Shown: piece after piece, positions 1 to 64,000 of the stretch | Layout: each line of letters begins with the position of its first letter | How positions within the stretch are numbered: position 1 is the first letter of the stretch | Source of the DNA: Candidatus Poribacteria bacterium | Lineage (GTDB): Bacteria; Poribacteria; WGA-4E; WGA-3G | Length of the DNA: 64,000 nucleotides | Direction: 5' to 3' | NCBI GenBank assembly: GCA_965198235.1 | Contig: OZ240248.1 | Coordinates: 1,312,001 to 1,376,000, forward strand | Translations under genes and position numbers: made by a program | Notes under the pieces: model-generated | Told to the model about the DNA's origin: nothing | The model's input: only the letters and a program-made list of their open reading frames with translations | Database searches by the model: none

Positions 1-1
1 C

Positions 2-1120
2 CCTTTGTTACCGCCTATCTATCAGAACAGTACTTTCCGTTTCGCTACGGCTGCTGAGTGCGCTGAAGCGTTCCGAGATGAGGAGAGCGGTTATGTCTAT
101 ACGCGCTGGGGGAATCCGACGCAAGAGGTATTAGAGCAGAAACTCGCTGTCCTTGAAGCCGGCGAAGCCGCGCTCGCTACTGCGTCGGGGATGGGAGCGG
201 TCAGCACGGCATTACTGACTGCCTTAGCAGATGGTGGACATGTCGTCGCAATGGAGAACCTCTATTCCGCTACATTCCAAATCCTCAATGAAGAGTTTCC
301 ACGGTTCGGGATTGAGACTACGTTTGTTGACGCTACAGATACCACACAAATTGAGCGCGCTATCCGAGCGGATACCAAAGTCCTTTATCTTGAAAGCCCA
401 ACAAATCCGCTCCTAAAACTGGTTGACTTGGGGGCAGCTGCTGAGATTGCAAAAGCACACGGCTTAACCTCGATCATCGATAACACCTTCGCCACTCCGT
501 GCGGTCAGCAACCGATTACCTTTGGCATTGATGTCGTCGTTCACAGCATGACGAAGTACATGAGTGGTTCTGGCGCAGTTATCGCGGGTGCGATTATTGG
601 GCAAAAGGAATTCGTTGTACGTGCCAAGGAAGGGGCACTCCGCAACTTTGGTGCAGTTATCAGTCCGTTCAACGCATGGTTAACGCTTCACGGTCTCACC
701 ACCCTACCGCTGCGGTTTGCACGACACAGTGAAAACGCTACACGTGTCGCAGCGTTTCTTGAGGCGCATCCGGCAGTGGCATGGGGCCGCCACCCCAGTT
801 TGCCGAGTCACCCGCAACATGAACTCGCTAAACGCCAGATGGATGCGTTTGGTGGTATGATAACGTTGGAGTTGAAAGGTGGATGCACTGCGGGTGAACA
901 CCTCGTCGATCATCTCCAACTCTGTTCGCTGGCAGTCAGTTTGGGAGACGTGCGCACCCTCATCTGCCATCCTGCATCAACAACGCATTCACATGTTCCC
1001 GCAGGAATCCAGCGGCGGACCGGAATTACGGATGGCTTAGTCAGGATTTCCATCGGGCTGGAAGATGCCGAAGATATTATCGCCGACCTCGGACAGGCGT
1101 TAGAGTCCTACACTCCTTAA
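2..1120 (+). CDS. Cys/Met metabolism PLP-dependent enzyme (methionine gamma-lyase / cystathionine gamma-synthase family), 5' end outside window
   Basis: PPIYQ, YTRWGNPT, ASGMGA, LESPTNP, DNTFATP, HSMTKY (PLP lysine), SLGD, RISIGLED motifs; frame is open to the window edge. Confidence 0.9.
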   Translation, partial: PLLPPIYQNSTFRFATAAECAEAFRDEESGYVYTRWGNPTQEVLEQKLAVLEAGEAALATASGMGAVSTALLTALADGGHVVAMENLYSATFQILNEEFPRFGIETTFVDATDTTQIERAIRADTKVLYLESPTNPLLKLVDLGAAAEIAKAHGLTSIIDNTFATPCGQQPITFGIDVVVHSMTKYMSGSGAVIAGAIIGQKEFVVRAKEGALRNFGAVISPFNAWLTLHGLTTLPLRFARHSENATRVAAFLEAHPAVAWGRHPSLPSHPQHELAKRQMDAFGGMITLELKGGCTAGEHLVDHLQLCSLAVSLGDVRTLICHPASTTHSHVPAGIQRRTGITDGLVRISIGLEDAEDIIADLGQALESYTP

Positions 1121-2338
1121 ATTTTGGATGTAATTCTCATTGATATTATTTGACGGATGGGTTGCCTCTTTGTGGGGTTCCGGAAATTCTGTGATCAACT
1201 TCTGATACGCGTCTACCGCTAAATCCGTGTCGCCACCGTCCTCATGGATTTTGCCAACCGAATATTGTGCTGCCCGCCGGGTGTCGTAATCGTAACTATT
1301 GTTATCCGCAACCTTCTGATACGCGTCAATGGCACTTGCCATATCGTTATTGGCATAGGCGATTTGCCCGATATAAATCTGTGAGTTGGCGGCGTTTTCA
1401 TTGCGCGGATACAGGTCAATGGCTTCTTCAAGTCGAGCGATGGCTTCGTCGTATTTGCCGAGCCGTTCATACGCCCATCCCATATAAAAGTACGCATCCT
1501 TCCCAACCTTGGTGTCTGGATAGAGGTCTATAACTTTCTGGTAGTCGTCAATCGCCTCCTGATATTTTCCCTCCGCGAAATACGATTGCGGGATACCGAA
1601 ACTCGCAATCGGTGCAAGGTCCGGGTCTCCGGAATCAACGACGTTTGCGAATTCCACTCGTGCGTTTTCATAGTCCTGCTTCCTAAGGTAAATTTCGCCG
1701 GTGACGTATAGAATCTGGTAAAGCAGGGGGTTGTCACTGAATGGTTCTCTGAGTGCATCAAACTGGGCAAGTGCGAGATTCAATTCACCCTTGCCATAGT
1801 AACACATGGCTGTATTGAACTGCGCCTGATCTGACAGTTCACTACCGGGGTATACCGCAATTAATTGATTGTAAAGTGCAAGAGCACGGTCATAGTAAGC
1901 ATCCACGGATTCAAGGGTGCCGGTCCTTTTTAACTGCTCCGCGATCTGATAGGAGGCGAAAGCGATGGCGTACATCGAATCATCTGTCCACTCACTATCT
2001 GGATAATTGTTAATAAGTCGGCGGAAGAGTGCGAAAGCCTCTTCATCGGTGCGTGGAATTCGTGAAGCGAGTTGATAGATAGCGTCGTCTCCCCACAAAC
2101 TGTCGGGGTATTTGTCGAAGACTTCGCGGTATGCGGCTCTGACTTTGCGTAAACGGTTTTTGTCTGGTTCGTCAAGTGTTATGGGTGGATTATCGAGTCT
2201 CTGTGCTGCTGTCCAGGCTTTGTCGGCGTTGTCGTAATAGTTTTCGTAACTCTTGTCGTTACTGGTAAAGCGCCCGAGCCAGAACCCAGCAACGAGCGCG
2301 AGCACAACGCAAATTTCTGCGATTATGAATTTCTTCAT
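1100..2338 (-). CDS. Tetratricopeptide-repeat protein with N-terminal membrane anchor/signal (BamD/YbgF-like TPRs)
   Basis: Repeated TPR units ending in YPDS/YPGS/YPDT; hydrophobic N-terminus; ATG 2338 preceded by AGGAG. Confidence 0.85.
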   Translation of the reverse strand: MKKFIIAEICVVLALVAGFWLGRFTSNDKSYENYYDNADKAWTAAQRLDNPPITLDEPDKNRLRKVRAAYREVFDKYPDSLWGDDAIYQLASRIPRTDEEAFALFRRLINNYPDSEWTDDSMYAIAFASYQIAEQLKRTGTLESVDAYYDRALALYNQLIAVYPGSELSDQAQFNTAMCYYGKGELNLALAQFDALREPFSDNPLLYQILYVTGEIYLRKQDYENARVEFANVVDSGDPDLAPIASFGIPQSYFAEGKYQEAIDDYQKVIDLYPDTKVGKDAYFYMGWAYERLGKYDEAIARLEEAIDLYPRNENAANSQIYIGQIAYANNDMASAIDAYQKVADNNSYDYDTRRAAQYSVGKIHEDGGDTDLAVDAYQKLITEFPEPHKEATHPSNNINENYIQNLRSVGL

Positions 2339-2371
2339 CTTTTTTCTCCTTGGCAAGTATTGGTTCAGACT

Positions 2372-2400
2372 ATACTAACAAGGTCTCCGAAATATGTCAA
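2372..2400 (-). promoter_or_regulatory. sigma70-type promoter for TPR gene
   Basis: TTGACA-17bp-TAGTAT on minus strand. Confidence 0.5.
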
Positions 2401-2443
2401 GTGTAGTTTATGGTAGCGTCCAAATGAATATACCTTTTGCTGT

Positions 2444-2557
2444 AGCAAATTTTATGCCGAGCTGAACCATACCGACCGCTGCAATTTTTAGCCGAATACC
2501 GAGAAAGTACTGCACGAAATGGGGCATACTTTATGTTCAGTTGCACGGAATCGGGCA
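2444..2557 (-). promoter_or_regulatory. sigma54 promoter (2444-2459) with paired upstream enhancer-like sites (2511-2526, 2542-2557)
   Basis: CGGCATAAAATTTGCT (GG-N10-GC); TGCACGAAATGGGGCA and TGCACGGAATCGGGCA 31 bp apart; same layout at 35071-35185. Confidence 0.6.
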
Positions 2558-2580
2558 AATTGACAAAGCCTTTAATTTGC

Positions 2581-2609
2581 TTGACAACATGAGGGCGGTT
2601 TGATAAAAT
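2581..2609 (+). promoter_or_regulatory. sigma70 promoter of amino-acid ABC transporter operon
   Basis: TTGACA-17bp-TAAAAT. Confidence 0.7.
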
Positions 2610-2755
2610 GTATAAAATATAACACTCGCTTTTCTTTCTTAAGAAGAGCGTAAAAGAGATTTTAGTAAAATTGTTAGCAATTATAACTAACTTTAATCAA
2701 GGTCCTTCGCTAACGATCCCTATGGCGGGGATTACATTGAAAGGAGAGGATTTCT

Positions 2756-3772
2756 GTGCGTAAATTTTTGTTTCGCGTTTCCGCATTAGTTTTAGCAATT
2801 GCGTTGGTAGCCCCATTACTCGCCGAAGGTGAGGGAAGTGTTCTGGACAGAGTAAAAAATAGAGGGCGATTGATATGTGGGGTACATGGAGGTTTACCCG
2901 GCTTCAGCTTCCTAAGTGAAGATGGAAATTGGAGCGGTTTTGATGTGGATTATGGTAGGGCAATCGCTGCCGCTGTTCTCGGTAACCCTGACAAGGTTGA
3001 ATTCGTTCCCTTGAAAGCCCCCGAACGTTTTCCTGCCTTACAGACGGGGGAAATAGATGTCTTAATTCGAAACACAACATGGACACTGACTCGCGACACC
3101 CAAGTCGGTGCCGACTTTGCACCCCCAACCTTTTACGATGGACAGGGATTTATGCTTCGCAAGGATCTCGGCATCACATCTATAGAGGAATTGGCAGGCG
3201 CGAGTATCGGTGTAACGGCGGGTAGCACCACCGAGTTAAATTTGACGGATACAATGCGAGCTTTAGGTGTCGAATTTAATCCCGTTGTCGTTGAAGAAAC
3301 GGATACACTCTTCAACAGTTACGAACAAGGGCGTTGTGACGTTGTGACCTCTGATAAATCCCAGTTGGTAGCACGCCGCCAAGTCCTCAAGGATCCAGAG
3401 GCACATATTATCCTTGACGCGACGATCTCGAAGGAGCCGTTGGGTCCTGTCACGGTACATGGTGATAACAAATGGAACGATGTCGTGAGTTGGGTGGTTT
3501 ACGCGACGTTCTTCGCCGAAGAACACGGAATTACGAAAGCCAATGTCGGTGCTTTTGAAACTGGCAATCCTGAGATTAAACGTTTCTTAGGGAAGACCGG
3601 CGATACAGGGAAACAACTGAGTCTGTCGAAAGATTGGGCACATCAAGTGGTAGGTGCTGTCGGCAACTACGGTGAAATCTTTGAGCGCAATCTCACGCCG
3701 CTTGGCTTGCCACGCGGGGTCAATAAGCCGTGGACGCAAGGCGGACTACTCTACGCGATGCCCTTCCGTTAG
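2756..3772 (+). CDS. aapJ: General L-amino acid ABC transporter substrate-binding protein
   Basis: Signal peptide; GFDVD, RF.ALQTGEIDVL.RNTTWT.TRD, FYDGQGF, ISKEPLGP, VGNYGEIF, GGLLYA.PFR. Confidence 0.92.
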   Translation: MRKFLFRVSALVLAIALVAPLLAEGEGSVLDRVKNRGRLICGVHGGLPGFSFLSEDGNWSGFDVDYGRAIAAAVLGNPDKVEFVPLKAPERFPALQTGEIDVLIRNTTWTLTRDTQVGADFAPPTFYDGQGFMLRKDLGITSIEELAGASIGVTAGSTTELNLTDTMRALGVEFNPVVVEETDTLFNSYEQGRCDVVTSDKSQLVARRQVLKDPEAHIILDATISKEPLGPVTVHGDNKWNDVVSWVVYATFFAEEHGITKANVGAFETGNPEIKRFLGKTGDTGKQLSLSKDWAHQVVGAVGNYGEIFERNLTPLGLPRGVNKPWTQGGLLYAMPFR

Positions 3773-3774
3773 AG

Positions 3775-3993
3775 ATTTTAATTTTTCCTTTTAAGGGGTG
3801 GTTGGATGTTTGTGGCGGTGGCTAACGTTATAATTGGCATCGTCCGCCTGCGTGCCTATAATGTAGAACAGATAATCCAAAGCACATAGCCCGTAATGAA
3901 ATGGAGGGGTTTTTGCTGGGGTATTTCTTCAGATTTAAGCAAGGAACGTCATACCCCGAACCCACTTTGTGTAACCGCAAGGTAAAATTAAAA
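3775..3993. mobile_element. MITE-like element (AGCCCGTAATGAAATGGAGG family)
   Basis: Ends TTTTAATTTTTCCTT / AAGGTAAAATTAAAAA; internal motif shared with 6595-6752 and 24396-24410. Confidence 0.55.
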
Positions 3994-4001
3994 AGCAATC
4001 T

Positions 4002-5153
4002 ATGAGCATTCCCTTCTGGCGAGACATCCGCGTCCTACGCGTGCTCCTCCAAGTCCTTTTTCTCATTGGTATTTTCCTGTTGGCAGGGGTTCTCTATACA
4101 AATATGATCAGGGGGTTGAGCAACCTCGGATTAACGCTTAACCTCGATTTTCTGGGGAATGAAGCCGGGTTTGATATCTCCGAAGGGATTGAATACGACC
4201 CCTCAGAAACGTATCTCAAAGCGTTCTGCGTCGGGGTCGTGAATACCCTTAAGGTGAGTTTAATCGGCATTGTATGTGCGACGATTTTGGGGCTTGTTGT
4301 CGGTATCGCTCGCCTCTCAAGTAACTGGCTAATCCGAACCATAGCCGCTATTTATGTTGAATGTTTTCGTAACATTCCACTCTTGCTCCAGATACTGTTT
4401 TGGTACACTGCCGTAATCCTCCAGTTTCCAAGGGTCCGAGAGAGTCTCTCGTTGTTCGGAAGCGTGTTCATCAATCAGCGAGGTGTCTACCTTCCTTCAC
4501 CTGAACCTACTGCTGGTTTGAAGGTGTGGGGCGGATTTCTTCTTGCTGGCTTTGTTTTGGCGGTGATCCTTTATGTCCTGCGTGCGAAACAACTCCAGCA
4601 GCTGGAACGTCCCGGTTTTCGCGCGAAGTGGGCACTGCCGGCTTTCCTAATCATTGCGATTTTCGGATGGGTTCTGACACCGGAAAAACCGTTCACACTC
4701 GATTTTCCGGTCTTAGGGGGTTTCAACTTCGTTGGAGGATTGAGTTTATCACCTGAGTTCTCTGCGCTTTTAATCGGACTTTCTGTTTACACTGGAGCAT
4801 TCATCGCTGAAATCGTGAGAAGTGGAATACAGGCTGTCGCGAAGGGGCAACGGGAAGCCGCGAAAGCCGTCGGTTTAAGCGAAGCGCAAACCTTACAGTT
4901 AGTCGTTCTACCGCAAGCGATTCCGATCATCGTGCCGCCGCTCACCAGCCAGTATTTGAACATCGCTAAAAACTCCAGTTTGGCGATCGCAATCGGTTTC
5001 CCTGATGTGTTTAGTATTGGCAACACAATGATGCTGCAAACCGGACAGTCCATCCCTGTGTTCGCGATGATTATGGTGAGTTACCTGATTATGAGTTTAA
5101 CGACATCGGCTGGTATGAATTGGTACAATCGCTGGATTACCCGTAACCGTTAA
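4002..5153 (+). CDS. aapQ: Amino acid ABC transporter permease
   Basis: AGFDI.E, FRNIPLLLQ, AFIAEIVRSGI.AV.KGQ.EAA, KNSSLAIAIG. Confidence 0.9.
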   Translation: MSIPFWRDIRVLRVLLQVLFLIGIFLLAGVLYTNMIRGLSNLGLTLNLDFLGNEAGFDISEGIEYDPSETYLKAFCVGVVNTLKVSLIGIVCATILGLVVGIARLSSNWLIRTIAAIYVECFRNIPLLLQILFWYTAVILQFPRVRESLSLFGSVFINQRGVYLPSPEPTAGLKVWGGFLLAGFVLAVILYVLRAKQLQQLERPGFRAKWALPAFLIIAIFGWVLTPEKPFTLDFPVLGGFNFVGGLSLSPEFSALLIGLSVYTGAFIAEIVRSGIQAVAKGQREAAKAVGLSEAQTLQLVVLPQAIPIIVPPLTSQYLNIAKNSSLAIAIGFPDVFSIGNTMMLQTGQSIPVFAMIMVSYLIMSLTTSAGMNWYNRWITRNR

Positions 5154-5305
5154 AAAAACCCTTGACTTCGGCGCATCGCTCCGCTACATTTCACGATGGT
5201 TTCTGGTCAATTTCAAGGAAACTAAACCCCGTAGGGGTGAAATCTCTGTAGGGGAACCAGAAGCCAATAAATTAAAAAATGCCCAGGAGTCCATAGTTTG
5301 AAAAT
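5150..5305. repeat. Intergenic repeat family ending TAAATTAAAAAATGCCCAGGAG.CCATAGTTT
   Basis: Homologous to 16436-16617 and 24225-24438 (GCTCC..TACATT.C.C..TGGTTT.TGGT.AA ... CCATAGTT). Confidence 0.6.
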
Positions 5306-6446
5306 TTTGTCATGGTGTAAAGAGAACCTGTTTAGCACGTGGTACAATACCCTGTTGACAATCGTCGCGCTCGGTTTCGTGTACTTTCTTTTGAAGGGAA
5401 TTTTAACATGGGCGTTCACGGATGCAAATTGGGGCGTTATCCCTGCGAACCTGCAACTTTTTTCAGTCGGGGCTTATCCGAGAGCCGAGATATGGCGGGT
5501 GTGGGTTGTCCTTTATACCGTGTGTGCCCTGTTGGGTTTAAGTGGCGGAGTTTGGGGAGGGCTCCCATTCCGATTTGCTCTCGGTATCGGTAGTATTGGA
5601 TTTGTATGTGTGCTCCTGCCCCTGTTTGAATGGGCAACACGTGGGTGGATATTCGGCAGCGTGGCGTTACTCGGTGCCTTTCTTGCTCTTGGTGTCAACA
5701 TCCGAGGCTTGGTTTCAAAAGTACGTCCTTGGATATTGGGTGCATGGCTATTCTCTTTCCCGTGGACGTTGATAATGCTACGCGGCTTCGGCGAAAATTC
5801 TGTTCTTACTACGAATTGGGGAGGACTCCTCCTAACACTGATTCTGGCGGCTGTCGGTATCGTCTTCTGTTTTCCACTCGGCGTACTTTTAGCATTGGGG
5901 CGACGGAGCACTTTTCCGGCTGTCAAGTGGGTTTCGACCGCCTATATTGAGTTAATTCGCGGTGTGCCATTGATAACAATCCTATTCATGGCACAGATCA
6001 TGATTCCTATTTTTATGCCGAATGTCCGCCTCGACAAAGTCTTGCGTGCCATGCTGGGGATAACGCTTTTCTCTGCCGCTTATATGGCGGAGAACGTCCG
6101 GGGCGGACTTCAAGCGGTTCCAAAAGGGCAATATGAAGCTGCGCACGCCCTGGGACTCAATTATCCACTAACGACGCTATTTATTATCTTGCCACAGGCA
6201 CTACGCTCCGTCATACCGGCGATTGTTGGGCAGTTCATAGCACTCTTCAAGGATACATCTCTCGTTACAATTGTTGGATTGTTGGATCTTTTGGGCATAG
6301 CGAAAACAGTCATAGCGAACCCGAATTGGTTGGGACTGCAAGCCGAGGTATACCTATTTGTTGCGGTGATCTATTTTGTGTTCAGTTACTCGATGTCCTA
6401 TGTCAGTCAGAGAATTGAAACAGCACTCGGTGTTGGAAAAACTTAG
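5298..6446 (+). CDS. aapM: Amino acid ABC transporter permease
   Basis: NLFSTWYN, WGGLLLTL, IRGVPLIT, AYMAENVRGGLQAVPKGQYEAA, FKDTSLV. Confidence 0.9.
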   Translation: MKILSWCKENLFSTWYNTLLTIVALGFVYFLLKGILTWAFTDANWGVIPANLQLFSVGAYPRAEIWRVWVVLYTVCALLGLSGGVWGGLPFRFALGIGSIGFVCVLLPLFEWATRGWIFGSVALLGAFLALGVNIRGLVSKVRPWILGAWLFSFPWTLIMLRGFGENSVLTTNWGGLLLTLILAAVGIVFCFPLGVLLALGRRSTFPAVKWVSTAYIELIRGVPLITILFMAQIMIPIFMPNVRLDKVLRAMLGITLFSAAYMAENVRGGLQAVPKGQYEAAHALGLNYPLTTLFIILPQALRSVIPAIVGQFIALFKDTSLVTIVGLLDLLGIAKTVIANPNWLGLQAEVYLFVAVIYFVFSYSMSYVSQRIETALGVGKT

Positions 6447-6710
6447 GAATAGTTGTCAGAAGAATAGTTGTCGGTTCGGATTTTTTCAAAAAAGCCTTTC
6501 AGGAGTCAGTTGTCGGACGAAGACGAAAGGATTATCGAAGTCCTCTTTTAACTGAAAACTGATAACTATTTACCAGCCTACTTCATTTAACCGCAAGTTT
6601 TTAATTAATGGTCTCTTGGACTGCGCTCCACTTCGTTACGCGCAGGTATCTGGCGAAGACCGTAGCCCGTAATGAAATGGAGGGCGGTTCTACGGAAAGG
6701 CACGTCGCAG

Positions 6711-7484
6711 ATGAAGACTCACCTGACCGAACCGCAAGGAAAAATTAAAAAGCCGATTATTGTCTGTGAAGATGTACATAAATGGTTTGACGATTTCCAT
6801 GTCCTCAGAGGGATTACGACCTCATTCCAAAAGGGCGAAAAGGCAGTAATATGTGGCCCCTCTGGATCGGGCAAATCCACGTTCATTCGGACACTGAACC
6901 GTTTGGAAGAGCATCAGCGTGGCAAAATTGTCGTTGATGGCGTTGAGCTCAGTGATGATCTCCGCAATATCAATCTTATCCGTCAGGAAGTCGGTATGGT
7001 GTTCCAGCAGTTCAACCTGTTTCCTCATCTGACGAACCTACAGAATATCACCTTAGGTCCCATCAGGGTCAGAAAGATGACAAAAAGTGAAGCAGAAGAG
7101 GTCGCTTTATCGCTTTTAGAACGGGTCGATATTGCAGATCAGGCGTACAAGTACCCCGCAGAAATTTCGGGTGGGCAACAACAGCGGGTCGCAATCGCAA
7201 GGGCATTGGCGATGGAACCAAAGATTATGCTTTTCGATGAACCGACAAGTGCACTCGATCCGGAGATGATCACGGAAGTTTTAGATGTGATGCGTGAACT
7301 CGCACGTTCCGGGATGACCATGCTTGTTGTTACACATGAAATGGGGTTTGCACGTGAAGTCGCCGATCGGATCCTCTTCTTTGATGAGGGTGCGATTGTC
7401 GAGGATGCGGCACCCGCAGATTTCTTTGATAACCCACAGCACGAACGCACGAAGCTTTTCATCTCGCAAACGCTGCAACATTAG
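6711..7484 (+). CDS. aapP: Amino acid ABC transporter ATP-binding protein
   Basis: Walker [36 protein letters not shown]; N-terminal residues overlap a repeat element. Confidence 0.92.
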
Positions 7485-7624
7485 AATTCAAGTTAGGGGT
7501 CAAAGTTGCTATACAATTTGTCGTACACACTTTCGAGCAAACAGGACACGATGTGAATATTCGCGTCATTTCTGCTCGTAAAGCCACCCGAGCCGAAATC
7601 AAACAATATGAGGAATTTAACTGA
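7481..7624 (+). pseudogene. Truncated BrnT-family toxin (C-terminal remnant)
   Basis: Frame reads ...VVHTFEQTGHDVNIRVISARKATRAEIKQYEEFN*, the BrnT IRIISARKA signature; no start or N-terminus; TGA overlaps antitoxin ATG. Confidence 0.7.
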
Positions 7625-7824
7625 TGAAAGCAGAATATGATTTTTCAAAAGGTGAACGCGGTAAGTTCTACAATGCAGAAGCTGTTTTCCAAACTCCTAT
7701 CTATCTGGAAAAAGATGTTGATGACTTTATACGTCATCTTGCCGATGCCAAAGGAAAGGACGTTGGCGAACTTGTCAACGAATTGCTCCGCCGCAATATG
7801 CAGTTGATTCAGAGTATCCAATAA
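7624..7824 (+). CDS. BrnA-like / ribbon-helix-helix antitoxin
   Basis: MKAEYDFSKGERGKFY N-terminus typical of BrnT-associated antitoxins; follows toxin remnant. Confidence 0.75.
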   Translation: MKAEYDFSKGERGKFYNAEAVFQTPIYLEKDVDDFIRHLADAKGKDVGELVNELLRRNMQLIQSIQ

Positions 7825-7843
7825 ACAAACGGAGTGTCGCCTC

Positions 7844-8602
7844 ATGCGGTTGAACGATAAAATTGCCATTGTCACAGGAGCTGGACGCGGTATCGGTAGA
7901 GCGATAGCCCTTCGCTTCGCTGAGGAAGGGGCTAAAATCGTCGTTGATGACGTGAACGATGCCTTGGGAACAGCAACCGTCTCTGCTATCATTGATGCGG
8001 GCGGTGAGGCACTGTTCGTCAATGCCGATGTCTCTGATACTGCTCAGGCAGAAAGTCTGATTGCGAGGACTGTTGATACCTACGGTACGGTCGACATTTT
8101 GGTGAACAATGCTATCTGTTCCACTGCCGATGTGCTGAACAACAACTGGGAGGCGAACTTGGCGGTCGCGCTCCAAGGCACCAGCCACTGTTCTAACGCC
8201 GTTATCCCTGTGATGCAAGAGGCTGGAGGCGGTAGCATTGTCAATATCGCTTCTGTCAATGGACTCATCGGGTTACAGGCGATCCACGCGTATTCTGCTG
8301 CGAAAGGTGGTGTTATCGCCTTGACCCGATCTATGGCAGTTGCACACGGTAAAGACAACATCCGTATCAACTGTATCTGTCCTGGGACGATTCAAACCGA
8401 AGTCTGGGAGCCGATGATTGAACGTAACCCACAGATCCTGGATGAGATCACGCCGTGGTATCCGTTAGGACGGATTGGGCAACCTATTGACATCGCGAAT
8501 ACCGCGCTCTTCCTTGCCTCTGATGAAGCGAGTTTTGCAACGGGGGCAGTCTTCGTCATTGATGGTGGGTTGACCGCGGGCAATCACCAATTTCCGATCT
8601 GA
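7844..8602 (+). CDS. SDR family NAD(P)-dependent oxidoreductase
   Basis: TGAGRGIG, NNA, YSAAKGG, PG.I.T, DGG. Confidence 0.92.
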   Translation: MRLNDKIAIVTGAGRGIGRAIALRFAEEGAKIVVDDVNDALGTATVSAIIDAGGEALFVNADVSDTAQAESLIARTVDTYGTVDILVNNAICSTADVLNNNWEANLAVALQGTSHCSNAVIPVMQEAGGGSIVNIASVNGLIGLQAIHAYSAAKGGVIALTRSMAVAHGKDNIRINCICPGTIQTEVWEPMIERNPQILDEITPWYPLGRIGQPIDIANTALFLASDEASFATGAVFVIDGGLTAGNHQFPI

Positions 8603-8662
8603 CAGTTGGTAGAAGGGAACACCTAATTCAGACGCAGGACAATTGACACACGGAGGAACACA

Positions 8663-9514
8663 ATGGTAACACAGGAACAGATCAATTTTTTTCAAGAAAA
8701 CGGCTATCTCAAGTTCGGGAGAGTCTTAGATAGCGATGGCGTTGAAGCCATGCGCGCGGGCTTAGATGCGGTCATTGAGTTGGAACTTAACGAGGGCGAC
8801 GATTCCTCGCCAGAGTTCAAGTACGGACACGACCGACGCGAGAACCGACTCAATCGGGGAAGCGGTCACCCGCGCGCGATTCATCAATACGTGAACATGT
8901 GGAAACGGGATTCCCATTATGAGGCAGCCATTCATCATCCGCTCATCGCTGGGACGGTACGTGCGCTGCTCGATACTCCCGAAGTACGACTCTGGCACGA
9001 TCAGGTTATTTCCAAACCACCGGATGATAACGGACATTTCGCATTCCATCACGACTTCTTCTTTTGGCCCCTCAGTCCACCGAACATTGTGAGTTGCTGG
9101 CTCGCTTTGGACGATGCAACGGTGGATAGCGGGTGCATGCACGTTATGCCGAAGAGCCACAAAGACGAACGCTTTTCCGTCGCCGCGAGGGCTACGGCAA
9201 ATGCAGCAGCGGCGAAGGCGCGCGAAGAAGGGCGAGAACTACCTCCCGACCAGTGGGCAGAAAGACGGGAATTGAGCATCGATCACGGCATTCCGGTGGA
9301 ATTGAAAGCAGGCGAATGTATGTTTCATCATTGCCTTAACTTCCACGGCACGCCACCGAATGTCACGGAACGTCAACGCCGTGCGTTCGTGATGATTTTC
9401 ATGGCGCAAGACGTCTGCTATAACAACGCCCAATCGTCGAACCACGTCCTCGTTCCAACAATCGAGGTAGAGGATGGTGAACCGCTCGTCGGTGACGCGT
9501 TCCCAGTAGGGTAA
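8663..9514 (+). CDS. Phytanoyl-CoA dioxygenase (PhyH) family 2OG-Fe(II) protein
   Basis: QINFFQENGY, HHD facial-triad motif, WLALDDATVDSGCM, FHHCLNFHGTPPN, RRA. Confidence 0.88.
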   Translation: MVTQEQINFFQENGYLKFGRVLDSDGVEAMRAGLDAVIELELNEGDDSSPEFKYGHDRRENRLNRGSGHPRAIHQYVNMWKRDSHYEAAIHHPLIAGTVRALLDTPEVRLWHDQVISKPPDDNGHFAFHHDFFFWPLSPPNIVSCWLALDDATVDSGCMHVMPKSHKDERFSVAARATANAAAAKAREEGRELPPDQWAERRELSIDHGIPVELKAGECMFHHCLNFHGTPPNVTERQRRAFVMIFMAQDVCYNNAQSSNHVLVPTIEVEDGEPLVGDAFPVG

Positions 9515-9528
9515 CTGTGCATGGAATC

Positions 9529-9642
9529 GGGGTGTTTTTGCTTGGGGTGTTTTTGATAGGGTATTTCTGCGTATTGCTTGGGGTGTTTTTGCTTGGGGTT
9601 TTTGCTTGGGTGTTTCCCTGCGTATTGATAGGGTGTTTCCCC
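9529..9642 (+). repeat. G/T-rich mosaic short-unit repeat array
   Basis: Units GGGGTGTTTTTGCTT, GGGGTTTTTGATA, GGGTATTTCTGCGTATT; recurs at 13900-14101 and about eight other sites. Confidence 0.85.
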
Positions 9643-9696
9643 AATTTCCTCAATTTTCCCCTCCTACAGCAGAGGTGCCGAGGTAAGGATAACGAC

Positions 9697-10953
9697 ATGA
9701 AAGATTCAACATTTATTACAAGAGTCGTCCTAAAAAACTATAAAAGCATCGCTGCATGCGATGTACGGTTGGGGCCCTTGACGTTCCTCGTAGGGCGTAA
9801 CGGTTCGGGTAAGAGCAATTTTCTGGATGCGCTGCGGTTCGTTGCGGATGCGTTGAATTCGTCACTCGACCACGCATTGCGAGATCGCGGAGGTATTAAG
9901 GAGGTCCGTCGTCGCTCTCGGGGGCATCCGAACCATTTCAGTATCCGTCTTGAGTTTATTTCGCCTGAAGGTTTTACTGGGCATTATGCCTTTCAAATCA
10001 GGACGCGTTCACCTGGGGGCTACAAGGTTCAGACTGAAGAGTGTAGCATTCAAAACAAACTGGGCCTCATGTCCGAAGAACGTTTCCGGGTTAATAATGG
10101 CGAGGTAATAGATACAAGTGTGGCGGTAGCACCCGCTGCCACAACCGATCGCCTCTATTTGGTCAACGCGTCTGGTCTGCCCGAATTTCGACCTGTCTAT
10201 GAAGCCTTTTCTCGGATGGGATTTTATAACTTCAATCTGGACAAAATCCGGGATCTCCAAGATCCTGATCCTGGGGACGTTCTCATGGGAGATGGCAGTA
10301 ACCTCACCAGTATCTTCGCCCAACTTCCACCCGCTGTGAAAATAGACATTGAGGAGTATTTAGCATTAGTCGTTCCTGATATTCGTGAGGTGGATGTCAA
10401 AGCGTTTGGCCACAAGCAGACATTAGCGTTCAGACAGAAGGTCACGTCGGACAAATACCCCTGGCAGTTTTTCGCAAATAATATGTCTGATGGCACACTC
10501 CGTGCATTAGGGATTCTCGTAGCACTATTCCAAGGAGATGGCGATGCACAAAAACGCGTGCCTCTCGTCGGAATTGAAGAACCGGAACTTGCACTTCATC
10601 CAGCAGCAGCGGGTGTACTGCTTGACGGGCTTAGAGATGCTGCCCACAAAACGCAGGTTATCGTTACCAGCCACAGTCCAGATCTTCTTGATGACAAGCA
10701 CCTTGATGTAAACTCAATGCTGGCAGTTGAAGCAGATGAAGGAAACACGGCGATCGCCCCCGTGGACGAAGTGGGAAGGTCTGTATTGCGTGATCGGTTG
10801 TTTACAGTGGGTGAACTTCTACGTCTTGATCAATTGCAACCAGATCCAAATCAAACATCTTTAGTTAACCGTGCGAAAGTTAAGCAGCTTGAGCTTTTTG
10901 ATTCCAACAAGAGAGATGCTGACCAAAAAGAGAAAAAAGGAACGTGTGAATGA
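9697..10953 (+). CDS. AAA family (AAA_21/AAA_15-like) ABC-type ATPase
   Basis: KNYKSI, GRNGSGKSN, MSDGT, IEEPELALHP, TSHSP; true start 9697 because the upstream extension is repeat-derived. Confidence 0.88.
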   Translation: MKDSTFITRVVLKNYKSIAACDVRLGPLTFLVGRNGSGKSNFLDALRFVADALNSSLDHALRDRGGIKEVRRRSRGHPNHFSIRLEFISPEGFTGHYAFQIRTRSPGGYKVQTEECSIQNKLGLMSEERFRVNNGEVIDTSVAVAPAATTDRLYLVNASGLPEFRPVYEAFSRMGFYNFNLDKIRDLQDPDPGDVLMGDGSNLTSIFAQLPPAVKIDIEEYLALVVPDIREVDVKAFGHKQTLAFRQKVTSDKYPWQFFANNMSDGTLRALGILVALFQGDGDAQKRVPLVGIEEPELALHPAAAGVLLDGLRDAAHKTQVIVTSHSPDLLDDKHLDVNSMLAVEADEGNTAIAPVDEVGRSVLRDRLFTVGELLRLDQLQPDPNQTSLVNRAKVKQLELFDSNKRDADQKEKKGTCE

Positions 10954-11567
10954 CGGTCAAAATTGGATGTATTGTTGAAGGGCACGGCGAGGTAGAAGCC
11001 GTACCAATTTTGATTCGACGCTTGGCAGCGCTCCATTATCCTGAATTGACAACTGTCATTCCAACCCCTATCCGTATTTCCAGAAATAGGGTCTTTAAGG
11101 CAGGTGAACTTGAGCGTGCAGTCGGATTAGCAGTTCGGAATATCGGGAAACAAGGTGCTATATTTATCATCCTTGACAGTGATGATGACTGCCCCGCACA
11201 GCTGGGGCCCGAGCTGCTGCATCGGGCATCACAAGTTTTTCGTAATGTGCCTATTGCCGTTGTTCTTGCCAAACAAGAATTTGAAGCGTGGTTTCTTGCA
11301 GCAGCAGAATCGCTTCGTGGAAAAAGAGGTTTAAAAGAAAACCTCCGTTCTCCGAACAATCCGGAGGCAGTACGTGGTGCAAAGGAATGGTTGAACCAAC
11401 AAATGGAAAATAACAGAACATATCGTGCTAAACGAGACCAACCCGCACTCACAGCACTTTTTGACATAGAACAAGCGCGTCGCACAGATTCATTTGACAA
11501 GTGCTACCGCGACATCCTTCATCTCCTTGACGAATTACGAAAAGCAAGTGCCCCAAATAGTGTATAA
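10950..11567 (+). CDS. DUF4276 family (TOPRIM-like) protein
   Basis: IVEGHGE, ILDSDDDCP, EFEAWFLA, PE..RGAKEWL, SFDK; ATGA-coupled to the ATPase. Confidence 0.8.
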   Translation: MTVKIGCIVEGHGEVEAVPILIRRLAALHYPELTTVIPTPIRISRNRVFKAGELERAVGLAVRNIGKQGAIFIILDSDDDCPAQLGPELLHRASQVFRNVPIAVVLAKQEFEAWFLAAAESLRGKRGLKENLRSPNNPEAVRGAKEWLNQQMENNRTYRAKRDQPALTALFDIEQARRTDSFDKCYRDILHLLDELRKASAPNSV

Positions 11568-11615
11568 GTGGAAAAAAGAATATAATCTATCGCGTCCATT
11601 TATTGAGGATTTAAT

Positions 11616-13019
11616 ATGGAAAACAAGCCAAATGTCATCTTTATTTTAACCGACGACCAAGGACCGTGGGCAGCGGGCTGTTGCGGTAACGATGAAGTCC
11701 GGACACCCTATCTTGACCAGTTAGCCTCGGAGGGAACCCGCTTCCCCAATTTCTTCTGTACAAGTCCCGTTTGTTCGCCTGCGCGCGCGAGTCTCATGAC
11801 CGGTCGTATCCCTTCAGCACACGGCGTACACGACTGGATTCGCGACGGAAATATGCCACCAGACCCCGCCCGATACCTCGATGGATTGACCTGCTATACC
11901 GATGTTTTAGTTGACAATAACTATACTGTCGGACTGAGCGGCAAATGGCACCTTGGCGATAGTTTAACACCACAACACGGGTTCAGCCACTGGTTCACTT
12001 TACTTACGGGTGGGAGTCAGTACAACGATGCGGATATGATCCGAGATGAACAGGTTGAAATGCAACCCGGCTATCTTACCGATGTAATCACTGATGATGC
12101 GTTGGACTTTATCTCAGCGAATCAGGAGGGACCCTTTTACCTCAGCGTCAACTATAATGCCCCGCATACACCGTTTACGGGACACCCTCAAGACATCGTT
12201 GATTCCTATGACGATTGCCCCTTCAAAACGTGTCCACAGGAGGCGTTACACCCATGGGCTGTGCAAGGTGCAGCTGTACACATGGGCAATCGTGAGTCGT
12301 TGAAAGGCTATTTCGCAGCGATTACCGCGCTTGATTGGAACGTCGGTCGAATTTTAGAGAGGCTTGCACAGTTAGGGATCCGTGAAAATACGCTCGTTGT
12401 CTTCAGTAGTGACAACGGCTACTCGTGTGGACATCACGGGTTTTGGCATAAAGGGAACGGAACATTCCCGCTGAATATGTATGAAAACTCCGTCAAAGTC
12501 CCCTTCATTGTCAGCCAACCCGGCAGTATTCCAGAAGGTCGCGTCAGCGAAGCGATGGTGAGCCAATACGACTTCATGCCGACACTCCTCGATTATCTTG
12601 GATTACCCGATCCGAATGATGATATGTCACCCGGCAGAAGTTTTGGGCCCGCGCTTTCCGGTGAGACGAACGATGCGAAAGATGAGATCGTTATCTTCGA
12701 TGAATACGGTCCCGTCCGCATGATCCGAACACAGGAGTGGAAGTATGTCCATAGGTATCCATACGGTCCACATGAGCTGTACGACTTGGTAAACGACCCG
12801 GATGAACGGAAAAATCTGATAGACGACAAGTCTCAGAACGCCCGCGTAACTGACATGCGCCAACAGATGGGAGCGTGGTTTCAACGATACGTCTTACCAG
12901 AATTAGATGGCGCGAGGTGTTCCGTCACCGGTGGCGGCCAAGCGGCAAAAATTGAGGAAGGGCAATGTGGTGAAGGTGCCTTCCATCCCAGATACGCCCC
13001 ACCTCGACAGGATGTGTAG
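11616..13019 (+). CDS. Sulfatase (Cys-type)
   Basis: KPNVIFILTDDQG, CSPARASLMTG, GKWHLG, SDNG, HG..HKG, ELYDL.NDP.E. Confidence 0.92.
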   Translation: MENKPNVIFILTDDQGPWAAGCCGNDEVRTPYLDQLASEGTRFPNFFCTSPVCSPARASLMTGRIPSAHGVHDWIRDGNMPPDPARYLDGLTCYTDVLVDNNYTVGLSGKWHLGDSLTPQHGFSHWFTLLTGGSQYNDADMIRDEQVEMQPGYLTDVITDDALDFISANQEGPFYLSVNYNAPHTPFTGHPQDIVDSYDDCPFKTCPQEALHPWAVQGAAVHMGNRESLKGYFAAITALDWNVGRILERLAQLGIRENTLVVFSSDNGYSCGHHGFWHKGNGTFPLNMYENSVKVPFIVSQPGSIPEGRVSEAMVSQYDFMPTLLDYLGLPDPNDDMSPGRSFGPALSGETNDAKDEIVIFDEYGPVRMIRTQEWKYVHRYPYGPHELYDLVNDPDERKNLIDDKSQNARVTDMRQQMGAWFQRYVLPELDGARCSVTGGGQAAKIEEGQCGEGAFHPRYAPPRQDV

Positions 13020-13020
13020 A

Positions 13021-13866
13021 ATGGCGAAAGCCTTTGCCCCCGGCAACATTTCGTGTGTTTTCAAGGTTATTTCACACGCCGATGCAACCCGTATGCACTC
13101 GCTCGGCATGGGTTTCACCGTTAAAGAGGGTGTAAAAGTCATCGTTTCTGAACACCATGAGACAAAAGTGCTGTTTAACGGGCAAAGCATCGATTTTCCT
13201 ACGGTACAGGCTGTTGCTGATCGGCTAATCCGAAGCATAGGTGCTGCAGGCATGAAGGTGGACATAACGTCCCCATTGCCCCTCGGTTGCGGCTTCGGGC
13301 TTAGTGGTGCCGCTTCGCTTGCAACAGCATACGCACTCAATGAACTGCTCCATTTGCACAAAGATGCGGAGACGCTCGCCATGGTAGCGCACGTCGCAGA
13401 GGTTGAAAATCGCACTGGATTGGGTGATGTCTGTTCGCAATACCACGGGGGTTGCCTCGTCAAGTTGAGGGAAGGCGCACCATTGGTTGCCGATAGGTTA
13501 CCGATAACAGAACAACCTATCTATTACCGTTACTTCGGGCCGATTCAGACCAGCGAGGTACTCGGAAACAGAGAACAGACAATTCGCATCAATCGTGCCG
13601 CCGATGCTGCGTTAAGTGTTTTGCGAACGCTTACCAGTACCAAGCCCAATACCGAACTCTTTAACGCCTGTTTTGAAGTATCAAAGCGGTTTTCAGTGGA
13701 GAGCGGCTTGCTCAGTGATGCCCGTGTGATAGAGACAATCGAACAGATTGAGGCGGAGGGTGGTGTCGCTTCAATGATTATGTTAGGGAACGGCGTTTTT
13801 AGCACGCATCCATTTGAGGATGCAGTGGAAACAAAGCTTGTTCATAATCCAGCGCGTCTCGTATAG
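13021..13866 (+). CDS. GHMP kinase, archaeal pantoate kinase-like
   Basis: AFAPGNIS.VF start, PLGCGFGLSGA, AHVAEVENRTGLGDV, SMIMLGN.VF. Confidence 0.75.
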   Translation: MAKAFAPGNISCVFKVISHADATRMHSLGMGFTVKEGVKVIVSEHHETKVLFNGQSIDFPTVQAVADRLIRSIGAAGMKVDITSPLPLGCGFGLSGAASLATAYALNELLHLHKDAETLAMVAHVAEVENRTGLGDVCSQYHGGCLVKLREGAPLVADRLPITEQPIYYRYFGPIQTSEVLGNREQTIRINRAADAALSVLRTLTSTKPNTELFNACFEVSKRFSVESGLLSDARVIETIEQIEAEGGVASMIMLGNGVFSTHPFEDAVETKLVHNPARLV

Positions 13867-13870
13867 CCAA

Positions 13871-14170
13871 ATAGCGGTCGGCAGTCGGCAGTCAGCAAGA
13901 GGGTGTTTTTGCTTGGGGTGTTTTTGATAGGGGTTTTTGATAGGGGTTTTTGCTTGGGTGTTTCTGCGGATTTCTGCGGATTTCTGCGTATTGCTTGGGG
14001 TGTTTTTGCTTGGGGTTTTTGATAGGGTGTTTCCCTGCGTATTGATAGGGGTCTTTGATAGGGTGTTTCTGCGTATTTCTGCGTATTTCTGCGTATTTCC
14101 CTTGTTAAATGAAAACCTCTTAACCGAAGATTTCCAGAGCTATAGTCATAAAACCGAAAGCCGATAGCCA
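13871..14170 (+). repeat. Heptamer-flanked element carrying a 200 bp G/T mosaic repeat insert (13900-14101)
   Basis: GCAGTCG/GCAGTCA heptamers, GCAAGAGGG...AAACCTCTTAAC hairpin arms, inner repeat array. Confidence 0.75.
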
Positions 14171-14180
14171 ATACATCATC

Positions 14181-16277
14181 ATGGTAATCAAACAAATCAT
14201 AAAAATCCCAGTTCTGACTTTTTTTATAGTATCTGTTGCTGTGGGTGCCGTAGAAGTTGAGAATGTGACATTCGGATTCGGCGATGGTTACAAAATAGGT
14301 ACATGGGCACCCTTAACGATAACTGTACGGAATCAAGATGAACGCACTGTGTTTAGTGGAGAGTTGGTTGTGGAGGTGCGGAACTTTTCTTCGGACACCC
14401 CCATCGAACGTTACGCTACCTCACTGCACCTTATCGGGCCCGAGCGACAACGGAAAAACTTCTATGTTTACTGCCCGAAAAATGCTACGCAGCTTGTCAT
14501 TCGACTTGTACCGAGCACACCGTCAGAGACGGCAGGATTACGCGGGACAGCGTCCGGTCTGGTGAAAGATATATTGCTCCCAACACCACTTGCACGCAAA
14601 GACTACTTCGTGCTGGTATTGGCTCCGAGCGGCGACAAGTTGAAACGATTTGTTGATAAGAAACAGTTAGCGGTGCATGTCAAGTACCTTCCGAATTCGA
14701 TGTGGCTACCGCGCGACTGGATAGGCTATAATGCCGTTGATGTACTCGTTGTTCGTGAGGTTCGCTTAACCGAACGGCGTATCCTTAAAGCACAACAGAC
14801 GGCGATGCTTGATTGGATACAGCGTGGCGGTACGCTGATTGTCTCCGGCGGCAGTAGTTTTAACTATCTGCAAGGCAGTTTTATCGAGCCCTTTCTCCCG
14901 GTTGAATTAAAGGGTGTGAGGAAGGCGAATACGCTCCCAGTTGCTTTGCTGGAACAACTTAACAGAATGGCAGTCAGCAGTCAGCAGTCAGCAGTCAGCA
15001 CAGACTTGCCCACGCCTACTGATACACAGCTTTTGAAGCGCGTGGGAGAGTCTGAGCAAGAGGGCGTAACTTCACCAGAAAACCTCTTAACTGAAGGTTT
15101 CCGACAGCCGATGGCTGAAAGCCGTTTTGAGTGTATCCAATTTGTTCCAAAAGCAGGATGTGAGGTGTTGATTGGCACGGCGGAGCAGATTTATGTCGCA
15201 AAACGGAACTTTGGAGATGGACGGATTCTCTGCCTCGCGTTTGATTACAATGCACCCCCCTTTGGCGTAAGCGAAAAAAATATGGAGAGGTCGGAGCAAC
15301 AGGTAGCTGAAACGTTCTGGAACAGATTACTGAGTAGGCACGGTAAATCTCCGCGGCACCTCGCGGACCGGTATGCACTTGCACTCCAACATGAGGTGGA
15401 AATTCATAAGCACTTTCTCTCGAAGATGCCTACCCGGGTGCCGCTCATTAAACTGTTGGCTATAGTTTTGCCAATATATCTGCTTGGTTTTGGGGGTTTC
15501 TTGTTCTATTTCGGGAAGTCAAGGCAAAAATCACGCACCTATTGGATAGGCGGATGTCTCTTCGTTCTGCTTTCGGTGAGTACAATTGCAGCGGCGCGAA
15601 AAGTCTGGTTTCCGAACGCCGTCACAGCAGACAGATTGTCAATTGTATCGGTTTATCCTGAACGGCAGCGCGCACACTTATTAAGTTATGTTTCCCTTAG
15701 AGCCGCATCGCGTGCCGAAACGTCCATTGACTTCACAAAAGGGAGTTTCATTCGTCATCAGGAGGTTGAGGAGTCGAAGGGTGAACGCCTTCAAAAAATT
15801 GGGACATTGGTTCAAGATTCGCGTGTTCAACTACGAGGTTTATCGGTGGAACCGTGGCAGCCTACAACGTATGTGGAAGAAAAATTTTTGGCGTTGGATA
15901 CCCAGCAACTTCCGCATACTCTTGAAAAAACGTGGCGCGTTGCAGGAAAAGAGATGACTTACTTAGGAAATGTCGCGCTAAGAGTGGAATCGGGGTTGGA
16001 AACCCCTCCTACATCCGAACCTTCAATGGCACGTCTCCGACTGCAAGTAACACCGAAAATGCCGCCTGATGAGAAATTAAGCGGTGCCCGAAAGACGTTT
16101 GCGCAAATACTACAGCGAGATTACGTGTTGCGGTATTTGGCGACAGAGGCGAACCTGAATCCGCCACCCTACTTCATGGGGTGGGTTTCTCAGGGGTTTA
16201 CTGGTGTGGTAGCAGATGGGAGTATTGACACAAACGATGAAACTTTAGTAATTTTTCGTCCTGGTGCTGGACGTTGA
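14181..16277 (+). CDS. Hypothetical membrane protein with GATase-like central domain
   Basis: Signal peptide, GFG..YK.G.W.P, LP..W.GY.AVD.LV, WI..GG.LIVSGG, two TM helices; contains in-frame repeat insert at ~14968-15124. Confidence 0.7.
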   Translation: MVIKQIIKIPVLTFFIVSVAVGAVEVENVTFGFGDGYKIGTWAPLTITVRNQDERTVFSGELVVEVRNFSSDTPIERYATSLHLIGPERQRKNFYVYCPKNATQLVIRLVPSTPSETAGLRGTASGLVKDILLPTPLARKDYFVLVLAPSGDKLKRFVDKKQLAVHVKYLPNSMWLPRDWIGYNAVDVLVVREVRLTERRILKAQQTAMLDWIQRGGTLIVSGGSSFNYLQGSFIEPFLPVELKGVRKANTLPVALLEQLNRMAVSSQQSAVSTDLPTPTDTQLLKRVGESEQEGVTSPENLLTEGFRQPMAESRFECIQFVPKAGCEVLIGTAEQIYVAKRNFGDGRILCLAFDYNAPPFGVSEKNMERSEQQVAETFWNRLLSRHGKSPRHLADRYALALQHEVEIHKHFLSKMPTRVPLIKLLAIVLPIYLLGFGGFLFYFGKSRQKSRTYWIGGCLFVLLSVSTIAAARKVWFPNAVTADRLSIVSVYPERQRAHLLSYVSLRAASRAETSIDFTKGSFIRHQEVEESKGERLQKIGTLVQDSRVQLRGLSVEPWQPTTYVEEKFLALDTQQLPHTLEKTWRVAGKEMTYLGNVALRVESGLETPPTSEPSMARLRLQVTPKMPPDEKLSGARKTFAQILQRDYVLRYLATEANLNPPPYFMGWVSQGFTGVVADGSIDTNDETLVIFRPGAGR

Positions 16278-16435
16278 AGGAAAGTTGTGGTGAAGGCTAC
16301 GAAGGGAATGGCTATTAGTTTTCAGCAGAATATGCCGGGCCCCTACCCGTTATAGGGGAGGGGCAATTGTATTTGTCTGTGTGATGGACGGGTCCCCAAT
16401 TGCGTTGGTCCGTACCGGATACCATCGTGGAATGA

Positions 16436-16617
16436 TTTTCTAACTATGGGAATCTGGTCACTGCTCCATTACATTTCGCAGTGGTTTTTGGTTAATGCCA
16501 ACATACTCCAGGAGTTCAAAGGATTCTGGCTTCATCAGAAACCGTTGTGAAACGAAGTGGAACAACGCCCAGGAGCCCATAAATTAAAAAATGCCCAGGA
16601 GGCCATAGTTTAAAAAA
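16436..16617. repeat. Intergenic repeat, same family as 5150-5305 and 24225-24438
   Basis: TAACTATGG...CCATAGTTT terminal inverted repeat; shared internal motifs. Confidence 0.6.
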
Positions 16618-17544
16618 ATGGATGTGCTATCGCTCGGCATTTATGTCGTTGATGTGCTGGGGCGACCCATAGATCAGTTTCCCGAAAAGGGAAAATTAGC
16701 CCTCTTTGATGAACTCGAAATCCATACTGGAGGCTGTGCTAACAACACGGCTATTGCACTCACGCGCTTAGGTATCTCTGCTGGCGCGATGGGTAAGGTT
16801 GGCACTGATGCTTTTGGCGACCTGATTCTGCAAACGCTCATAGATAACGGTGTTGACACGGCGGGCATGCAACAGGAGGCGAGTGCCAGCACTTCCTTTA
16901 CATTCGTCGCCGTCGCCTCCGATGGCGAACGAACTTTCTACCATTACATCGGTGCGAACGGTGAACTCTGTGAGACCGACCTTGATTGGGAAGTCATAAA
17001 AAGTGCCAAAATTTTGCACATCGCTGGTGCGCTTGTCATGCCGCGTTTTGATGGCGCACCGATGGCGAACGTCCTCCGAGAAGCGAAAGCTTTGGGGATA
17101 ACCACCTCACTCGACACAGCGTATGATGCTACTGGAAAGTGGTTGGAGACACTCGAACCGTGCTTGCCTTATGTAGACATGTTTATGCCAAGTATCGTCG
17201 AAGCACAACACCTCACGGGTCTATCTGAGCACCGAGAAATCACCCAATTTTTGCGAAATAACTACGGTATCCATACAATTGTTATTAAAATGGGTGAAAA
17301 CGGCAGTTACGCCTCCACACCAGAGGCTGAACACTTAGCACCAGCATATTCTGTGAATGCCGTTGACGCAACCGGAGCAGGGGACGCTTACGTCGCCGGT
17401 TTTCTCGCGGGAACCCTCATGGATTGGGACCTAAAAGCAACAGCCGAATTGGCATCTGCGACGGGGGCAGCCTGTGTCACTGCCATTGGTACAACTGCCG
17501 GCATCCAAAATCTCGAAGAGACTCTGAAGATCTGTCAGAGATAA
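16618..17544 (+). CDS. PfkB family carbohydrate kinase
   Basis: GGCANN.A..L.RLG, GKVGTDAFG, DGERTF, VDATGAGDAY.AGF. Confidence 0.92.
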   Translation: MDVLSLGIYVVDVLGRPIDQFPEKGKLALFDELEIHTGGCANNTAIALTRLGISAGAMGKVGTDAFGDLILQTLIDNGVDTAGMQQEASASTSFTFVAVASDGERTFYHYIGANGELCETDLDWEVIKSAKILHIAGALVMPRFDGAPMANVLREAKALGITTSLDTAYDATGKWLETLEPCLPYVDMFMPSIVEAQHLTGLSEHREITQFLRNNYGIHTIVIKMGENGSYASTPEAEHLAPAYSVNAVDATGAGDAYVAGFLAGTLMDWDLKATAELASATGAACVTAIGTTAGIQNLEETLKICQR

Positions 17545-17579
17545 ATTCCACCGAGAGAGGAAACAACACTGTTAGGTTA

Positions 17580-17730
17580 ACCCAAGTTGCTACTAACAAG
17601 TTTTGAAGGTTCAAGGAGGCTTTTTACGCACTTTCCTCACCCCAGAGGGGTGATATGTCTATAGAAAGGACGTATTTTAGCAACTGCACTCCAGCGGAGT
17701 GCTATGTCTATAATAGGTGGCAACTTGCGT
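17580..17730. mobile_element. MITE, 151 bp, with target-site duplication
   Basis: TIR ACCCAAGTTGC/GCAACTTGCGT; flanked by TAGGTTA on both sides; second copy at 61640-61792. Confidence 0.8.
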
Positions 17731-17850
17731 TAGGTTAAGTGAAATTGGGGAAAATTAACCAGTGCTGGCAGCCTGCAACAACGGCGCAGGCGGATCTGGC
17801 AGAGGCAGGTGAACGAAAACCCACCTGAACGTACCGCAAGGAACATTAAA

Positions 17851-20026
<2,176 letters not shown>

Positions 20027-22615
20027 CTAATGGATAATCTTTACCTTAACAATAGGACTATCCTGTTCAAACGGTTTATTGTTAATCATCACATCGCCTC
20101 GGAATTTAAACTCATACGTCTCCGGCGTTAAAGAGCTGAGTGCCTTTAGTGGAACTTTGGCTTCAGTCTCATTCGCCGGGATGGTAACCGCTTCCGTAGT
20201 GAAGCCTTCTGGGACATCAATCGGTGTCAGTGGGACTTCACCTGTAAAGCCTCCCTGCCGGACTATCGTTAACGTTAATATCGCTTCCTTTGTTTGCGGA
20301 TCTTCGTTTTTTGCTGTTTCGGTATCTGCTATTGGGTTTGCCGCAATTGCCACGATCCCGACTTCAGACCCTGCCGTTGCGTCGCTTTTTGCGGATGCAG
20401 GGAAGACAATGCTAAAGCGCAAAGGCTCAACCGTTACAATAAAGGGTGCCTCGGCGATAGTCAAAGGGATAGCAGGGGTCGATTGTTTCACCGACTCGCC
20501 ATTGACAGTCGCCGTTCCGGTAACTGAAATATAACTTGTACCGGGTGTCGGCAGAACGGAAAATTCCTCTCTCCGTTCAAAAGTCCCAGCTTTAACCAAA
20601 ACCATCGCTTCTGTTTCGCCTTCTGCAATAGTGACAGGTTTTGCGGAAACAGGATCAGGAAGTGCCGAAACGCGATTTGGAAGTCCTGATACCGATAATT
20701 CGATCGGACCGACGAAGTCATCGCGGCGGTTCGCTGTTATGTGGAGGTCAACCGTCTTGTTGTGCACAGCACTTAAACCGATCTCTGCGAGCGTCAGTGT
20801 GAATTCCGGTGCTTCCATCACGGTAAGCAGGATCGGAGAAGGAGTGGCAACGCGCTCTATCTGGCGACCACCAACCGAGCAAACCCCAACGATAGAGAGT
20901 GGCATGAGTCCGAGGGGTGCATCCCATGGAGTCGTTATCGTGAGCAGTGCCCGGTTTTGGGCTGCTCCAACAATAGTCGGACTCACATCAAATGTTTTCG
21001 GAAGCGCAGGGCAGTGCAGACGGATAGGACCCTTGAATTCGTCGAGACGAGTAACATCAACCTGCAATGTAACACTGCTGCCTCTACTGACGCGCGGATT
21101 ATCCATAGAGGACGGAAGTTTCCGAATGTCAAGGGCAACTACAACTATACTGAGTTGGCAGTCCGGTTCCAACGGACGGATGTTTAATCGGTACGGGTAG
21201 GTTTCACCGCCTTGGTTGTTCAGATCTCGAATGGCGACAGAGTACTTTCCAGCTTCTTCAAAATTCCAGTCAATACGGGCATCGGCACCGCTGACAGCAT
21301 CGTCGTTTACCATTAAGACCTGCTCTTTGTCGTCACTCCACGCCATGTCTTCCGCTGTGCCCATTGGTTTTCCTGGACCGTAGAGCGTGAGAAGGGCATC
21401 AAGTTTTGATGATAGTTTAAGTGTCTCTACCTCGAAAACAAGGAGCTGCGGTTCTTCAATCTCAAACGAAAACCAGTCAACATCACCGGATTTATCGATT
21501 TTCCCATTGAGCGTTATCGGTGTGGTTACAGCGTTCGCATTTCCAGTCGTGTTATTCGGTTCAATCTCCACCAGTTCCGCCCAATTTCCGATAGCGAAGG
21601 GATGTGGATTGGTAGCCAACCCAGAGGGAGTCTGGACCCGTAGAGATTGATCACCTGTCGGCGTTTCGGCACCTATTGAAACCTGTATAGACGCTACTGT
21701 CTCAAGGTTCGCGCCGGTGACAGTAATCGTATTCTCGGTGCCGCGTCGTCCACCAAGCGGAAAAATTGTCTCCAGATACGGTAGTTCGCCGATGCTCAAT
21801 CGATAACCATAGCCATCTCCGCCTTTGTAACGAATATCCCGAATGTGAAGCGTGTGCTTCCCAGTTTCAGGTACTGTGTAATCCAGAACGGAATCTAAGC
21901 CATCACCAAGTCCGCTGCTGGCGACCTCAGTCCCGTTAGCATCTCGGAGAACGAGGTAGGAATCCAGTAACGAGCCTATTCGCTGTGCTGCCACTTCACA
22001 GATAAGCCGGGCATCCTTTTTCAGTTGAAAGGTGAAACTATCTTCGTCATCGATTGAAGCGATTGTGCCGTTCACGGTAACCGGTAGCGCAAGCCAGTCG
22101 GTTTCCATTGTAGACGAGTTTTCCAACCCCGATTCCTCTGTCTCCTCCTCGATTATTTCTCGCAGGTTTCCAACCACGAAGCTACCTGCGTTGGAAACAC
22201 CATAAGGGGTGACGACGCGTATCTGTTGGACACCTAACGGTGCATCGGAGGCAATCGTCAGAGATGCAACCAACTGCGCGTCGGTGGCTATACTTCCAGA
22301 AACGCCAACACCGTTGAAAACGACGGCGGCTTGCCCCGTTTTTTCCTTAATTTCCGCGGTGATACCGCTCCCACTGAACCACACCGCTGTTGCTGTACCG
22401 AGATTGGTTCCTGTGAGTGTAACTTCTACGCTTCGTCCCTGTTGACCGCCTTGTGGGAAGGCAATCGTCAAGGCGGGTTGCACCTGCGCGTATGCAAAAC
22501 CAGTCGTTAGGAGAAAGATCGCTATGACGAGAAAGGACTGTTTTGTTAAAAAATGAGGGAGCGGCGAATTAATCCGTCTCCTCTGCTGAAATAACATGTT
22601 AGGCATTGCGATCAC
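20027..22615 (-). CDS. PPC (pre-peptidase C-terminal) domain protein of DUF1501/DUF1549 clusters
   Basis: FP.GGQ.G, RVVT..GVSN, P.TVNG.I, GSLLDS.L.L.D, E.EPNN, YRL.I. Confidence 0.8.
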   Translation of the reverse strand: MIAMPNMLFQQRRRINSPLPHFLTKQSFLVIAIFLLTTGFAYAQVQPALTIAFPQGGQQGRSVEVTLTGTNLGTATAVWFSGSGITAEIKEKTGQAAVVFNGVGVSGSIATDAQLVASLTIASDAPLGVQQIRVVTPYGVSNAGSFVVGNLREIIEEETEESGLENSSTMETDWLALPVTVNGTIASIDDEDSFTFQLKKDARLICEVAAQRIGSLLDSYLVLRDANGTEVASSGLGDGLDSVLDYTVPETGKHTLHIRDIRYKGGDGYGYRLSIGELPYLETIFPLGGRRGTENTITVTGANLETVASIQVSIGAETPTGDQSLRVQTPSGLATNPHPFAIGNWAELVEIEPNNTTGNANAVTTPITLNGKIDKSGDVDWFSFEIEEPQLLVFEVETLKLSSKLDALLTLYGPGKPMGTAEDMAWSDDKEQVLMVNDDAVSGADARIDWNFEEAGKYSVAIRDLNNQGGETYPYRLNIRPLEPDCQLSIVVVALDIRKLPSSMDNPRVSRGSSVTLQVDVTRLDEFKGPIRLHCPALPKTFDVSPTIVGAAQNRALLTITTPWDAPLGLMPLSIVGVCSVGGRQIERVATPSPILLTVMEAPEFTLTLAEIGLSAVHNKTVDLHITANRRDDFVGPIELSVSGLPNRVSALPDPVSAKPVTIAEGETEAMVLVKAGTFERREEFSVLPTPGTSYISVTGTATVNGESVKQSTPAIPLTIAEAPFIVTVEPLRFSIVFPASAKSDATAGSEVGIVAIAANPIADTETAKNEDPQTKEAILTLTIVRQGGFTGEVPLTPIDVPEGFTTEAVTIPANETEAKVPLKALSSLTPETYEFKFRGDVMINNKPFEQDSPIVKVKIIH

Positions 22616-22760
22616 CTTATTTTTGGGTAGTGAAAAACCTGCTCATAAGCAAACATTATCAATTCGATCCAGTAGGTCGAACTTCCTTTGCTTTTACTGA
22701 GCAGGCTTAACTAAAATCGGTGTTGATTACGCTATATCAGCGACACCGCTGCGAAACCGT

Positions 22761-24206
22761 TTAGAATATCCCGGCAATCGGTTCGCCTTTCACCAATTCG
22801 CGTGGCTGATCTAAATGGTTATAGACGATAGTATGCGGATCAATACCGAGTGTATGGTAGACCGTGGCGAGGATGTCGCGCGGATGCACCGGGTTCTCAA
22901 GCGGCGTTGAGCCTGTTGCATCGGACTTCCCATAGACCTGCCCACCTTTAACACCAGCACCTGCAATCAGACCTGTGTAACAATAGGGCCAGTGATCGCG
23001 TCCATCAGGCGCGTTGCTGTTACCGGAGGTACTAATACCCATCCGCGGCGAGCGTCCGAATTCACCGACCGTTAAGACGAGTGTGTCTTCCAACATACCG
23101 CGTTGATGCAAGTCTTCGAGCAGTGAGGAGACGGCACTGTCTAACTTCGGGCAGTGAAGGTTTTTCAACGGACCAAAGTTGGTCGCGTGCGTATCCCATG
23201 CCGTTGTGGTCGGATCACCGTTAGCAACAGAGGGCCAGTTCACCTGTACGAAACGGGTGCCTGCTTCCACCAAACGGCGAGCGAGGAGTGCGCTCTGTCC
23301 AAACGTGTGTCTACCGTAACGATCCCGGACCTCGTCCGGTTCTTGAGACAAATCGAAAGCATTGCGTGCCCGTTGCGACAAGATGAGATTATACGCTTTC
23401 TCATAATGCTCGTTCAAGGCGTAGGAGTCTGCTACCTTATCAATTTCGGGCATTCCTGCGTTAATCGTCTCAAGGAGCGTTTTCCGCCGTTTCAGACGCA
23501 TCGGCGGCACCTCTGGACGTAAACTCAAATCGTCGAGATTAATTTCTTCGTTCGGATCTTGGAAGAGGAAATACGGATCATACGCTCTGCCAAGAAAACC
23601 AGCGTTTCCACCCTTACCGATGATATTACTCTCCTGCATCGGGCGCGGGAGTTGCACTGCCGCGAGCATCGGTTCGTCTGGTGGACGGTAGTTTGCGATA
23701 TGCGATGCGGCATTCGGATGATCGGCTGGGGACGGCGGATCGAGCTGTCCCGAAGGCGCGACCTTGTCTGGGGTTTCACCAGTTACCATTTGATACATCG
23801 CAGCGGTATGGTTGAACAGTCCCGCCGGTGTGTAACTTACCGAACGGATAAGGCAAGCTTTATCCATCTGTTGTGCCAAACGCGGCATCGTCTCAGACAA
23901 CTGGATCCCCGGCACGTTGGTCGGAATCGGACTAAATTCACCGCGGATGTTTGAAGGTGCTTCCGGTTTCGGATCCCAGATGTCAAGGTGGCTCGGACCG
24001 CCCTGCAAGAAAAGAAGGATGACCGAATTGGCTTTCCCCCATCCGTTGAGCGGTTTCGCGGGGTCAACTGTCGTGTTCGCGTTGGCTTGGAGTGACAAGA
24101 CTTGTGGCAAACTAATGCCGAGCATCGCCGCACCACCGACACGTAGAAATTCACGACGTGAGAACCCGTCACATAAACGTCCGGGTAGTTGTGGTAACGA
24201 TAACAT
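22761..24206 (-). CDS. DUF1501 domain protein (Tat signal)
   Basis: SRREFLRVG, FLQGGPSHLDIWDPKP, ARRLVEAG.RFV, WDTH, GEFGRSP, GRDHW. Confidence 0.9.
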   Translation of the reverse strand: MLSLPQLPGRLCDGFSRREFLRVGGAAMLGISLPQVLSLQANANTTVDPAKPLNGWGKANSVILLFLQGGPSHLDIWDPKPEAPSNIRGEFSPIPTNVPGIQLSETMPRLAQQMDKACLIRSVSYTPAGLFNHTAAMYQMVTGETPDKVAPSGQLDPPSPADHPNAASHIANYRPPDEPMLAAVQLPRPMQESNIIGKGGNAGFLGRAYDPYFLFQDPNEEINLDDLSLRPEVPPMRLKRRKTLLETINAGMPEIDKVADSYALNEHYEKAYNLILSQRARNAFDLSQEPDEVRDRYGRHTFGQSALLARRLVEAGTRFVQVNWPSVANGDPTTTAWDTHATNFGPLKNLHCPKLDSAVSSLLEDLHQRGMLEDTLVLTVGEFGRSPRMGISTSGNSNAPDGRDHWPYCYTGLIAGAGVKGGQVYGKSDATGSTPLENPVHPRDILATVYHTLGIDPHTIVYNHLDQPRELVKGEPIAGIF

Positions 24207-24224
24207 CTATTGTTTCCTCCATCT

Positions 24225-24438
24225 TTTAAATTGTTAACACTTGGGCACCGCTCCATTACATTACGCGGTGGTTTCTGGTTAAGTATAAAAGGGTTTCAGT
24301 GAACCCGCTCTGTGCACCGCGGGCGAGGTTTAAAACCTCGCCCACAGAATCGTATAAATTCATAGAAACCTTGAGATTTCGCCAAGAACCCGCTCGTAAT
24401 GAAATGGAGAGCGGCCCAGAGGCCCATAGTTAAAAAAT
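24225..24438. repeat. Intergenic repeat with nested GGGCGAGGTTTAAAACCTCGCCC palindrome
   Basis: GCTCCATTACATTACG / CGTAATGAAATGGAG inverted arms; CCATAGTTAAAAAA end. Confidence 0.6.
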
Positions 24439-26912
24439 TAGCGATTGAATAAGAAGGCGGGACTGTTAATGAGTGCCCACAACAAGTCTTGCGCACCCTC
24501 TTCCTTAGATTCAGCACTCGCAAGATGGTCAATCGCTACTGCGTATTCGTTCTTCTCCGGTAACCGAGAAAGCGTTGCGAGATATAGTTCCTCAACGAGA
24601 ACCCGGTCATCATGATTCGTTTTGATGAGTTGTGCAATACGTCCTTCTGGATCGATGAGTGCCTCTGCAACCGTCGGTCCATTAATAAGATTCATTGCGT
24701 GTGCGAGGCTGACCTCGGTGGTACGTTCACATTCACACGAACTTTCGCGCTCAGGTCTGCCAAACAACTTCAAGAATCCGTCATCTTTGACTTTGCTGTC
24801 TGGCAATTGCACTGCTCGGAATTTTTTCGGCATCTCTTCAAACCGCGGGCGGCTTCCTGTCGCGATGCCGATGGCATCTAACAACTGTTCTGCCGTCAAG
24901 CGTCTGGCAGCTGCATGCGAAAAATTAATCGTATCAGCCTTGTTCCACTTGTTTGTTTTGATGCTCTGTTGATAGGTTCGAGAACGGGTGATTGTCTTCA
25001 TGATATGTTTCATGTCAAATCCGCTCTCCACGAAATCCTTTGTCAACGCATCAAGCAATTCCGGGTTAATGGGTGGATTACTGGTGCGGATGTCATCTAC
25101 AGGTTCGATAATCCCACGTCCCATGAAGTAACTCCAGAGGCGGTTCACACCTGCCCGAGCAAACATCGGATTCTCTTCAGAGGTGAGCCACTCTGCGAGC
25201 ATTTCGCGTTTGTCGTCGGTGTCCGCTGCAACTTCTCCGAACGGTACTGAGGGTTCAACCACGGCTAACGTCCGGGGGTGTTTCACAGGCTCAGTGGTAT
25301 AATTGGCATAGACGACCTCATCGCCGGGGAGTTGTCCCGGCTTGACCCTGACATCCGCGAAGAACGCACCGAGTTCATAATACTGATTTTGCGTCCATTT
25401 TTCAAACGGATGGTCATGACATTTATTGCACGAGAACCGGACACCTAAGAAGAGTTGTGTCGTATTTTCCACGGCAGCCGTGTATTCACGGGAGACACGG
25501 AAATAGTTCGCCGCCGGATTCGTGTAGGTGCTACCGGTTGCGGTAATCAGATCTCGCACAAACTCGTCATACGGACGATTCTGGGCGATGGCTTGATAGA
25601 TCCACTGCTGGAAAAGCCAGATCCCGCGTTCACCGAGGAATTTACGGTTGGACTGTAAAAGATCGCCCCATTTATGTGTCCAGTGATCGACGAACTCCGA
25701 TGTCTCGGCGAGGGCATCAATGAGGTTCTCCCGTTTGGTTTTAGAGGCTGTGGTATCGGTCAAGAAACTCCGCACCTGTTTCGGAGTCGGGGGAATACCT
25801 GTTAAATCGAAATAGATACGCCGTACAAACTCTTCATCCGTGCAGAGATCTGAAGGTAGGATTTTCATCCGCTTCAGTTTATTGTGAACGTGCGTGTCAA
25901 TGTAGTTGTATTCGTGGGTGTCAACCCACTTGTAACCACTCCTGTTGCCCATAACGATGATGCCGTTCGTGCTATAGGCACCTTCATATCGAGTAAGAAT
26001 AGCAGTTTCGCCGCGGCGTTCTGCGGTTACCACACCTTCGTCTGTGATCTTTGCCACCTCATTGAGGCTACTTGTGAACTTTGCTTCACGGGTGACATCC
26101 CGCGTTGTGCCGTCGGGATAGTGTGCGATCACTATAAGTTGTTGCTTCATACCCGCCATTGCGAGCTCAGCAGTATTTGGTATGACTTCCAACCTTTCGA
26201 CGCGTTTTGTGGTTTCAACATCAGGAATAGCCCCTTCCGCTATCCATTGACGGATAATCTCATAATCCCGATCCCCTGGGACAACTACCTGTCCGCCTTT
26301 GTGCGGTACCTCCGATGTTGTTTTTAGCAACATCAGGCTTTGTTCGGGAAATGCCCGGTTAAACCGCCGTGCGGATATGTCCTCAATTAAGAGTTCATAG
26401 TCGAAATCGGGGTCGTAGCCACGGAGCGAGAGTTTGAACCCATTTTTGCCTTTTGCTGCCCCGTGACATGTGCCATTATTACACCCAGCGTGGGTCAAAA
26501 GGGGCATGACATCTCGCACGAAACTGATAGGGGGCGTATCCATGCTTTTAACGGTCACGGACAATTCAGTGCTGACACCTTTGACAGTCACCGTAATTTT
26601 TGTTCTGCCCACCGCCATCGGGAAGATATAACCATCTTCATACACCTTCACCCCTGCGGTGGTGGGTGTCAATGTCGCCCATGGTGTTACATCTACCCAT
26701 GTGCCACTTTTCGTCTTTCCTGACACAAGCACCCGTCTACCGTCACGCGCATGCTCCAATGTCAGTGACTCGGGATAAACTTTCAACGCTTGCACCGTTG
26801 GAACTTCTACACTCGCAGGCTGTTCCATCTCGCTCGACGCTGTCAGTTGGAACGCGAGACAGATAGAGAATGCAACAAGGAATGTTGTTACAAAGTTAGA
26901 CCTGGGTTTCAT
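24438..26912 (-). CDS. DUF1549/DUF1553 (PSCyt2/PSD1) protein with Ig-like domains
   Basis: SF..DV.P.L...GCN.G.CHG..KGK.GF.LSL.G.DP, F.RR.Y.DL.G.PP, C.KCHDHPFE, VNRLW..FMGRGI.EPVDD, FGRP.R...CECER. Confidence 0.9.
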   Translation of the reverse strand: MKPRSNFVTTFLVAFSICLAFQLTASSEMEQPASVEVPTVQALKVYPESLTLEHARDGRRVLVSGKTKSGTWVDVTPWATLTPTTAGVKVYEDGYIFPMAVGRTKITVTVKGVSTELSVTVKSMDTPPISFVRDVMPLLTHAGCNNGTCHGAAKGKNGFKLSLRGYDPDFDYELLIEDISARRFNRAFPEQSLMLLKTTSEVPHKGGQVVVPGDRDYEIIRQWIAEGAIPDVETTKRVERLEVIPNTAELAMAGMKQQLIVIAHYPDGTTRDVTREAKFTSSLNEVAKITDEGVVTAERRGETAILTRYEGAYSTNGIIVMGNRSGYKWVDTHEYNYIDTHVHNKLKRMKILPSDLCTDEEFVRRIYFDLTGIPPTPKQVRSFLTDTTASKTKRENLIDALAETSEFVDHWTHKWGDLLQSNRKFLGERGIWLFQQWIYQAIAQNRPYDEFVRDLITATGSTYTNPAANYFRVSREYTAAVENTTQLFLGVRFSCNKCHDHPFEKWTQNQYYELGAFFADVRVKPGQLPGDEVVYANYTTEPVKHPRTLAVVEPSVPFGEVAADTDDKREMLAEWLTSEENPMFARAGVNRLWSYFMGRGIIEPVDDIRTSNPPINPELLDALTKDFVESGFDMKHIMKTITRSRTYQQSIKTNKWNKADTINFSHAAARRLTAEQLLDAIGIATGSRPRFEEMPKKFRAVQLPDSKVKDDGFLKLFGRPERESSCECERTTEVSLAHAMNLINGPTVAEALIDPEGRIAQLIKTNHDDRVLVEELYLATLSRLPEKNEYAVAIDHLASAESKEEGAQDLLWALINSPAFLFNR

Positions 26913-27342
26913 CAAAAAACTCGGCGTGGGACCCCCGGCTGTGATCGACGAAGGAAACGCCGTCCTCCTTAAATCTGATTTTTTACGATTGAGTTTTTGC
27001 TCTGTTTTTCTCCGTGTTGATCATCAACTCGTGCCTTTATAAAATGTGGAAGACGAGTTGACGGTCAAGAAAACGGATTCCTGCCTAATTGGTAGCGAAG
27101 TATTTCTGCGTATTTCCCTAAGAAAACCTCACTGGTGGTTAAATTATGCGATTTTAGACGGTTGACCTGTAAGTCACGTCAAGATAGCATAATTGGATAA
27201 TGGACCCTTAATCGTCGTTAATTTGCCTCAATCTATCATCTGTCTTCGTTCTATGTTTCAAACTAAAATTTCTTATTATTGCTATTCTTGCAGTAGATTT
27301 ACGATTTTTTATCGCCTTAGGTTCGCTGACGAACATCTCGCG

Positions 27343-28197
27343 CTATTTCTGATTTTTCAGTCGTCCCCACACGATTGGCAGCTTACCGCCAGCGGAAACC
27401 TCCGCGAATTCCGATTCACTTGCTAACCAGTTGATAACGTTTTCTGTGAGTTTCTCTATTTGATCAATATCCTCGTTGTTCTTATGATAATTTGGGAGCC
27501 GCCAGTTCATATTGAATACTTTACCGTCCCCAGCTTCCCAATAACCGAACGCTGCAATCCTGTCCGTGTAATTGGTGCCCCGCTCCCAAGCATGCGCAAG
27601 CGTCGTAAAATTCTTCCAAATTTTGTCGTAATAGTCACCACTTTTCGGATATCCAGTTGAATTGACCTGAATCCAATCCTCGACTTTCGGTGTCTTCCCA
27701 TCAACGTTCTTGAGTCCATCTATCAACCCGAGTGCCAGTGTCTCTTTGAGGACGATAATACCGACATTGCTTCCATCGTTTTCAACGGGTCCAAATGCCC
27801 GTGCTTGCGCATCTTCTAATCCCATCGATGTTGCATAACGAATCGCCCAACCTGTTAAGAGGACCGCGCCGCCGCTTTCAGCGTAGTCTAAAAACGCATC
27901 AATTTCTGCCTTGGACAGTGCCCCCGGATCAGTATCACCTTCATGCCACCAGATAACACCGAACTCCTTGAATGTGTCGCTCTTCAAATCCGCTTTCGCG
28001 AGTTGCTTCGTTTTGAACGTCTTTTCAGCAAACTCCAATGCGGGTGAAGTGAAGTCACCTTTATCACCGAGGTAAATAAACCCAACTTCCACTGCAGTAT
28101 TACCAATACTTATACCAAAATAGAGAAGAAATGTCAAACAAAATACGATTTGGCAAAATGTGTAAGCCGAATCTTGCCATTTAAAAGTCCGTTTCAT
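27343..28197 (-). CDS. Secreted hypothetical protein with C-terminal GKxxxxWGxLK motif
   Basis: Signal peptide; AAGGAG RBS; ends VSAGGKLPIVWGRLKNQK. Confidence 0.7.
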   Translation of the reverse strand: MKRTFKWQDSAYTFCQIVFCLTFLLYFGISIGNTAVEVGFIYLGDKGDFTSPALEFAEKTFKTKQLAKADLKSDTFKEFGVIWWHEGDTDPGALSKAEIDAFLDYAESGGAVLLTGWAIRYATSMGLEDAQARAFGPVENDGSNVGIIVLKETLALGLIDGLKNVDGKTPKVEDWIQVNSTGYPKSGDYYDKIWKNFTTLAHAWERGTNYTDRIAAFGYWEAGDGKVFNMNWRLPNYHKNNEDIDQIEKLTENVINWLASESEFAEVSAGGKLPIVWGRLKNQK

Positions 28198-28314
28198 GAT
28201 TGCTCCTTGTATGTTTACACAAAGTGGCGCGCAAATGCTTACACCTACTGATAGCATCCTCCAAAAATGGCGTTGATGCTCGTATCAGGCTTTTCTTTCC
28301 TCTGGTTCTCCATA

Positions 28315-28343
28315 ATAGTATCATGCAATAATGTTTTTGTCAA
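28315..28343 (-). promoter_or_regulatory. sigma70 promoter
   Basis: TTGACA-17bp-TACTAT. Confidence 0.6.
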
Positions 28344-28375
28344 GGTCTTTGGCGTAGAATTCGCGGATATTGTCC

Positions 28376-29167
28376 CTATAAAGACAAGTCTGAGTCGTTA
28401 TAGCACTCACGAAGTCGTTCGTTGCCCATTTTCACGAAACTCGGTTCAATCTCAAATCCGATAAAATCCCGCTGATGCCGCTTACACACCACAGGACAAG
28501 TACCGACTCCAGCAAAGGGATCCAAAACCAAATCCCCCGGTGATGAACTCGCTAACACAATCCGCTCAATGAGTCTCTCCGGTTTCTGGATGGTATTAAG
28601 TGTCTTTCTACTCACTAACTCCTTGGATTTATAGGTTAATTGCTTTATATCGCCCCAGACATCGCCGGGATTCTTTCCTTTCGGATTATATTTTGTTTTC
28701 CCGAACTTACCGTTTGTTACCGATGGCACATTTTCACACCGACTCCGATGCTCTAGCTCGACAAGTTGCGCGACTCTGATCGCATCAAGGTTGTAGCACC
28801 GCGGCTTTTTGCCCTTGATGAAATAACAGATAATATCGTAGTTATTGGTGTAACTGATTCGTCCCTGTGCAAGCCGACTTGGCTGATACCATACGATCTT
28901 TGAACGAAGATTTAAGTATTCTCGATAGTCTATGAAGTCAATACAATCCGATTTACCAAACAGATAGAGCGCGCCTCCGTCCTTCAATTTCGACGCGAAA
29001 TCTTTGATAAGCGCGAGATTGAATTCCTGAATTGAGGGTATTTTATCCCACGGCTCCTCTGTTATGCCATACGGTCCATCACACACAATCAGGTCCACTG
29101 AAGCGTCTTTTACCTCTTTCAGTAGGGTGAAGGTATCGCCGCAATAGATCGTGTTGCGCTCAAGCAT
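28376..29167 (-). CDS. Site-specific DNA methyltransferase (N4-C/N6-A, beta class), orphan
   Basis: VDLIVCDGPYG (DPPY variant), GDVW, QKPE.L.ERI, VLDPFAGVGT (FxGxG). Confidence 0.88.
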   Translation of the reverse strand: MLERNTIYCGDTFTLLKEVKDASVDLIVCDGPYGITEEPWDKIPSIQEFNLALIKDFASKLKDGGALYLFGKSDCIDFIDYREYLNLRSKIVWYQPSRLAQGRISYTNNYDIICYFIKGKKPRCYNLDAIRVAQLVELEHRSRCENVPSVTNGKFGKTKYNPKGKNPGDVWGDIKQLTYKSKELVSRKTLNTIQKPERLIERIVLASSSPGDLVLDPFAGVGTCPVVCKRHQRDFIGFEIEPSFVKMGNERLRECYNDSDLSL

Positions 29168-29299
29168 AATTTCGTTATCTCAGTTCCACCGGCAGGTTTA
29201 ATCTTTGTTAGCGTGGTGTATTGCTTTTCCAGCGACTATCCCCAACCCTGTAAGAAACACTACAAGTGTCAAAATTGCGACCCATTCCATCACAATTCC

Positions 29300-30748
29300 T
29301 CACATCGGTCCCACGCGCCGGGGTCCTCTGTCCATGGCAGACATGGATGCATCAAAACTCTGTTTTAAAAGTTCAAATTTGATGTCCTGTTTCGCATCGA
29401 CATGCCAGAGATTCTCAAACTCGTCCGGGTCATTGATGAGGTCGTAGAGTTCACCCTCTTCGTGTCCGTGATAAACTACTAATTTGTAACGTTCATTTCG
29501 GTACATTGTTGCGAAAGTGTGATCCGGCAGATCCACAGCGTCGTAGTACTCACATCGGACGAAATCACGGTGATGGTTCGGATCCGCTTCACCTCGGAGA
29601 ATAGGCAGGAGTGATGTGCCGTGCATCTCCTCGGGGACTGTTAAGCCTGCCAATTCCAAGAGTGTCGGTGCTTTGTCAACGAGTTCAACAAGTGCGTCAC
29701 TCTTAAGTCCGTTCGCAAACTGTCCTTGCCATGAGAAAATCAGTGGCACCCGGACCAAGCCTTCGTAAAACCTACAACCCTTTTGGATGAGCCCGTGGTC
29801 GCCGAGTGTTTCTCCATGGTCACTCGTGAAAATGATGACAGTGTTTTCCCGTTGTCCTGTTTCGTCAAGCGTTTCAAGGATCCTACCCAACTGCTCGTCA
29901 ATCAGTTGGATCATCGCGTAATAGGCAGCTATGAGTGTTTTAGCATCTCTCGCCCCGACTGCCTCTGTTTCTTGACGCGGTGTCTGCGGTAAAATTGGAC
30001 TCCGAATATCCAGTTCATCAGGTGTACGTACTTTGGATTGAAAATCAACCGCTTGGAGCCGGGTCTGCTGTTCCAGATCGCTGTTTCGGAAAAGCGGCTC
30101 TGGCATTTCCGCCGGATTGTATTGGTCTCGGTGTGTCTGTGGTGGATTGAACGGCGGATGCGGGTCGTAAATATTGACACTCGCAAGCCAAGGGCAATCC
30201 CGGTCTTCGCGAATAAACTCAATCGTCTTTTCCGCACACCATGTCGTCTGATGCAACTCCGCTGGCACACCTTCCGGATTCTGGTTCAACTCGCCTAAAA
30301 CGTATCCCTTCGTGCCGACCCAATCAGCATAGTCGTGTCCCTGTTCCCAGTCATCGCGTGGCGCATGGCTGTATTGCCAATAACGGTAACCGTCGTTTAC
30401 ACGTGGCTCCACCCGGCCGTAAGCACTCGCAAGATGAAGTTTGCCAATCAGTCCGCAATCATAACCGATGTCCGCAAGGGTGCGCGTTACAAGCGGATAC
30501 GCATCTGGAAAAAAGTCGTTTCCGTTACGAATCGCGTGTGTTGCGCTTGGGTACATACCTGTGAGAAAGCTGGCTCGGCTCGGCGTGCAGATAGGGCTTT
30601 GACAATAGGCGTATGTAAACGAGACCCCTTCCGCCACTAAATTATCAATGTTCGGTGTTGACACGGACGGGTTACCTAATGCGCCAATTGTGTCGTAACG
30701 CTGCTGATCCGTGCAAACCCAGAGGATATTTGGAGTCTTAGCAGCCAT
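29300..30748 (-). CDS. Sulfatase (Cys-type)
   Basis: PNILWVCTDQQR, CTPSRASFLTG, GKLHL, PHPPF, SDHGE.LGDHG...KG. Confidence 0.92.
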   Translation of the reverse strand: MAAKTPNILWVCTDQQRYDTIGALGNPSVSTPNIDNLVAEGVSFTYAYCQSPICTPSRASFLTGMYPSATHAIRNGNDFFPDAYPLVTRTLADIGYDCGLIGKLHLASAYGRVEPRVNDGYRYWQYSHAPRDDWEQGHDYADWVGTKGYVLGELNQNPEGVPAELHQTTWCAEKTIEFIREDRDCPWLASVNIYDPHPPFNPPQTHRDQYNPAEMPEPLFRNSDLEQQTRLQAVDFQSKVRTPDELDIRSPILPQTPRQETEAVGARDAKTLIAAYYAMIQLIDEQLGRILETLDETGQRENTVIIFTSDHGETLGDHGLIQKGCRFYEGLVRVPLIFSWQGQFANGLKSDALVELVDKAPTLLELAGLTVPEEMHGTSLLPILRGEADPNHHRDFVRCEYYDAVDLPDHTFATMYRNERYKLVVYHGHEEGELYDLINDPDEFENLWHVDAKQDIKFELLKQSFDASMSAMDRGPRRVGPM

Positions 30749-30771
30749 ATCAACCTTTACATGTCTACCGA

Positions 30772-31149
30772 TTAGAGAAAAAAACTTTTAATAAGGGCAG
30801 CAAGGGCAATGACAGTTGGGGTGATCCACGCCGCATGCTTCCACAAGCGGACGGCAAACTCACGCTGCCCGCGCTGAAACGTGACAAGTTCCAACACTCT
30901 ATCGAGTTTCGTTTCCATACGATCCATGCGCGTTTCAAGGCGGTCCTGGCGTTTCTCTAGTGATGCGAATCGGCTATCTATTGCCTCAAACCGGGTATCT
31001 ATTGCCTCAAACCGCTGAGCTATCATCTTATCCTGTGCCTCAAACCGCTGAGACATAATCCTATCTTGTGTCTCAAACCGCTGCGCTATCATCTTATCCT
31101 GTGCCGCAAACCGCTGAGACATAATCTCTTGAAGCTCTTGGACTGTCAT
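30772..31149 (-). CDS. Small coiled-coil repeat protein with C-terminal TM helix
   Basis: 11-aa repeats (IMSQRFxAQDK/MIAQRFE), heptad RFEAIDx repeats, hydrophobic C-terminus. Confidence 0.7.
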   Translation of the reverse strand: MTVQELQEIMSQRFAAQDKMIAQRFETQDRIMSQRFEAQDKMIAQRFEAIDTRFEAIDSRFASLEKRQDRLETRMDRMETKLDRVLELVTFQRGQREFAVRLWKHAAWITPTVIALAALIKSFFL

Positions 31150-31175
31150 GAGAAATCCCCAATATCCTTCGCGCC

Positions 31176-32774
31176 CTATTTAACCTTCGCACTAAACCCG
31201 GTCCCTTTCACGATGTTCGCGAGATCGTCCGCGGTGGCGGTGTTCTTTCGGACTTTAATGACGGCTTGGTCGGGGAGAGAAACCTCAACGCTGATAACGC
31301 TTTGGTGTTGTGTAAGTGCATCCTGCACCTTGGCGACACACGCCCCTCACGTCATGCCTGTCACTACCAGCGCGACATCCTCGCTTCCCGCGGGTTCGAT
31401 CGGGACGGACATAAAGGCATTCAGTAGCTTACCGGTGGCGGTATCAAATATCCGAATCTTTCCGTCAAAGCCGCCTGTGGCGAGCTCTGTGCCGTTGGGA
31501 TGGAACGAGACCGCGAAAACACCAACTGCATCGCCTTGCATGCTTGCTAAACGCTTCCCGTTTTCCACGTTGTAGATACGGGCTTCACCGCCTCCGCTGC
31601 CAATAGCAAACCGACTGCCGTCTGCTGAAAACGCAACCCCTTCAATTGAACCCGACTGTGCTTCATACGCCTGGATGAGGTTGAAATCTGTGTTACCTAC
31701 ATCTCTCCGTATTTCGCGAAAGATTTTGTAGAGCCGCGGGATCCGATCTTCGCCAGCACTCAAAACCTGATCTTTGGTCGGGTGCCGTGCGATGGTGTTG
31801 ATTTCCCCATAACCCTTGTTACTGGAGTTGATGTCGTCAACAAAAGAGCCTGTATCTACCTCAACCAATTTGAGGGCAGTGTCGCGCCCACAACTCACGA
31901 AATGCGTGCCATCGGTGGAGAAAATCGTACCAAAAACCCAGTCACTGTGATTGTCGAATTTAATCAATTCTTTCTCGTCTTCAACCGATAGGACGCGTAC
32001 CGTCTTATCTGAGCATCCGAAAGCGACGCGACTTGCGTCTGGTGAGAAAGAGAGCCCGTACACAGTATCATAACTCGAACGCATCGCTTTGATGAGTGTG
32101 TTCGTTGCCGTATCCCATAGCTGCACTTCGCCAAATTGCGCAGGAGATCCGCCTGCCATACCTAAGATCTTTCCATCTGACGTATACATCAGCGATTCTA
32201 TGCGATGTGCTTTGCCTGCCAATCTTGCTTTGAGTTCAAAATTCGTTGTGGCATACAACAAAATTTCGCGAAATCCGGACACCGCAAGTGTGCTACCATC
32301 AGGCGAGTATGCCAGAGCAGTAACCACGGGAGGCACTACGTAGGTCGGATAGTTGCCTTCATCCATATCGTCGACTTCGGCGGGTGTGTCGTCATGCGCA
32401 CCTTCAAGAATCCAACGCCGAAACAGTTCGACCTCTTCAGCGGAGAGCGGTTCTTGGTTCTGGGGCATTGCCGGTTCATCGCCGGAGATGAGTTCAATCA
32501 TGAGACTTTCATCCGGTTGCCCGGGGACAATTGCATCGCCTGCCATTCCACCCCGTTTGAGATCTGCGTAGGTTGTCACAATCAGATCACCGTTCGGATC
32601 GCCGGGGTGATGGCATCCTTGACAACTCCGTTTGAGGATCGGAACAATCTCGGAATAGTAACTGACTGTTGAATCTGTAGCGTGCTGGTCTGCTGTTACA
32701 TACGGGCTCAACGCTACAAAACAGAGCAGATACACCCCTAAATGAATCATAAACCTTGATCGTGGTACTTTCAT
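31176..32774 (-). CDS. Planctomycete cytochrome c (PSCyt1) + WD40 + C-terminal HMA domain; probable selenoprotein (UGA at 31347-31349 read as Sec)
   Basis: CQGCH haem motif, MP..L...E...WI.EGA, WD40 repeats; after TGA the frame continues GACVAKVQDAL...GV-like..V.VSL...IVKGTGF, giving GMT-U-GAC equivalent to HMA GMTCxxC. Confidence 0.8.
31311..31346 (-). promoter_or_regulatory. Candidate bacterial SECIS hairpin
   Basis: UGA-GGGGC-GUGU..AGGUGCA-GGA-UGCACUU-ACAC; G-containing apical loop 23 nt after the UGA. Confidence 0.6.
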
Positions 32775-32857
32775 GTTTTTTGAAAAATCCTCCCTCTCAT
32801 TACACCACTTTGGTAAGCTGCACCAAAAATGTCGCAGTTGACATACTTTACTTAATA

Positions 32858-32944
32858 ATTATATCATAATTTTATAACGAAATTCAAGAAAAAATTTTGT
32901 GCCGAACATTTCGCATTGACATCTGTCACACAATACGATATACT
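32858..32944. promoter_or_regulatory. Divergent sigma70 promoters
   Basis: Minus: TTGAAT-18-TATAAT with extended TG (32858-32887); plus: TTGACA-17-TATACT (32916-32944). Confidence 0.6.
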
Positions 32945-32960
32945 TCTTTTGCCTAATACA

Positions 32961-33300
32961 ACTAAAGTTTGGACAATTTGTGTCGGTTAGCCATTGCGTT
33001 TTTCAGTATCTTCGTATTTTTCTACGAGTTTGGTGTTTCGACGTAACGTGGAAAAAACCTATTTACATTCGACTCGCGTTAGTATAAACATAGCACTCCG
33101 CTGGAGTGCGTTTGCATCTGTATCCTTTTTCTATAGACATATCACCCCTACGGGGTGGGGCTTCCCATATTCAGTGGGTCTCGCCAATACAGATGTTGCT
33201 TCTCTTTGCTCCAGCGGAGCAATATGTCTATAGTCCAGAAGTGTCGCAAGTCCCGCACTCCAGCGGAGTGCTATGTCTGAAAAATTGTCCAAAGCTTAGT
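32961..33300. mobile_element. MITE, 340 bp, in yceI 5' UTR
   Basis: TIR ACTAAAGTTTGGACAATTT / AAATTGTCCAAAGCTTAGT; AATACA (up to TAATACAA) duplicated at both flanks; internal CTCCAGCGGAG palindromes. Confidence 0.8.
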
Positions 33301-33363
33301 AATACAAGGCAACACACTCTTAATAAAATTTAACTATTGAATGGATTAAGGAGATTTTTCTTA

Positions 33364-33984
33364 ATGAAAACAGGCTTAAGACGCTCCCAACAGATTTCCT
33401 ATATTGGTATTGGAGGTCTCGTTTTAGCGTTACTCATCATCGGCTTCACTGGAAGCATACAACTCGCAGATGCAGCAGATACATACGAAATTGACACAGC
33501 GCATTCAATGATACTTTTTCGTGCAAAACATAATGGGATTAGCTACAATTACGGCAGATTTAATGAGTTCACCGGTAAGATCACAATGGACGCCGATGTG
33601 TCCAAGAGCACAGTGGCGTTTGAGGTCAAGACAGCGAGCGTTGATACTGCTAACAAGAAACGCGACCAACATCTCAGAAGTTCCGACTTCTTCAGTGCAA
33701 AGCAATTTCCCGTCATTACCTTCAAAAGCACGAAGGTGAGTATGAAGGAAGCGGAAGAAGACATATTGGAAGTCACAGGCGACTTTGAGTTGCTCGGTGT
33801 TAAGAAATCTATCACCGTGGATGTCAAGATTACTGGGAGAGGTAAAGGAAGAGGCGGAGAGTCCCTGATCGGATTTGAGAGCGTCTTTACGGTTAAGAGG
33901 AGCGACTTCGGCATGACTTATGGCGCCGGAACTGTCAGCGATGATATTCGCCTTACTGTTAGTATTGAAGCAAAGGGAGAATAA
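33364..33984 (+). CDS. YceI family lipid/polyisoprenoid-binding protein
   Basis: YEID.AHS..F...H.G.S...GRF, SVDT...RDQHLRS.DFF...FP.ITF.ST, RSDFGM. Confidence 0.9.
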   Translation: MKTGLRRSQQISYIGIGGLVLALLIIGFTGSIQLADAADTYEIDTAHSMILFRAKHNGISYNYGRFNEFTGKITMDADVSKSTVAFEVKTASVDTANKKRDQHLRSSDFFSAKQFPVITFKSTKVSMKEAEEDILEVTGDFELLGVKKSITVDVKITGRGKGRGGESLIGFESVFTVKRSDFGMTYGAGTVSDDIRLTVSIEAKGE

Positions 33985-34062
33985 AAATATCCACCCCGAT
34001 TTCCTGTGGGTGCGCTCTGCGAGACCGTTACCTCCAAAAGATGCACAAATGGACCCTCAGCG

Positions 34063-34974
34063 ATGTTAACACTCAAGCAACTTTTCCTCGGTTTATTTTT
34101 GCCGGCTGTTGTTAGCGGTGGGGTTCTTATATTCGCGAGATCTCTCTCTTCCAAACAGGACCCAATTAACACTGCGAAGAGGGAAAATGGATCTTCAGAT
34201 TGGCTCATCGCTGTTGCACTCAGTGTTGGCTACATCGTTGGTTATCTTGGTTTGGAAGGTTTACCGTCGTTTCCGCCGCGTTTGGGAGCGCATTGGCTCT
34301 GCTATCTCGCTATTATCGGACTAATCGTTGGGGGGTTTTGGAATTTTTCGGTTTGGGGACGTTTGATAGCACGGGTGGCACTTGCTGTGATTATACCGCG
34401 CCTTCTCCTAACTCCAACGTTTAAACATACGTGGGGACAGTTTGAAGGGATTATCTGGTGGGTGTGCCTCGCCGCTATGATTTTTATTTTTTGGAACCTC
34501 GTGCAACAGAGTTTTACGACCCTGATATCTGGTGCTTCTGTTCCGTTTGTCTATTTCGGGCTTTCCGGGGGGACTGCCCTCATCCTTGCGCTCTCCGGGG
34601 CTTTGCGGTTGGCACAACACGGTGGCATTCTCGTAGCACTTTTCGCTGTGAGTTGGGTGATCGCACTCGTTTCACAGCGACGTTCCGACAGCAATCAGCA
34701 CATCTTTCCACCCAGCGCATCACCCGTCGTGACGCTCCTACTTGCCGGCATCTGGATGAACGGCTATTTTTTTGAAGAAGTCCCGATGGCGAGTGCTATT
34801 CTGTTATTAATTTCACTGCTCTTTGTACATGTCGGGCGGATAGAGGTAATTCAGAGACTCGGTACGCGGCGTTCTGCCCTTGTCCAGATAGCAGCGGTTG
34901 CGTTACCAGTTGTTATCGCAATCGGTGTTGCTATCGCGCGCTCTGGTCTTTTTGGTGATAGCAGCGGCTATTAA
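34063..34974 (+). CDS. Hypothetical polytopic membrane protein
   Basis: About 10 hydrophobic segments; long ORF co-oriented with yceI. Confidence 0.7.
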   Translation: MLTLKQLFLGLFLPAVVSGGVLIFARSLSSKQDPINTAKRENGSSDWLIAVALSVGYIVGYLGLEGLPSFPPRLGAHWLCYLAIIGLIVGGFWNFSVWGRLIARVALAVIIPRLLLTPTFKHTWGQFEGIIWWVCLAAMIFIFWNLVQQSFTTLISGASVPFVYFGLSGGTALILALSGALRLAQHGGILVALFAVSWVIALVSQRRSDSNQHIFPPSASPVVTLLLAGIWMNGYFFEEVPMASAILLLISLLFVHVGRIEVIQRLGTRRSALVQIAAVALPVVIAIGVAIARSGLFGDSSGY

Positions 34975-35070
34975 TTAATGTGAACAAAAGGCTGGAGGAG
35001 TCTGTCTAAATACCTAATGTGAGTTTGACTTAATAGGTTTCCTGCAGCGGCACGAACGACTTATGAAGTC

Positions 35071-35185
35071 TGCACCGTTTTGGACAGTTGCGTGTAGCGT
35101 CTGCCCCATTTTGTGCAAGTCTTTCTGAACATTTCGCTGAGAATCCCATTAGTGCCGTATTGTTCAGACTGGCACGAAATTTGCT
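35071..35185 (+). promoter_or_regulatory. sigma54 promoter (35170-35185) with paired enhancer-like sites (35071-35086, 35102-35117)
   Basis: TGGCACGAAATTTGCT consensus -24/-12; TGCACCGTTTTGGACA and TGCCCCATTTTGTGCA 31 bp apart. Confidence 0.7.
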
Positions 35186-35201
35186 GCAATTGGTATGAAT
35201 T

Positions 35202-35372
35202 TATAGTGAATTCTATAAATAAGTAGACACTTCAGTAAGTTGTAGACCCCAAACGCGTCCACCACCGCTGGCGAGGTGTTTTTGATAGGGGTTTTTGATA
35301 GGGTATTTCTGCGGATTTCCCCTAGTAACCTCGCCTCTTTAGAGCGTCCAAGTAATTGTAGGTTTTACTATA
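35202..35372. mobile_element. MITE-like element with TATAGT...ACTATA ends and nested G/T repeat
   Basis: Imperfect ~28 bp TIRs; related left end at 43673; inner GGCGAGGT..ACCTCGCC stem. Confidence 0.6.
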
Positions 35373-35550
35373 ATCTAAGAATTTAGAGGAAGCCTATAGG
35401 ACAAGATCCATGTGTTTCTGCGGATCTGCGTATGTCCAGTTTAGGTTAGTAAGTCGGAGGACGCGCAGAAAAAGGACCCATTTTGCATGCGACAAAAAAT
35501 TCAAGTCATCTCCTCGGCTTGCACAAAAGAACAAACGACTGGAGGTAAAA

Positions 35551-38500
35551 ATGAGTTTGATACGTAGTCTGACCCGTTTTGGCGTGTTTTATAAGTCAAA
35601 ACTTGCTAATAAAAGTCTTGTCATGGCACTTCTATTTGGCATCTTGTTCCTTTTTAACGGTTGTGTCAAGATGGAGGCGACCCGGAAAGCGGATTGGGAG
35701 ACACATTTCACTGATCTGCACTTCGTCAATCATAAACAGGGCTGGATTGTTGGGCAGCAAGGGGTAATCATCCATACAACAGATCGCGGAGAGACGTGGA
35801 AGCAACAAGAAGTTGATACAACAAGCCCAGGATTTCGTCTTCCTGATGCCTCCTTGGACTTCAAGGCGGTCTATTTTACCAACGAGAACTACGGATGGGC
35901 AGTCGGCGATGAAGGGTTAGTTGCAGCTACCGACGATGGGGGTAAACACTGGACACTGCAAAAAAGCGGCACTTCCGCAATGCTCCTTGATGTCTTTTTT
36001 GCCAATTCAAAAGAAGGCTGGATTGTTGGGGAAGGTTCGGATGTCCTCTATACCGAGAACGGCGGAAAAGAGTGGAAACGTTACGAATACGTCAGCGACT
36101 TTATGCTCAACGGGGTCTGGTTCGTTAACGATTCAACAGGGTGGGTTGTCGGCACTCACGATAGAATTCTTCATACCAAAACCGGGGGCGAATCGTGGCG
36201 AGAGCAGAGCAATCGATTTGCGGGTGAGCGCGACAGGATGATCAACGACAATAAACAGGTCTTCTTCGTCAGCGATAATGAAGGTTGGATTGTCGGCAGT
36301 GACGGCTCTATCTTTCATACGAACACAGCCGGTGTAAACTGGGAACGCCAAGATAGCCGCATCCCACTGATTAATGGACACGTCCGAGATACCATCAATA
36401 GTATCCATTTCACTGATGAAAACTACGGGGTCGCTGTAGCAGATGTCGGATTTATTACCCGGACCGAAGACGGTGGCGACAACTGGCAATTGATGGAGAG
36501 CGGGACCGAAAACAATTTGACGGGGATCCATTTCACCACACCTAACGAGGCGTGGGCGGTCGGATGGTACGGCACTATTTTGCACACGACGGATGCAGGT
36601 GCGACATGGGAGATGACCAGTGGAACGACTGCGAATGACCTGCAGAACGTCCAGTTTGCCGATGCCAATCGGGCCGTCGCTGTCGGTAAGCGTGGCACCA
36701 TGGCGGTGAGCAATGATGGCGGACAAACTTGGAACGAAATTGAAACTGATATCTGGGACGGCATCTGGAATATCTATTTCGCAACTGACAAGCACGGCTG
36801 GGCAGTCGGTGATCGCGGTCTTATTGTCCATACCAATGATGGCGGTGCGAGTTGGGAACATCAGCGCGGTCCTTCCGCATTTGCACTCCGTTCTGTCCAC
36901 TTTGTGAGTCCTAAAGTCGGCTGGATCGTCGGAGATATCGGTAGTATCCTACACACAATTGACGGCGGGCAAACTTGGCTGCCGCAAACCGCAACGGGCG
37001 ATTTTCTTTCTTTGATGCTAAAGGGTGTATTTTTTCTTGACGAAAAGAAGGGATGGGCTATCGGATGGCCCGGTGTTTGCCTCACGACAGAAGACGGGGG
37101 TTTGACATGGAACCAGCAGACTACCGGCACCTTCAATGAACTCTATGCCGTTTACTTCGCAGATGAAAACACAGGGTGGATTATCGGACAGTTTGGAGAG
37201 ATTTTACATACCAAAAACGGTGGAAATAGATGGAACTTTCAACGCAGCGGCACGCAAGAAAATCTCAATAAGCTTTATTTTGCTGACGCACAGCACGGAT
37301 TGATCGTCGGTGATAACGGGGTGATGCTCACGACCGTCAACGGTGGCGCAAAATGGGAAATTCAAGAAAGCGGCACCGACAACGACCTGTACGGACTGGC
37401 TCTCTCGCCTGATGGTGTCGTCGCTGTCGGTAAAGGCGGGATTGCGATGCGTTATTCCGTTGAAGAAGCGGAATTGCCAGCGAAATTACCGCCTGTCGCT
37501 GAAGAAGTAGAGATTGTTACGGCTGAAGAGGAAACTCCTGTTGAGCCTGTTGCCTACCAGTGGGACATTATCCGTCAGGCAACTTGGCGAACGAACTTCA
37601 CCGATACGTATTTCGTAGATGCACAAAACGGATGGGCGGTCGGTTCAGGGGGCGCAATTGCACATACCACAGACGGTGGCAAGACGTGGCTCCCCCAACA
37701 CAGTGGTGTCAGTGAGGATCTGCGCCAAGTCGAATTTTCTGACGAAAAACATGGGCGAATCCTCGGATCTGGTATCTTACTTCAGACCGAAAATGGTGGT
37801 GAAACATGGCAGCCAATTCTTCAAGCAACCAAGCAGAACCTGCCACGTGTTAACACAATGCACTTCCTAAATGCCGAAGAGGGATGGCTTGGTGCAAGGA
37901 TTGGACAGACCTTGCATACGACCGATGGCGGCAAGACATGGAAAATCCAAAAGACCGGAACGACAACGGCAAACATCACCGATCTCCACTTTGTCAATAG
38001 TCAAGAGGGATGGGCAGTCACACCTCAACGTCGGGATGGTGGGTTTATTCTCCAGACCGTTGACGGTGGCGATTATTGGAAAATTCAGGCGAAAACGAAT
38101 CAACCCGGTATTGCTGTCCATTTCGCTGACGAAAATCGCGGTTGGGTAATTCTCGGCAACGGCAACTCTTTGTTGACTGAGGACGGTGGTGAAACATGGA
38201 AATTGCAGACCACGACACGGAGCACACCCGGCTTGCGACGCATCACCTTCCATTCGCATACCAACGCTTGGGGACTCGGTGGTGGTGGTGCTTATGTCAC
38301 CGAGGATCAGGGGTTGACTTGGAAGGCGGTTCCTGTTGATACAGGAGGTGGTGCAGGCGATAACATGTTCGCCATGGAAGAATTCAATCCACTGTTACCC
38401 GAAGAATCCGAAGAACCCGAAGAAGTGGAAGAAAAGGTTTCGGAGGGACCGACGCTAACTTACGACGAGACACCGGAGGAAATTCAAAATCGGTTGCGAG

Positions 38501-39660
38501 CGCAGTGGCAACGTCCAGGACGTTTCGCTCCTGAGGGTGAACTCCCGCCTAACGCCGAGCGGGCGACCCCTCCGACAGCGCAGAGGCAGCAACAACCACC
38601 TCCACCACCAGAACCTGAAGGACGCCGCAGACGCGGGGCACGCCGAATCGCCAACGTATACTTCTTGGATGCAGAGCACGCATGGGCTGTTGGAAGTGGC
38701 GGCAGTATCTACCACACCGCAGACGGGGGCGAGACATGGGAACGTCAGCTCGGTGAACAGCAGCGCAATGACTTCCGAGAGGTCCTCTTCTATGATGACA
38801 AAAACGGTTGGATCGCAGGAGACGGCGGTGTGCTATTGGAAACCCAAGATGGTGGACAGACATGGGAGACACTCCGAAGCCGGACGCGTCAACGTCTCAT
38901 CGGGGTACACTTTGCCAGTCTTGAACCCGAAAAATGGGGGTGGGCAATGCAACGCGACGGAACTGTCCTCTATACGACAGATGGCGTGACTTGGACAGCC
39001 GGAGATACACCTGAGCAACCGCCTTTCATGGAAGGCGATCCACCCGGTACATTCTCGCTGAACGATGTTGAATTCGGTAAGTTTTCTGAAGGCTGGGCAG
39101 TGGGTAGACTCGGATATATCATCCATAACAAAGATGGCGGTCCCACATGGACACCGCAACGCACCACTGCAAACGACACACTTATGGATGTGGATATGAA
39201 ATTCGCACCCCTCGGTTGGGCAGTTGGACAAGGCGGGGTAACCCAACGCACCATCAATGGGGGTGAGTATTGGCGGATGCACGAAACCAAGTCGAATTAC
39301 GATCTCTATGCCGTCTCTTTTATTGCCAAGCGGACAGGATGGGCGGCTGGCGAAGCGGGTATCGTCCTGAAGACGACTGATGGTGGTTTTACGTGGCAAC
39401 CTACGTTGACTGGGGTTACCAAGAACCTACACGGCATCATCGCACTCTCCGAACAGGAGATCTACGCCGTCGGTGAAGAAGGAACGATCGTTCGTTCAAC
39501 CGATGGCGGTGAAACGTGGGAACAGGAGCACACCGATATCGACAACAATCTCTATGTCATCACCCGTTCCAAGGACGGTAAGGCGTTGTGGGTTGTCGGA
39601 CAATGGGGGGTCGTCCTGCGTCGAAAATTAGAGACACCCGTGCGGATGTCAATGCGTTAA
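35551..39660 (+). CDS. YCF48-like / BNR Asp-box multi-beta-propeller lipoprotein
   Basis: More than 25 repeats of F.D...GW.VG..G.I.HT.DGG.TW; lipobox FNGC; GGAGG RBS at 35551; Pro/Glu-rich linkers. Confidence 0.88.
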   Translation: MSLIRSLTRFGVFYKSKLANKSLVMALLFGILFLFNGCVKMEATRKADWETHFTDLHFVNHKQGWIVGQQGVIIHTTDRGETWKQQEVDTTSPGFRLPDASLDFKAVYFTNENYGWAVGDEGLVAATDDGGKHWTLQKSGTSAMLLDVFFANSKEGWIVGEGSDVLYTENGGKEWKRYEYVSDFMLNGVWFVNDSTGWVVGTHDRILHTKTGGESWREQSNRFAGERDRMINDNKQVFFVSDNEGWIVGSDGSIFHTNTAGVNWERQDSRIPLINGHVRDTINSIHFTDENYGVAVADVGFITRTEDGGDNWQLMESGTENNLTGIHFTTPNEAWAVGWYGTILHTTDAGATWEMTSGTTANDLQNVQFADANRAVAVGKRGTMAVSNDGGQTWNEIETDIWDGIWNIYFATDKHGWAVGDRGLIVHTNDGGASWEHQRGPSAFALRSVHFVSPKVGWIVGDIGSILHTIDGGQTWLPQTATGDFLSLMLKGVFFLDEKKGWAIGWPGVCLTTEDGGLTWNQQTTGTFNELYAVYFADENTGWIIGQFGEILHTKNGGNRWNFQRSGTQENLNKLYFADAQHGLIVGDNGVMLTTVNGGAKWEIQESGTDNDLYGLALSPDGVVAVGKGGIAMRYSVEEAELPAKLPPVAEEVEIVTAEEETPVEPVAYQWDIIRQATWRTNFTDTYFVDAQNGWAVGSGGAIAHTTDGGKTWLPQHSGVSEDLRQVEFSDEKHGRILGSGILLQTENGGETWQPILQATKQNLPRVNTMHFLNAEEGWLGARIGQTLHTTDGGKTWKIQKTGTTTANITDLHFVNSQEGWAVTPQRRDGGFILQTVDGGDYWKIQAKTNQPGIAVHFADENRGWVILGNGNSLLTEDGGETWKLQTTTRSTPGLRRITFHSHTNAWGLGGGGAYVTEDQGLTWKAVPVDTGGGAGDNMFAMEEFNPLLPEESEEPEEVEEKVSEGPTLTYDETPEEIQNRLRAQWQRPGRFAPEGELPPNAERATPPTAQRQQQPPPPPEPEGRRRRGARRIANVYFLDAEHAWAVGSGGSIYHTADGGETWERQLGEQQRNDFREVLFYDDKNGWIAGDGGVLLETQDGGQTWETLRSRTRQRLIGVHFASLEPEKWGWAMQRDGTVLYTTDGVTWTAGDTPEQPPFMEGDPPGTFSLNDVEFGKFSEGWAVGRLGYIIHNKDGGPTWTPQRTTANDTLMDVDMKFAPLGWAVGQGGVTQRTINGGEYWRMHETKSNYDLYAVSFIAKRTGWAAGEAGIVLKTTDGGFTWQPTLTGVTKNLHGIIALSEQEIYAVGEEGTIVRSTDGGETWEQEHTDIDNNLYVITRSKDGKALWVVGQWGVVLRRKLETPVRMSMR

Positions 39661-39769
39661 TAGGGTGTTTCTGTGGATTTCTGCGGATTTCTTCGGATTT
39701 CTTCAGATCTACGGAGAGGATCGTTATTCATTCAATTCACTTGACCGAACCGCACGGTAAATTAAAAAA

Positions 39770-40750
39770 ATGAAATCAAAATCCAGTAAAGCATTACTTA
39801 TCTCTGTCCTATTGCATCTCGGTGTTGGGGTGCTCGGATTTTTCTTCTGGTTTAGCACCAATCCGCAGCGAAATGCTGATGCTATCAATGCCCTATTTGT
39901 CATCGAAGAAAAGCCGAAGGTCAGACGCGTGACACCTCCGAAACGCACGCAAGTCAGGCACAGAAGAACGCGTGATGTCAGCCAACCGCGACTGAAAATC
40001 CTCACGAGCAATCAACCTGCCAGCACCCGGGGGGTCGTCTCCGCCGCGGAACCCGCACCTTTCCAACCCTTTGACACCAAAGACGTAGGCGAACCTGTAG
40101 GACCCACCGCAACCAATGTCGAGTTTGACAATGCCCCGCGTGTGCAAAGGGTTATCGAACGTCCTTTCAAAAAAGAAAAAAAAGCCAAAACACGTTTCAA
40201 AAGTCGATTAGTGCGGTTCATTGAGGCACAGGAGGGACCGCAGCGCATCGTCTACTGCGTCGATCTGTCTACGAGTATGCAAAACCTCCCACCCCGTAAA
40301 CTCAAAAGAATTATAGATCTCATGCGGAATTCGCTTACCTTCCTTGAGCCACACGATAGCTTCAACGTCGTAGCGTTTAGCACGGAACTCATCGTCTACC
40401 AAGAAGGCTTCATCCCTGTAACAGAGCAAACAGTTGCCGCATCGTCAAACTATCTCGCCGACATCCACTCCCAAATTCACACAAAAGGGACCGATCACGA
40501 TATGCTATCGGCGTTGACCGAAATCGCCAAAACCGCACCTACCATCGTCGTTCTCTTTAGCGACGGCATTCCTACCACGATTGCGGGACCGGATCTTACG
40601 CGCATTGGTGAACACGCCGCAGGCAACGGACACATCTTCGCGATGGGGATTGGAATGGCACCTAATTTTCCGGGTGCTGTGATGTTGAAACGACTCGCTA
40701 CCGTCAGTCAAGGAGATTTGTGGCTCGTTGATAGAGGTAGGGGTAGATAA
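39770..40750 (+). CDS. Membrane-anchored VWA domain protein
   Basis: SVLLH TM anchor, DLSTSM MIDAS, FNVVAFS, LFSDG.P. Confidence 0.8.
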   Translation: MKSKSSKALLISVLLHLGVGVLGFFFWFSTNPQRNADAINALFVIEEKPKVRRVTPPKRTQVRHRRTRDVSQPRLKILTSNQPASTRGVVSAAEPAPFQPFDTKDVGEPVGPTATNVEFDNAPRVQRVIERPFKKEKKAKTRFKSRLVRFIEAQEGPQRIVYCVDLSTSMQNLPPRKLKRIIDLMRNSLTFLEPHDSFNVVAFSTELIVYQEGFIPVTEQTVAASSNYLADIHSQIHTKGTDHDMLSALTEIAKTAPTIVVLFSDGIPTTIAGPDLTRIGEHAAGNGHIFAMGIGMAPNFPGAVMLKRLATVSQGDLWLVDRGRGR

Positions 40751-40905
40751 GGTTTTTTAACTATTCGGTGACCGAGCCGTTTTCGTCTCCGGGGAAGTCC
40801 CTGCCGAGGAACTGAAATCTGCCCTCGTTGCAGGAAAGCCGTTGCCGAAAATGTGGTTTCACGTGATTTAACGAACCTTTTTTTTAACGTTCCATAATTT
40901 CCCGC

Positions 40906-40934
40906 TTGACATCTATCCAAAAATTTGCTAAAAT
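40906..40934 (+). promoter_or_regulatory. sigma70 promoter for LamG pair
   Basis: TTGACA-17bp-TAAAAT. Confidence 0.65.
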
Positions 40935-40970
40935 CAACATGAATCAAGACAACACAAGGAGGCGTGACAA

Positions 40971-41756
40971 ATGAAATTGACGATCATCGTAACTGTCTTG
41001 CTCTGTTGCCTGTTCCCGATAGCAACGCCGGCAGAATTGCCCCTTGATGCGCTTGCGATCTATATGTCTTTTGATGACATTCAAGGCAACAAAGTGATAG
41101 ATGGCTCAGAAAACGGAAACGATGGCACGATTATGAAGGCATCCCTTGCGAAAGACAAGGGAAAATACGGCAACGCAATGGAATTCGAAGGCGGAGATAA
41201 CCATGTGCTGATTAAGAGCTCCAAATCGCTCTCGATTGCCGATGAGGTCACAATTTCCGCTTGGGTCAACTGGAACGATGCCCCTGGCAACGGTTGGTTG
41301 ACCGTGATAGCGAACGGAATGCAAGGTGGACCCTGGGAAAACTACGGACTCTTTGTCAACCGTGGGAGTCGCTACTTCTACTTTACGCTCTCTGTCGGTG
41401 GCGAAGGTCAACATAAAGTGATGAATTCTGGGGGCGGTACGACTGAACCTGGAGAGTGGATGCACTGTGTCTGCACCTATGACGGCAAAGATGCCAAAAT
41501 CTATATTGATGGCGATCTGAAAAATGCCGCACCTCATGGAGGCAAATTGGTCGCCGGAGAGCAGGATTTGAGGCTCGGCCACCGAGGGGGCAGCGGCCAC
41601 TGGTATAACGGTTTGCTTGACGAGATCGCAGTATTTTCGGTCGCTTTAGATGAGGATCAGGTTAAAGAAGCGAGTAGCAATATCGAGGAGGCACTTGATG
41701 TTCAGGCGCGTGGAAAACTCGCAACTACTTGGGGTAAAATGAAGGCGGACCCATAG
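40971..41756 (+). CDS. LamG-like jellyroll (concanavalin A-like) secreted protein
   Basis: YMSFDD, GKYG.A.EF, TISAWV, W.H...TYDG...KIY.DG, G.LDEIA; C-terminal GKLATTWGKMK. Confidence 0.88.
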   Translation: MKLTIIVTVLLCCLFPIATPAELPLDALAIYMSFDDIQGNKVIDGSENGNDGTIMKASLAKDKGKYGNAMEFEGGDNHVLIKSSKSLSIADEVTISAWVNWNDAPGNGWLTVIANGMQGGPWENYGLFVNRGSRYFYFTLSVGGEGQHKVMNSGGGTTEPGEWMHCVCTYDGKDAKIYIDGDLKNAAPHGGKLVAGEQDLRLGHRGGSGHWYNGLLDEIAVFSVALDEDQVKEASSNIEEALDVQARGKLATTWGKMKADP

Positions 41757-41804
41757 GCTAACATCTCAGATGTGCCTTGTCTTTCTTCTATGGAGGCGCA
41801 ACCG

Positions 41805-42581
41805 ATGAAATTACCTATAAGCGCAATTGTCTTGCTCTGTTGCCTGTTACCCACAGCAACACGAGCAGAGTTGCCGATTGATGAACTCGCTCTTTACATG
41901 TCCTTTGATGACATCCAAGGTAACAAAGTTATGGATGGTTCGGAGCATGGGAATCACGGAACAATTATGAAAGCATCCGTCGCGAAAGACAAAGGTAAAT
42001 ACGGCAACGCGATGGAATTCAAAGGCGGGGACAATCACGTCCTGATGAAGAACTCTAAGTCTCTTTCAATATCGGATGAGGTCACAATTTCCGCTTGGGT
42101 GAACTGGAACGATGCGCCTGGAAACGGTTGGTTAACCGTGATGGCAAACGGAACACAAGGTGGACCCTGGGAAAACTACGGTCTCTTTGTCAACCGTGGC
42201 GGTCGCTACTTCTTTTTTACGCTCTCTATAGGTGACGTTGCGGTGATGAATTCTGGCAACGGCTCGACCGAACCTGGAAAATGGACGCACTGTGTCTGTA
42301 CCTATGACGGCAAAGATGCCAAAATCTATGTGGATGGTGATCTGGCAAACACGGCACCTCATGGAGGCAAATTGGTTGCCAGAGATCAGGATTTGAGGCT
42401 CGGCCATCGGTCCGGAAGTGGCCACTGGTACAACGGTTTGCTCGATGAGATTGCAGTGTTTTTGGTCGCTTTAGATGAAGATCAGGTTAAAGAAGCAAGT
42501 AGCAACATTGAGGAGGCACTTGATGTTCAGGCGCGTGGAAAACTCGCAACCGTCTGGGGCAAAGTAAAGGCGGGACAGTAG
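41805..42581 (+). CDS. LamG-like jellyroll secreted protein (tandem paralog)
   Basis: Highly similar to 40971-41756; C-terminal GKLATVWGKVK. Confidence 0.88.
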   Translation: MKLPISAIVLLCCLLPTATRAELPIDELALYMSFDDIQGNKVMDGSEHGNHGTIMKASVAKDKGKYGNAMEFKGGDNHVLMKNSKSLSISDEVTISAWVNWNDAPGNGWLTVMANGTQGGPWENYGLFVNRGGRYFFFTLSIGDVAVMNSGNGSTEPGKWTHCVCTYDGKDAKIYVDGDLANTAPHGGKLVARDQDLRLGHRSGSGHWYNGLLDEIAVFLVALDEDQVKEASSNIEEALDVQARGKLATVWGKVKAGQ

Positions 42582-42614
42582 CCCGGCATCTCAAGGGTTG
42601 TTTGTGTTTCTTGT

Positions 42615-43526
42615 ATGACCATAGTAAGAACAGTTTCTAACCCAAAAAAAGGGCGGGATGGATTCCAACAGAGACCTTCGATACGGTTTCTGCTCCATTT
42701 CGCCCTTGTTTTTATCTACCTTGCCTGCTCCGAAGAGGAAGCATCCGAGCCACCCGAAGGCATGGTGCTGATTCCCGCAGGTGCCTTTCAAATGGGAAGC
42801 ACGACAGGGGATGTCGATGAGGTGCCCGTGCACACGGTGGAACTTGATGCGTTTTACATGGATCCGCATGAAATAACCAACGCTGAATATCAGGCGTTCG
42901 TCGCCGCAACGGATCACCCTACCCCACGAGGGATCGGCTATACCGCCGTCTACGAACTTCTCAAACACGATTACGAACCGTGGGACGACCCCGGTTTCAA
43001 TCACCCAAATCAACCCGTCACAACCGTGACATGGTTTGATGCGACTGCCTACTGCGAATGGGCAGGCAAACGGTTACCAACGGAGGCGGAATGGGAGAAA
43101 GCCGCACGCGGTGGCTTGGAAGGCGCACGCTATCCATGGGGTGACACTGAACCGAATAACACAAGTGCCAACTTTGCTGACAGCCAAACGGAATTTGAAT
43201 GGCGGAGTTCCGATGTAAACGACGGATTCCTTTTTACCGCCCCTGTTGGAACGTTTCCGCCCAACGGTTACGGTTTGTATGATATGGCGGGGAATGTCTG
43301 GGAATGGTGTTCAGATTGGTACAGTCCAACCTACTACAGCGACGTGCAAGGTGCGGAGAGTCCACCCCAGAATCCGAAGGGACCCGACACCGGTGAACGC
43401 CGCGTTTTACGTGGCGGAACATGGTACCGTGCTGTGCACACAATTCGCAATGCCGAACGTATCAGCGATTACCCGGACAGTAGCCTGAACGTTGTCGGTT
43501 TTCGATGCGCCATGGATGCCCCGTAA
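42615..43526 (+). CDS. SUMF1/FGE-sulfatase domain protein (lacks FGE catalytic Cys pair)
   Basis: MVLIPAG.FQMG, EITN..Y..F, RLPTEAEWEKAARGG, PN.YGLYDMAGNVWEW, RGG.W, GFRCA. Confidence 0.88.
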   Translation: MTIVRTVSNPKKGRDGFQQRPSIRFLLHFALVFIYLACSEEEASEPPEGMVLIPAGAFQMGSTTGDVDEVPVHTVELDAFYMDPHEITNAEYQAFVAATDHPTPRGIGYTAVYELLKHDYEPWDDPGFNHPNQPVTTVTWFDATAYCEWAGKRLPTEAEWEKAARGGLEGARYPWGDTEPNNTSANFADSQTEFEWRSSDVNDGFLFTAPVGTFPPNGYGLYDMAGNVWEWCSDWYSPTYYSDVQGAESPPQNPKGPDTGERRVLRGGTWYRAVHTIRNAERISDYPDSSLNVVGFRCAMDAP

Positions 43527-43584
43527 GAGGACATGGTGTGCACGTTGGTGTTCCTCGTTCAGGGGTAGGCGATTGGAGGTCTGT

Positions 43585-44600
43585 TGTCAGAACTGTGATT
43601 TTTGTGATTCAGTGATTTACAGGATGGGAGATGCCTATCGAGTGAAAATTGTCCTTTGTAGAATTACCGAAATATAGTAAAGCCCGAAAATATGTAGACA
43701 GTCGTTCAGCAAACAAACCCACCACCGCTGGCGAGGGTGTTTTTGATAGGGGTGTTTTTGCTTGGGTATTTCTGCGGATTTCAACAAGGTTTTTCATGCA
43801 CTTTCCCACCCCATAGGGGTGATATGTCTATAGAAAACGGTGTATTAAAGCGACTGCACCCCGTAGGGGTGCTATGTCTATAAATAGGTGGCAACTTGCG
43901 TTATAATAACGTGAGCTTGATAAAAAGTCTTGTAGGTGTTTTTGCTTGGGGTTTTTGATAAGGTGTTTCTGCGGATTTCCCCCAGGTTGAACGGGAATCA
44001 AGTAAAACGTGGATAGAAAAGACACCGATCAAGTTCAGTAGGAAACCTGAAGCCACTAAAGAACGAGTGAAACCCAACACTTTTTACTTCCAACACGATG
44101 CGTCTGTTGGGTTTCGCTATATCTCTCTCTATCAACGATTCGCAGAAAGGCGTAATTTCCTGTATAAACGCAAGGGGCTTTACCGCTCAACCCAACCTAC
44201 GGAAACCATATTCAGATTTTTAATTATCAAACTCACATTATAATATGTAAAATCATAGCAAATTTCGACGCATCTGTCAAATTGTACCGCAAACTTTCGT
44301 TTGCGCCCTGAAACCGTCAATGTCCCTAACCCCGTCTCTTCCTAACAAAAACCGTCGATAAACAGAAACCCCAAAAATCCGCGTAATCCGCACAATCCGC
44401 GCCAATCCGCGATTTGCGGCGTACTCGCCCAAATGCGACGTGCATTCAGACAATTCCCCAATCATAAAAATCACTAAATCACAATAATCACAGTTCAGAC
44501 TTCTTCCACTGCCCACTGCTCGCTGACTGCTCTTTGTAGGAGCGACCTCCCGGTCGCGATTCCCCTGTTCGTAGTAGTGCGATTTATCGCACGTTCTCCA
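43585..44600. repeat. Nested repeat/MITE cluster
   Basis: 9-bp periodic AATCAC repeats, G/T mosaic repeats, CACCCCGTAGGGGTG palindromes, MITE ~43906-44241 with TIR ATAACGTGAGCTTGATAA, GTAG-type REPs. Confidence 0.75.
44536..44595 (+). repeat. GTAG-type REP doublet (copies at 46959-47017 and 51248-51307)
   Basis: GTAGGAGCGACCTCCYGGTCGCGAT + GTAGTAGTGCGATTYATCGCACG. Confidence 0.8.
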
Positions 44601-44605
44601 ATTAC

Positions 44606-46930
44606 TTATCGCAATGTTTTCAACTGTCCCCATGTGGATATCTCCTTACCAGCAGCACCGACATGCCCTTTCAGGCGGATGCCACGGGTCAAGGTCTGAT
44701 GATTCCCGTCAAGAGAGACCTCCTCTATCTGGTAGTAGTAGACGACGTTGGGTTGAGCAGTTGTATCCGTGTAGGTATAGAACTGCTTCTCGCTGGTCGT
44801 GCCTGCGCCAGGGACCATGGTTGCGTTGATGACCTTGAACTGTCCGTCTCGTTGCTGACTCCGCTTGATAAAGAATCCAGCGTTGTTCAACTCCGATTGC
44901 GTAGACCAAGTAATCACCACTGCGCCAGTCGCCTTATCACGGGCAGGACGGAAGTGCGAAAGCTCGACGGGCAACGCACCACCAGCACGGAATCCGGGTG
45001 TGCCGACATCAATCGGTAAGCCGTAGTAACTGCGTGCGCTCAGATGCATCTGTTGTGCGAAACTCGTATCAGAGGCGAGCACCCAAGAATCCATCAGCGT
45101 GCCGTCTTTCGGTTCCGCGGGACCCACAGAAACGGGAACGTGTCTACGGATAATCGAGCTACGTGCACCATCTTCGTCTATCGGTAGTGCCCACATCGCA
45201 GTGCCATCCTCAGAAACCAGGTTGCCAACCACATCCATTGCCGCGGCGCGAGCGGCTGCCTGTCCAATAAATACAGCCGTAACCGGCGGTGCAAGCGTTA
45301 TTTTGAACGCCGTCCCGCTCATCAACGAATAACGGCGTTTGGAAATACCCAACAGAATCAGTTCATACAGTTGATCCGTCCAGAGATTGACGACCTGACC
45401 GTCTGCCAGCCAGCCGTCAAGGTTATTACGTCCCTGTGCGGTGACAACGAGAACGGTTGACGGGGTATCGTGCTGTCCACTCGGATCAATCTTTGTGCCT
45501 TCCGGGATCGTGAATACCGCCTTCGCACCGATACTCACATCGACATCAGCAGCGTCGTTCTCGACTGTCAGCGTCCAACCACCCAGGTTCACCTGCTCTG
45601 TCCGGGAACCGTTGGAAATCTCAATCCACTGTGGCAATCTGCCACCCCCAGCGAACATAATCTCGCTGATGTAGATTTGACCTTCCTCCGGTATCATCAC
45701 GGAAGCATCTGCGGCTGTCGCATCGGCATCAGCAGTCGCCTTTTCCGCAGCTGCGGAGTCTATGCCGGAGCCAGCCTTATCTTTGACAGGAATGTCGTGT
45801 CCAGCTGTGCTGTTCGCATCAGTGATCTTTACATCATCGTCGTGTGGCAGGGATAGCGTAACCCCTGTTCCGGGTGGCATCGTGGTTGTCGCTACCGCAA
45901 GTCTGAGTTGCTCACGCCCGTTCGGCTTGTTCGCTACACCGAACGGCTTATACACATTCACGAATGGGGAAGCACCATCATGGAACTCCTTGAGACTGAT
46001 CTTCACCGTATCCACTCTGCGATGCGGCGTAATCGTCACACGGTACTGATGATACATATTATCCGTGCCAGTGGGCATAGGAACGTTCATAGCATCCGCA
46101 CCTGGTGCCACACCGGCCAAACCATCATCGGCCTCTCCACTGTGCACGTACATTCCCTCAGACGGATGCGGCAGAATCGTCGAATCCGCATCTCCCTGTG
46201 CATTCGCTCGTCGTGCGAAGGGGACACCTACGACCAAGTTGCTGGCTGTTCCACCTTCAACGTTAATCTTATCAAGTGTCAGACCGCCGTCAGGTTTCTC
46301 GGTGAGCACAATCCGCACGTCAAAGGCACCCGTAACTTTCTCCTCTTGGAAAGCACTGACGACCGCTTGGCTACTCGGGCGCAACCGCTGGATGGAAACC
46401 ACGTTCGGGCGATCAGTATTTACCGGTATGGGACCCATTAAATTAAACGACAGGGAACCCTCTTTACTCGTCTGCTCTTCATTAGGAGTAAGACGTTTGA
46501 CACCCGCTTTTATGTACAGATGAACTTTTCTGTCATCTGCATCAGTGCTGGCGGCAGCAATAGTAAACGCGAAGGTTTTCCTATCCGTTTGAACTCCACC
46601 AACGGCAGCATTGATGTCCTTTATGCTAATTTCTGATGTCGATCCAGCACCCGCTTGCCCGGTGCCATCAGTTGTTGCTGGAACAGCAAGAGCAGTTCGA
46701 ACACCGTTCTTATCTTCAACGTGAACAATGATAAACGCCCTCTCAGCAGTTGTAAGTGCTACTTCCTCAGCAAATGTAAGCGTAACGACGATATCTGTGC
46801 CGTATTGCTTGTTAATAACGCTAAATGTGGCATCGAAGTCATCAGCCGCCATCGCGGAAGGCACCACGAAAGCAAGAACAAATATTGTGATTAAACGCAT
46901 TAACGAAAATGCCATTTTCTTTGACAACAT
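44606..46930 (-). CDS. Lamin-tail-domain secreted surface protein, paralog A (internally deleted relative to B)
   Basis: MLSKKMAFSL signal; IYISEIMF...QWIEI.N...V.L.GWTL; GTPG; LPVELSHF; C-terminal WGQLK. Confidence 0.8.
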   Translation of the reverse strand: MLSKKMAFSLMRLITIFVLAFVVPSAMAADDFDATFSVINKQYGTDIVVTLTFAEEVALTTAERAFIIVHVEDKNGVRTALAVPATTDGTGQAGAGSTSEISIKDINAAVGGVQTDRKTFAFTIAAASTDADDRKVHLYIKAGVKRLTPNEEQTSKEGSLSFNLMGPIPVNTDRPNVVSIQRLRPSSQAVVSAFQEEKVTGAFDVRIVLTEKPDGGLTLDKINVEGGTASNLVVGVPFARRANAQGDADSTILPHPSEGMYVHSGEADDGLAGVAPGADAMNVPMPTGTDNMYHQYRVTITPHRRVDTVKISLKEFHDGASPFVNVYKPFGVANKPNGREQLRLAVATTTMPPGTGVTLSLPHDDDVKITDANSTAGHDIPVKDKAGSGIDSAAAEKATADADATAADASVMIPEEGQIYISEIMFAGGGRLPQWIEISNGSRTEQVNLGGWTLTVENDAADVDVSIGAKAVFTIPEGTKIDPSGQHDTPSTVLVVTAQGRNNLDGWLADGQVVNLWTDQLYELILLGISKRRYSLMSGTAFKITLAPPVTAVFIGQAAARAAAMDVVGNLVSEDGTAMWALPIDEDGARSSIIRRHVPVSVGPAEPKDGTLMDSWVLASDTSFAQQMHLSARSYYGLPIDVGTPGFRAGGALPVELSHFRPARDKATGAVVITWSTQSELNNAGFFIKRSQQRDGQFKVINATMVPGAGTTSEKQFYTYTDTTAQPNVVYYYQIEEVSLDGNHQTLTRGIRLKGHVGAAGKEISTWGQLKTLR

Positions 46931-47070
46931 TCGTTTAATCCCCCCGTGACCCTCTTCTGTAGGAGCGACCTCCTGGTCGCGATCTTCTGTTCGTAGTAGT
47001 GCGATTCATCGCACGTTCCCAAATCACAGTTCAGACAATTACTGACAACCGATAACTAACAACTACTAAA

Positions 47071-47114
47071 AAACAAAACGGGGTAATGTCGCTAAGGACA
47101 CTACCCCGTCTTGT
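47071..47114 (-). terminator. Intrinsic terminator of paralog B
   Basis: GACGGGGTAGTGTC-loop-GACATTACCCCGTTTTGTTTTT; compensatory changes versus 55815-55858. Confidence 0.75.
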
Positions 47115-47171
47115 GGTTAAGGTTAGTTCAAACAAATTTTATCCCTGAAATAACCTTGTTGTTCCTACTAC

Positions 47172-50100
47172 TTATTGCGATGTCTTCAATTCTCCCCACG
47201 TCAGCGTGGCTTTACCGGCGACACTCACATGCCCTTTCAGGCGCATGCCGCGGGTCAGCGTCTGACGATTACCATCGAGAGATACATCTTCAATCTGGTA
47301 GTAGTATACGACGTTGGGTTGAGCAGTTGTATCCGTGTAGGTATAGAACTGCTTTTCACTCGTTGTGCCTGCACCAGCGATCATTGCCGCGTTGATGACT
47401 TTGAACTCGCCGTCTTTTTGCTGACTCCGCTTGATGAAGAATCCAGCGTTGTTCAGCTCAGATTGCGTAGACCAGGTAATCACCACTGCGCCAGTCGCCT
47501 TATCACGGGCAGGACGGAAATGTGAAAGTTCAACAGGCAACGCACCACCAGGACGGAATCCGGGTGTGCCGACATCGCTTTGTGCGCCGTAGTAACTCGC
47601 GGCACGGATGTGCGTCGGTTGCGCGAAACTCGTATCGGATGCGAGTGCCCAATTCATCATCATCGTGCCATCTTCGGGTTCCGCAGCACCGACAGAGACT
47701 TGGACGTGTCCACGAATAATCGAGCTACGTCCGTCCTCACTCATCGGCAATGCCCATGCGGCAGCACCATCAGCACCGAGGTTACCCACGATATCCGTCG
47801 CTTCTGCGCGTTCCTTCGCGGCTTTGGCATCAGCGGCGGCCTTGGCGGCTGCAGCTGCGCGCGCGGCTGCGATTTCGGCTGCCGTTGTTGGCGCGGCTGC
47901 TTTCTTCGCTGGAGCTTCAATCGGCACCGGGGGGGCGAGCGTTATTTTGAACGCCATACCGCTCAACAACGAATAGCGAGGTTTCAGAACACCTGCTATG
48001 ATCAGGTCAATCTCGGTCGTAGACCCTGGTTGATTCAGGACCATAACCTGACTCCTTGCCTTCGCGCCCGTAAGGTTGTTACGTCCTCTTTCGGTCACGA
48101 GGAGCAGCGTTGACGGGGTATCGTCCTGTCCACTCATATCGATCTTCGTGCCTTTCGGGATCTCGAAAGTTACTGAACCGACACTCACATCGGTATCGGC
48201 TGCAGCGTTATCGACCGTCAGCGTCCAACCGCTCAGGTCGACCTCTTCTGACCGCGAACCGTTGGAGATCTCAATCCACTGTGGGAGCGTCCCACCGCCA
48301 GCGAACATAATTTCGCTGATGTAGATTTTACCGACCATCGGCATCGAGACAGAAGTATCTGCTGCTTTTGCGGCTGTTGCGGCTGCGGCAGCAGCTTTCG
48401 CTTTTGCTGCTGCTACTATAGCTGCGGCTTCAGAAGGACTAATGACACGTGTGGAACCCGGTGAAGCATCGTATTTACCTTCAAGACCTAACTTGAAGTT
48501 GACGCTTGGCGATGTCGACTGCATCCAACTACCTGCTACCGTACCGTTTGCGGGCATCATCGCGCCTGCTGCTGCACCTACTGTTGTATCTGCCACCATC
48601 CCACGATACATAGAAGCAAGCTGCTGTATCGGTGCGATTGCAGCGACATCTGCGGTACCTGCGTCAACCCCAGATCTTCCACTCTGACCTTTACCGGCGA
48701 TTGACCAGTAAATATCCGCTGTGGTCCCTGTTGTTGCGGGTGCGATAACGGTTCCAGCAAATGTTTTCGTACCGACCCGGTCAACGAGCACACCCGCTGT
48801 GCCATCATCCTTCACGTATGTCGCACGAGGGGTCTCGTTCGCTTGATAGAACCACAACGCCCATTTATTTTCACCAATCTCAATAGCGGCTGTGGTCGCA
48901 TTGGCAATCTCAATCCATTGGCTGTTTGTGGCATCAGCGGTTTGGCTGGCATCGGTGCCCCACATCACTTCACTGATATAGGCGGCTCCCGCTGCTGTGC
49001 CATCGTATGCCACGAGGTCAATCGTGCCATTATTGGCGAGGAACGTCTCTAAGTTCGGCAGACTCCCCGATGCCCTGACATTGTATAACAATTGGGCAGG
49101 CGTCTGCTTATGGGGGACATTCTCTACTTTCGTCTTATCCGCCGCATCTACCTCGTCCGAGAAATCTATGCCGGAACCAGCCTTATCCTTCGTAAGGATG
49201 TAGTGCCCAGCCGTGTCCGCGTAAGTGATCATTGCAGCTTCGCCGTGCGGCAGGTAAAACATAAACCCTGCACCGAGTGCAGCAAGGTCTGTCGCTACGG
49301 CGAGTCTGAGTTGCTCACGCCCGTTCGGCTTGTTCGCTACATTAAAAGGCTTATACACATTCGGAAACGGTACAGCATTATCATGGAATTCCTTGATACT
49401 GATTTTCACCATATCCACTCTGCGATGTGGCGTAATCGTCACACGATACTGATGATACATACTATCAGGACCCGTAGTCAGCGGGACAAATGTGTGATCG
49501 GTAAGACTTGGTGAACTCACCTCACCTAGCGCACCAACTAAAGCGTCGTCACCATCGTGAGCATACATACCCTCAATTGGATGGGGTCTATACGTGCTTG
49601 CCAACTGATCAGCGGTAGGCTCATCAGCGAGCGTATCTCCGAGCCGCGAGAAGGGCACACCTACGACCAAGTTGCTGGCTGTTCCACCGTCAACCTCAAT
49701 GTGAGCAAGTTTAAATTCATGCGGCAACTCGGTGAACACGATCTTAACGTCAAAGGCACCCGTAACTTTTTCCTCTTGGAAAGCAGAGACGACTGTTTGG
49801 CTACCCGGACGCAACCGTTGGATAGAAACCACGTTCGGACGATCAGTATTTACCGGTATGGGACCGATCAAATCAATACTCGCTGAAGCCTTTTTGCTCG
49901 TCTTCGCTTCCTCAGGGACAAAACGGGCAACACCTGCTGGTATGAACAGATGAATTTTTCTGTCATCCATATCAGTGCTTTCGGCATCAATAGTAAACAC
50001 GAACTGTTTTCTATCCGTTTGATCGCCGGTAACAGCAAGGTTGATGTCCTTCGCGCTAATTTCTGATGTTGATGTAGCACTAGCATCTGGCGGGTTGTCA

Positions 50101-50381
50101 CCAACTGCTGTAATTGTTGTGGGGACAGTGATAGCAGTTCGAACACCGTTCTTATCTTCAATATGAACGGTAATTATCCTTGTCTCTGCCTCCTGTATAT
50201 TTGCAAGCGGTACTTCCTCTTTAAAAGTAATCGTAACCTCGATATCTGTGGCATAGGTTGTATTAACAACGCTAAATTCGGCATCGAAGTCGTCAGCCGC
50301 TATCGCAGAAGGCACCACGAAAGCAAGAGCGAGAATTGTTATTAGACTCATTAACGAAAATGCCATTTTCTTTGACAACAT
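47172..50381 (-). CDS. Lamin-tail-domain secreted surface protein, paralog B
   Basis: Signal peptide; two ISE.M..QWIE domains; Ala/Lys-rich linkers; LPVELSHF; C-terminal WGELK. Confidence 0.85.
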   Translation of the reverse strand: MLSKKMAFSLMSLITILALAFVVPSAIAADDFDAEFSVVNTTYATDIEVTITFKEEVPLANIQEAETRIITVHIEDKNGVRTAITVPTTITAVGDNPPDASATSTSEISAKDINLAVTGDQTDRKQFVFTIDAESTDMDDRKIHLFIPAGVARFVPEEAKTSKKASASIDLIGPIPVNTDRPNVVSIQRLRPGSQTVVSAFQEEKVTGAFDVKIVFTELPHEFKLAHIEVDGGTASNLVVGVPFSRLGDTLADEPTADQLASTYRPHPIEGMYAHDGDDALVGALGEVSSPSLTDHTFVPLTTGPDSMYHQYRVTITPHRRVDMVKISIKEFHDNAVPFPNVYKPFNVANKPNGREQLRLAVATDLAALGAGFMFYLPHGEAAMITYADTAGHYILTKDKAGSGIDFSDEVDAADKTKVENVPHKQTPAQLLYNVRASGSLPNLETFLANNGTIDLVAYDGTAAGAAYISEVMWGTDASQTADATNSQWIEIANATTAAIEIGENKWALWFYQANETPRATYVKDDGTAGVLVDRVGTKTFAGTVIAPATTGTTADIYWSIAGKGQSGRSGVDAGTADVAAIAPIQQLASMYRGMVADTTVGAAAGAMMPANGTVAGSWMQSTSPSVNFKLGLEGKYDASPGSTRVISPSEAAAIVAAAKAKAAAAAATAAKAADTSVSMPMVGKIYISEIMFAGGGTLPQWIEISNGSRSEEVDLSGWTLTVDNAAADTDVSVGSVTFEIPKGTKIDMSGQDDTPSTLLLVTERGRNNLTGAKARSQVMVLNQPGSTTEIDLIIAGVLKPRYSLLSGMAFKITLAPPVPIEAPAKKAAAPTTAAEIAAARAAAAAKAAADAKAAKERAEATDIVGNLGADGAAAWALPMSEDGRSSIIRGHVQVSVGAAEPEDGTMMMNWALASDTSFAQPTHIRAASYYGAQSDVGTPGFRPGGALPVELSHFRPARDKATGAVVITWSTQSELNNAGFFIKRSQQKDGEFKVINAAMIAGAGTTSEKQFYTYTDTTAQPNVVYYYQIEDVSLDGNRQTLTRGMRLKGHVSVAGKATLTWGELKTSQ

Positions 50382-50556
50382 TCGTTCAATCTCCTTGTTC
50401 TTATGGAATAAAATTTTAAACTTAAACCTAAAACCTCACGGAAGGGAAAAAATGGAAAAGTAATCTTTTTCATGTCTTGCCTCCGCTTATGTACAAAATA
50501 AGAACGGATCCAGGGATTGTAAACCCATTCCTCATTTGAACCTAACCTTTTGCACA
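50300..50556 (-). repeat. Long inverted repeat, left copy (leader plus signal-peptide coding); partner 52346-52600
   Basis: Near-identical reverse complement of 52346-52600. Confidence 0.92.
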
Positions 50557-50695
50557 TAATGTAACTTACACATTATGTGCTGTTTTCAAGGGTTGCTAAT
50601 CGATGCGGCTCTAAGAGTGACTCTTAATGTGTGAAAACATCGCGTTTCAACTCATAATGTGCCAAAATATCGCGTTTCAACCCTTTACACAGTTA

Positions 50696-50724
50696 ATTCT
50701 ACCCTATTAAACGCTATTTGTCAA
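50696..50724 (-). promoter_or_regulatory. Strong sigma70 promoter for paralog B
   Basis: TTGACA-17bp-TAGAAT with upstream A/T tracts (50730-50810). Confidence 0.75.
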
Positions 50725-50824
50725 ATTAAAATTACAAAAAAACGCACTTTTTTGCGAAAAAACGCATAATTCGTCAAAAAAAGTGCGAAATTCGCAAAAA
50801 AAGTGTAAAATGGAGTATTGGTTG

Positions 50825-51310
50825 TCGTCAGAACTGTGATTTTTCTGATTTACTGAGTGGAAGAAGTCAGAACTGTGATTTCTGTGATTTCTGGGATGTG
50901 CCGTGATTGGGAAATTTTCAGAACTGTGATTTGTGGGATTTCTGGGATGTGCCGTGATGTAGAAAACGGTGTATCTAAGCAACCCCACCCCGTAGGGGTG
51001 CTATGTCTATAGAAAACGGTGTATCCAACCAAACGCACCCCGTAGGGGTGCTATGTCTATAAATAAGTGGCAACCTGCGTTACATTAATATATATTAAAG
51101 GAACCGAAGGTGGGGTATTATCTACAGCAGTTTCGTAGCGGAAACCCTCATCACAGAAATCACATCATCAGAAAAATCACAGTTCAGACAGCGGTTTTGC
51201 GGATAAGGCGGGTTAGAGGGGGGAGGTGCTGATAACGCCTGTCTTCTGTAGGAGCGACCTCCTGGTCGCGATCCACCTGTTTGTAGTAGTGCGATTCATC
51301 GCACGTTCTT
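50825..51310. repeat. Repeat cluster (AATCAC periodic repeats, CACCCCGTAGGGGTG palindromes, REP doublet)
   Basis: 41-bp duplication 50868-50908/50918-50958; 50-bp duplication 50985-51060. Confidence 0.7.
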
Positions 51311-51371
51311 ATGCACCCCTGTCCCCCTGATAAGGGGGATTGAGAGGGTTGGGGGGTTACTGACCCCTACT

Positions 51372-51493
51372 AACAAAAGCAGATAACGGGAGAGTTCCCT
51401 ATACTCCCCCGCTACCCTTTTAGTTTAATCAAATGGAGGAGATTAGTGTCGTCCTCAGGACAGGTTAAGTTTAGCCTCATTCCAGGAGGTTAA
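51372..51493 (-). ncRNA. Candidate small RNA with anti-Shine-Dalgarno tract
   Basis: Own promoter TTGACA-17-GATAAT (51499-51527), two hairpins, UAAUCUCCUCC tract, GC-rich terminator plus U-run (51375-51421). Confidence 0.5.
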
Positions 51494-51766
51494 CCTTAAT
51501 TATCCAATTTCTACGGAAAAATGTCAAGGGGCAAGTCTTGTGCCTTCAGGGCTATTTAGTTTTAGGTGCTTTATCCAATTGAGCCGAAAAGTCGCGAGCG
51601 GGAGCTCGTTTCCCCAGGTCTTGTGCCTGCGCACCCAAGAACCATTGTAGGGGGTTTTTGCTTGGGGATTTCCCCAGGTCTTGTGCCTGCCCGTTCCCTT
51701 GTGCCTGCCCTATATACAGTATATATAAGGAGCACACCATATATACCTACATATAAGGAGCATACC

Positions 51767-52183
51767 ATGTCAAACGAAATCTATCTCTCCGTCGCCCAAG
51801 CCGCCGATCTACTGGGCATCTCGCAAGAAACCCTCTACAAAGAAATTCAATCTGGGAACCTTACCGCGACAGAGAACCCGGACCAAAAACGGAAGCATAA
51901 AGTCATCGCCGTCAGCGAACTCTCGCGCCTCTACGGTAAGATATGCATCCCTGACGGGTATCTCGAATACTCCGGGGATAAGTCAGTTGATTTTGTGAGG
52001 GTTGCGCTCCGACAAGAGAATGAGAGGCTCCGTAAGGCGTTGGAAGAGACCCAGAATCGCGAGCGGAATCTCAATGAGCAGCTCAAGACCGCACTTCAAA
52101 ACCACAAAACGCTTATCGAGACCCACGCAGATCTCACCAAAACCATCGATAATTTAACCACTGTGCTGGATAAAATGACCTAA
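51767..52183 (+). CDS. Excisionase/MerR-like helix-turn-helix protein with C-terminal coiled coil
   Basis: LSVAQAADLLGISQETLYKEIQSGNL; LRQENERLR coiled coil; AAGGAG RBS. Confidence 0.8.
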   Translation: MSNEIYLSVAQAADLLGISQETLYKEIQSGNLTATENPDQKRKHKVIAVSELSRLYGKICIPDGYLEYSGDKSVDFVRVALRQENERLRKALEETQNRERNLNEQLKTALQNHKTLIETHADLTKTIDNLTTVLDKMT

Positions 52184-52345
52184 ATTCTTTCTTGTTTGTA
52201 AAACACCTGCTATTTTACAGAGAATCCCTCCGGAATTACAATTTTTTGAAATACCTCCCGGCCCTCCCTCGTCTCGGTAGGCGCGGTTTGTAACTGGAAG
52301 CCTCACACTTCCGATTCTCGCCGCTCCTGGCCGAATTTAACCTTT

Positions 52346-52600
52346 TGTGCAAAAGGTTAGGTTCAAATGAGGAATGGGTTACAATCCCTGGATCCGTTCT
52401 TATTTGTACATAGACGGAGGCAAGACATGAAAAAGATTACTTTTCCATTTTTTCCCTTCCGTGAGGTTTTAGGTTTAAGTTTAAAATTTTATTCCATAAG
52501 AACAAGGAGATTAAACGAATGTTGTCAAAGAAAATGGCATTTTCGTTAACAAGTCTAATAACAATTTTTGCGCTTGCCTTCGTGGTGCCTTCCGCAATGG
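52346..52600 (+). repeat. Long inverted repeat, right copy
   Basis: Reverse complement of 50300-50556. Confidence 0.92.
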
Positions 52601-55600
52601 CAGTGGATTTTGAGGTCACGATTGAGGGGCAGCGAGTGGTGACTTATCCAACAGGTCAAGAAGCCACAGCGCTTGATCCTATTCTACTGACAGTTACGTC
52701 CGAAGAGGCTCTTCCTGACCCTCTTATGGTAGGGGAGGATACCGATGAAAATGGTCTTACTGATCACGCAAATGATATCCTCGGAAACATAACTGTCACC
52801 ACTCGTGATGAAAGGGGTTTCGAAAAAGTTTTCATTACTGTTGAATCAGGTGATGATGCTCATAGTAGTATTGCTACAGGTGTTACAGTAGTAGACGACC
52901 CTGTAGATACTTTTGCTGATAGATCAGTGAAACTGCGTCAGTTACGTGTTACCATCACACCGGGTGCAGCTCCCACAACCCTCGAGCGGGTCACGATAAC
53001 AATACCTGCCTTTGAGACGCCTGATGTTCGTGTCGATGATCTTCACGATTGGAGCCTCGGGGCGTCACACACGATCCTCGTTAGAGATGTAGCGGATGTT
53101 GAGCTTGATGAGGATGACGCACAAGTGGTATCAATCCAGCGGTTGCGTCCGGGGAGCCAAACGGCAGTTGCGGCCTTCCAAGATCAGGAAATTAGTCCCG
53201 ATCCTTTTGATATTCGGGTCGTGCTCACCGAGTCGCGTTTTAACCGGATAGATTATATTGAGAAGACCCCGGATGAGCTTGCGGAGGAACTCATTGAGGT
53301 TGACGGCGGGGAAGTCAGTGACTTGAGAAGAGGTGTCCCTTTTGAAATTCGCAGAGTAACTGCTGCTACAGAATCTACGACTTTCAAACCGCATCCGAAT
53401 GAGGGGAGGTACGAGAATACTGGTATAGATGATGCACTCCCAGGACTGGAACCTATGGAGACTGTCCCGGAGCCCACGGGTCTTGATAATATGTATCATG
53501 AGTACCGTGTGACGGTTACGCCCCAGAGACGGCAAGGTCCTTACACCTTGACGCTCAGCGTGAAGGGATTCGGGAGTTATGCCCCGTTTCTCATAGGTGA
53601 AAAACCCAACGGTCGTGAGCAACTCAGGGTTCCCGTAAGGATGGATCCGAGAGACCGCACGGCTGGCATTCGGATAATTGTGGGGCACGATATCGTCGTT
53701 CCTAAAAATGGCTACTTGATCATCGCGACGGACTGGTGGCAGTCTCAAATCGTAATACCGCGGGGTAGGATAGACAAATCACCGAGGGCGATTGACCGGC
53801 AACCCGCTCAAATGATTTACAACCTTATCGACCACGGCGGTCTCCCGAACCTCGCAACCCAATTCTACAACGGTGTTGTGATTGATGTAGAGAGTTCAAA
53901 CGACTTGGTTATCTCTGAGGTGATGTGGGGTGAAGATGCAAGTTTGACTGAACCTGCACGCAGCCAATGGATCGAGTTGTATAACCCTGGTGATGAATTT
54001 AAGACGCCAGAGGATGATGCGGCTACGTATGACATTGATGAACGCCTCACGCTCGTTATCTATAGAGCGAACGAGTTCAGTGATATTCCGGCAAAGGTGG
54101 CAGTAGCGGCAACGGCGACTGCGCCCGCTACTATGGCATTGCCAGATAGAGTTACCGATCGGATCGGAACGCTCGATGCGACTGGGAAATACTGGTCACC
54201 CGCAACCAAAGGTCAAAGCGGTCGGAGCGGTCTTCCTATCGAGAGATTTGGAGAACTCGTAGACGTCGAAGTCATACCGACTATTGGGACAGGAGATGTT
54301 ACGCCCATCGTTTCGATGTATCGGGTGATGGAACCAGATACCTCAACAGATGCGGCAATCGGTGCGATGAAACCTGTCGACGGTCAAATGGCCGCGAGTT
54401 GGATGTCCTCTCAGCAGCCAAGGTCTGCGAACTTTCGTCCGCATGCGATTGGTCTCCGACACGGCACACCGGGTGCGACAACGGATGCTACCGATACACC
54501 GGCAGATACCGAAGCTGAAGCAAAAGCTAAAGCGGATAAGGAAAAAGCCGATGCGGATAAGATCGCCGGCACTGGGACGATTCCGAAAGCGGGTCAAATC
54601 TACATCAGCGAAGTTATGTTCGCTGGCGGTGGCACACTGCCGCAGTGGATTGAGATCGCCAACGGTTCTCGGGCAGAAGAAGTCAACCTGAGCGGTTGGA
54701 CGATTACGGTGGATAACGCCGCTGCGGATGCCGATGTGAGTATCGGTGCTTCAGCGACGTTCACGATCCCCAAAGGCACGACGATCGATATGAGTGGTCA
54801 GGACGATACACCCTCAACGATACTCGTTGTCACTGAAAAGGGACGTAACAGCTTTAGTGGTCCGAAAGCAGCGAGTCAGGTCATTGTCCTGGATGAACCG
54901 GGCTCAATGACTGAAATCGACCTGATTCTGGCAGGTGTTACGAAGGGCAAATACACATTGCTCAGCGGCATGGCGTTCCAGATAACGCTCGCACCGCCGG
55001 AACCAGAGGTGGATGAAACGGCAGCTGAGAAGACAGCGCGGTTAACCGCTGAGAAGGCTGAAACGGTAGCTGCGAAGACAACACGGCAAGCCGCTGAAGC
55101 GAGAGCCGCAGCGGAACGTAAAAGGGCAACGGATACGGTCGGTAACCTCGGTGCTGACGGTGCTGCTGCATGGGTATTGCCGATGAGCGAGGAAGGCGGT
55201 CGTAGTTCGATTATCCGCAGACACGTTCAGGTCGCTCGAGGTCCCTCAGCACCCGAAGACGGCACGATGATGGACAATTGGGTGCTTGCATCCGATACGA
55301 GTTTCGCACAAGTCACGCATATTCGTGCGCAGAGCTTCTACGGTGCGGCGAACGATGTCGGCACCCCCGGATTCCGTCCTGGTGGTGCATTGCCTGTAGA
55401 ACTTTCACACTTCCGTCCTGCGCGTGATAAGGCGACTGGCGCAGTGATGATTACATGGTCGACCCAATCAGAGTTGAACAACGCTGGATTCTTTATCAAG
55501 CGGAGTAATCAACCTGACAGCGAGTTCAAAATCATCAACGCGGCAATGATTCCTGGCGCAGGCACAATCAGTGAGAAGCAGTTCTATACATTTACGGATA

Positions 55601-55761
55601 CAACTGCGCAACCCAACGTCGTATACTACTACCAGATTGAAGATGTATCTCTTGACGGAAACCGTCAACAATTGACCCGTGGCATCCGCCTGAAAGGGCA
55701 TGTGAGTGTCGCTGGGAAAGCCACGCTGACGTGGGGAGAATTGAAGACGTCTCATGAGTAG
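52519..55761 (+). CDS. Lamin-tail-domain secreted surface protein, paralog C
   Basis: Same signal peptide and C-terminal third as B; divergent N-terminal and central regions. Confidence 0.85.
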   Translation: MLSKKMAFSLTSLITIFALAFVVPSAMAVDFEVTIEGQRVVTYPTGQEATALDPILLTVTSEEALPDPLMVGEDTDENGLTDHANDILGNITVTTRDERGFEKVFITVESGDDAHSSIATGVTVVDDPVDTFADRSVKLRQLRVTITPGAAPTTLERVTITIPAFETPDVRVDDLHDWSLGASHTILVRDVADVELDEDDAQVVSIQRLRPGSQTAVAAFQDQEISPDPFDIRVVLTESRFNRIDYIEKTPDELAEELIEVDGGEVSDLRRGVPFEIRRVTAATESTTFKPHPNEGRYENTGIDDALPGLEPMETVPEPTGLDNMYHEYRVTVTPQRRQGPYTLTLSVKGFGSYAPFLIGEKPNGREQLRVPVRMDPRDRTAGIRIIVGHDIVVPKNGYLIIATDWWQSQIVIPRGRIDKSPRAIDRQPAQMIYNLIDHGGLPNLATQFYNGVVIDVESSNDLVISEVMWGEDASLTEPARSQWIELYNPGDEFKTPEDDAATYDIDERLTLVIYRANEFSDIPAKVAVAATATAPATMALPDRVTDRIGTLDATGKYWSPATKGQSGRSGLPIERFGELVDVEVIPTIGTGDVTPIVSMYRVMEPDTSTDAAIGAMKPVDGQMAASWMSSQQPRSANFRPHAIGLRHGTPGATTDATDTPADTEAEAKAKADKEKADADKIAGTGTIPKAGQIYISEVMFAGGGTLPQWIEIANGSRAEEVNLSGWTITVDNAAADADVSIGASATFTIPKGTTIDMSGQDDTPSTILVVTEKGRNSFSGPKAASQVIVLDEPGSMTEIDLILAGVTKGKYTLLSGMAFQITLAPPEPEVDETAAEKTARLTAEKAETVAAKTTRQAAEARAAAERKRATDTVGNLGADGAAAWVLPMSEEGGRSSIIRRHVQVARGPSAPEDGTMMDNWVLASDTSFAQVTHIRAQSFYGAANDVGTPGFRPGGALPVELSHFRPARDKATGAVMITWSTQSELNNAGFFIKRSNQPDSEFKIINAAMIPGAGTISEKQFYTFTDTTAQPNVVYYYQIEDVSLDGNRQQLTRGIRLKGHVSVAGKATLTWGELKTSHE

Positions 55762-55814
55762 TAGCAACAACAAGGTTATTTCAGGGATAAAATTTGTTTG
55801 AACTAACCTTAACC

Positions 55815-55858
55815 ACAAGACAGGGTAGTGTGCTACGGTGCATTGCCCTGTTTTGTTT
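55815..55858 (+). terminator. Intrinsic terminator of paralog C
   Basis: GACAGGGTAGTG-loop-CATTGCCCTGTTTTGTTT. Confidence 0.75.
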
Positions 55859-56383
55859 ACAGACAACTCTATAAAAACGTTCATTGTTCGCGAAATATCG
55901 TAGTGCAACCTTTGTGAACACTAAAAAAAATTAATTCGGTGATGTGGGGTGTAAATCGTCTGAAGTCGGATTCATTGTGATTTAGAGATATACCCAATCA
56001 CAAAAATCACTGAATCATAAGAATCATAGTTCTGACAATTGCCCACAACCGCCCCTATTTCAAAATCACCAATAGCACACTATAGATTAAATCGGCAATT
56101 TGGCGCGGTTAGGACACCTCAACATAACGGGCTACATCCGCTCCGTTCGGACAGGAAATGCTGAGCTCCCACCCCACAGCAGGGGACTGTAGAACAAGAT
56201 CAAGGTAAACGCATCTTTTTTCAATATAAAGGCTGTCGGCAGTCAGGGCGTTCGCTGACGCTCACTTTCAGCAATCGGAAACCTTCAGTTAGCGTTCTGA
56301 TGGAAACCGATGGAAACCGACATCCAAAATTCTGACGGCTGACGGCTGATAGCCGACGGCTATAAATTGAGGTATATTTTTTC

Positions 56384-59300
56384 ATGAACACTTTAACCAC
56401 ACGACAAATTGTCCTTGGACTGCTGATGACGCTCGTGCTGGCGTTCAGCGTGCCGGGTATTGTAGACGCACAGAGCGTGTCGGTCAGCGGTGATGGGTCT
56501 ACTACGAGTACAAGTAGTGGAACTACAGTTATAACGGATTACCGAACTACGCCCGCCGTGGAGCGCTCTTTCACTATTACAGTAAGTAAAGCGGAAAATG
56601 GTGAAGTTATTACTATCAGAGGTAGTTCTGATGTTACTATCAACGAGATAAAGAAAGAAGATAAGTTAACTAACGAGACGGGAAGTGTTACTGGCGAGGG
56701 ATCAGGGGTGGTTACCATTACTGTTAATGCACCTAATGTTGGTGCTGACCGAGATCTCAATGGTGATAATGATAAAAACGATATAGTCACCTCTTTCTTG
56801 GAGAGTAATTTAGATGAGGATCTCAATAATGATGGTGACAAAGTTGATACATTCGGCTCAATCTCGGAGAGTGATTTAAATGCGGATCTCAATGGTGATG
56901 GTGACCAAACTGATACACTCAGTTCGGTAAAGGAATATCTAGAAGACCCAAACTGGGAGTCGGGATCTGTCACGATCACGGTGGATTACACTGTCACTGA
57001 ATTCGGGAGATATACGGTGACGGTGACAGCTAATGAAATTGATACCGATATATCGGGTTCTCCGATCACGGCTTACGTTGTCCGAAGCGACACCCTTGCG
57101 AGGGGTACCAGCATTGCTACGGGGTCAACCACAACTCCTGTGTTAAGAACAAGTAGTGTTAGTTTCACGATAGCTCCAGCTACTCAGTGGACCCGAGTGG
57201 ATTTGAAGGTCACCGGTGGGAAACTCTATTTGGACAGTGGTCGGTATTTGAGTAGTAACAAACTCTTTGACGTTACGCAAAGGAAAGAGTTCACCAGCCT
57301 TTCCATGTTTACAGGCGCGGGTGGTTCTCTCACCGTGAACCTTATACAAGATAGCGGGAAGGTTGCTAAAATTACTGCGACAATTCCGGGTTCCAACGCA
57401 CGAGGAAAAACGTATACCGTTACCTCTTTCGCCAGTGCCATTACAGTAGAGCAGGTATCCGGCAATCATCAGTTCGGATACACGAACCAAGGGGCAAACT
57501 ACGGCTCTTGGGAAAAGCTGCAAAATGCGCTTGTTGTTCGCGTAGTAGATGGACACCAAACTAACAACAACGTTGAGGGACAATGGGTTACGTTTACTAC
57601 GACTGGCACATCACGTTTGCGAGCTACCTCCCGCGCCAACCTCTGGCCTGGTGCCGATGGTACTATAACTGCTGCAGATGATAACCAGAGCCCCTTAACA
57701 GTGAAGACGGATGGCAGCGGCAGGGCGCAGGTTTACTTGCTACCAGGGACTACCCCTGCTACTTATACAGTAACCTACGCCGTGGTGTCTCAAGAGTCTC
57801 CTACGGCGTTGGGGACGGCTCTTACCGGAGCTGCTGCAAGTAGTCAGAGTCGAGGTGCCATTAATGAACAGTTCACGGCGACTGCAATTCTGGATCCTGG
57901 TGATACTCGCGAGCATGTAATTAATAGAAGTGAGTCTACGCCAACACCTGAAATACGTCGTGCCCAAGGCGACACAGAGATGATAGTCGATGTTGAAAAC
58001 AGTGGTGGAACTGATGCGCAGAATGTTCAAGTCGATTTTTCAGTCTCCGGTGGACGGCTCACGCTGACGCCGGGCTCGAACTATCAGACCTCGCTCTCCA
58101 CGGTCACCGATAGTGGGGGCGATGCCAGGGTTTGGGTCCAAGCAACTGGTAATTCTGTTGCCATAGTTACGGCTCGGATCGCTGGGAACAATGAAGATGC
58201 TGGAAGATATGTTGTTACCTTTCTCCGCACTGGTGCTTACATCGAGTATGTGTCGGGTGATGACCAGGACGGTGCTATCGGTGGAAGACTGGAAAATCCC
58301 CTTGTCGTTAAAGTGTTAGATGGCAGAGGCGGTAGTGCTATGCCGAACCAGATCGTTAGGTTTAATGTGACTGCCGATGATACCAATGACCATAATAGTA
58401 ACCGACGACAGTTTATTCCGGTCCCTGACACATACGTGTTTGTGACAGCAGCTAATACGGATATATTCGACGAGATTGGGGCTGACATGCCAGACGCTAC
58501 GAGTGTCCCACGTTTAGCTAACGCACTCCGACCCATTCGTGGGAGTAATGGCACTGGCCAGAACATCTTTATCCAAACCGATTCCAATGGCGAGGCTAAA
58601 GTTTACCTCCGATTAGGGAGTGCGGATGATACGGGTACCTCCGACACAGTGGAAACGGTGGATGCCGCGAGATTTAATGCCTTCAAAGTCCACCGGGTCA
58701 CGGCTACAACGCCAGATGGGGCTCCCAATGTGGGGGTCCGTTTTAGAGCCGATGCCGTGGATGATGCAAGACAAGCGAAGTTAGAGATTGTCTCAGGGGA
58801 TAGGCAGAGTGCCGAAAAAGGCGATCCTCTTGCGGATCCCTTGGTTGTTCGGGTGCGAACTGTGCGGGGATTTCTGATCCAAGGCATACTCCTGGAGTTC
58901 ACTGCCCTCGATGGTACCCTTCTCACGGATCCTGACCACGATACCGTCCTTGTTTCTGAGAGCGGAGGTGGTAACCAAATACGGGTCAGAACAGGTCCTG
59001 ACGGTGAAGCCCGGGTTGACTACAATGTGGGTCAACTGAGAATTGCGAGGGATGTCACAGTAGAGGTTGTAGAGGAACAAGGTACCCTTCAATACGACTT
59101 CGCGATTGATGAGGTAAGATTTGGTGTCAACGGTGGGCAAGGCACTGGCACAGGTGGAGGCACACGTCAACCGCCACCGCCACGAACGCCAACGAATACG
59201 ATCACGATTACGCTGTCGAGTAGGACGGGCGAGCCGGGTGACGAGATAGATGTTGAGGTTGATTCATCTCCGAGGGGTGTATTGGTCACTATAGACAGTG

Positions 59301-61591
59301 GCGAGCTCGATGACGACGATTTCTCGCGTCTCTCTAGAGGAACGCCTTTCACCAGTACCCTCTTACTTCCGGACGAAGAGGGGGAGTATACCTTCTCTGC
59401 CGAGCGTTCAGGTTTTGATTCAGACACAGCGACGGTTACGGTGGAATCCGAAACACAAGGCAGGATTTTGATTACGCGGAGCGGTAGCCCAACAGCAAAC
59501 AATATCCAAACGTTTAGCATTACCGTCCGAGGGACAGATGACGCTTTCATATCGGGTCCTTTGACGGTGAGGGTGACGGGTCCTGGAATCAATAGCAATG
59601 TACGAACCGCTAATGGCGCCGGTGCTGTAGATATTCCGCTACCGACCGCGTCAGGATTTCACACGTTCACTGCGAGGGCTGAGGGATATCTCTCAGGGAC
59701 GATTCAAGTGAGAGGAACCGGGACGGCACAGCAGGAAGCCACCGATGATGAAGAGGTAGAGGAGGAGGAAACGCCGACCGTCAGTGTGCCGGATAGTATC
59801 AGCATTGTCGGTCCATCCCAACGCAGTGGCACGGTGAACGCGGAACTCGAGGCGGCACTGATCGTCCAAGTCCTTGATGATGACGGTGATGCCGTTGAAG
59901 ATGCGATAGTCTATTTCCGTGTTGTCTCTGGACGGGGCAGGCTTTCGCAGCGTGGGAACGGACGAGCAATCGGAGTCGTGACCGATGATGACGGTTATGC
60001 ACGCGCCGCTCTCACCCCCACGGGTGATGGCACTATCACAGTCCGGGCAGAGGCTAGGGGTGTTACTCGAACCGTCGAGTTCACCATCAATACCGGTTCC
60101 GCACCTCCTACCACCAGAACTCCCGGCACAGGCGTTACGCCCAGCACGACAGTAAGTCCGGTTGTGCATGTCGGTGCTGCCAAGCGTCCGCCGATGTTAT
60201 GGGTAGACGGTGGCGCGATTTACGCACTTGTGGGTGCAAGCCCCGAAAGATTCGCACCGAGTGTTGATAACGCACTGAACATCGCAGTGAGTGGTGGTAA
60301 AGTCTACTGGACGGAGAAAACGGGTGAGAGTGGTGGCACGATCAACAGTGCGAACCTCAACGGGACAGGCGTTACCGAGCTGGCTTCGATCTTTGCTACC
60401 CCGATAGGGATCGCTGTTGACGCGGCGGGAAGTAAACTCTACTGGACGAACTCCGCTGGCAGAATCCAGAGTGCGAATCTCAACGGTTCCGGTATCCAAA
60501 ACGTGCTGCAAAACTTGGACAATCCGATGGATCTCGCCTTAGCGGGTGGCAATGTGTATTGGACACAAGGCAACGGCAGCGTCCGGTTTGTGAACCTCAG
60601 AGGTCAAAAAGTTGTTCGCAATATCTCCACAGGTTTGGATACCCCTGGAAGCCTCGTGATCGGTGGCGGGAAAGTCTACTGGACGGAGAAAACGGGTGAG
60701 AGTGGTGGCACGATCAACAGTGCGAACCTCAACAACACAGGTGCGACCCAGCTTGCCTCGATCCTTGCCGTTCCGATGGGCATTGCCGTTGACACTGCCC
60801 GGAGCAAACTCTACTGGACGAACTCGCGTGGTAGAGTTCAGAGTGCGAACCTTGACGGCAGCAAGATCCAGAACGTCGTTAGCGGTTTAGGGAGTCCGGG
60901 TGACATGGTGCTGAGCAACAGCATCGCAGCACCTGCGGCGACAACGACGACGACAACGACGAGGACCACGACAACCGCCTCCAAATATGATGTCAACGGA
61001 GACGGCTCCGTCGATAACGCGGACGCAAGTTTAGTCGCAGCCGCCATGAACACAAGCAACACCAGATACGATGTGAACGGGGACGGCACGGTCAACTTCC
61101 TTGACCTGCTCCTCGTCTTTGACAATCGTGATCCGGGTGCAGCGGGTGCGCCGACGATCGTTGGCATGAAGTTGAGTGCCGCTCAGATAGATCGCATTGA
61201 AGAACAGATCGATCTGTTGATCGCAACAGGTGATCGGTCACCGGCAGCGATGCGGACGCTGATTTATCTGCAGCAACTCCTCGTGATGGCACGTCCAGAG
61301 AAAACGCAGTTGCTCGCCAACTATCCGAATCCGTTCAACCCAGAAACCTGGATTCCTTATGAGTTGGCGACGGATACGCATGTGGAGATCACGATTTACA
61401 ACCCGCAAGGTGTTGTGATCCGGAGGTTGCAGCTGGGTCAGCAGTCGGCTGGCTACTACACGGATCGTGAGCGTGCGGCGTATTGGGATGGTCGGAATGC
61501 GCTTGGCGAACAGGTGGCGAGCGGTCTCTATTTCTACCAGTTTGAAACCGACGAAATGTCGTCAATGCGGAAAATGGTTATTTTGAAGTAG
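56384..61591 (+). CDS. Giant secreted protein: Ig-like (invasin-like) repeats, YWTD/LDL-receptor class B propeller, dockerin-like motifs, FlgD/T9SS-like C-terminal domain
   Basis: VSGD.Q...L..PLVV.V repeats; DLNGDGD repeats; KLYWT..G.IQSANL.G; DVNGDG.V; LLANYPNPFNPETWIPY...WDGRN..GE.VASG.YFY. Confidence 0.88.
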   Translation: MNTLTTRQIVLGLLMTLVLAFSVPGIVDAQSVSVSGDGSTTSTSSGTTVITDYRTTPAVERSFTITVSKAENGEVITIRGSSDVTINEIKKEDKLTNETGSVTGEGSGVVTITVNAPNVGADRDLNGDNDKNDIVTSFLESNLDEDLNNDGDKVDTFGSISESDLNADLNGDGDQTDTLSSVKEYLEDPNWESGSVTITVDYTVTEFGRYTVTVTANEIDTDISGSPITAYVVRSDTLARGTSIATGSTTTPVLRTSSVSFTIAPATQWTRVDLKVTGGKLYLDSGRYLSSNKLFDVTQRKEFTSLSMFTGAGGSLTVNLIQDSGKVAKITATIPGSNARGKTYTVTSFASAITVEQVSGNHQFGYTNQGANYGSWEKLQNALVVRVVDGHQTNNNVEGQWVTFTTTGTSRLRATSRANLWPGADGTITAADDNQSPLTVKTDGSGRAQVYLLPGTTPATYTVTYAVVSQESPTALGTALTGAAASSQSRGAINEQFTATAILDPGDTREHVINRSESTPTPEIRRAQGDTEMIVDVENSGGTDAQNVQVDFSVSGGRLTLTPGSNYQTSLSTVTDSGGDARVWVQATGNSVAIVTARIAGNNEDAGRYVVTFLRTGAYIEYVSGDDQDGAIGGRLENPLVVKVLDGRGGSAMPNQIVRFNVTADDTNDHNSNRRQFIPVPDTYVFVTAANTDIFDEIGADMPDATSVPRLANALRPIRGSNGTGQNIFIQTDSNGEAKVYLRLGSADDTGTSDTVETVDAARFNAFKVHRVTATTPDGAPNVGVRFRADAVDDARQAKLEIVSGDRQSAEKGDPLADPLVVRVRTVRGFLIQGILLEFTALDGTLLTDPDHDTVLVSESGGGNQIRVRTGPDGEARVDYNVGQLRIARDVTVEVVEEQGTLQYDFAIDEVRFGVNGGQGTGTGGGTRQPPPPRTPTNTITITLSSRTGEPGDEIDVEVDSSPRGVLVTIDSGELDDDDFSRLSRGTPFTSTLLLPDEEGEYTFSAERSGFDSDTATVTVESETQGRILITRSGSPTANNIQTFSITVRGTDDAFISGPLTVRVTGPGINSNVRTANGAGAVDIPLPTASGFHTFTARAEGYLSGTIQVRGTGTAQQEATDDEEVEEEETPTVSVPDSISIVGPSQRSGTVNAELEAALIVQVLDDDGDAVEDAIVYFRVVSGRGRLSQRGNGRAIGVVTDDDGYARAALTPTGDGTITVRAEARGVTRTVEFTINTGSAPPTTRTPGTGVTPSTTVSPVVHVGAAKRPPMLWVDGGAIYALVGASPERFAPSVDNALNIAVSGGKVYWTEKTGESGGTINSANLNGTGVTELASIFATPIGIAVDAAGSKLYWTNSAGRIQSANLNGSGIQNVLQNLDNPMDLALAGGNVYWTQGNGSVRFVNLRGQKVVRNISTGLDTPGSLVIGGGKVYWTEKTGESGGTINSANLNNTGATQLASILAVPMGIAVDTARSKLYWTNSRGRVQSANLDGSKIQNVVSGLGSPGDMVLSNSIAAPAATTTTTTTRTTTTASKYDVNGDGSVDNADASLVAAAMNTSNTRYDVNGDGTVNFLDLLLVFDNRDPGAAGAPTIVGMKLSAAQIDRIEEQIDLLIATGDRSPAAMRTLIYLQQLLVMARPEKTQLLANYPNPFNPETWIPYELATDTHVEITIYNPQGVVIRRLQLGQQSAGYYTDRERAAYWDGRNALGEQVASGLYFYQFETDEMSSMRKMVILK

Positions 61592-61599
61592 GGAAAGAC

Positions 61600-61633
61600 A
61601 GAAAGGCGTGGTTTTCAGACCGCGCCTTTTTCT
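61600..61633 (+). terminator. Intrinsic terminator
   Basis: GAAAGGCGTGGT-TTTCAG-ACCGCGCCTTTTTCT. Confidence 0.75.
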
Positions 61634-61639
61634 ATCCTA

Positions 61640-61792
61640 ACTCAAGTTGCTACTAACAGATTTTTCACATCCCAGTAAGGGTTTTTTAGTACCTTTCCTT
61701 ACCCCAGAGGGGTGATATGTCTATAGAAATAGCATATTTAAGCGACCGCACTCCAGCGGAGTGCTATGTCTACAATAGGTGGCAACTTGGGT
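61640..61792. mobile_element. MITE, second copy of 17580-17730
   Basis: TIR ACTCAAGTTGC/GCAACTTGGGT; TATCCTA on both flanks. Confidence 0.8.
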
Positions 61793-61957
61793 TATCCTAT
61801 GTAAGAGAGACCTATCTTGTGCCTACCCGCACATTACTTTAAGGAGAATATCATGTCGGAAGAAACAGCTGTATATCAAGGCGGATCAAAGAACCAGAAG
61901 CAGAATTGTTAGGCAGATCGCCAAATCAGTAAGTTTATCAGAGAGGCTTATACGTAT

Positions 61958-62494
61958 ATGGAAATAGGTATTCTTATAGGGTTGTTTCTTACGAACATTA
62001 TTTTGATTTTCTTGGACAGCCGTCAGCGAAGCGCGTTTCGTCAAACCAAGAAGCACCTCCAAGATAAATTGCTCAAAAAGATTGAAGATGTCGAGCTTCT
62101 ACAGCACCGTCATCATCAGACCGAGACACGCCTCCAAGATAAATTGCTCAAAAAGATTGAAGAGATCGAACACCTGTTGAAGCAATACCGCACATCAACA
62201 TTATTCGATTACCAGGCCCCTTGGTGGCGAGACTACTCGTGGTTATATCGACATGTGCGGGGCTGGCAGTGCGAAGAATGTCAACTCTCGTTGAACTTGG
62301 ATAGGCAGTATCTGCACACGCACCACATCTCCGGGACACAGCATAACGATCCGAATGATTTGAGGGCATTGTGTATCGCATGCCATTCAGAACAGCTGGG
62401 TACAAATCATGAAAGACTCCAGTCACTCGAAGACTATCACGAATTTATGGAGAAATATGGCGAGCAATGGCAATTAAGAAGGATCATAGCATAA
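61958..62494 (+). CDS. HNH endonuclease with N-terminal TM helix and coiled coil
   Basis: W.CEEC...LHTHHI.G...N...LRALCIACH; hydrophobic N-terminus; 33-bp internal duplication. Confidence 0.8.
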   Translation: MEIGILIGLFLTNIILIFLDSRQRSAFRQTKKHLQDKLLKKIEDVELLQHRHHQTETRLQDKLLKKIEEIEHLLKQYRTSTLFDYQAPWWRDYSWLYRHVRGWQCEECQLSLNLDRQYLHTHHISGTQHNDPNDLRALCIACHSEQLGTNHERLQSLEDYHEFMEKYGEQWQLRRIIA

Positions 62495-62735
62495 TTGAGA
62501 CCGAATGAAATTCTGAATCTTCATTTAGGGTGAATTAAAAAAATACGTTGACACTTTTTCACACGACGTGCGATGAATCGCACGACTACAAACGCTTCCT
62601 CGTTAAGGGTAGGTGTAAACGTAATTGTAAGTTTCACCATAGTTTGTGGCATTCTGAAGTCCGCATCACACAACGACGAACTCTAGCGACTTCACACAGA
62701 CACCGCCCCGCTGGGGCTACTGACGGAACACTTTG

Positions 62736-63521
62736 ATGGATTTACGCCCCGACCAGCATTTTGTCTATGCGTGGTGCTACACAGACGATACCGCCTGTAA
62801 ACTCGGATATAGTACCACTCGCACCTTTTATTCCCGCATCAAAGCCGCAAAAACGGTGACGCATCAGCCGGTCGAACTCCTCGGGGTCGAGGTCTTCAGC
62901 ACCGAAGCCGCAGCCCGGGCAGCGTATCAGCAACGGCTGGAAACTTTTCAGCAGCTCGCGGATCGACGGGCATGGGTGCACCTCACCGATGCGGTATGGA
63001 AATGGTTGAACACGGAGTGTCTCCCAAACCCACCTACCCTTGAGGACTTCAAAGCTGCGTTTCTCAAGGACCCAGTGCGTCGGGAGAAGGAACGCACCTA
63101 TCAACGCAGAACCTCACGGAAACGGGCTGCCGCGAAACGCCGGCAGAAACGCACAGGACGCACCGAGCAACAACGCGCTTACGAACGCGAATATCAGCGG
63201 AAACGTCGAGAAACCGATCCTGCGTATCGGGAAAAACAAAAGCAGCGTCAGAAGGCGTGGCGAGCGAAGCACCCCGATTACGATAAAAAACGGTATGCGA
63301 ATGACCCGGAGTATGCAGAAAAACACAAAGCCGTACGCCGCAAAAAGTATGCGGAAGACCCGGCATACCGTGAACAACAGAAAACACGTTGGAACGAATG
63401 GAAACAGGAGAACCCGAACTACAGGCAACGTCGCGCTGCCTATATGCGAGAATGGCGAAAGAAAAACCCCGACTACGACAAAAACCGGTATCGAGCGAAG
63501 GTGGCAGCGGAAGAAGAATAG
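62736..63521 (+). CDS. Hypothetical protein: GIY-YIG-like N-terminus plus Arg/Lys-rich helical repeats
   Basis: FVYAW...KLGYST...RI; repeated DP.YRE / W..KNPDY units. Confidence 0.6.
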   Translation: MDLRPDQHFVYAWCYTDDTACKLGYSTTRTFYSRIKAAKTVTHQPVELLGVEVFSTEAAARAAYQQRLETFQQLADRRAWVHLTDAVWKWLNTECLPNPPTLEDFKAAFLKDPVRREKERTYQRRTSRKRAAAKRRQKRTGRTEQQRAYEREYQRKRRETDPAYREKQKQRQKAWRAKHPDYDKKRYANDPEYAEKHKAVRRKKYAEDPAYREQQKTRWNEWKQENPNYRQRRAAYMREWRKKNPDYDKNRYRAKVAAEEE

Positions 63522-63568
63522 CCGTTCAAGGCTGCCAATAATCCATTCCAACCTCCGATTCCCGACTT

Positions 63569-63725
63569 CTTCTGTAGGATTCTCACTGCGAAGCACTCCC
63601 GGTCGCGATTCTTACTGACTCCTTCTGTAGGATTCTCACTGCGAAGCACTCCCGGTCGCGATTCTTACTGACTCCTTCTGTAGGATTCTCACTGCGAAGC
63701 ACTCCCGGTCGCGATTCTTACTGAC
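63569..63725 (+). repeat. Tandem repeat, 3 x 53 bp (third copy 2 bp short), REP-derived
   Basis: CTTCTGTAGGATTCTCACTGCGAAGCACTCCCGGTCGCGATTCTTACTGACTC starting at 63569, 63622, 63675. Confidence 0.92.
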
Positions 63726-63906
63726 AACCGATTCCTAATAATCCTGCAAATCTCTAAATCTTGTAAATCCTCCTTCAGACAGTTACCAATCACAAAAATC
63801 CCTAAATCACAGAAATCACAGTTCAGACAATTATCACCCAAAGGGTATATAATCCTGAAAATCCTGATTCTGACAATTACCCTTTCTCTTTATGCTAATT
63901 TTCTGC

Positions 63907-63935
63907 TTGACATCTATCCGAAAATCCCCTAAAAT
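63907..63935 (+). promoter_or_regulatory. sigma70 promoter resembling 40906-40934
   Basis: TTGACA-17bp-TAAAAT; spacer similar to the LamG promoter. Confidence 0.5.
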
Positions 63936-64000
63936 TCAAAAAAGGTGTGCAGCCTGAAACGAAGTGGAAGGGTTTTTGCTTGGGCGTTTCCCCTTGCTTG

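Follow-up and report, generated by a model that had tools for sequence, protein, structure and literature searches.

A short C-terminal tail on exported proteins of Poribacteria, a probable address tag

Exported proteins of unrelated fold in this poribacterial genome are joined by the same C-terminal peptide of about 19 residues, an observation that the analysis below confirms as a whole. The tail is probably a tag acting at the peptide level, a modular address or docking label carried by Sec-exported proteins and read by a conserved partner in the envelope, through which the cargo would be localised. Poribacteria, which are uncultured and abundant in sponges, export and display many lectin-like and eukaryote-like proteins; passages of a 2014 study (PMC3909097) note C-terminal sorting domains in Poribacteria and state that the secretion pathway was not found.

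The tail in the window and in the genome

The window, i.e. the whole 64-kb stretch of DNA analysed here, holds six carriers of the motif V-x3-GK-x4-WG-x-[LMV]K, which stands 3-4 residues ahead of the stop in 6/6; the six shared tails described in an earlier note are thereby reproduced, both in their quoted sequences and in their 3-4-residue spacing. The strict pattern V..xGK....WG.[LMVI]K retrieves the six named ORFs and no others in the window, and the iterated profile described below returns the same six with no extra. The looser pattern GK.{3,5}WG.[LMVI]K gives one additional match, internal to ORF 28376-29167, which we take to be a chance match since the rest of the motif is missing. The features are as follows.

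27346..27399, minus strand: tail VSAGGKLPIVWGRLKNQK, C-terminal end of the 304-aa exported protein 27343-28257 (pattern and profile)
41694..41753, plus strand: tail LDVQARGKLATTWGKMKADP, C-terminal end of the LamG protein 40971-41756, 261 aa (pattern and profile)
42519..42578, plus strand: tail LDVQARGKLATVWGKVKAGQ, C-terminal end of the LamG protein 41772-42581, 269 aa (pattern, Pfam and profile)
42615..43526, plus strand: FGE-sulfatase-like gene, directly 3' of the LamG pair (BLAST family of L169)
44609..44665, minus strand: tail HVGAAGKEISTWGQLKTLR, C-terminal end of the LTD protein 44606-46930, 774 aa (pattern, Pfam and profile)
47175..47231, minus strand: tail HVSVAGKATLTWGELKTSQ, C-terminal end of the LTD/Big_12 protein 47172-50381, 1069 aa (pattern, Pfam and profile)
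55699..55758, plus strand: tail HVSVAGKATLTWGELKTSHE, C-terminal end of the LTD protein 52519-55761, 1080 aa (pattern, Pfam and profile)
56384..61591, plus strand: comparison protein and non-carrier, 1735 aa, with dockerin, Big_1 and a T9SS type-A C-terminal domain

The carriers were said in the earlier note to belong to unrelated families, and Pfam agrees for the window, with Laminin_G_3 in the LamG pair and LTD in the three large paralogues; the body of the 304-aa protein gets no more than a DUF4960 match below threshold (22.7 bits against a cut-off of 29.2), and this protein also falls in Poribacteria clusters of an atlas, which is a lead only. In the LTD protein 44606-46930 the domain ahead of the tail is FN3-like rather than a T9SS C-terminal domain. 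The gene at 42615..43526 exemplifies a neighbour family that is enriched next to carriers; its assignment is by BLAST-family membership alone, L169 being the member that is FGE-sulfatase by Pfam. Contigs from RNA libraries (4 runs of 1 study, all sponge metatranscriptomes) cover the window carriers, and some span gene 41772-42581 and cross its 3' end; these are contigs only, and such libraries can contain DNA.

Genome-wide, the search space was all six-frame ORFs 60 aa or longer, 20,356 in number. The core regular expression matches 51 of them, every match lying 0-18 residues from the stop. A 19-column profile finds 142 ORFs at 10 bits or more, with a maximum of 8.0 bits in the reversed-sequence control, and after three iterations 171 ORFs score above the reversed-sequence maximum of 12.1 bits. 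All 171 matches are C-terminal, with at most 20 residues between them and the stop and no internal case, and in other genomes each of 125/125 back-translated matches that were fetched has a stop 1-12 codons downstream. Carriers make up roughly 4% of the proteins in this genome, with a median cargo length of 263 aa.

The consensus, [LF]-A-V-[ED]-P-x-G-K-L-x-T-T-W-[GA]-x-[LIVM]-K, covers about 19 residues (18-20), with beta-forming residues abundant (V, T, T, W), and typically 0-7 more residues follow it; the conserved core contains two Lys and one Trp, and the tail as a whole only three hydrophobic side chains. The tail has no hydrophobic anchor, as had been proposed. Beyond the conserved K, the extreme C-terminus varies in length and composition, with 0-18 further residues (mode 3, usually 2-4) that are mostly polar or basic (R 17%, Q 10%, K 9%; R+K 26%).

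Export signal, cargo and independence from the fold

A strong association with export is evident even from our own crude signal-peptide heuristic, applied to carriers of at least 190 aa and to size-matched background ORFs: 125 of 140 carriers score as signal-peptide-like, compared with 335 of 1955 in the background (odds ratio 40, p 6e-71), so the enrichment on signal-peptide-like proteins holds. Of the two outcomes by which the earlier note would have been refuted, a motif not restricted to the C-terminus and a lack of this enrichment, neither was observed. Most of the 15 misses have a visible signal sequence downstream of a mis-called start.

Once the tail is stripped, the carrier bodies fall into 37 BLAST clusters, with 82 of 153 carriers in one LamG cluster. 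Pfam folds among 34 representatives include Laminin_G_3, PD40, Kelch, CBM9, F5/8-C (discoidin), NPCBM, ankyrin and LTD/Big_12, and 19 of the 34 have no Pfam family. Most carriers are small lectin/CBM-like modules set among glycan-degradation genes; others are propellers, ankyrin proteins and large LTD proteins. An esterase-like carrier was found on a contig of a viral collection.

The tail is modular across these unrelated folds and is not part of the LamG fold, occurring as it does on at least eight other Pfam folds. In the LamG pair the Laminin_G_3 envelope stops at residue 232 in the 261-aa protein and at 240 in the 269-aa protein, leaving the tail outside; in the AF2 model of the protein 40971-41756 most of the domain exceeds a pLDDT of 90, and the tail, at 68, 63 and 42, is unpacked against the LamG domain and takes no part in a sandwich fold. 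LamG bodies with as little as 24-30% identity keep the tail, and Planctomycetes-labelled LamG homologues at 41-43% identity lack it. Within one genome (G528), paralogue pairs in which the tail surpasses the body in conservation number only 12, which lends the tag weak support. The conserved tail residues use all synonymous codons, with a third-position identity of 0.375 at identical residues, showing selection on the peptide rather than on the DNA. A scan of the window carriers against Pfam and NCBIfam for an existing model, as had been suggested, found none that covers the tail, and our literature search found no paper that covers it.

Distribution and the search for a partner

The tail is present in 176/176 Poribacteria genomes, representing 31/31 genera and 11 families, with V, G, K, W, G/A and K near-invariant throughout the phylum and the core intact in its deepest branches; a strict C-terminal position and phylum-wide conservation of the core are shown for the predicted proteins. 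A count by phylum had been proposed together with the idea that the tail is lineage-specific. That idea stands insofar as every Poribacteria genome searched has the tail, and falls insofar as 4/131 genomes of a second phylum have it too, on a metalloprotease-ankyrin family; this second-phylum occurrence is new here. The family, a zinc metalloprotease with an invariant HExxH, is found in 36/176 Poribacteria genomes, and in the second lineage it has undergone gene fission, after which each half retains a signal peptide and a tail.

Gene neighbourhoods yield no obvious partner. No sortase-like or translocon gene recurs alongside the carriers at 108 loci, 30 second-lineage loci have no recurrent neighbour, nor did any cohesin-like scaffold bearing repeated receptor modules turn up. 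The 39 annotated signal-peptide-like proteins common to this genome and 73% of one second-lineage genome are generic envelope proteins only; the few envelope proteins that both tail-bearing lineages possess include HtrA-type PDZ proteases and SppA.

These results bear on the possibility that the tail is a self-sufficient, portable surface-retention tag with no dedicated enzyme, binding a ubiquitous envelope component (LPS, peptidoglycan or the membrane surface) or its own copies. The passage of the tail between phyla with the metalloprotease-ankyrin family, its persistence there in two architectures, and the lack of detectable shared machinery or of a conserved neighbour gene in either lineage are consistent with such a tag, as are the R/K-enriched residues after the K and the two Lys and one Trp of the core; matching between copies would also explain the likeness of some 170 paralogous tails. 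We nevertheless regard this reading as rather unlikely, since the near-invariance of six positions exceeds the usual constraint on generic membrane or LPS anchors and the tail offers only three hydrophobic side chains. If it were true, the gain of these 19 residues would be enough to bring any exported protein into a shared coat rich in lectins and proteases.

Candidate readers, known systems and remaining alternatives

A T9SS-like apparatus is a candidate reader in this genome, which encodes a SprA/Sov-like giant protein (TIGR04189, E 3.5e-49), seven PorV/PorQ-family proteins, of which five exceed the NF033709 cut-off, and a PorU-like C25 peptidase that scores 399.8 bits where the cut-off is 420 and has a PorV2-like barrel after it; a SprA-like gene is present in 149/150 Poribacteria genomes of at least 90% completeness. 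The tail could then be a miniature signal, read by a PorV/PorQ barrel or the PorU-like peptidase and replacing the ~80-residue type-A CTD on small cargo. Like that CTD (TIGR04183 / PF18962 Por_Secre_tail), the tail occupies the extreme C-terminus of signal-peptide proteins with unrelated cargo, is multi-copy in the same genome (23 CTDs vs 171 tails), and has a conserved [LIVM]-K near its end. Moreover, 7 of 21 T9SS-CTD proteins here have a module in common with a tail carrier, at 36-69% identity, and metalloprotease-ankyrin family members end in either tail or CTD, so that the two are shown to interchange on homologous cargo among predicted proteins.

The two signals are distinct, as the earlier note had argued from the PNPFNP-type domain of the 56384 protein. 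That domain scores 24.5 bits with TIGR04183 (cut-off 23) and 32.7 bits with FlgD_ig, and the protein ends in ...MRKMVILK, zero residues past the K. Neither TIGR04183 nor PF18962 hits any of the six window carriers (NCBIfam E <= 1; Pfam E <= 0.01), and none of the six is among the 26 genome-wide TIGR04183 matches, of which 23 are CTDs above cut-off. The CTD is a folded domain that fills ~70 positions of a 72-position model and carries the PNPFNP motif, whereas the tail has 18-20 residues and an AF2 pLDDT of 42-68. CTDs here end exactly at ...[LMR]K and tails run 0-18 residues further; CTD cargo is large (538-2100 aa) in comparison with the tail cargo.

The tail shares no sequence with this genome's CTDs, and it co-occurs with SprA/PorV in Poribacteria but not in the four tail-bearing second-phylum genomes, where neither SprA nor PorV gave a match (the positive control, G000, gave 1068 bits and 18 hits). 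Two of these four genomes, however, hold 3 real T9SS CTDs, which weakens the absence of SprA/PorV there as a test of the link; since these CTDs persist without detectable SprA/PorV, the persistence of a C-terminal signal is no proof that it is read. In ~18/30 same-genus loci the SprA-like gene has a carrier upstream of it, but this holds for 0/12 loci of other genera. The search for GldM found no match, but its control also matched nowhere; PF04575 (DUF560, Slam / type XI) was matched neither in G000 nor in any of the four second-lineage genomes, with a control that was silent in 14/14 control genomes. Taken with the evidence on both sides, recognition by the T9SS-like apparatus is an unlikely explanation.

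Other known systems resemble the tail in part. Sortase-type tripartite signals (LPXTG/sortase, PEP-CTERM/exosortase, GlyGly-CTERM/rhombosortase, MYXO-CTERM) have a transmembrane helix between the motif and a basic cluster; the tail, like them, is a short C-terminal motif with a basic end on many unrelated exported proteins of one lineage, but it has no transmembrane segment past the motif, where usually 2-4 residues follow the K, and no NCBIfam sorting-signal model of this type matches it, nor is a sortase-like family among the enriched neighbours. Dockerin is a folded calcium-binding domain of ~60-70 residues with its own Pfam model; as in the dockerin-cohesin system, a C-terminal module could bring varied carbohydrate-active or carbohydrate-binding proteins into one assembly, although the tail is a 19-residue peptide. 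The OMP beta-signal and PDZ-type ligands are short C-terminal peptides read by envelope proteins via strand addition, and depend on the very last residues, with an aromatic or hydrophobic terminus. The tail is likewise short, C-terminal and beta-former-rich, but its final 0-18 residues vary and have a polar or basic character, and its cargo consists of soluble domains, not barrels. Encapsulin and microcompartment cargo-loading peptides, also short and terminal, bring unrelated cargo to one place on flexible linkers; they act in the cytoplasm, whereas tail carriers have Sec-type signal peptides by our heuristic.

It is improbable that an envelope protease recognises the tail as a C-terminal propeptide or degron, for maturation, activation or turnover rather than localisation. 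The tail's flexible, appended character in the AF2 model would suit a protease, as would the HtrA-type PDZ proteases and SppA of both lineages and the fact that the family common to both is itself a zinc metalloprotease; yet the extreme C-terminus that PDZ-type readers bind is the variable part of mixed residues, and the metalloprotease, found in so few Poribacteria genomes, cannot be the general processing enzyme. A shade less probable again is a tail aimed at the sponge host, i.e. a binding or trafficking motif on eukaryote-like proteins with no bacterial partner: the ankyrin, Kelch, LamG, discoidin and LTD folds and the sponge origin of the RNA runs would fit, but most carriers are lectin/CBM-like modules among glycan-degradation genes, and the tail is found in all 11 families of a phylum that, according to passages of PMC8546597, includes free-living lineages. 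That the tail is merely the last strand of one expanded paralogue family, or a DNA- or RNA-level repeat at gene 3' ends, is scarcely credible, since despite the large LamG cluster it is contradicted by the 36 other clusters with their unrelated folds, the Pfam envelope and AF2 model, the tail-less homologues from other phyla, and codon use.

We favour the address tag read by a partner. The N-terminal signal peptide would export the carrier, the tail would hang from the last folded domain via a variable linker, and a conserved cell-envelope partner would recognise it, keeping or routing the cargo to a common place, most likely for cell-surface display or retention; reading by a partner, its site in the envelope and localisation as the outcome are what we infer.

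A 19-residue tag on ~4% of the proteome would define the cargo set of an undescribed localisation route, and would let surface and secreted proteins be predicted phylum-wide from sequence alone. It offers a handle for pull-downs, antibodies and metaproteomic searches, and if it proves portable without dedicated machinery it may find use as a display tag. Further, its occurrence in a second phylum and its exchange with CTDs on homologous cargo open the question of the machinery to comparative genomics.

A C-terminal tail on exported proteins of unrelated folds

The six window ORFs singled out by the earlier note all end in the tail V-x3-GK-x4-WG-x-[LMV]K, with the stop 3-4 residues on, and an iterated profile returned the same six carriers and no more. 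That they belong to unrelated families is borne out by Pfam: the pair at 40971 and 41772 is assigned to Laminin_G_3 (LamG) and the three large paralogues to LTD, one of them with an additional sub-threshold match to Big_12; the 304-aa carrier at 27343 gave a sub-threshold DUF4960 match and nothing else. For these six carriers neither Pfam nor NCBIfam holds a model for the tail, which, as had been noted, differs from the C-terminal domain (CTD) of the 56384 protein, a true T9SS type-A domain by NCBIfam. The latter protein (56384-61591, 1735 aa) also contains Big_1, DUF5050-like and type-I dockerin domains.

The genome to which the window belongs (G000) is 5.17 Mb in two contigs. Six-frame translation gives 20,356 ORFs of 60 aa or more, in which the core expression GK-x4-WG-x-[LMVI]-K is matched 51 times, every time 0-18 residues from the stop. 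A 19-column profile scored at least 10 bits in 142 ORFs (reversed-sequence maximum 8.0 bits), and after three rounds 171 ORFs lay above a reversed maximum of 12.1 bits, roughly 4% of the genes when 4,034 is taken as a crude total. None of the 171 profile matches is internal, each lying no more than 20 residues from the stop. Beyond the conserved K there are 0-18 residues, most often 3, among which R (17%), Q (10%) and K (9%) are enriched. The proposed association with secreted proteins also holds, as judged by a crude heuristic of our own: of the 140 carriers that are 190 aa or longer, 125 were called as having a signal peptide, versus 335 of 1955 background ORFs. Only seven of the 171 carriers have a lipobox-like string.

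The tail is attached to many kinds of protein. Tail-stripped bodies of 153 carriers fall into 37 BLAST clusters, the biggest with 82 members, and Pfam folds among 34 representatives include Laminin_G_3, PD40/DPPIV_N, Kelch, CBM9, F5/8 type C, NPCBM, ankyrin, and LTD with Big_12; 19 of the 34 have no Pfam family. Alignment of LamG homologues shows the tail to be kept although body identity drops to 24-30%. Two homologues labelled Planctomycetes or Phycisphaerales (P0026 and P0029, 41-43% identity) lack the tail and have a further domain instead. This domain (...HDVYFGT...YxWRVDEVN...) aligns loosely with the tail over its first strands, possibly by chance. Modeled by AF2 from the homologue alignment, the LamG carrier folds into a jelly-roll with high confidence (mean pLDDT 88.3), and its last 21 residues form a low-confidence, unpacked helix (pLDDT 68, 63 and 42). 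Foldseek recognizes only a generic ConA/LamG lectin jelly-roll, the top whole-domain match being AbnA domain 4 (5hon_A, TMt 0.75); matches to neurotoxin receptor-binding domains, at 13-18% identity, fall on that same generic lectin-like subdomain and are functionally meaningless. The tail segment scored 0.85-0.86 in a protein atlas, which is uninformative.

At the conserved tail residues every synonymous codon is used, with a third-position identity of 0.375 at identical residues; since synonymous codons vary freely, selection acts on the peptide rather than on a DNA repeat. A single sponge metatranscriptome study provides, from four of its runs, RNA-library contigs that cover the LamG pair and, likewise at 95-100% identity, the LTD genes; this is consistent with transcription of the window carriers, though no proof of it. 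In 43561-56000 some of these contigs join distant parts of the LTD paralogue region (such as 43772 to 51319 and 46973 to 51318) or opposite strands; such joints are probably assembly chimeras of the near-identical LTD paralogues and their flanks.

Occurrence in Poribacteria and in a second phylum

A 40-row tail alignment found matches in all 176 genomes of the phylum, that is, in 31 of 31 genera and 11 families, and even the deepest branches keep the tail core intact; first-look candidates numbered 30-359 per genome, of which up to 46 were scored in each. The back-translated core pattern located at least 125 stretches in a genome collection with one genome per species, so that the taxonomic range it gives is a minimum; a stop follows 1-12 codons downstream in all of these 125. 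The 80 titles listed comprise 70 Poribacteria, 8 'uncultured bacterium', 1 Pseudomonadota and 1 Deltaproteobacteria. The phylum of the 'Deltaproteobacteria' MAG has tail matches in 2 of 301 genomes: the MAG itself (one fragment, a 28-aa frame) and one at 21.5 bits. The 'Pseudomonadota'-labelled MAG is a member of a small phylum represented by 131 species genomes; four of these carry 5-15 tails each. Since three of the four are single contigs, mis-binning does not explain their tails, and the tail thus extends beyond Poribacteria. The earlier interpretation, a short lineage-specific sorting, secretion or surface-attachment signal, is supported as far as sequence goes, although the second phylum makes 'lineage-specific' not fully accurate. 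A viral collection gave a single match (L306, 1492-2583, minus strand): a protein of 363 aa that has a signal peptide, esterase-like motifs and the tail at its end. Its contig could be a prophage or a fragment from Poribacteria.

The second-lineage carriers have signal peptides and are 320-470 aa long; 9 of 37 have a lipobox-like string. Most match (BLAST E <= 1e-5) a G000 family of six 610-675-aa paralogues, the top match always being one or other half of that family, whose members end in a divergent tail that fell below the first profile threshold:

L302-L305, G000 C1:3254248-3830989, outside the window: six metalloprotease-ankyrin paralogues

Its members have a signal peptide and ankyrin repeats, and the zinc-protease motif HExxHxxGLxDTY is invariant among them; a PDB profile search recognized the ankyrin repeats and nothing else. 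Long forms have an extra C-terminal domain before the tail, and in short forms the tail comes right after the repeats. In the second lineage the family is split, and each half has its own signal peptide and its own tail, which fits an address carried by each polypeptide. Strong protease-domain matches occur only in the same four of the 131 genomes; those that are single contigs (three, of 2.2-3.1 Mb) have an expanded set of 14-20 family copies, and the 1.9-Mb MAG has 4. This distribution suggests transfer between lineages. Only 36 of the 176 Poribacteria genomes have the protease-domain family, tandem arrays of 12-15 among them. This patchy distribution rules it out as a general receptor for the tail; the family is probably a mobile accessory that brought the tail along.

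Gene neighborhoods and the search for a partner

Carriers of G000 were grouped into 108 loci. Enriched among their neighbors are FG-GAP/ASPIC proteins (10 loci, 19 paralogues), FGE-sulfatases (9 loci, 17 paralogues) and TPR proteins (17 loci, 47 paralogues), together with sulfatases, GFO/IDH/MocA, PhyH and xylose-isomerase-like proteins and methyltransferases. No sorting-type gene recurs beside the 108 loci; the context is glycan degradation. One member of an over-represented neighbor family lies in the window:

42615-43526: FGE-sulfatase-like gene

FGE-sulfatase-like, FG-GAP/ASPIC-UnbV and TPR neighbors are often co-oriented with carriers, in orders such as FG-GAP then carrier, or carrier, TPR and FG-GAP. 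Between window carriers (35410-39660) there is also a 1416-aa protein with many BNR/Ycf48-like and sortilin-Vps10-like propeller repeats (PSII_BNR, 426 bits over 15 stretches).

No recurrent neighbor was found at the 30 carrier loci of the second lineage. Comparison of 1.6 of the 2.18 Mb (73%) of G528, one of its tail-positive genomes, with G000 matched 518 of 1401 ORFs at a median identity of 34%, and 40 signal-peptide-like proteins from outside the metalloprotease-ankyrin family are common to both. The 39 that were annotated are all generic (SecDF, YidC, BamA, HtrA-PDZ, PBPs, SppA, ExbB, LpoB, ABC parts) or unassigned, so that 73% of G528 yielded no dedicated co-transferred envelope gene. 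Within the reading as an address or docking tag, a portable retention tag that would act free of any machinery is a possibility that we consider unlikely.

T9SS-like parts and the tail as an address

The most concrete hypothesis for a reader is a T9SS link, because SprA-, PorV- and PorU-like parts are present in Poribacteria. A 2014 single-cell study reported T9SS-type C-terminal domains in Poribacteria and an absence of T9SS structural genes (PMC3909097). G000, which looks complete, has 26 type-A CTD matches, 23 of them individually above cut-off, together with the following parts:

L195, G000 C1:981354-988073; L188-L194; L196, G000 C1:1015768-1022070; all outside the window: SprA-like protein, PorV/PorQ barrels and PorU-like giants

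The SprA/Sov-like protein (2239 aa) matches TIGR04189 with E 3.5e-49 and 167 bits (cut-off 200), and of the 150 Poribacteria genomes that are 90% complete or more, 149 have an SprA-like gene. Five of seven PorV/PorQ-family barrels exceed the NF033709 cut-off; several barrels are paired with proteins of ~1900-2260 aa. A PorU-like C25 peptidase scores 399.8 bits (cut-off 420) and is directly followed by a PorV2-like barrel, and there are two further PorU-like giants (three in all). Searches for GldM and for Slam/DUF560 gave no match, and the control sequences for both were unmatched everywhere too. The SprA-, PorV- and PorU-like parts qualify the claim of missing structural genes made in the 2014 study, whose Tables S8 and S9 may list some of them.

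That such an apparatus reads the tail is nonetheless unlikely, as the comparative tests are mostly contrary. A carrier stands upstream of an SprA-like gene at ~18 of 30 same-genus loci and at 0 of 12 loci from other genera, so this adjacency is genus-local and was rejected as a link. In the four tail-positive second-lineage genomes no PorV-family protein or SprA was found by family model, or by direct search with Poribacteria sequences (positive control 1068 bits, 18 matches), though two of the four have, between them, three genuine type-A CTDs (37-38 bits, cut-off 23):

G528:C1:1486522-1488213: metalloprotease-ankyrin protein with a CTD
G528:C1:1564826-1566463: metalloprotease-ankyrin protein with a CTD
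G176:C45: metalloprotease-ankyrin protein with a CTD

Because CTDs occur there without detectable SprA or PorV, a C-terminal signal can be kept where no machinery is detectable, and for the same reason the second lineage is not a clean test of a T9SS link.

The metalloprotease-ankyrin family thus ends in either the tail or a CTD, and 7 of 21 CTD proteins in G000 have a module of 36-69% identity in common with a tail carrier. This interchange on homologous cargo is a clue, being what would be expected of two alternative address labels. The motif strings appear in no paper of the searchable library, and the tail is not described in the accessible portions of work on Poribacteria T9SS and sorting or on eukaryote-like proteins of sponge symbionts. 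New here are the occurrence in a second phylum, the profiled set of T9SS-like parts, the exchange of tail and CTD, the test on codons and the coverage by RNA contigs. On balance, the reading that we favor from sequence is that the tail, together with a putative partner, would give proteins exported by Sec a modular tag for addressing or docking.

Follow-up and report, generated by a model that had tools for sequence, protein, structure and literature searches.

The window analysed here is a stretch of 64,000 nucleotides from a Candidatus Poribacteria bacterium. On its minus strand, the table-11 open reading frame 31347..32774 closes with ...LVVTGMT and a TGA codon (31349-31347). Past this TGA the same frame continues as GACVAKVQDALTQHQSVISVEVSLPDQAVIKVRKNTATADDLANIVKGTGFSAKVK, 56 codons leading up to a TAG at 31176-31178, in coordinates and sequence as claimed in a preliminary description of this DNA. 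Taken as a whole, the gene occupies 31176..32774 (minus strand) and comprises 532 codons plus the TAG, with its ATG at 32772-32774. Our dataset consisted of the window and 80 Poribacteria loci (69-94% identity), out of 216 relatives found in genome contigs, and tblastn revealed that the read-through protein covers residues 1-532 in most of these 80 loci. On the 5' side of the ATG, a consensus scan picked out a promoter-like site, TTGAAT-18-TATAAT (32858..32887, minus strand), a sequence match that is by itself no evidence of function.

The encoded protein begins with a predicted Sec-type signal peptide (residues 1-28; 32691..32774, minus strand), recognized by eye from the sequence as MKVPRSR, a hydrophobic core and VTA-DQ. 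Such a signal is consistent with the presence of a c-type haem domain, since domains of this type mature outside the cytoplasm. The domain in question is a PSCyt1 cytochrome c (residues 51-104; 32463..32624, minus strand) with a haem motif C51-x-x-C54-H55 (32610-32624) and M103-P104, which scores 40.4 bits with PF07635 (Planctomycete cytochrome c; cut-off 22). C51, C54, H55, M103 and P104 show no variation in the alignment of 60 sequences (A3). It is followed by a WD40-type beta-propeller (residues about 150-460; 31395..32327, minus strand), assigned by PF00400 at 101 bits and by many WD40 propeller families, and the PDB profile matches of this part are WD40 proteins. The C-terminal end is an HMA domain (PF00403; residues about 466-532; 31179..31379, minus strand) with the motif G-M-T-U476-G-A-C479, in which the in-frame TGA (31347..31349, minus strand), read as Sec476, takes the first Cys position of GMTCxxC. 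The proposed cytochrome c, WD40 and HMA architecture was thus recovered, with PF07635 and PF00403 scoring above their cut-offs and PF00400 matching at 101 bits.

Downstream of this gene lies a sulfatase gene (29300..30748, minus strand), probably co-transcribed with it. In the window, an ORF for a 125-aa coiled-coil protein (30772-31149) is placed between the two, with gaps of 26 and 23 nt, and the minus strand of this interval showed nothing resembling a terminator. A same-strand sulfatase comes straight after the HMA stop in 73/80 loci, at a median of 196 nt from the TGA.

In the annotated version of the gene, translation really ends at the TGA and yields a cytochrome c-WD40 protein of 475 residues, with the 56 downstream codons being either a relic in decay or an independent 50-aa ORF that begins at GTG483. 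Gene callers give exactly this product; of the 120 database homologues that match best (71-93% identity), 119 end in ...GMT, which implies a single conserved stop position, and 16 clusters of 50-55-aa 'hypothetical proteins' start at or near GTG483. A 475-residue product would also resemble the ancestral architecture, since the wider PSCyt1-WD40 family lacks the HMA domain and ends soon after VPVPI. For example, P0123, P0124, P0127 and P0132 (36-52% identity) have a like N-terminal CxxCH cytochrome and WD40 propeller, align up to about residue 460 and, as other HMA-less members, stop a few residues past the VPVPI motif. However, a plain stop would be expected to drift among TAA, TAG and TGA, while codon 476 is TGA in 81/81 sequences (the window and 80 loci), and TAA, TAG or a Cys codon in none. 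The finding of TGA in 80/80 other loci also excludes a nonsense mutation or error peculiar to one assembly. Genuine stops do drift in the same loci: the terminal stop of the HMA-carrying gene is TAG in 58, TAA in 21 and TGA in 2 of the 81 sequences, that of the sulfatase TAA in 51, TGA in 14 and TAG in 7, and that of the methylase TAG in 30, TAA in 16 and TGA in 8. Therefore, these genomes use TGA as a regular stop, and codon 476 alone is fixed.

The sequence past the TGA also behaves as protein. The 81 nucleotide sequences are all distinct, and the open frame extends for 56 codons in 80/81 and for 57 in 1/81, even though dS is about 1; with the TGA fixed in all of them, this goes well past what chance would give. 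Based on 400 random pairs, dN/dS was 0.154 for codons 477-532 and 0.068 upstream; the 56 codons past the TGA are under purifying selection and evolve as protein. Codons 477-482, which precede any possible restart, had a dN/dS of 0.121, and they contain Cys479, which is invariant, its codon being TGT in 46 sequences and TGC in 35. Furthermore, a single HMA domain is formed by the strand that precedes the TGA together with the residues that follow it. If Cys is put in for the TGA, PF00403 matches residues 462-532 at 37.5 bits (cut-off 24.8, E 3e-9), while without the GMT-U part the score falls to 23.1 bits, under the cut-off. We thus find it barely credible that translation simply ends at codon 476. 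What remains is a conserved in-frame UGA with coding conservation on both sides, the pattern looked for in selenoprotein genes.

In the HMA domain, codon 476 corresponds to the first metal-binding Cys, and it is in the PF00403 alignment, with the TGA read as Cys, that the earlier placement of the TGA on the first Cys of GMTCxxC was borne out. The domain retains the GMTxxxC metal-binding signature and a GF motif near the C-terminus, and its loop reads G-M-T-U-G-A-C. A Cys is aligned to codon 476 in the Pfam HMA profile, in solved HMA domains and in two proteins, P0289 and P0290 (Candidatus Poribacteria according to NCBI), which carry GMTCGAC, so that a Sec/Cys pair exists at this position. These two belong with P0287 and P0291-P0293 to a set of stand-alone Poribacteria HMA proteins of 97-120 aa, which are lipoprotein-like, have their own signal sequence ending in ...LMVGC and lack the cytochrome and WD40 parts. 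They share 54-57% identity over 93-97% of the HMA domain, including ...VTGMT-x-GACVAKVQ[DG]AL. The expected TGA/Cys pairing among homologues was therefore confirmed: TGA was found in 81/81 sequences and Cys in the stand-alone P0289 and P0290. A full fusion with Cys, in contrast, did not turn up. Such a version was absent among the 120 best homologues and the 80 loci, and when proteins of 292-931 aa were searched with residues 463-532, no full fusion with Cys or with annotated read-through came up. An all-against-all search of representatives was dominated by generic WD40 proteins, and the relatives that it showed were all HMA-less.

In P0287, P0291, P0292 and P0293, a W is predicted at the aligned site. 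This would agree with read-through of a kind other than Sec insertion, in which a suppressor or near-cognate tRNA inserts Trp, Cys or Gly, or in which the code is changed locally or genome-wide; Sec insertion here is, after all, inferred rather than demonstrated. However, W also follows directly on ...AKVSE in these proteins, the point at which the Cys forms terminate, and this looks like gene calling under TGA=Trp rather than real Trp, so the 'W' is probably TGA as well. A general reassignment of TGA is contradicted by neighbour genes in these genomes that end in TGA at a conserved position, and by the fact that TGA closes 8 of the 42 window frames of at least 200 codons between stops. In addition, the residue expected at this site is a metal-binding Cys, Cys forms exist, and W or G would destroy the motif. 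The RNA-level constraint described below, which falls on a hairpin of bSECIS geometry, and the Sec genes reported in Poribacteria also argue against this explanation, which we consider very unlikely.

The preliminary description had noted a SECIS-like hairpin, GUGCA-GGA-UGCAC, after the TGA. It was found at 31316-31328 and extends to a stem of 7 bp (31314..31330, minus strand) with the loop GGA at 31321-31323, forming a putative bacterial SECIS hairpin with a UGA-to-loop spacing of 23 nt. Published bSECIS criteria comprise a loop of 3-9 nt, an upper stem of 4-16 bp, a G in the first two loop positions, a UGA-loop distance of 16-37 nt and, in the respective model, a minimum free energy (MFE) of <= -7.5 kcal/mol (PMC13188914). 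The hairpin fits this geometry, including the spacing. In the folded 20-nt hairpin the loop has 3 nt in 79/81 and 5 nt in 2/81 sequences and the stem 5-8 bp; the loop contains GGN in 81/81, with a G within its first two positions in all of them (the second position in L065, loop UGGAU). As for energy, the outcome depends on the span scored: the hairpin is short and its own MFE has a median of -7.4 kcal/mol, with 8/81 reaching -7.5, and the first 50 nt fold at <= -7.5 kcal/mol in 81/81. The core hairpin is part of the 50-nt MFE structure in 63/81. In the window, the hairpin alone gave -7.1 kcal/mol with z = -3.7, a value equalled by 1/200 shuffles, while folds of greater length did not stand out from their shuffled versions (z = 0.04 at 83 nt, 0.01 at 54 nt).

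In the whole gene, synonymous variation is lowest at codons that lie in the hairpin. Among 167 fourfold-degenerate conserved columns, the lowest variability was found at V483 (GTG in 81/81) and A486 (GCA in 80/81), with T475, the codon directly before the UGA, ranking third, and among 116 twofold columns it was found at Q484 and K482. The local hairpin past the TGA is constrained at the RNA level. Covariation could not help in this respect, since the stem is too invariant: in 42 of the 81 sequences 3/7 pairs are fixed and one compensatory change, A-U to G-C, occurs in 3/42, the covariation score being matched by 13/500 shuffles and the count of pairs changed on both sides by 334/500. From a methodological viewpoint, frozen synonymous sites can thus locate a SECIS even where the high conservation of its stem leaves covariation tests without power. 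The hairpin motif GTGCAGGNTGCAC occurs just once in the window, and likewise in 77/80 loci, each time at this site; L041, L042 and L065 carry single substitutions each and no exact match, and pairing is kept in two of the three. Rfam returned nothing relevant for the whole window at gathering thresholds or for 31100-31450 at E values up to 10. A lower stem under the hairpin (TGTGT with ACACA) was also considered and ruled out, as the synonymous TGT/TGC exchange at Cys479 breaks its pairing freely.

Regarding the Sec machinery, COG counts for SelA/SelB/SelD are 2/1/1 in Ca_Poribacteria_WGA3G, 2/1/1 in bin70 and 4/1/2 in bin44, i.e., all three proteins in 3/3 Poribacteria genomes, with tRNA-Sec outside that table (PMC5649159, Table S4). 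WGA-3G is represented in our dataset by locus L045, which carries the TGA gene. Sec-containing hydrogenases have also been reported in Poribacteria (PMC13582414). Neither the window nor the flanks covered yielded selA, selB, selD or tRNA-Sec: no such domains were detected among the 37 window ORFs (Pfam), and ARAGORN found no tRNA of any kind in the window and the 60 of the 80 loci scanned. A crude ORF-TGA-ORF scan for further selenoprotein candidates in the window returned noise besides the cytochrome c-WD40-HMA gene. Slaby et al. are said to have found the Sec machinery enriched in sponge symbionts, and the gene described here would offer a concrete use for it.

Given the TGA in 81/81 sequences, the downstream dN/dS of 0.15, the bSECIS geometry and the Sec/Cys pair, the original suggestion of a hidden selenoprotein is well supported. 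On the strength of these sequence data, we believe, with a probability of roughly 0.85, that 31176..32774 is one gene of 532 codons for an exported selenoprotein with U476 in its HMA domain. SelB and Sec-tRNA(Sec) would bind the hairpin and insert Sec, and translation would go on to the TAG at 31176. The signal peptide would then direct the protein to the periplasm, where haem c would be bound to C51xxC54H55, M103 being its probable sixth ligand. The WD40 propeller could serve as a binding platform, and the C-terminal, ferredoxin-like HMA domain would present the U476-x-x-C479 pair. By analogy with MerP and CopZ, which do so with two Cys, we give about even odds to the selenolate/thiolate pair binding a soft metal ion, e.g., Cu(I) or Hg(II). 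Selenium would bind it tighter and faster and withstand over-oxidation in the oxidising periplasm, while the adjacent haem could supply or remove electrons.

The inserted Sec could also be part of a redox centre, in which U476-x-x-C479 alternates between selenylsulfide and selenol and the protein is a periplasmic thiol/selenol oxidoreductase wired to haem. Most prokaryotic UxxC/CxxU selenoproteins are thought to be redox proteins (reviews including PMC9312934), and here a c-type haem resides in the same polypeptide. However, the fold is that of HMA and not of thioredoxin, and the best matches are Cu(I)/Hg(II)-binding domains, with PDB sequence matches to 1afi (MerP), 1cpz (CopZ), 2kt2 (MerA N-terminal domain) and ATP7A/B domains. 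The complete GMTxxxC signature and the GF motif are also kept, and the known Sec-bearing relatives of the HMA fold are filed under metal handling. A redox centre of this type is therefore possible but, in our opinion, unlikely.

Among these relatives, the Sec-containing P-type ATPase carries its UxxC motif in the pump's N-terminal HMA domain. It likewise has Sec for the first Cys of a CxxC metal motif, but there the domain is the cytoplasmic part of a membrane pump, while here it is the C-terminal end of an exported protein and the ATPase part is absent. The presence of Sec in HMA-type motifs had been described before, as the preliminary description stated. Selenoprotein tables contain a UxxC cation-transporting P-type ATPase of the E1-E2 family (COG2217/TIGR01525), grouped with heavy-metal handling (PMC9312934; PMC13188914), and a 'putative mercuric reductase (PRK13748)' with UxxU (PMC9312934), and NCBIfam includes NF041115 (UxxU_metal_bind), a 'metal-binding (seleno)protein'. 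The latter is a small HMA-like Sec module whose profile aligns at residues 463-531. The HMA(Sec) domain is predicted to work like this family without being a member of it: it scores 38.7 bits against a cut-off of 95, has UxxC instead of UxxU and is fused instead of stand-alone. MerP and the CopZ/Atx1-type chaperones share the HMA fold family and the GMTCxxC signature, and MerP is also periplasmic; in contrast to the C-terminal part of a 532-residue protein considered here, they have two Cys and are free-standing or found in pumps. The domain scores below the cut-offs of both CopZ (NF033794; 42.7 vs 95) and MerP (TIGR02052; 29.6 vs 92.55).

Sec in an HMA-type motif is thus of a known kind; what is new is that the domain is joined to an exported PSCyt1 cytochrome c-WD40 propeller. 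The fusion had been called unusual, and this holds: the available text of a 2026 review makes no mention of an architecture of exported haem c, WD40 and Sec-HMA, and a G[MLIV][TSHD]CxxC motif was present in none of the 150 PSCyt1-WD40 representatives listed. The HMA(Sec) module was probably joined, in Poribacteria, to the widespread PSCyt1-WD40 family that lacks it. With this gene, the prokaryotic selenoproteome would gain a family with a new architecture, and the large PSCyt1-WD40 family, of no known function, a first functional handle, namely a presumed metal or redox chemistry outside the cytoplasm. There is also a consequence for annotation, as a protein found across a candidate phylum of sponge symbionts appears cut short in essentially all public annotation (119/120 homologues), its last 56 residues being filed separately as 50-aa hypothetical proteins.

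A more speculative scheme, to which we assign only a small chance, is that the UGA acts as a selenium-gated switch between two products, and that a haem-selenium periplasmic electron relay reduces soft metals or metalloids in sponge tissue and captures them. When selenium is scarce, termination would yield the 475-residue cytochrome c-WD40 protein, i.e., the ancestral HMA-less architecture; when it is available, Sec insertion would add the selenolate head, which would make up the relay with the haem of its own chain. If true, switch and relay would amount to a haem-selenium metal-handling device without a described counterpart.

Finally, the gene had been taken to link the DUF1501/DUF1549 systems to metal handling or redox chemistry. 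We found no direct support for this link, which was drawn from the neighbourhood, and the shared gene order may merely mirror relatedness, since all loci come from one phylum. On the same strand, 4.8-7.4 kb downstream, the DUF1501 and DUF1549 genes are conserved as neighbours in 71/80 and 68/80 loci, respectively. Three genes intervene between them and the selenoprotein gene, namely the sulfatase, a DNA methylase and one unknown gene, and the gaps measure 118-427 nt.

The minus-strand ORF of the PSCyt1 cytochrome c-WD40 gene (31176..32774) begins with ATG at 32774 and meets a TGA at 31349-31347 (codon 476), directly after ...VALVVTGMT. Beyond this codon the frame continues for 56 further codons (GACVAKVQDAL...GFSAKVK) to a TAG at 31178-31176, in agreement with the coordinates and frame of the preliminary description, which had placed the stop at GMT, a 56-codon continuation and the TAG at 31176. 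If a residue is placed at the TGA, the product is 532 residues long and comprises an N-terminal signal-peptide-like segment (judged by eye), a PSCyt1 cytochrome c domain with the motif C51-Q-G-C54-H55 (PF07635, 40.4 bits vs. a cut-off of 22), a WD40 beta-propeller and a C-terminal heavy-metal-associated (HMA) domain. The last of these matches PF00403 with 37.5 bits (cut-off 24.8) when TGA is read as Cys, and the codon coincides with the first Cys of GMTCxxC, as had been proposed. The piece downstream of the TGA alone scores 23.1 bits, i.e., below the cut-off, indicating that the residues on both sides of the TGA belong to one HMA domain. The candidate haem ligands C51, C54, H55 and M103 are invariant in an alignment of 60 sequences, 20 of them from distant relatives. 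We believe, with a probability of roughly 0.85, that the gene codes for a single exported selenoprotein carrying selenocysteine (Sec) at position 476.

The top protein matches bear the name Candidatus Poribacteria, and 119 of the 120 best (71-93% identity) end with ...GMT, so that gene callers truncate the homologues at the identical residue; the sole exception, P0094, has another C-terminus and is apparently frameshifted. A scan of genome_contigs with one genome per species yielded 216 relatives, the best 80 of which were retained (69-94% identity; 78 titled Poribacteria and two 'uncultured bacterium'). The tblastn matches in these loci cross the stop and reach residue 532, and TGA after GMT, followed by xxC, was found in all of the best 80 of 216. 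Together with the window, codon 476 is TGA in 81/81 sequences, all distinct at the nucleotide level. The downstream frame is open for 56 codons in 80 sequences and for 57 in the remaining one. No Cys-bearing or HMA-less orthologue was present among the 120 best proteins or the best 80 of 216 relatives, and since such orthologues would score at least equally in both searches, their absence is not a ranking artefact. Locus L048 has, at 6836-7657, an additional partial copy of the gene's 3' end, likewise with TGA, after an N run inside a sulfatase ORF; this copy appears to stem from a scaffold join and not from a genuine tandem duplication.

The possibility that TGA is generally reassigned was addressed through the stops found at conserved positions, namely the terminal stop of the selenoprotein gene (TAG 58, TAA 21, TGA 2 in 81 sequences), that of the downstream sulfatase (TAA 51, TGA 14, TAG 7) and that of the methylase (TAG 30, TAA 16, TGA 8). 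Genuine stops drift and include TGA, so TGA is an ordinary stop in these genomes, and among the codons compared a fixed TGA is restricted to codon 476. Over 400 random sequence pairs, dN/dS was 0.068 (dS 1.53) for codons 30-475 and 0.154 (dS 0.97) for codons 477-532, or 0.134 (dS 1.21) when the hairpin codons were left out of the latter. Codons past the TGA evolve as protein. Their being a relic is excluded by these ratios together with Cys479, which is invariant (TGT 46, TGC 35 in 81 sequences). Annotators start a separate 50-aa ORF at GTG483, and independent translation of such a fragment is excluded by the same Cys479 and by the constraint on codons 477-482, which precede that start (dN/dS 0.121, dS 0.79).

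The SECIS-like hairpin claimed downstream of the TGA is present (GTGCAGGATGCAC, 31316-31328). It has a 7-bp stem (31314-31330, minus strand), a 3-nt loop and a UGA-loop spacing of 23 nt. The bacterial SECIS model involves an apical loop of 3-9 nt with G among the first two positions, 4-16 bp in the upper stem, a UGA-loop distance of 16-37 nt and an MFE of -7.5 kcal/mol or lower (PMC13188914). Of the 81 sequences, 56 have GGA in the three loop columns, 15 have GGG, nine GGC and one GGU; amino-acid changes at D485 (GAT, GGT, GCT, GTT) map to the third loop base. The window hairpin alone folds at -7.1 kcal/mol (z = -3.7; equally good shuffles 1/200). Over the 81 sequences the median is -7.4 kcal/mol, -7.5 being reached in eight by the hairpin alone and in all by the first 50 nt, whose fold contains the core hairpin in 63; longer segments folded no better than shuffled sequence. 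Among 42 of the 81 sequences, 97.6% of cells pair, three of seven pairs are constant and one switches from A-U to G-C in three sequences. The covariation score was matched by 13/500 shuffles, and with a stem that scarcely varies covariation cannot decide the question. Decisive evidence for an RNA signal is the freezing of synonymous sites. In the 167 fourfold columns whose amino acid is conserved, third positions have a mean entropy of 1.39 bits; variation is lowest at V483 (GTG 81/81) and A486 (GCA 80/81), with L487 in eighth place. In the 116 twofold columns it is lowest at Q484 (CAG in 79/79 with Gln) and K482 (AAA in 72/73 with Lys). All five codons are part of the hairpin, and codon bias is no explanation, as Val and Ala codons elsewhere in the gene are free to vary. 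Third lowest in variability among the fourfold columns is T475 (31350-31352, minus strand; ACG 76/81), directly before the UGA, where the low variability may be due to a context effect on Sec decoding.

Used as a query, the 71-residue C-terminal piece matched 22 proteins. Sixteen (P0272-P0286, P0288) are 50-55-aa 'hypothetical proteins' from Poribacteria, and the three that were fetched all correspond to the downstream piece of the selenoprotein gene, called from GTG483 or nearby. The other six, of 97-120 aa, are HMA proteins whose signal sequence ends in ...LMVGC (54-57% identity over 93-97% of the query). Two of them, P0289 and P0290 (Candidatus Poribacteria at NCBI), carry VTGMTCGACVAKVQGAL, so that close relatives have Cys at the aligned position, like the solved HMA domains of ATP7A/B, CopZ (1cpz), MerP (1afi) and MerA (2kt2); the expected TGA/Cys pairing is thus seen in stand-alone homologues. 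The remaining four (P0287, P0291, P0292, P0293) carry VTGMTWGACVAKVQDAL, with W at the Sec position, and another W directly after ...AKVSE, where the Cys forms end; P0289 and P0292 share 78% identity. Judging from these sequences, we infer that both W's stand for TGA codons read as Trp by the gene caller, which suggests that some public metagenome gene calls on Poribacteria contigs used a TGA=Trp code.

No Sec machinery was detected within the window or the flanks searched. According to a study of sponge symbionts, SelA and SelB co-occur in most of the symbiont bins, and its Table S4 gives SelA/SelB/SelD counts of 2/1/1 for Ca_Poribacteria_WGA3G, 2/1/1 for bin70 and 4/1/2 for bin44, the two bins being Candidatus Poribacteria per Table 2 (PMC5649159). 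Locus L045, which belongs to the WGA-3G genome, carries the TGA gene. Poribacteria are also listed among phyla with Sec-containing group 4 hydrogenases (PMC13582414).

Sec in an HMA-type motif had been said to be described already, and reviews bear this out with a UxxC cation-transporting ATPase (PMC9312934; PMC13188914) and a putative mercuric reductase with UxxU (PMC9312934); NCBIfam also holds NF041115, 'metal-binding (seleno)protein'. The HMA(Sec) domain is not a member of NF041115 (38.7, cut-off 95), CopZ (42.7, cut-off 95) or MerP (29.6, cut-off 92.55), and it very likely functions like these families. Text searches of a 2026 selenoprotein review for PF00403, PF07635, propeller, Planctomyc-, Poribacteria and sponge came back empty. 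Literature searches on Poribacteria selenoproteins, Sec-HMA and selenoproteins with WD40 and cytochrome c returned nothing on this protein, nor did any of the ten papers ranked highest for PSCyt1 and selenocysteine contain both terms. No protein of 292-931 aa in a 5.8-billion-sequence collection matches residues 463-532, so the read-through form was never annotated. An HMA metal motif that contains Sec has precedents; what is new is the exported, haem-bearing architecture of the PSCyt1-WD40-HMA(Sec) fusion.

Sec would be inserted at the UGA in a SelB-dependent manner, and the protein would be exported and receive haem. The U476/C479 site, possibly coupled electronically to the haem, may bind a soft metal in the manner of MerP and CopZ, or alternatively undergo selenylsulfide cycling. 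Members of the wider PSCyt1-WD40 family (36-52% identity, ~450-510 aa) differ in ending just past the VPVPI motif, and the HMA motif occurs in 0/150 listed representatives, which makes the Sec-HMA module look like a gain within Poribacteria, where it is also found as a free lipoprotein-like protein. Speculatively, a stop at the UGA would give a product near the ancestral architecture, and selenium-dependent isoforms are conceivable.

The selenoprotein gene is the first of a row on the minus strand. Directly after it lies a 125-aa coiled-coil ORF (30772-31149) with a hydrophobic C-terminus and 3.5 tandem copies of a 33-nt repeat (31003-31118) that encode QRFEAQDKMIAQRFE-like units; its presence in just 13/80 loci suggests that it was inserted into the operon. 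Next in the row is a sulfatase (73/80 loci, in most starting ~22 nt past the HMA stop), and behind it lie, in this order, an N6/N4 DNA methylase (PF01555, 28376-29167; 54/80) for which no restriction partner gene was identified, a 304-aa gene of no named family (71/80), a PSCyt2-PSD1 protein (71/80) and DUF1501 (68/80). The functional link to DUF1501/DUF1549 proposed earlier was not borne out beyond neighbouring position. Within the window, the genes are 26 and 23 nt apart at the first two junctions and 118-427 nt beyond; no terminator-like site was found on the minus strand between the selenoprotein gene and the sulfatase, and their co-transcription is plausible.

Elsewhere in the window (9517-11567, plus strand), an AAA_21/AAA_15 ATPase (9517-10953) and a DUF4276 protein (10950-11567) share a 4-nt overlap; this two-gene module, flanked by a PhyH dioxygenase and a sulfatase, is possibly a defence-type pair. 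Typical Poribacteria gene content is represented by a 1416-aa protein of ~12 Ycf48/BNR-like repeats (35410-39660, plus strand), three large Lamin Tail Domain proteins of 774, 1069 and 1080 aa (44606-55761), sulfatases, an FGE-sulfatase enzyme and LamG proteins.

Follow-up and report, generated by a model that had tools for sequence, protein, structure and literature searches.

Does the 1.8-kb promoter-bearing segment between two divergent lamin-tail domain (LTD) genes of a Candidatus Poribacteria genome invert, and does its inversion change how the two genes are expressed? The locus, here called W, lies in a 64-kb stretch of DNA (the window) within a contig of 5,121,291 bp. The source agrees with the probable sponge symbiont that the original prediction had supposed, and the five related loci with which we compare it (L001-L005) are all from Candidatus Poribacteria MAGs of independent projects. 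Our reading, to which we assign a probability of about 0.5, is that the segment is a cassette that flips by general recombination and thereby exchanges promoters between two surface-protein variants. Taken as a whole, the idea of a flippable promoter is interesting and partly supported, and it is unproven.

The genes concerned and their large neighbour are arranged as follows.

44606..46930, minus strand: LTD paralog A, 774 aa, in tandem with B and downstream of it; the first LTD region is absent
47073..47114, minus strand: terminator-like hairpin between B and A, an 18-pair stem followed by a T run
47172..50381, minus strand: LTD paralog B, 1069 aa, with two LTD regions, a region resembling Big_12 and a C-terminal domain that is conserved
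52519..55761, plus strand: LTD paralog C, 1080 aa, with an N-terminal domain unlike that of A and B and a conserved C-terminal half
56384..61591, plus strand: neighbour D, large (1735 aa) and secreted, in which Big_1, dockerin, FlgD_ig and T9SS type A sorting domains are recognised

The three ORFs had been called lamin-tail paralogs, and all of them score above the Pfam cut-off for LTD (PF00932, 34.3 bits), with 39.7 bits for A, 51.1 for B and 57.8 for C. B is 71% identical to A, and C 54%. The signal peptide of B is of the Sec type, as judged by eye, and the LTD proteins are presumably surface exposed. Pieces of B and C searched against Pfam and NCBIfam matched only LTD and, below threshold, Big_12. 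The T9SS type A sorting domain (TIGR04183/PF18962) is matched by D alone (24.5 bits with TIGR04183, cut-off 23) and by none of A, B and C, and the C-termini of B and D are not similar in BLASTP (E = 0.25). In three loci (W, L002 and L005) an LTD gene has D downstream of it. An ESM Atlas look-up with residues 940-1069 of B gave no lead (best score 0.82, all hits "hypothetical"), and a structure model of the conserved C-terminal 142 aa, based on an 11-row alignment, was too poor for use (mean pLDDT 48.7). We found 409 relatives, and C has relatives elsewhere at 89-93% identity. Across genomes, identity is 80-90% in the last 142 aa, and the N-terminal parts give little or no BLAST score for most genome pairs; in its sequences the family looks like a variable surface family.

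B and C are preceded by the two arms of an inverted repeat.

50299..50562, minus strand: left arm, the first 83 nt of the B coding sequence (signal peptide) and 181 nt of 5' leader
52340..52601, plus strand: right arm, 179 nt of leader and the first 83 nt of C

This near-identical leader and signal-peptide block, on which the prediction of inversion had been built, measures 262 nt, and its arms are 94-97% identical, with approximately 15 positions that differ. The alignment consists of three adjoining pieces (50299-50497/52403-52601, 199 nt, 94%; 50496-50525/52376-52405, 30 nt, 97%; 50522-50562/52340-52380, 41 nt, 95%), and end to end it holds a perfect run of 98 nt, which is ample for RecA-type recombination. 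The outer end of the repeat is at the signal-peptide cleavage site, and the inner end is just upstream of a conserved hairpin block. The hairpin and its U tract, at about 50500-50532 in the left arm and with the same block in the right arm, occur in all eight first-gene leaders. None of the 12 hairpin pairs shows a compensatory change, and the block could equally be a conserved regulatory element kept alike by selection. Rfam has no family matching the whole window (gathering thresholds) or positions 50200-52700 (E up to 1), so that neither the leader nor the small-RNA candidate described below is a known RNA. A 40-codon upstream ORF, identical in both arms (50473-50351, minus strand; 52427-52549, plus strand), was not taken to be functional. 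It is absent from the aligned leaders of L001-L005, and some database relatives have it in the reading frame of the main ORF. Paralog A shares with B and C only the signal peptide and about 13 nt upstream of it; its 5' homology to C is limited to 103 nt of 86% identity, in which the longest stretch without a mismatch is 41 nt. The distal leader is likewise absent from the other tandem paralogs, namely L001_g2 (the ortholog of A in the C-terminal tree, support 96/89), L001_g3 and L005_g1.

Between the arms, the segment contains considerably more than one promoter.

50620..50679, minus strand: two 30-nt direct repeats, marking the place that an HTH-like small ORF occupies in L001-L004
50696..50724, minus strand: P1, TTGACA-17-TAGAAT, aimed at B; 11 of 12 consensus positions, with A/T-rich tracts upstream
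51372..51527, minus strand: candidate small RNA gene, made up of P3, then some 120 nt of body, then a terminator hairpin (51417-51381)
51527-51499, minus strand: P3, the predicted small-RNA promoter, TTGACA-17-GATAAT, 11 of 12
51767..52183, plus strand: HTH_17 protein, 138 aa, an excisionase-type helix-turn-helix with a coiled-coil-like C-terminal half, transcribed towards C
52214..52242, plus strand: P2, promoter-like site between the HTH gene and C and aimed at C, TTTACA-17-TACAAT, 10 of 12

P1 is the consensus promoter that the original prediction had described. It aligns without gaps in all five genomes, with a -35 element of TTGACA in four and TTGAAA in the fifth, and -10 elements of TAGAAT, TATAAT or TAAAAT. 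Two companion statements, that C has no comparable promoter and that P1 is alone in the segment, are not supported, in view of predicted P2 and the HTH_17 gene, both facing C, and of P3. P2 has identical hexamers and spacing in L004, where it also lies downstream of the HTH gene; in L003 the search pattern finds no match, and by eye there is a TTTACA with a shorter spacer; L001 has no P2. A scan of positions 44000-57000 yields 24 promoter-like sites, against 13.0 +/- 3.8 in shuffled sequence, so single hits are weak alone and their support is conservation in other genomes. P1 is probably the strong promoter and P2 the weaker one.

All five loci have P1, and three have the small-RNA candidate and the HTH_17 gene, with a weak small-RNA match in L004. 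The fold of the small-RNA candidate has 37 predicted pairs, of which four show compensatory changes among three sequences. The HTH_17 protein scores 31.5 bits with PF12728 (cut-off 27) and 27.8 bits with TIGR01764 (cut-off 28.8); it is 80-82% identical in L001, L003 and L004, and among the 120 listed of the 219 relatives found, identity is 77-89%. A search for a recombinase partner of this protein found none. The HTH-like small ORF (70-74 aa) is present in all four of L001-L004 and deleted in W, where the loss amounts to about 190 nt. Whether or not it inverts, the cassette is, on these comparisons, a new conserved regulatory unit. Two short dispersed repeats are lineage-specific and lie outside the conserved cassette: AATCACAGTTCWGAC occurs only once among the other loci (in L001) and the 19-nt core of the repeat that starts GTAGGAGCGACC in none of them.

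The comparison across related MAGs that had been proposed shows the design to be conserved in other Poribacteria. The architecture of a divergent LTD pair with inverted repeats is found in three independent assemblies (W, L003 and L004) and in part in L001, L002 and L005. In L004 the repeat is 322 nt long and 99% identical, with 4694 nt between the arms, and in L003 it consists of 160 nt at 84% and 71 nt at 97%. In all three, the repeat ends on its inner side at homologous positions immediately upstream of a single conserved block, and the side-specific flanks of W and L003 can be aligned, which indicates that the repeat is old. Among the 13 gene starts that we compared, most share the proximal block (-55 to +84) at 80-93% identity; the values are lower for A of W (66-76%) and for a few pairs with L001_g2, L001_g3 and L005_g1 (76-79%). 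The distal leader behaves differently: within a genome its two copies are 95% (W), 100% (L004) or 73% (L003) identical, and between genomes identity is at most 65%. In so old a repeat, the far greater likeness within W and L004 than between genomes points to ongoing recombination between the arms, which have been homogenised in these two loci.

Promoters and gene bodies have also changed partners. The contig scan holds one genome per species, and the differences seen in orientation and linkage are all between species. In a tree of the N-terminal and middle protein regions, L002_g, which lies behind P1, groups with L004_Y on the HTH side (support 100/99), and L003_X on the HTH side groups with L001_g1/g3, of which g1 lies behind P1 (93/96). 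In the C-terminal DNA tree, L003_Y on the P1 side groups with L004_Y on the HTH side (89/95). Oriented by their Y genes, L003 and L004 carry the cassette in opposite orientations, and relative to D as an outside marker P1 faces the D-linked LTD gene in L002 and faces away from it in W. L003_Y is unplaced in the N-terminal tree, and AU tests reject neither a grouping with L004_X (p = 0.27) nor one with L004_Y and L002_g (p = 0.16). Orthologous bodies thus occur on the P1 side and on the opposite side in two independent pairs, which shows that the linkage was exchanged during evolution through the leader. The linkage in L002 may reflect other rearrangements: neither the HTH gene nor the second LTD gene is present at this locus, and a fragment of an IS630-type transposase lies upstream. 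In this respect the claim that inversion switches between B and C stands in part: the exchange of promoters and bodies in two ortholog pairs agrees with it, and its on/off form conflicts with two outward promoters.

The reading that we prefer combines these features. From left to right, the cassette would consist of outward P1, the small-RNA gene on the same strand, the divergent HTH_17 gene and outward P2, placed between two divergent, secreted and hypervariable LTD genes and bracketed by leader/signal-peptide inverted repeats of 260-320 nt. General (RecA-type) homologous recombination between the arms would keep them nearly identical, and resolution as a crossover would flip the cassette, so that either gene body could come to lie behind strong P1 or on the HTH/P2 side. 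The outcome would be an exchange of a strong for a weaker promoter, with no strict on/off state. No recombinase family is matched by any of the 39 window ORFs tested in a Pfam scan that took in few ORFs below 150 aa; any flip would therefore go through general homologous recombination, at a rate that may be low. Since P2 and the HTH gene face C, both genes may be active whichever way the cassette lies, and flipping it may matter little. Inversion within a population, and a rate for it, are what we infer beyond the anatomy, conservation, arm homogenisation and between-genome changes of linkage that the sequences document.

The principal alternative is a static divergent pair with a shared regulatory leader, in which B is transcribed from P1 and C from P2 or the HTH promoter, both are expressed, the arms are kept alike by non-crossover gene conversion and selection on the leader, and the changes of linkage are rare accidents with no switching role. 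We regard this as possible and somewhat doubtful. The direction of the HTH gene, the agreement of P2 in W and L004 and the hairpin with U tract in every first-gene leader are what it would lead one to expect, as is the lack of a recombinase among the window ORFs tested, and the IS elements that abound at the compared loci could have caused the rearrangements. The type of signal peptide also stays with the C body: all six close relatives of C (P0005-P0010, 89-93% identical) retain the C-type, a B-type was not found among them, and no exchange downstream of codon 11 is visible in these six. Selection on sequence alone, however, does not explain a distal leader that is 95-100% identical within W and L004 and at most 65% identical between genomes. 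Conversion between inverted repeats has intermediates in common with crossover, so some inversion is to be expected even here, and, for five genomes, two or three independent re-linkages is a high number if accident alone is at work.

A transcriptional toggle without any change in the DNA is improbable as a full account. HTH_17 and the 70-74-aa ORF behind P1, each co-transcribed with one LTD gene, would repress each other's promoter and make expression mutually exclusive, and the small RNA would add post-transcriptional control. In L003 and L004 there are indeed two divergent regulator genes, one ahead of each LTD gene. A conserved small-RNA candidate lies between the two regulators, and the retention of the small ORF in four of four other genomes and the conservation of HTH_17 among its listed relatives agree with such a role. 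The small ORF is deleted in W, however, so a two-repressor toggle cannot work as such there; operator sites were not identified, and the homogenisation of the arms is left unexplained. A toggle could nevertheless coexist with inversion. Misassembly of the inverted duplication or of the segment's orientation, a hazard raised with the original prediction, is very improbable: short-read assemblers have difficulty with repeats of 260-320 nt, and about 38 of the 120 listed HTH_17 relatives are on contigs below 3 kb, but the window lies within a 5.12 Mb contig, the same structure recurs in L003 and L004 and partly in the other three loci from independent projects, and the differing positions between the arms indicate two real copies.

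If cassette inversion is real, Poribacteria would possess a conserved cassette, prone to recombination, by which promoters are reallocated among hypervariable secreted proteins and surface heterogeneity arises at the level of the population. Such heterogeneity is, to our knowledge, so far mainly known from pathogens and gut commensals, and how sponge symbionts such as Poribacteria, which are uncultured, persist among phages and phagocytic host cells is, as far as we know, an open question. Full-text literature searches found no paper on Poribacteria lamin-tail proteins or on invertons in sponge symbionts, nothing on topic for Poribacteria phase variation (the sole match, judged by its title, concerns single-cell methods) and, for DNA inversion in sponge symbionts, nothing beyond a general review, as far as the available part of that review goes. 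A tentative extension, which we think rather unlikely, is a phylum-wide switch in which general recombination flips the cassette through the 260-320-nt repeats. With two outward promoters of unequal strength, two small HTH regulators and a small RNA on board, DNA inversion would act together with a transcriptional toggle in setting the dominant surface variant. Phase or antigenic variation would then be described for the first time in a sponge symbiont that has not been cultivated, and a plausible function would be escape from phages or sponge phagocytes.

Three groups of known systems invite comparison. Salmonella Hin/hix, E. coli fimS with FimB/FimE and the Mpi-type invertons of Bacteroides use short repeats of approximately 9-30 bp together with a recombinase of the serine or tyrosine class, whose gene is usually close by. 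The Poribacteria locus resembles them in having a promoter on a segment bounded by inverted repeats beside genes for surface structures. It differs in having no short recombinase-site repeats, its arms being 262 nt long in W, 322 nt in L004 and 160 + 71 nt in L003, and in the lack of a recombinase among the tested window ORFs; among all the loci, we saw a single tyrosine recombinase, downstream of g3 in L001. In the vsa, vsp and vpma loci of Mycoplasma, variable lipoproteins are switched by Xer-like recombinases. There, according to PMC5634654, a site-specific recombinase acts at a short site in the 5' region, and neither such a recombinase nor such a site was identified at the Poribacteria locus. 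The two share a variable surface multigene family with a conserved 5' end that includes the signal peptide and is where expression sites are exchanged.

In the sap S-layer locus of Campylobacter fetus, a promoter is inverted through the conserved 5' regions of the sap homologues, nested inversions included. Inversion is known for sap, whereas the Poribacteria locus is known from sequence alone, and its proteins are unrelated to SapA, being LTD/Ig-like with a Sec signal peptide (PMC1950947 bears on the sap locus). In Poribacteria the 5' block held in common extends over no more than about 260-320 nt. The sap segment carries one promoter, with the other copies silent; in the Poribacteria segment there are two outward promoters along with a regulator gene and a small-RNA candidate, and predicted P2 and the HTH_17 gene are directed towards C. 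The likenesses are nevertheless extensive: both loci have paralogous genes for secreted or surface proteins with conserved 5' ends and variable bodies, oppositely oriented genes around a promoter-bearing segment (also in L003 and L004), long homology comprising 5' untranslated and 5' coding sequence in place of a short recombinase site, no dedicated invertase adjoining, and an additional tandem copy, here A, that nested inversion could in principle reach.

Solid here are the anatomy of the lamin-tail-domain (LTD) locus and its evolutionary lability. The three paralogs A, B and C lie at the positions of the original prediction, and the inverted repeat that it placed between the divergent genes B and C was borne out.

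LTD genes and inverted-repeat arms of the window
44606-46930, minus strand: ORF A, above the Pfam lamin-tail-domain cut-off
47172-50381, minus strand: ORF B, above the same cut-off
52519-55761, plus strand: ORF C, above the same cut-off
50299-50562 and 52340-52601: left and right arms
52427-52549 (plus) and 50473-50351 (minus): 40-codon upstream ORF with a GGAGG ribosome-binding site, identical in both arms

B and C are 71% and 54% identical to A, respectively. The signal peptide is almost invariant and the C-terminal half is conserved across all three, while the N-terminal domain of C differs from that of A and B. A lacks ~295 residues that carry the first LTD region, and a strong terminator-like hairpin lies between B and A. 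C has 409 relatives among the candidates scored, six of them at 89-93% identity; all six retain the C-type signal peptide, which is no evidence for or against crossovers in the 5' untranslated part. The last 142 residues of the family are 80-90% identical across all genomes; for most pairs of genomes, BLAST scores of the N-terminal and middle parts are low or absent. We consider this to be the pattern of a conserved module, for anchoring or export, that bears a variable, presumably exposed part; neither a family nor a fold was assignable to the C-terminal module.

For comparison we used five related loci (L001-L005) from one scan of species-representative genomes (one genome per species), all of them in Candidatus Poribacteria MAGs. 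The arms extend from ~180 nt upstream of each ATG to the signal-peptide cleavage site, and when aligned they contain a 98-nt perfect run, with the differences mostly within the signal-peptide codons. In each arm, the inner end is formed by a conserved block with a 12-pair hairpin and a U-rich run behind it. This block precedes every first LTD gene of a locus (8/8 sequences) and is not present before the tandem downstream paralogs; none of its pairs shows a compensatory change, and it may act as an attenuator or as a site for protein binding. The upstream ORF runs across the LTD start codon in another reading frame, and no such ORF is seen in the L001-L005 leaders as aligned. In some database relatives (e.g., P0019, P0031, P0037 and P0038) its peptide is in frame with the LTD protein. 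The translated N-termini suggest that the frames differ by one base in an A/T run, which could be genuine, or an artefact of gene calling or of homopolymer sequencing.

The 1.8-kb segment between the arms (50563-52339) is a conserved cassette, and more than a bare promoter.

Contents of the cassette, with counterparts in related loci
50724-50696, minus strand: P1, promoter towards B (TTGACA-17-TAGAAT)
50620-50679: two 30-nt direct repeats, marking the site of a small ORF lost from the window
L001 5841-6065, L002 9538-9750, L003 5324-5548 (+), L004 5289-5068 (-): this small HTH ORF (70-74 aa), between P1 and the leader
51372-51527, minus strand; L001 5385-5561 (+), L003 4903-5081 (+), L004 5456-5633 (-): candidate small RNA
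51527-51499: P3, consensus promoter of the candidate small RNA (TTGACA-17-GATAAT)
51767-52183: HTH_17 gene (138 aa), divergent from P1 and the small RNA
52214-52242, plus strand: P2, promoter-like site (TTTACA-17-TACAAT) between the HTH_17 stop codon and the right arm

P1 is where the original prediction had it, and aligns without gaps in 5/5 genomes; its -35 and -10 hexamers are conserved, and A/T-rich tracts lie upstream. The same prediction saw no comparable promoter for C. This is contradicted by P2, which faces C and has identical hexamers and spacing at the corresponding place in L004, and the premise of a promoterless C therefore fails. In L003 the P2 search pattern is unmatched, and by eye TTTACA is present with a shorter spacer. 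Both cassette ends thus appear to point a promoter into an arm.

The small ORF of L001-L004 matches HTH_23 (E = 1e-4) in one of two copies scanned. The HTH_17 protein of the window is 80-82% identical to the L001, L003 and L004 copies, and has 219 relatives (77-89% identity among the 120 listed); it also has a sub-threshold match to the plasmid replication DNA-binding family NF038291 (40.9 bits, cut-off 85). The candidate small RNA always lies just upstream of P1 and on the same strand, and comprises ~120 conserved nt and a terminator hairpin. Compensatory changes occur in 4/37 predicted pairs (three sequences compared), and the terminator shows such changes. A covariance model built from the three sequences finds the L004 copy at the matching place, weakly (27.3 bits, E = 2e-4); this copy retains the promoter and the first hairpin. 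Rfam holds no family for the candidate, in which a conserved ATCTCCTCC stretch is, by eye, complementary to a Shine-Dalgarno-like sequence. Elsewhere in the cassette (50960-51059) are two tandem 50-nt units, 92% identical, each with the palindrome CACCCCGTAGGGGTG.

The window sits on a 5.12 Mb contig. The architecture recurs in L004, whose arms are 322 nt long and 99% identical, and the L003 arms comprise 160 nt at 84% and 71 nt at 97%. The inner arm boundary is at a homologous position in the window's genome, L003 and L004, and the side-specific flanks are alignable between the first two, so the inverted duplication is ancestral. By a crude global alignment, identity of the distal leader (-180 to -56) is 95% in the window's genome, 100% in L004 and 73% in L003 when the two arms of one genome are compared, versus 65% or less across genomes. 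For old repeats, such similarity inside a genome with divergence between genomes is the mark of concerted evolution: the arms have recombined repeatedly. The main rival explanation is a static gene pair with two promoters, in which conversion keeps the arms alike. The L004 cassette is interrupted by IS630-type and TnpB-type genes (5755-6951 (+) and 7854-9008 (-)), yet its arms are 99% identical.

Linkage between LTD genes and cassette ends has been exchanged. In the tree of N-terminal and middle parts, the L002 gene directly behind P1 is sister to L004_Y, which lies at the HTH_17 end with P1 pointing away (support 100/99), and L003_X, also at the HTH_17 end, is sister to L001_g1/g3, of which g1 is behind P1 (93/96). 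The tree of the last 1080 nt pairs L003_Y (P1 side) with L004_Y (89/95), and the cassette orientations of L003 and L004 are opposite when both loci are oriented by their Y genes; for L003_Y in the N-terminal tree, alternative placements are not rejected (AU p = 0.27 and 0.16). P1 faces towards the LTD gene linked to D (the large secreted neighbour) in L002, and away from it in the window. L002 has neither the HTH gene nor a second LTD gene, the D block of L001 is inverted relative to the cassette, and the loci contain IS630-type, TnpB-type and Tn5-type transposase genes; rearrangements beyond simple flips have clearly occurred as well. In L001 a TnpB-type gene lies beside the HTH gene (3529-4740), a Tn5-type transposase between g2 and g3 (12594-13994), and a tyrosine recombinase just after g3 (18481-19365).

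We put the probability that the locus functions as a switch at about 0.5. Here, general homologous recombination between the arms would flip the cassette and so swap P1 and P2 between B and C. More speculatively, a nested inversion through the A/C 5' homology (46841-46943 and 52506-52608; 103 nt at 86%, perfect run 41 nt) might put A behind a cassette promoter. A further possibility, compatible with inversion, is a transcriptional toggle between two small regulators, although one of the two is deleted in the window. A site-specific inverton is rejected, as the repeats greatly exceed recombinase sites in length and the 39 window ORFs scanned include no recombinase; flipping, if any, would for the same reasons proceed by general homologous recombination.

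Other elements occur around the LTD genes and elsewhere in the window.

Dispersed repeats of the window
43586-43600, 44486-44560, 46959-47036, 50827-50931, 51175-51272, 56022-56036, 63814-63828: AATCACAGTTCWGAC and other repeats, intergenic, clustered around the LTD genes

AATCACAGTTCWGAC has 10 matches (0.3 expected), 9/10 of them within 43.5-64 kb, and a palindrome-bearing 25-nt unit has three copies. The five related loci have almost none of these repeats, which are therefore lineage-specific REP- or MITE-like elements. L005 (18.8-kb contig) has a Rep_3 replication initiator gene and then an iteron-like tandem array directly upstream of its LTD genes (5797-7477; six overlapping-register matches, 22-nt unit). 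Together with the NF038291 match of the HTH_17 protein, this suggests that the locus, or its cassette, may derive from a plasmid. At 9517-11567 (+) is a candidate two-gene anti-phage system, an AAA_21/AAA_15 ATPase and a DUF4276 protein (PADLOC HEC-01A, E = 1e-160; HEC-01B, E = 3e-73). A Type II DNA methyltransferase (N6_N4_Mtase; 28376-29167 (-)) adjoins an unassigned 304-aa ORF (27343-28257), with which it may form a restriction-modification pair. Two sulfatases, a formylglycine-generating enzyme, two Laminin_G_3 proteins and a PSCyt2/PSD1/DUF1501 gene set (11616-13019, 29300-30748, 42615-43526, 40971-42581 and 22761-26915) are content typical of Poribacteria, and fit a sponge-matrix-degrading lifestyle.

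Literature searches on Poribacteria and sponge symbionts yielded no account of such a system. The closest known system in design is the sap locus of Campylobacter fetus, where inversion occurs by general homologous recombination. The original prediction took this likeness to include a single promoter inverted between B and C. That part gives way, since P2 is present besides P1 and the two systems differ in this respect; the anatomical likeness to sap stands.
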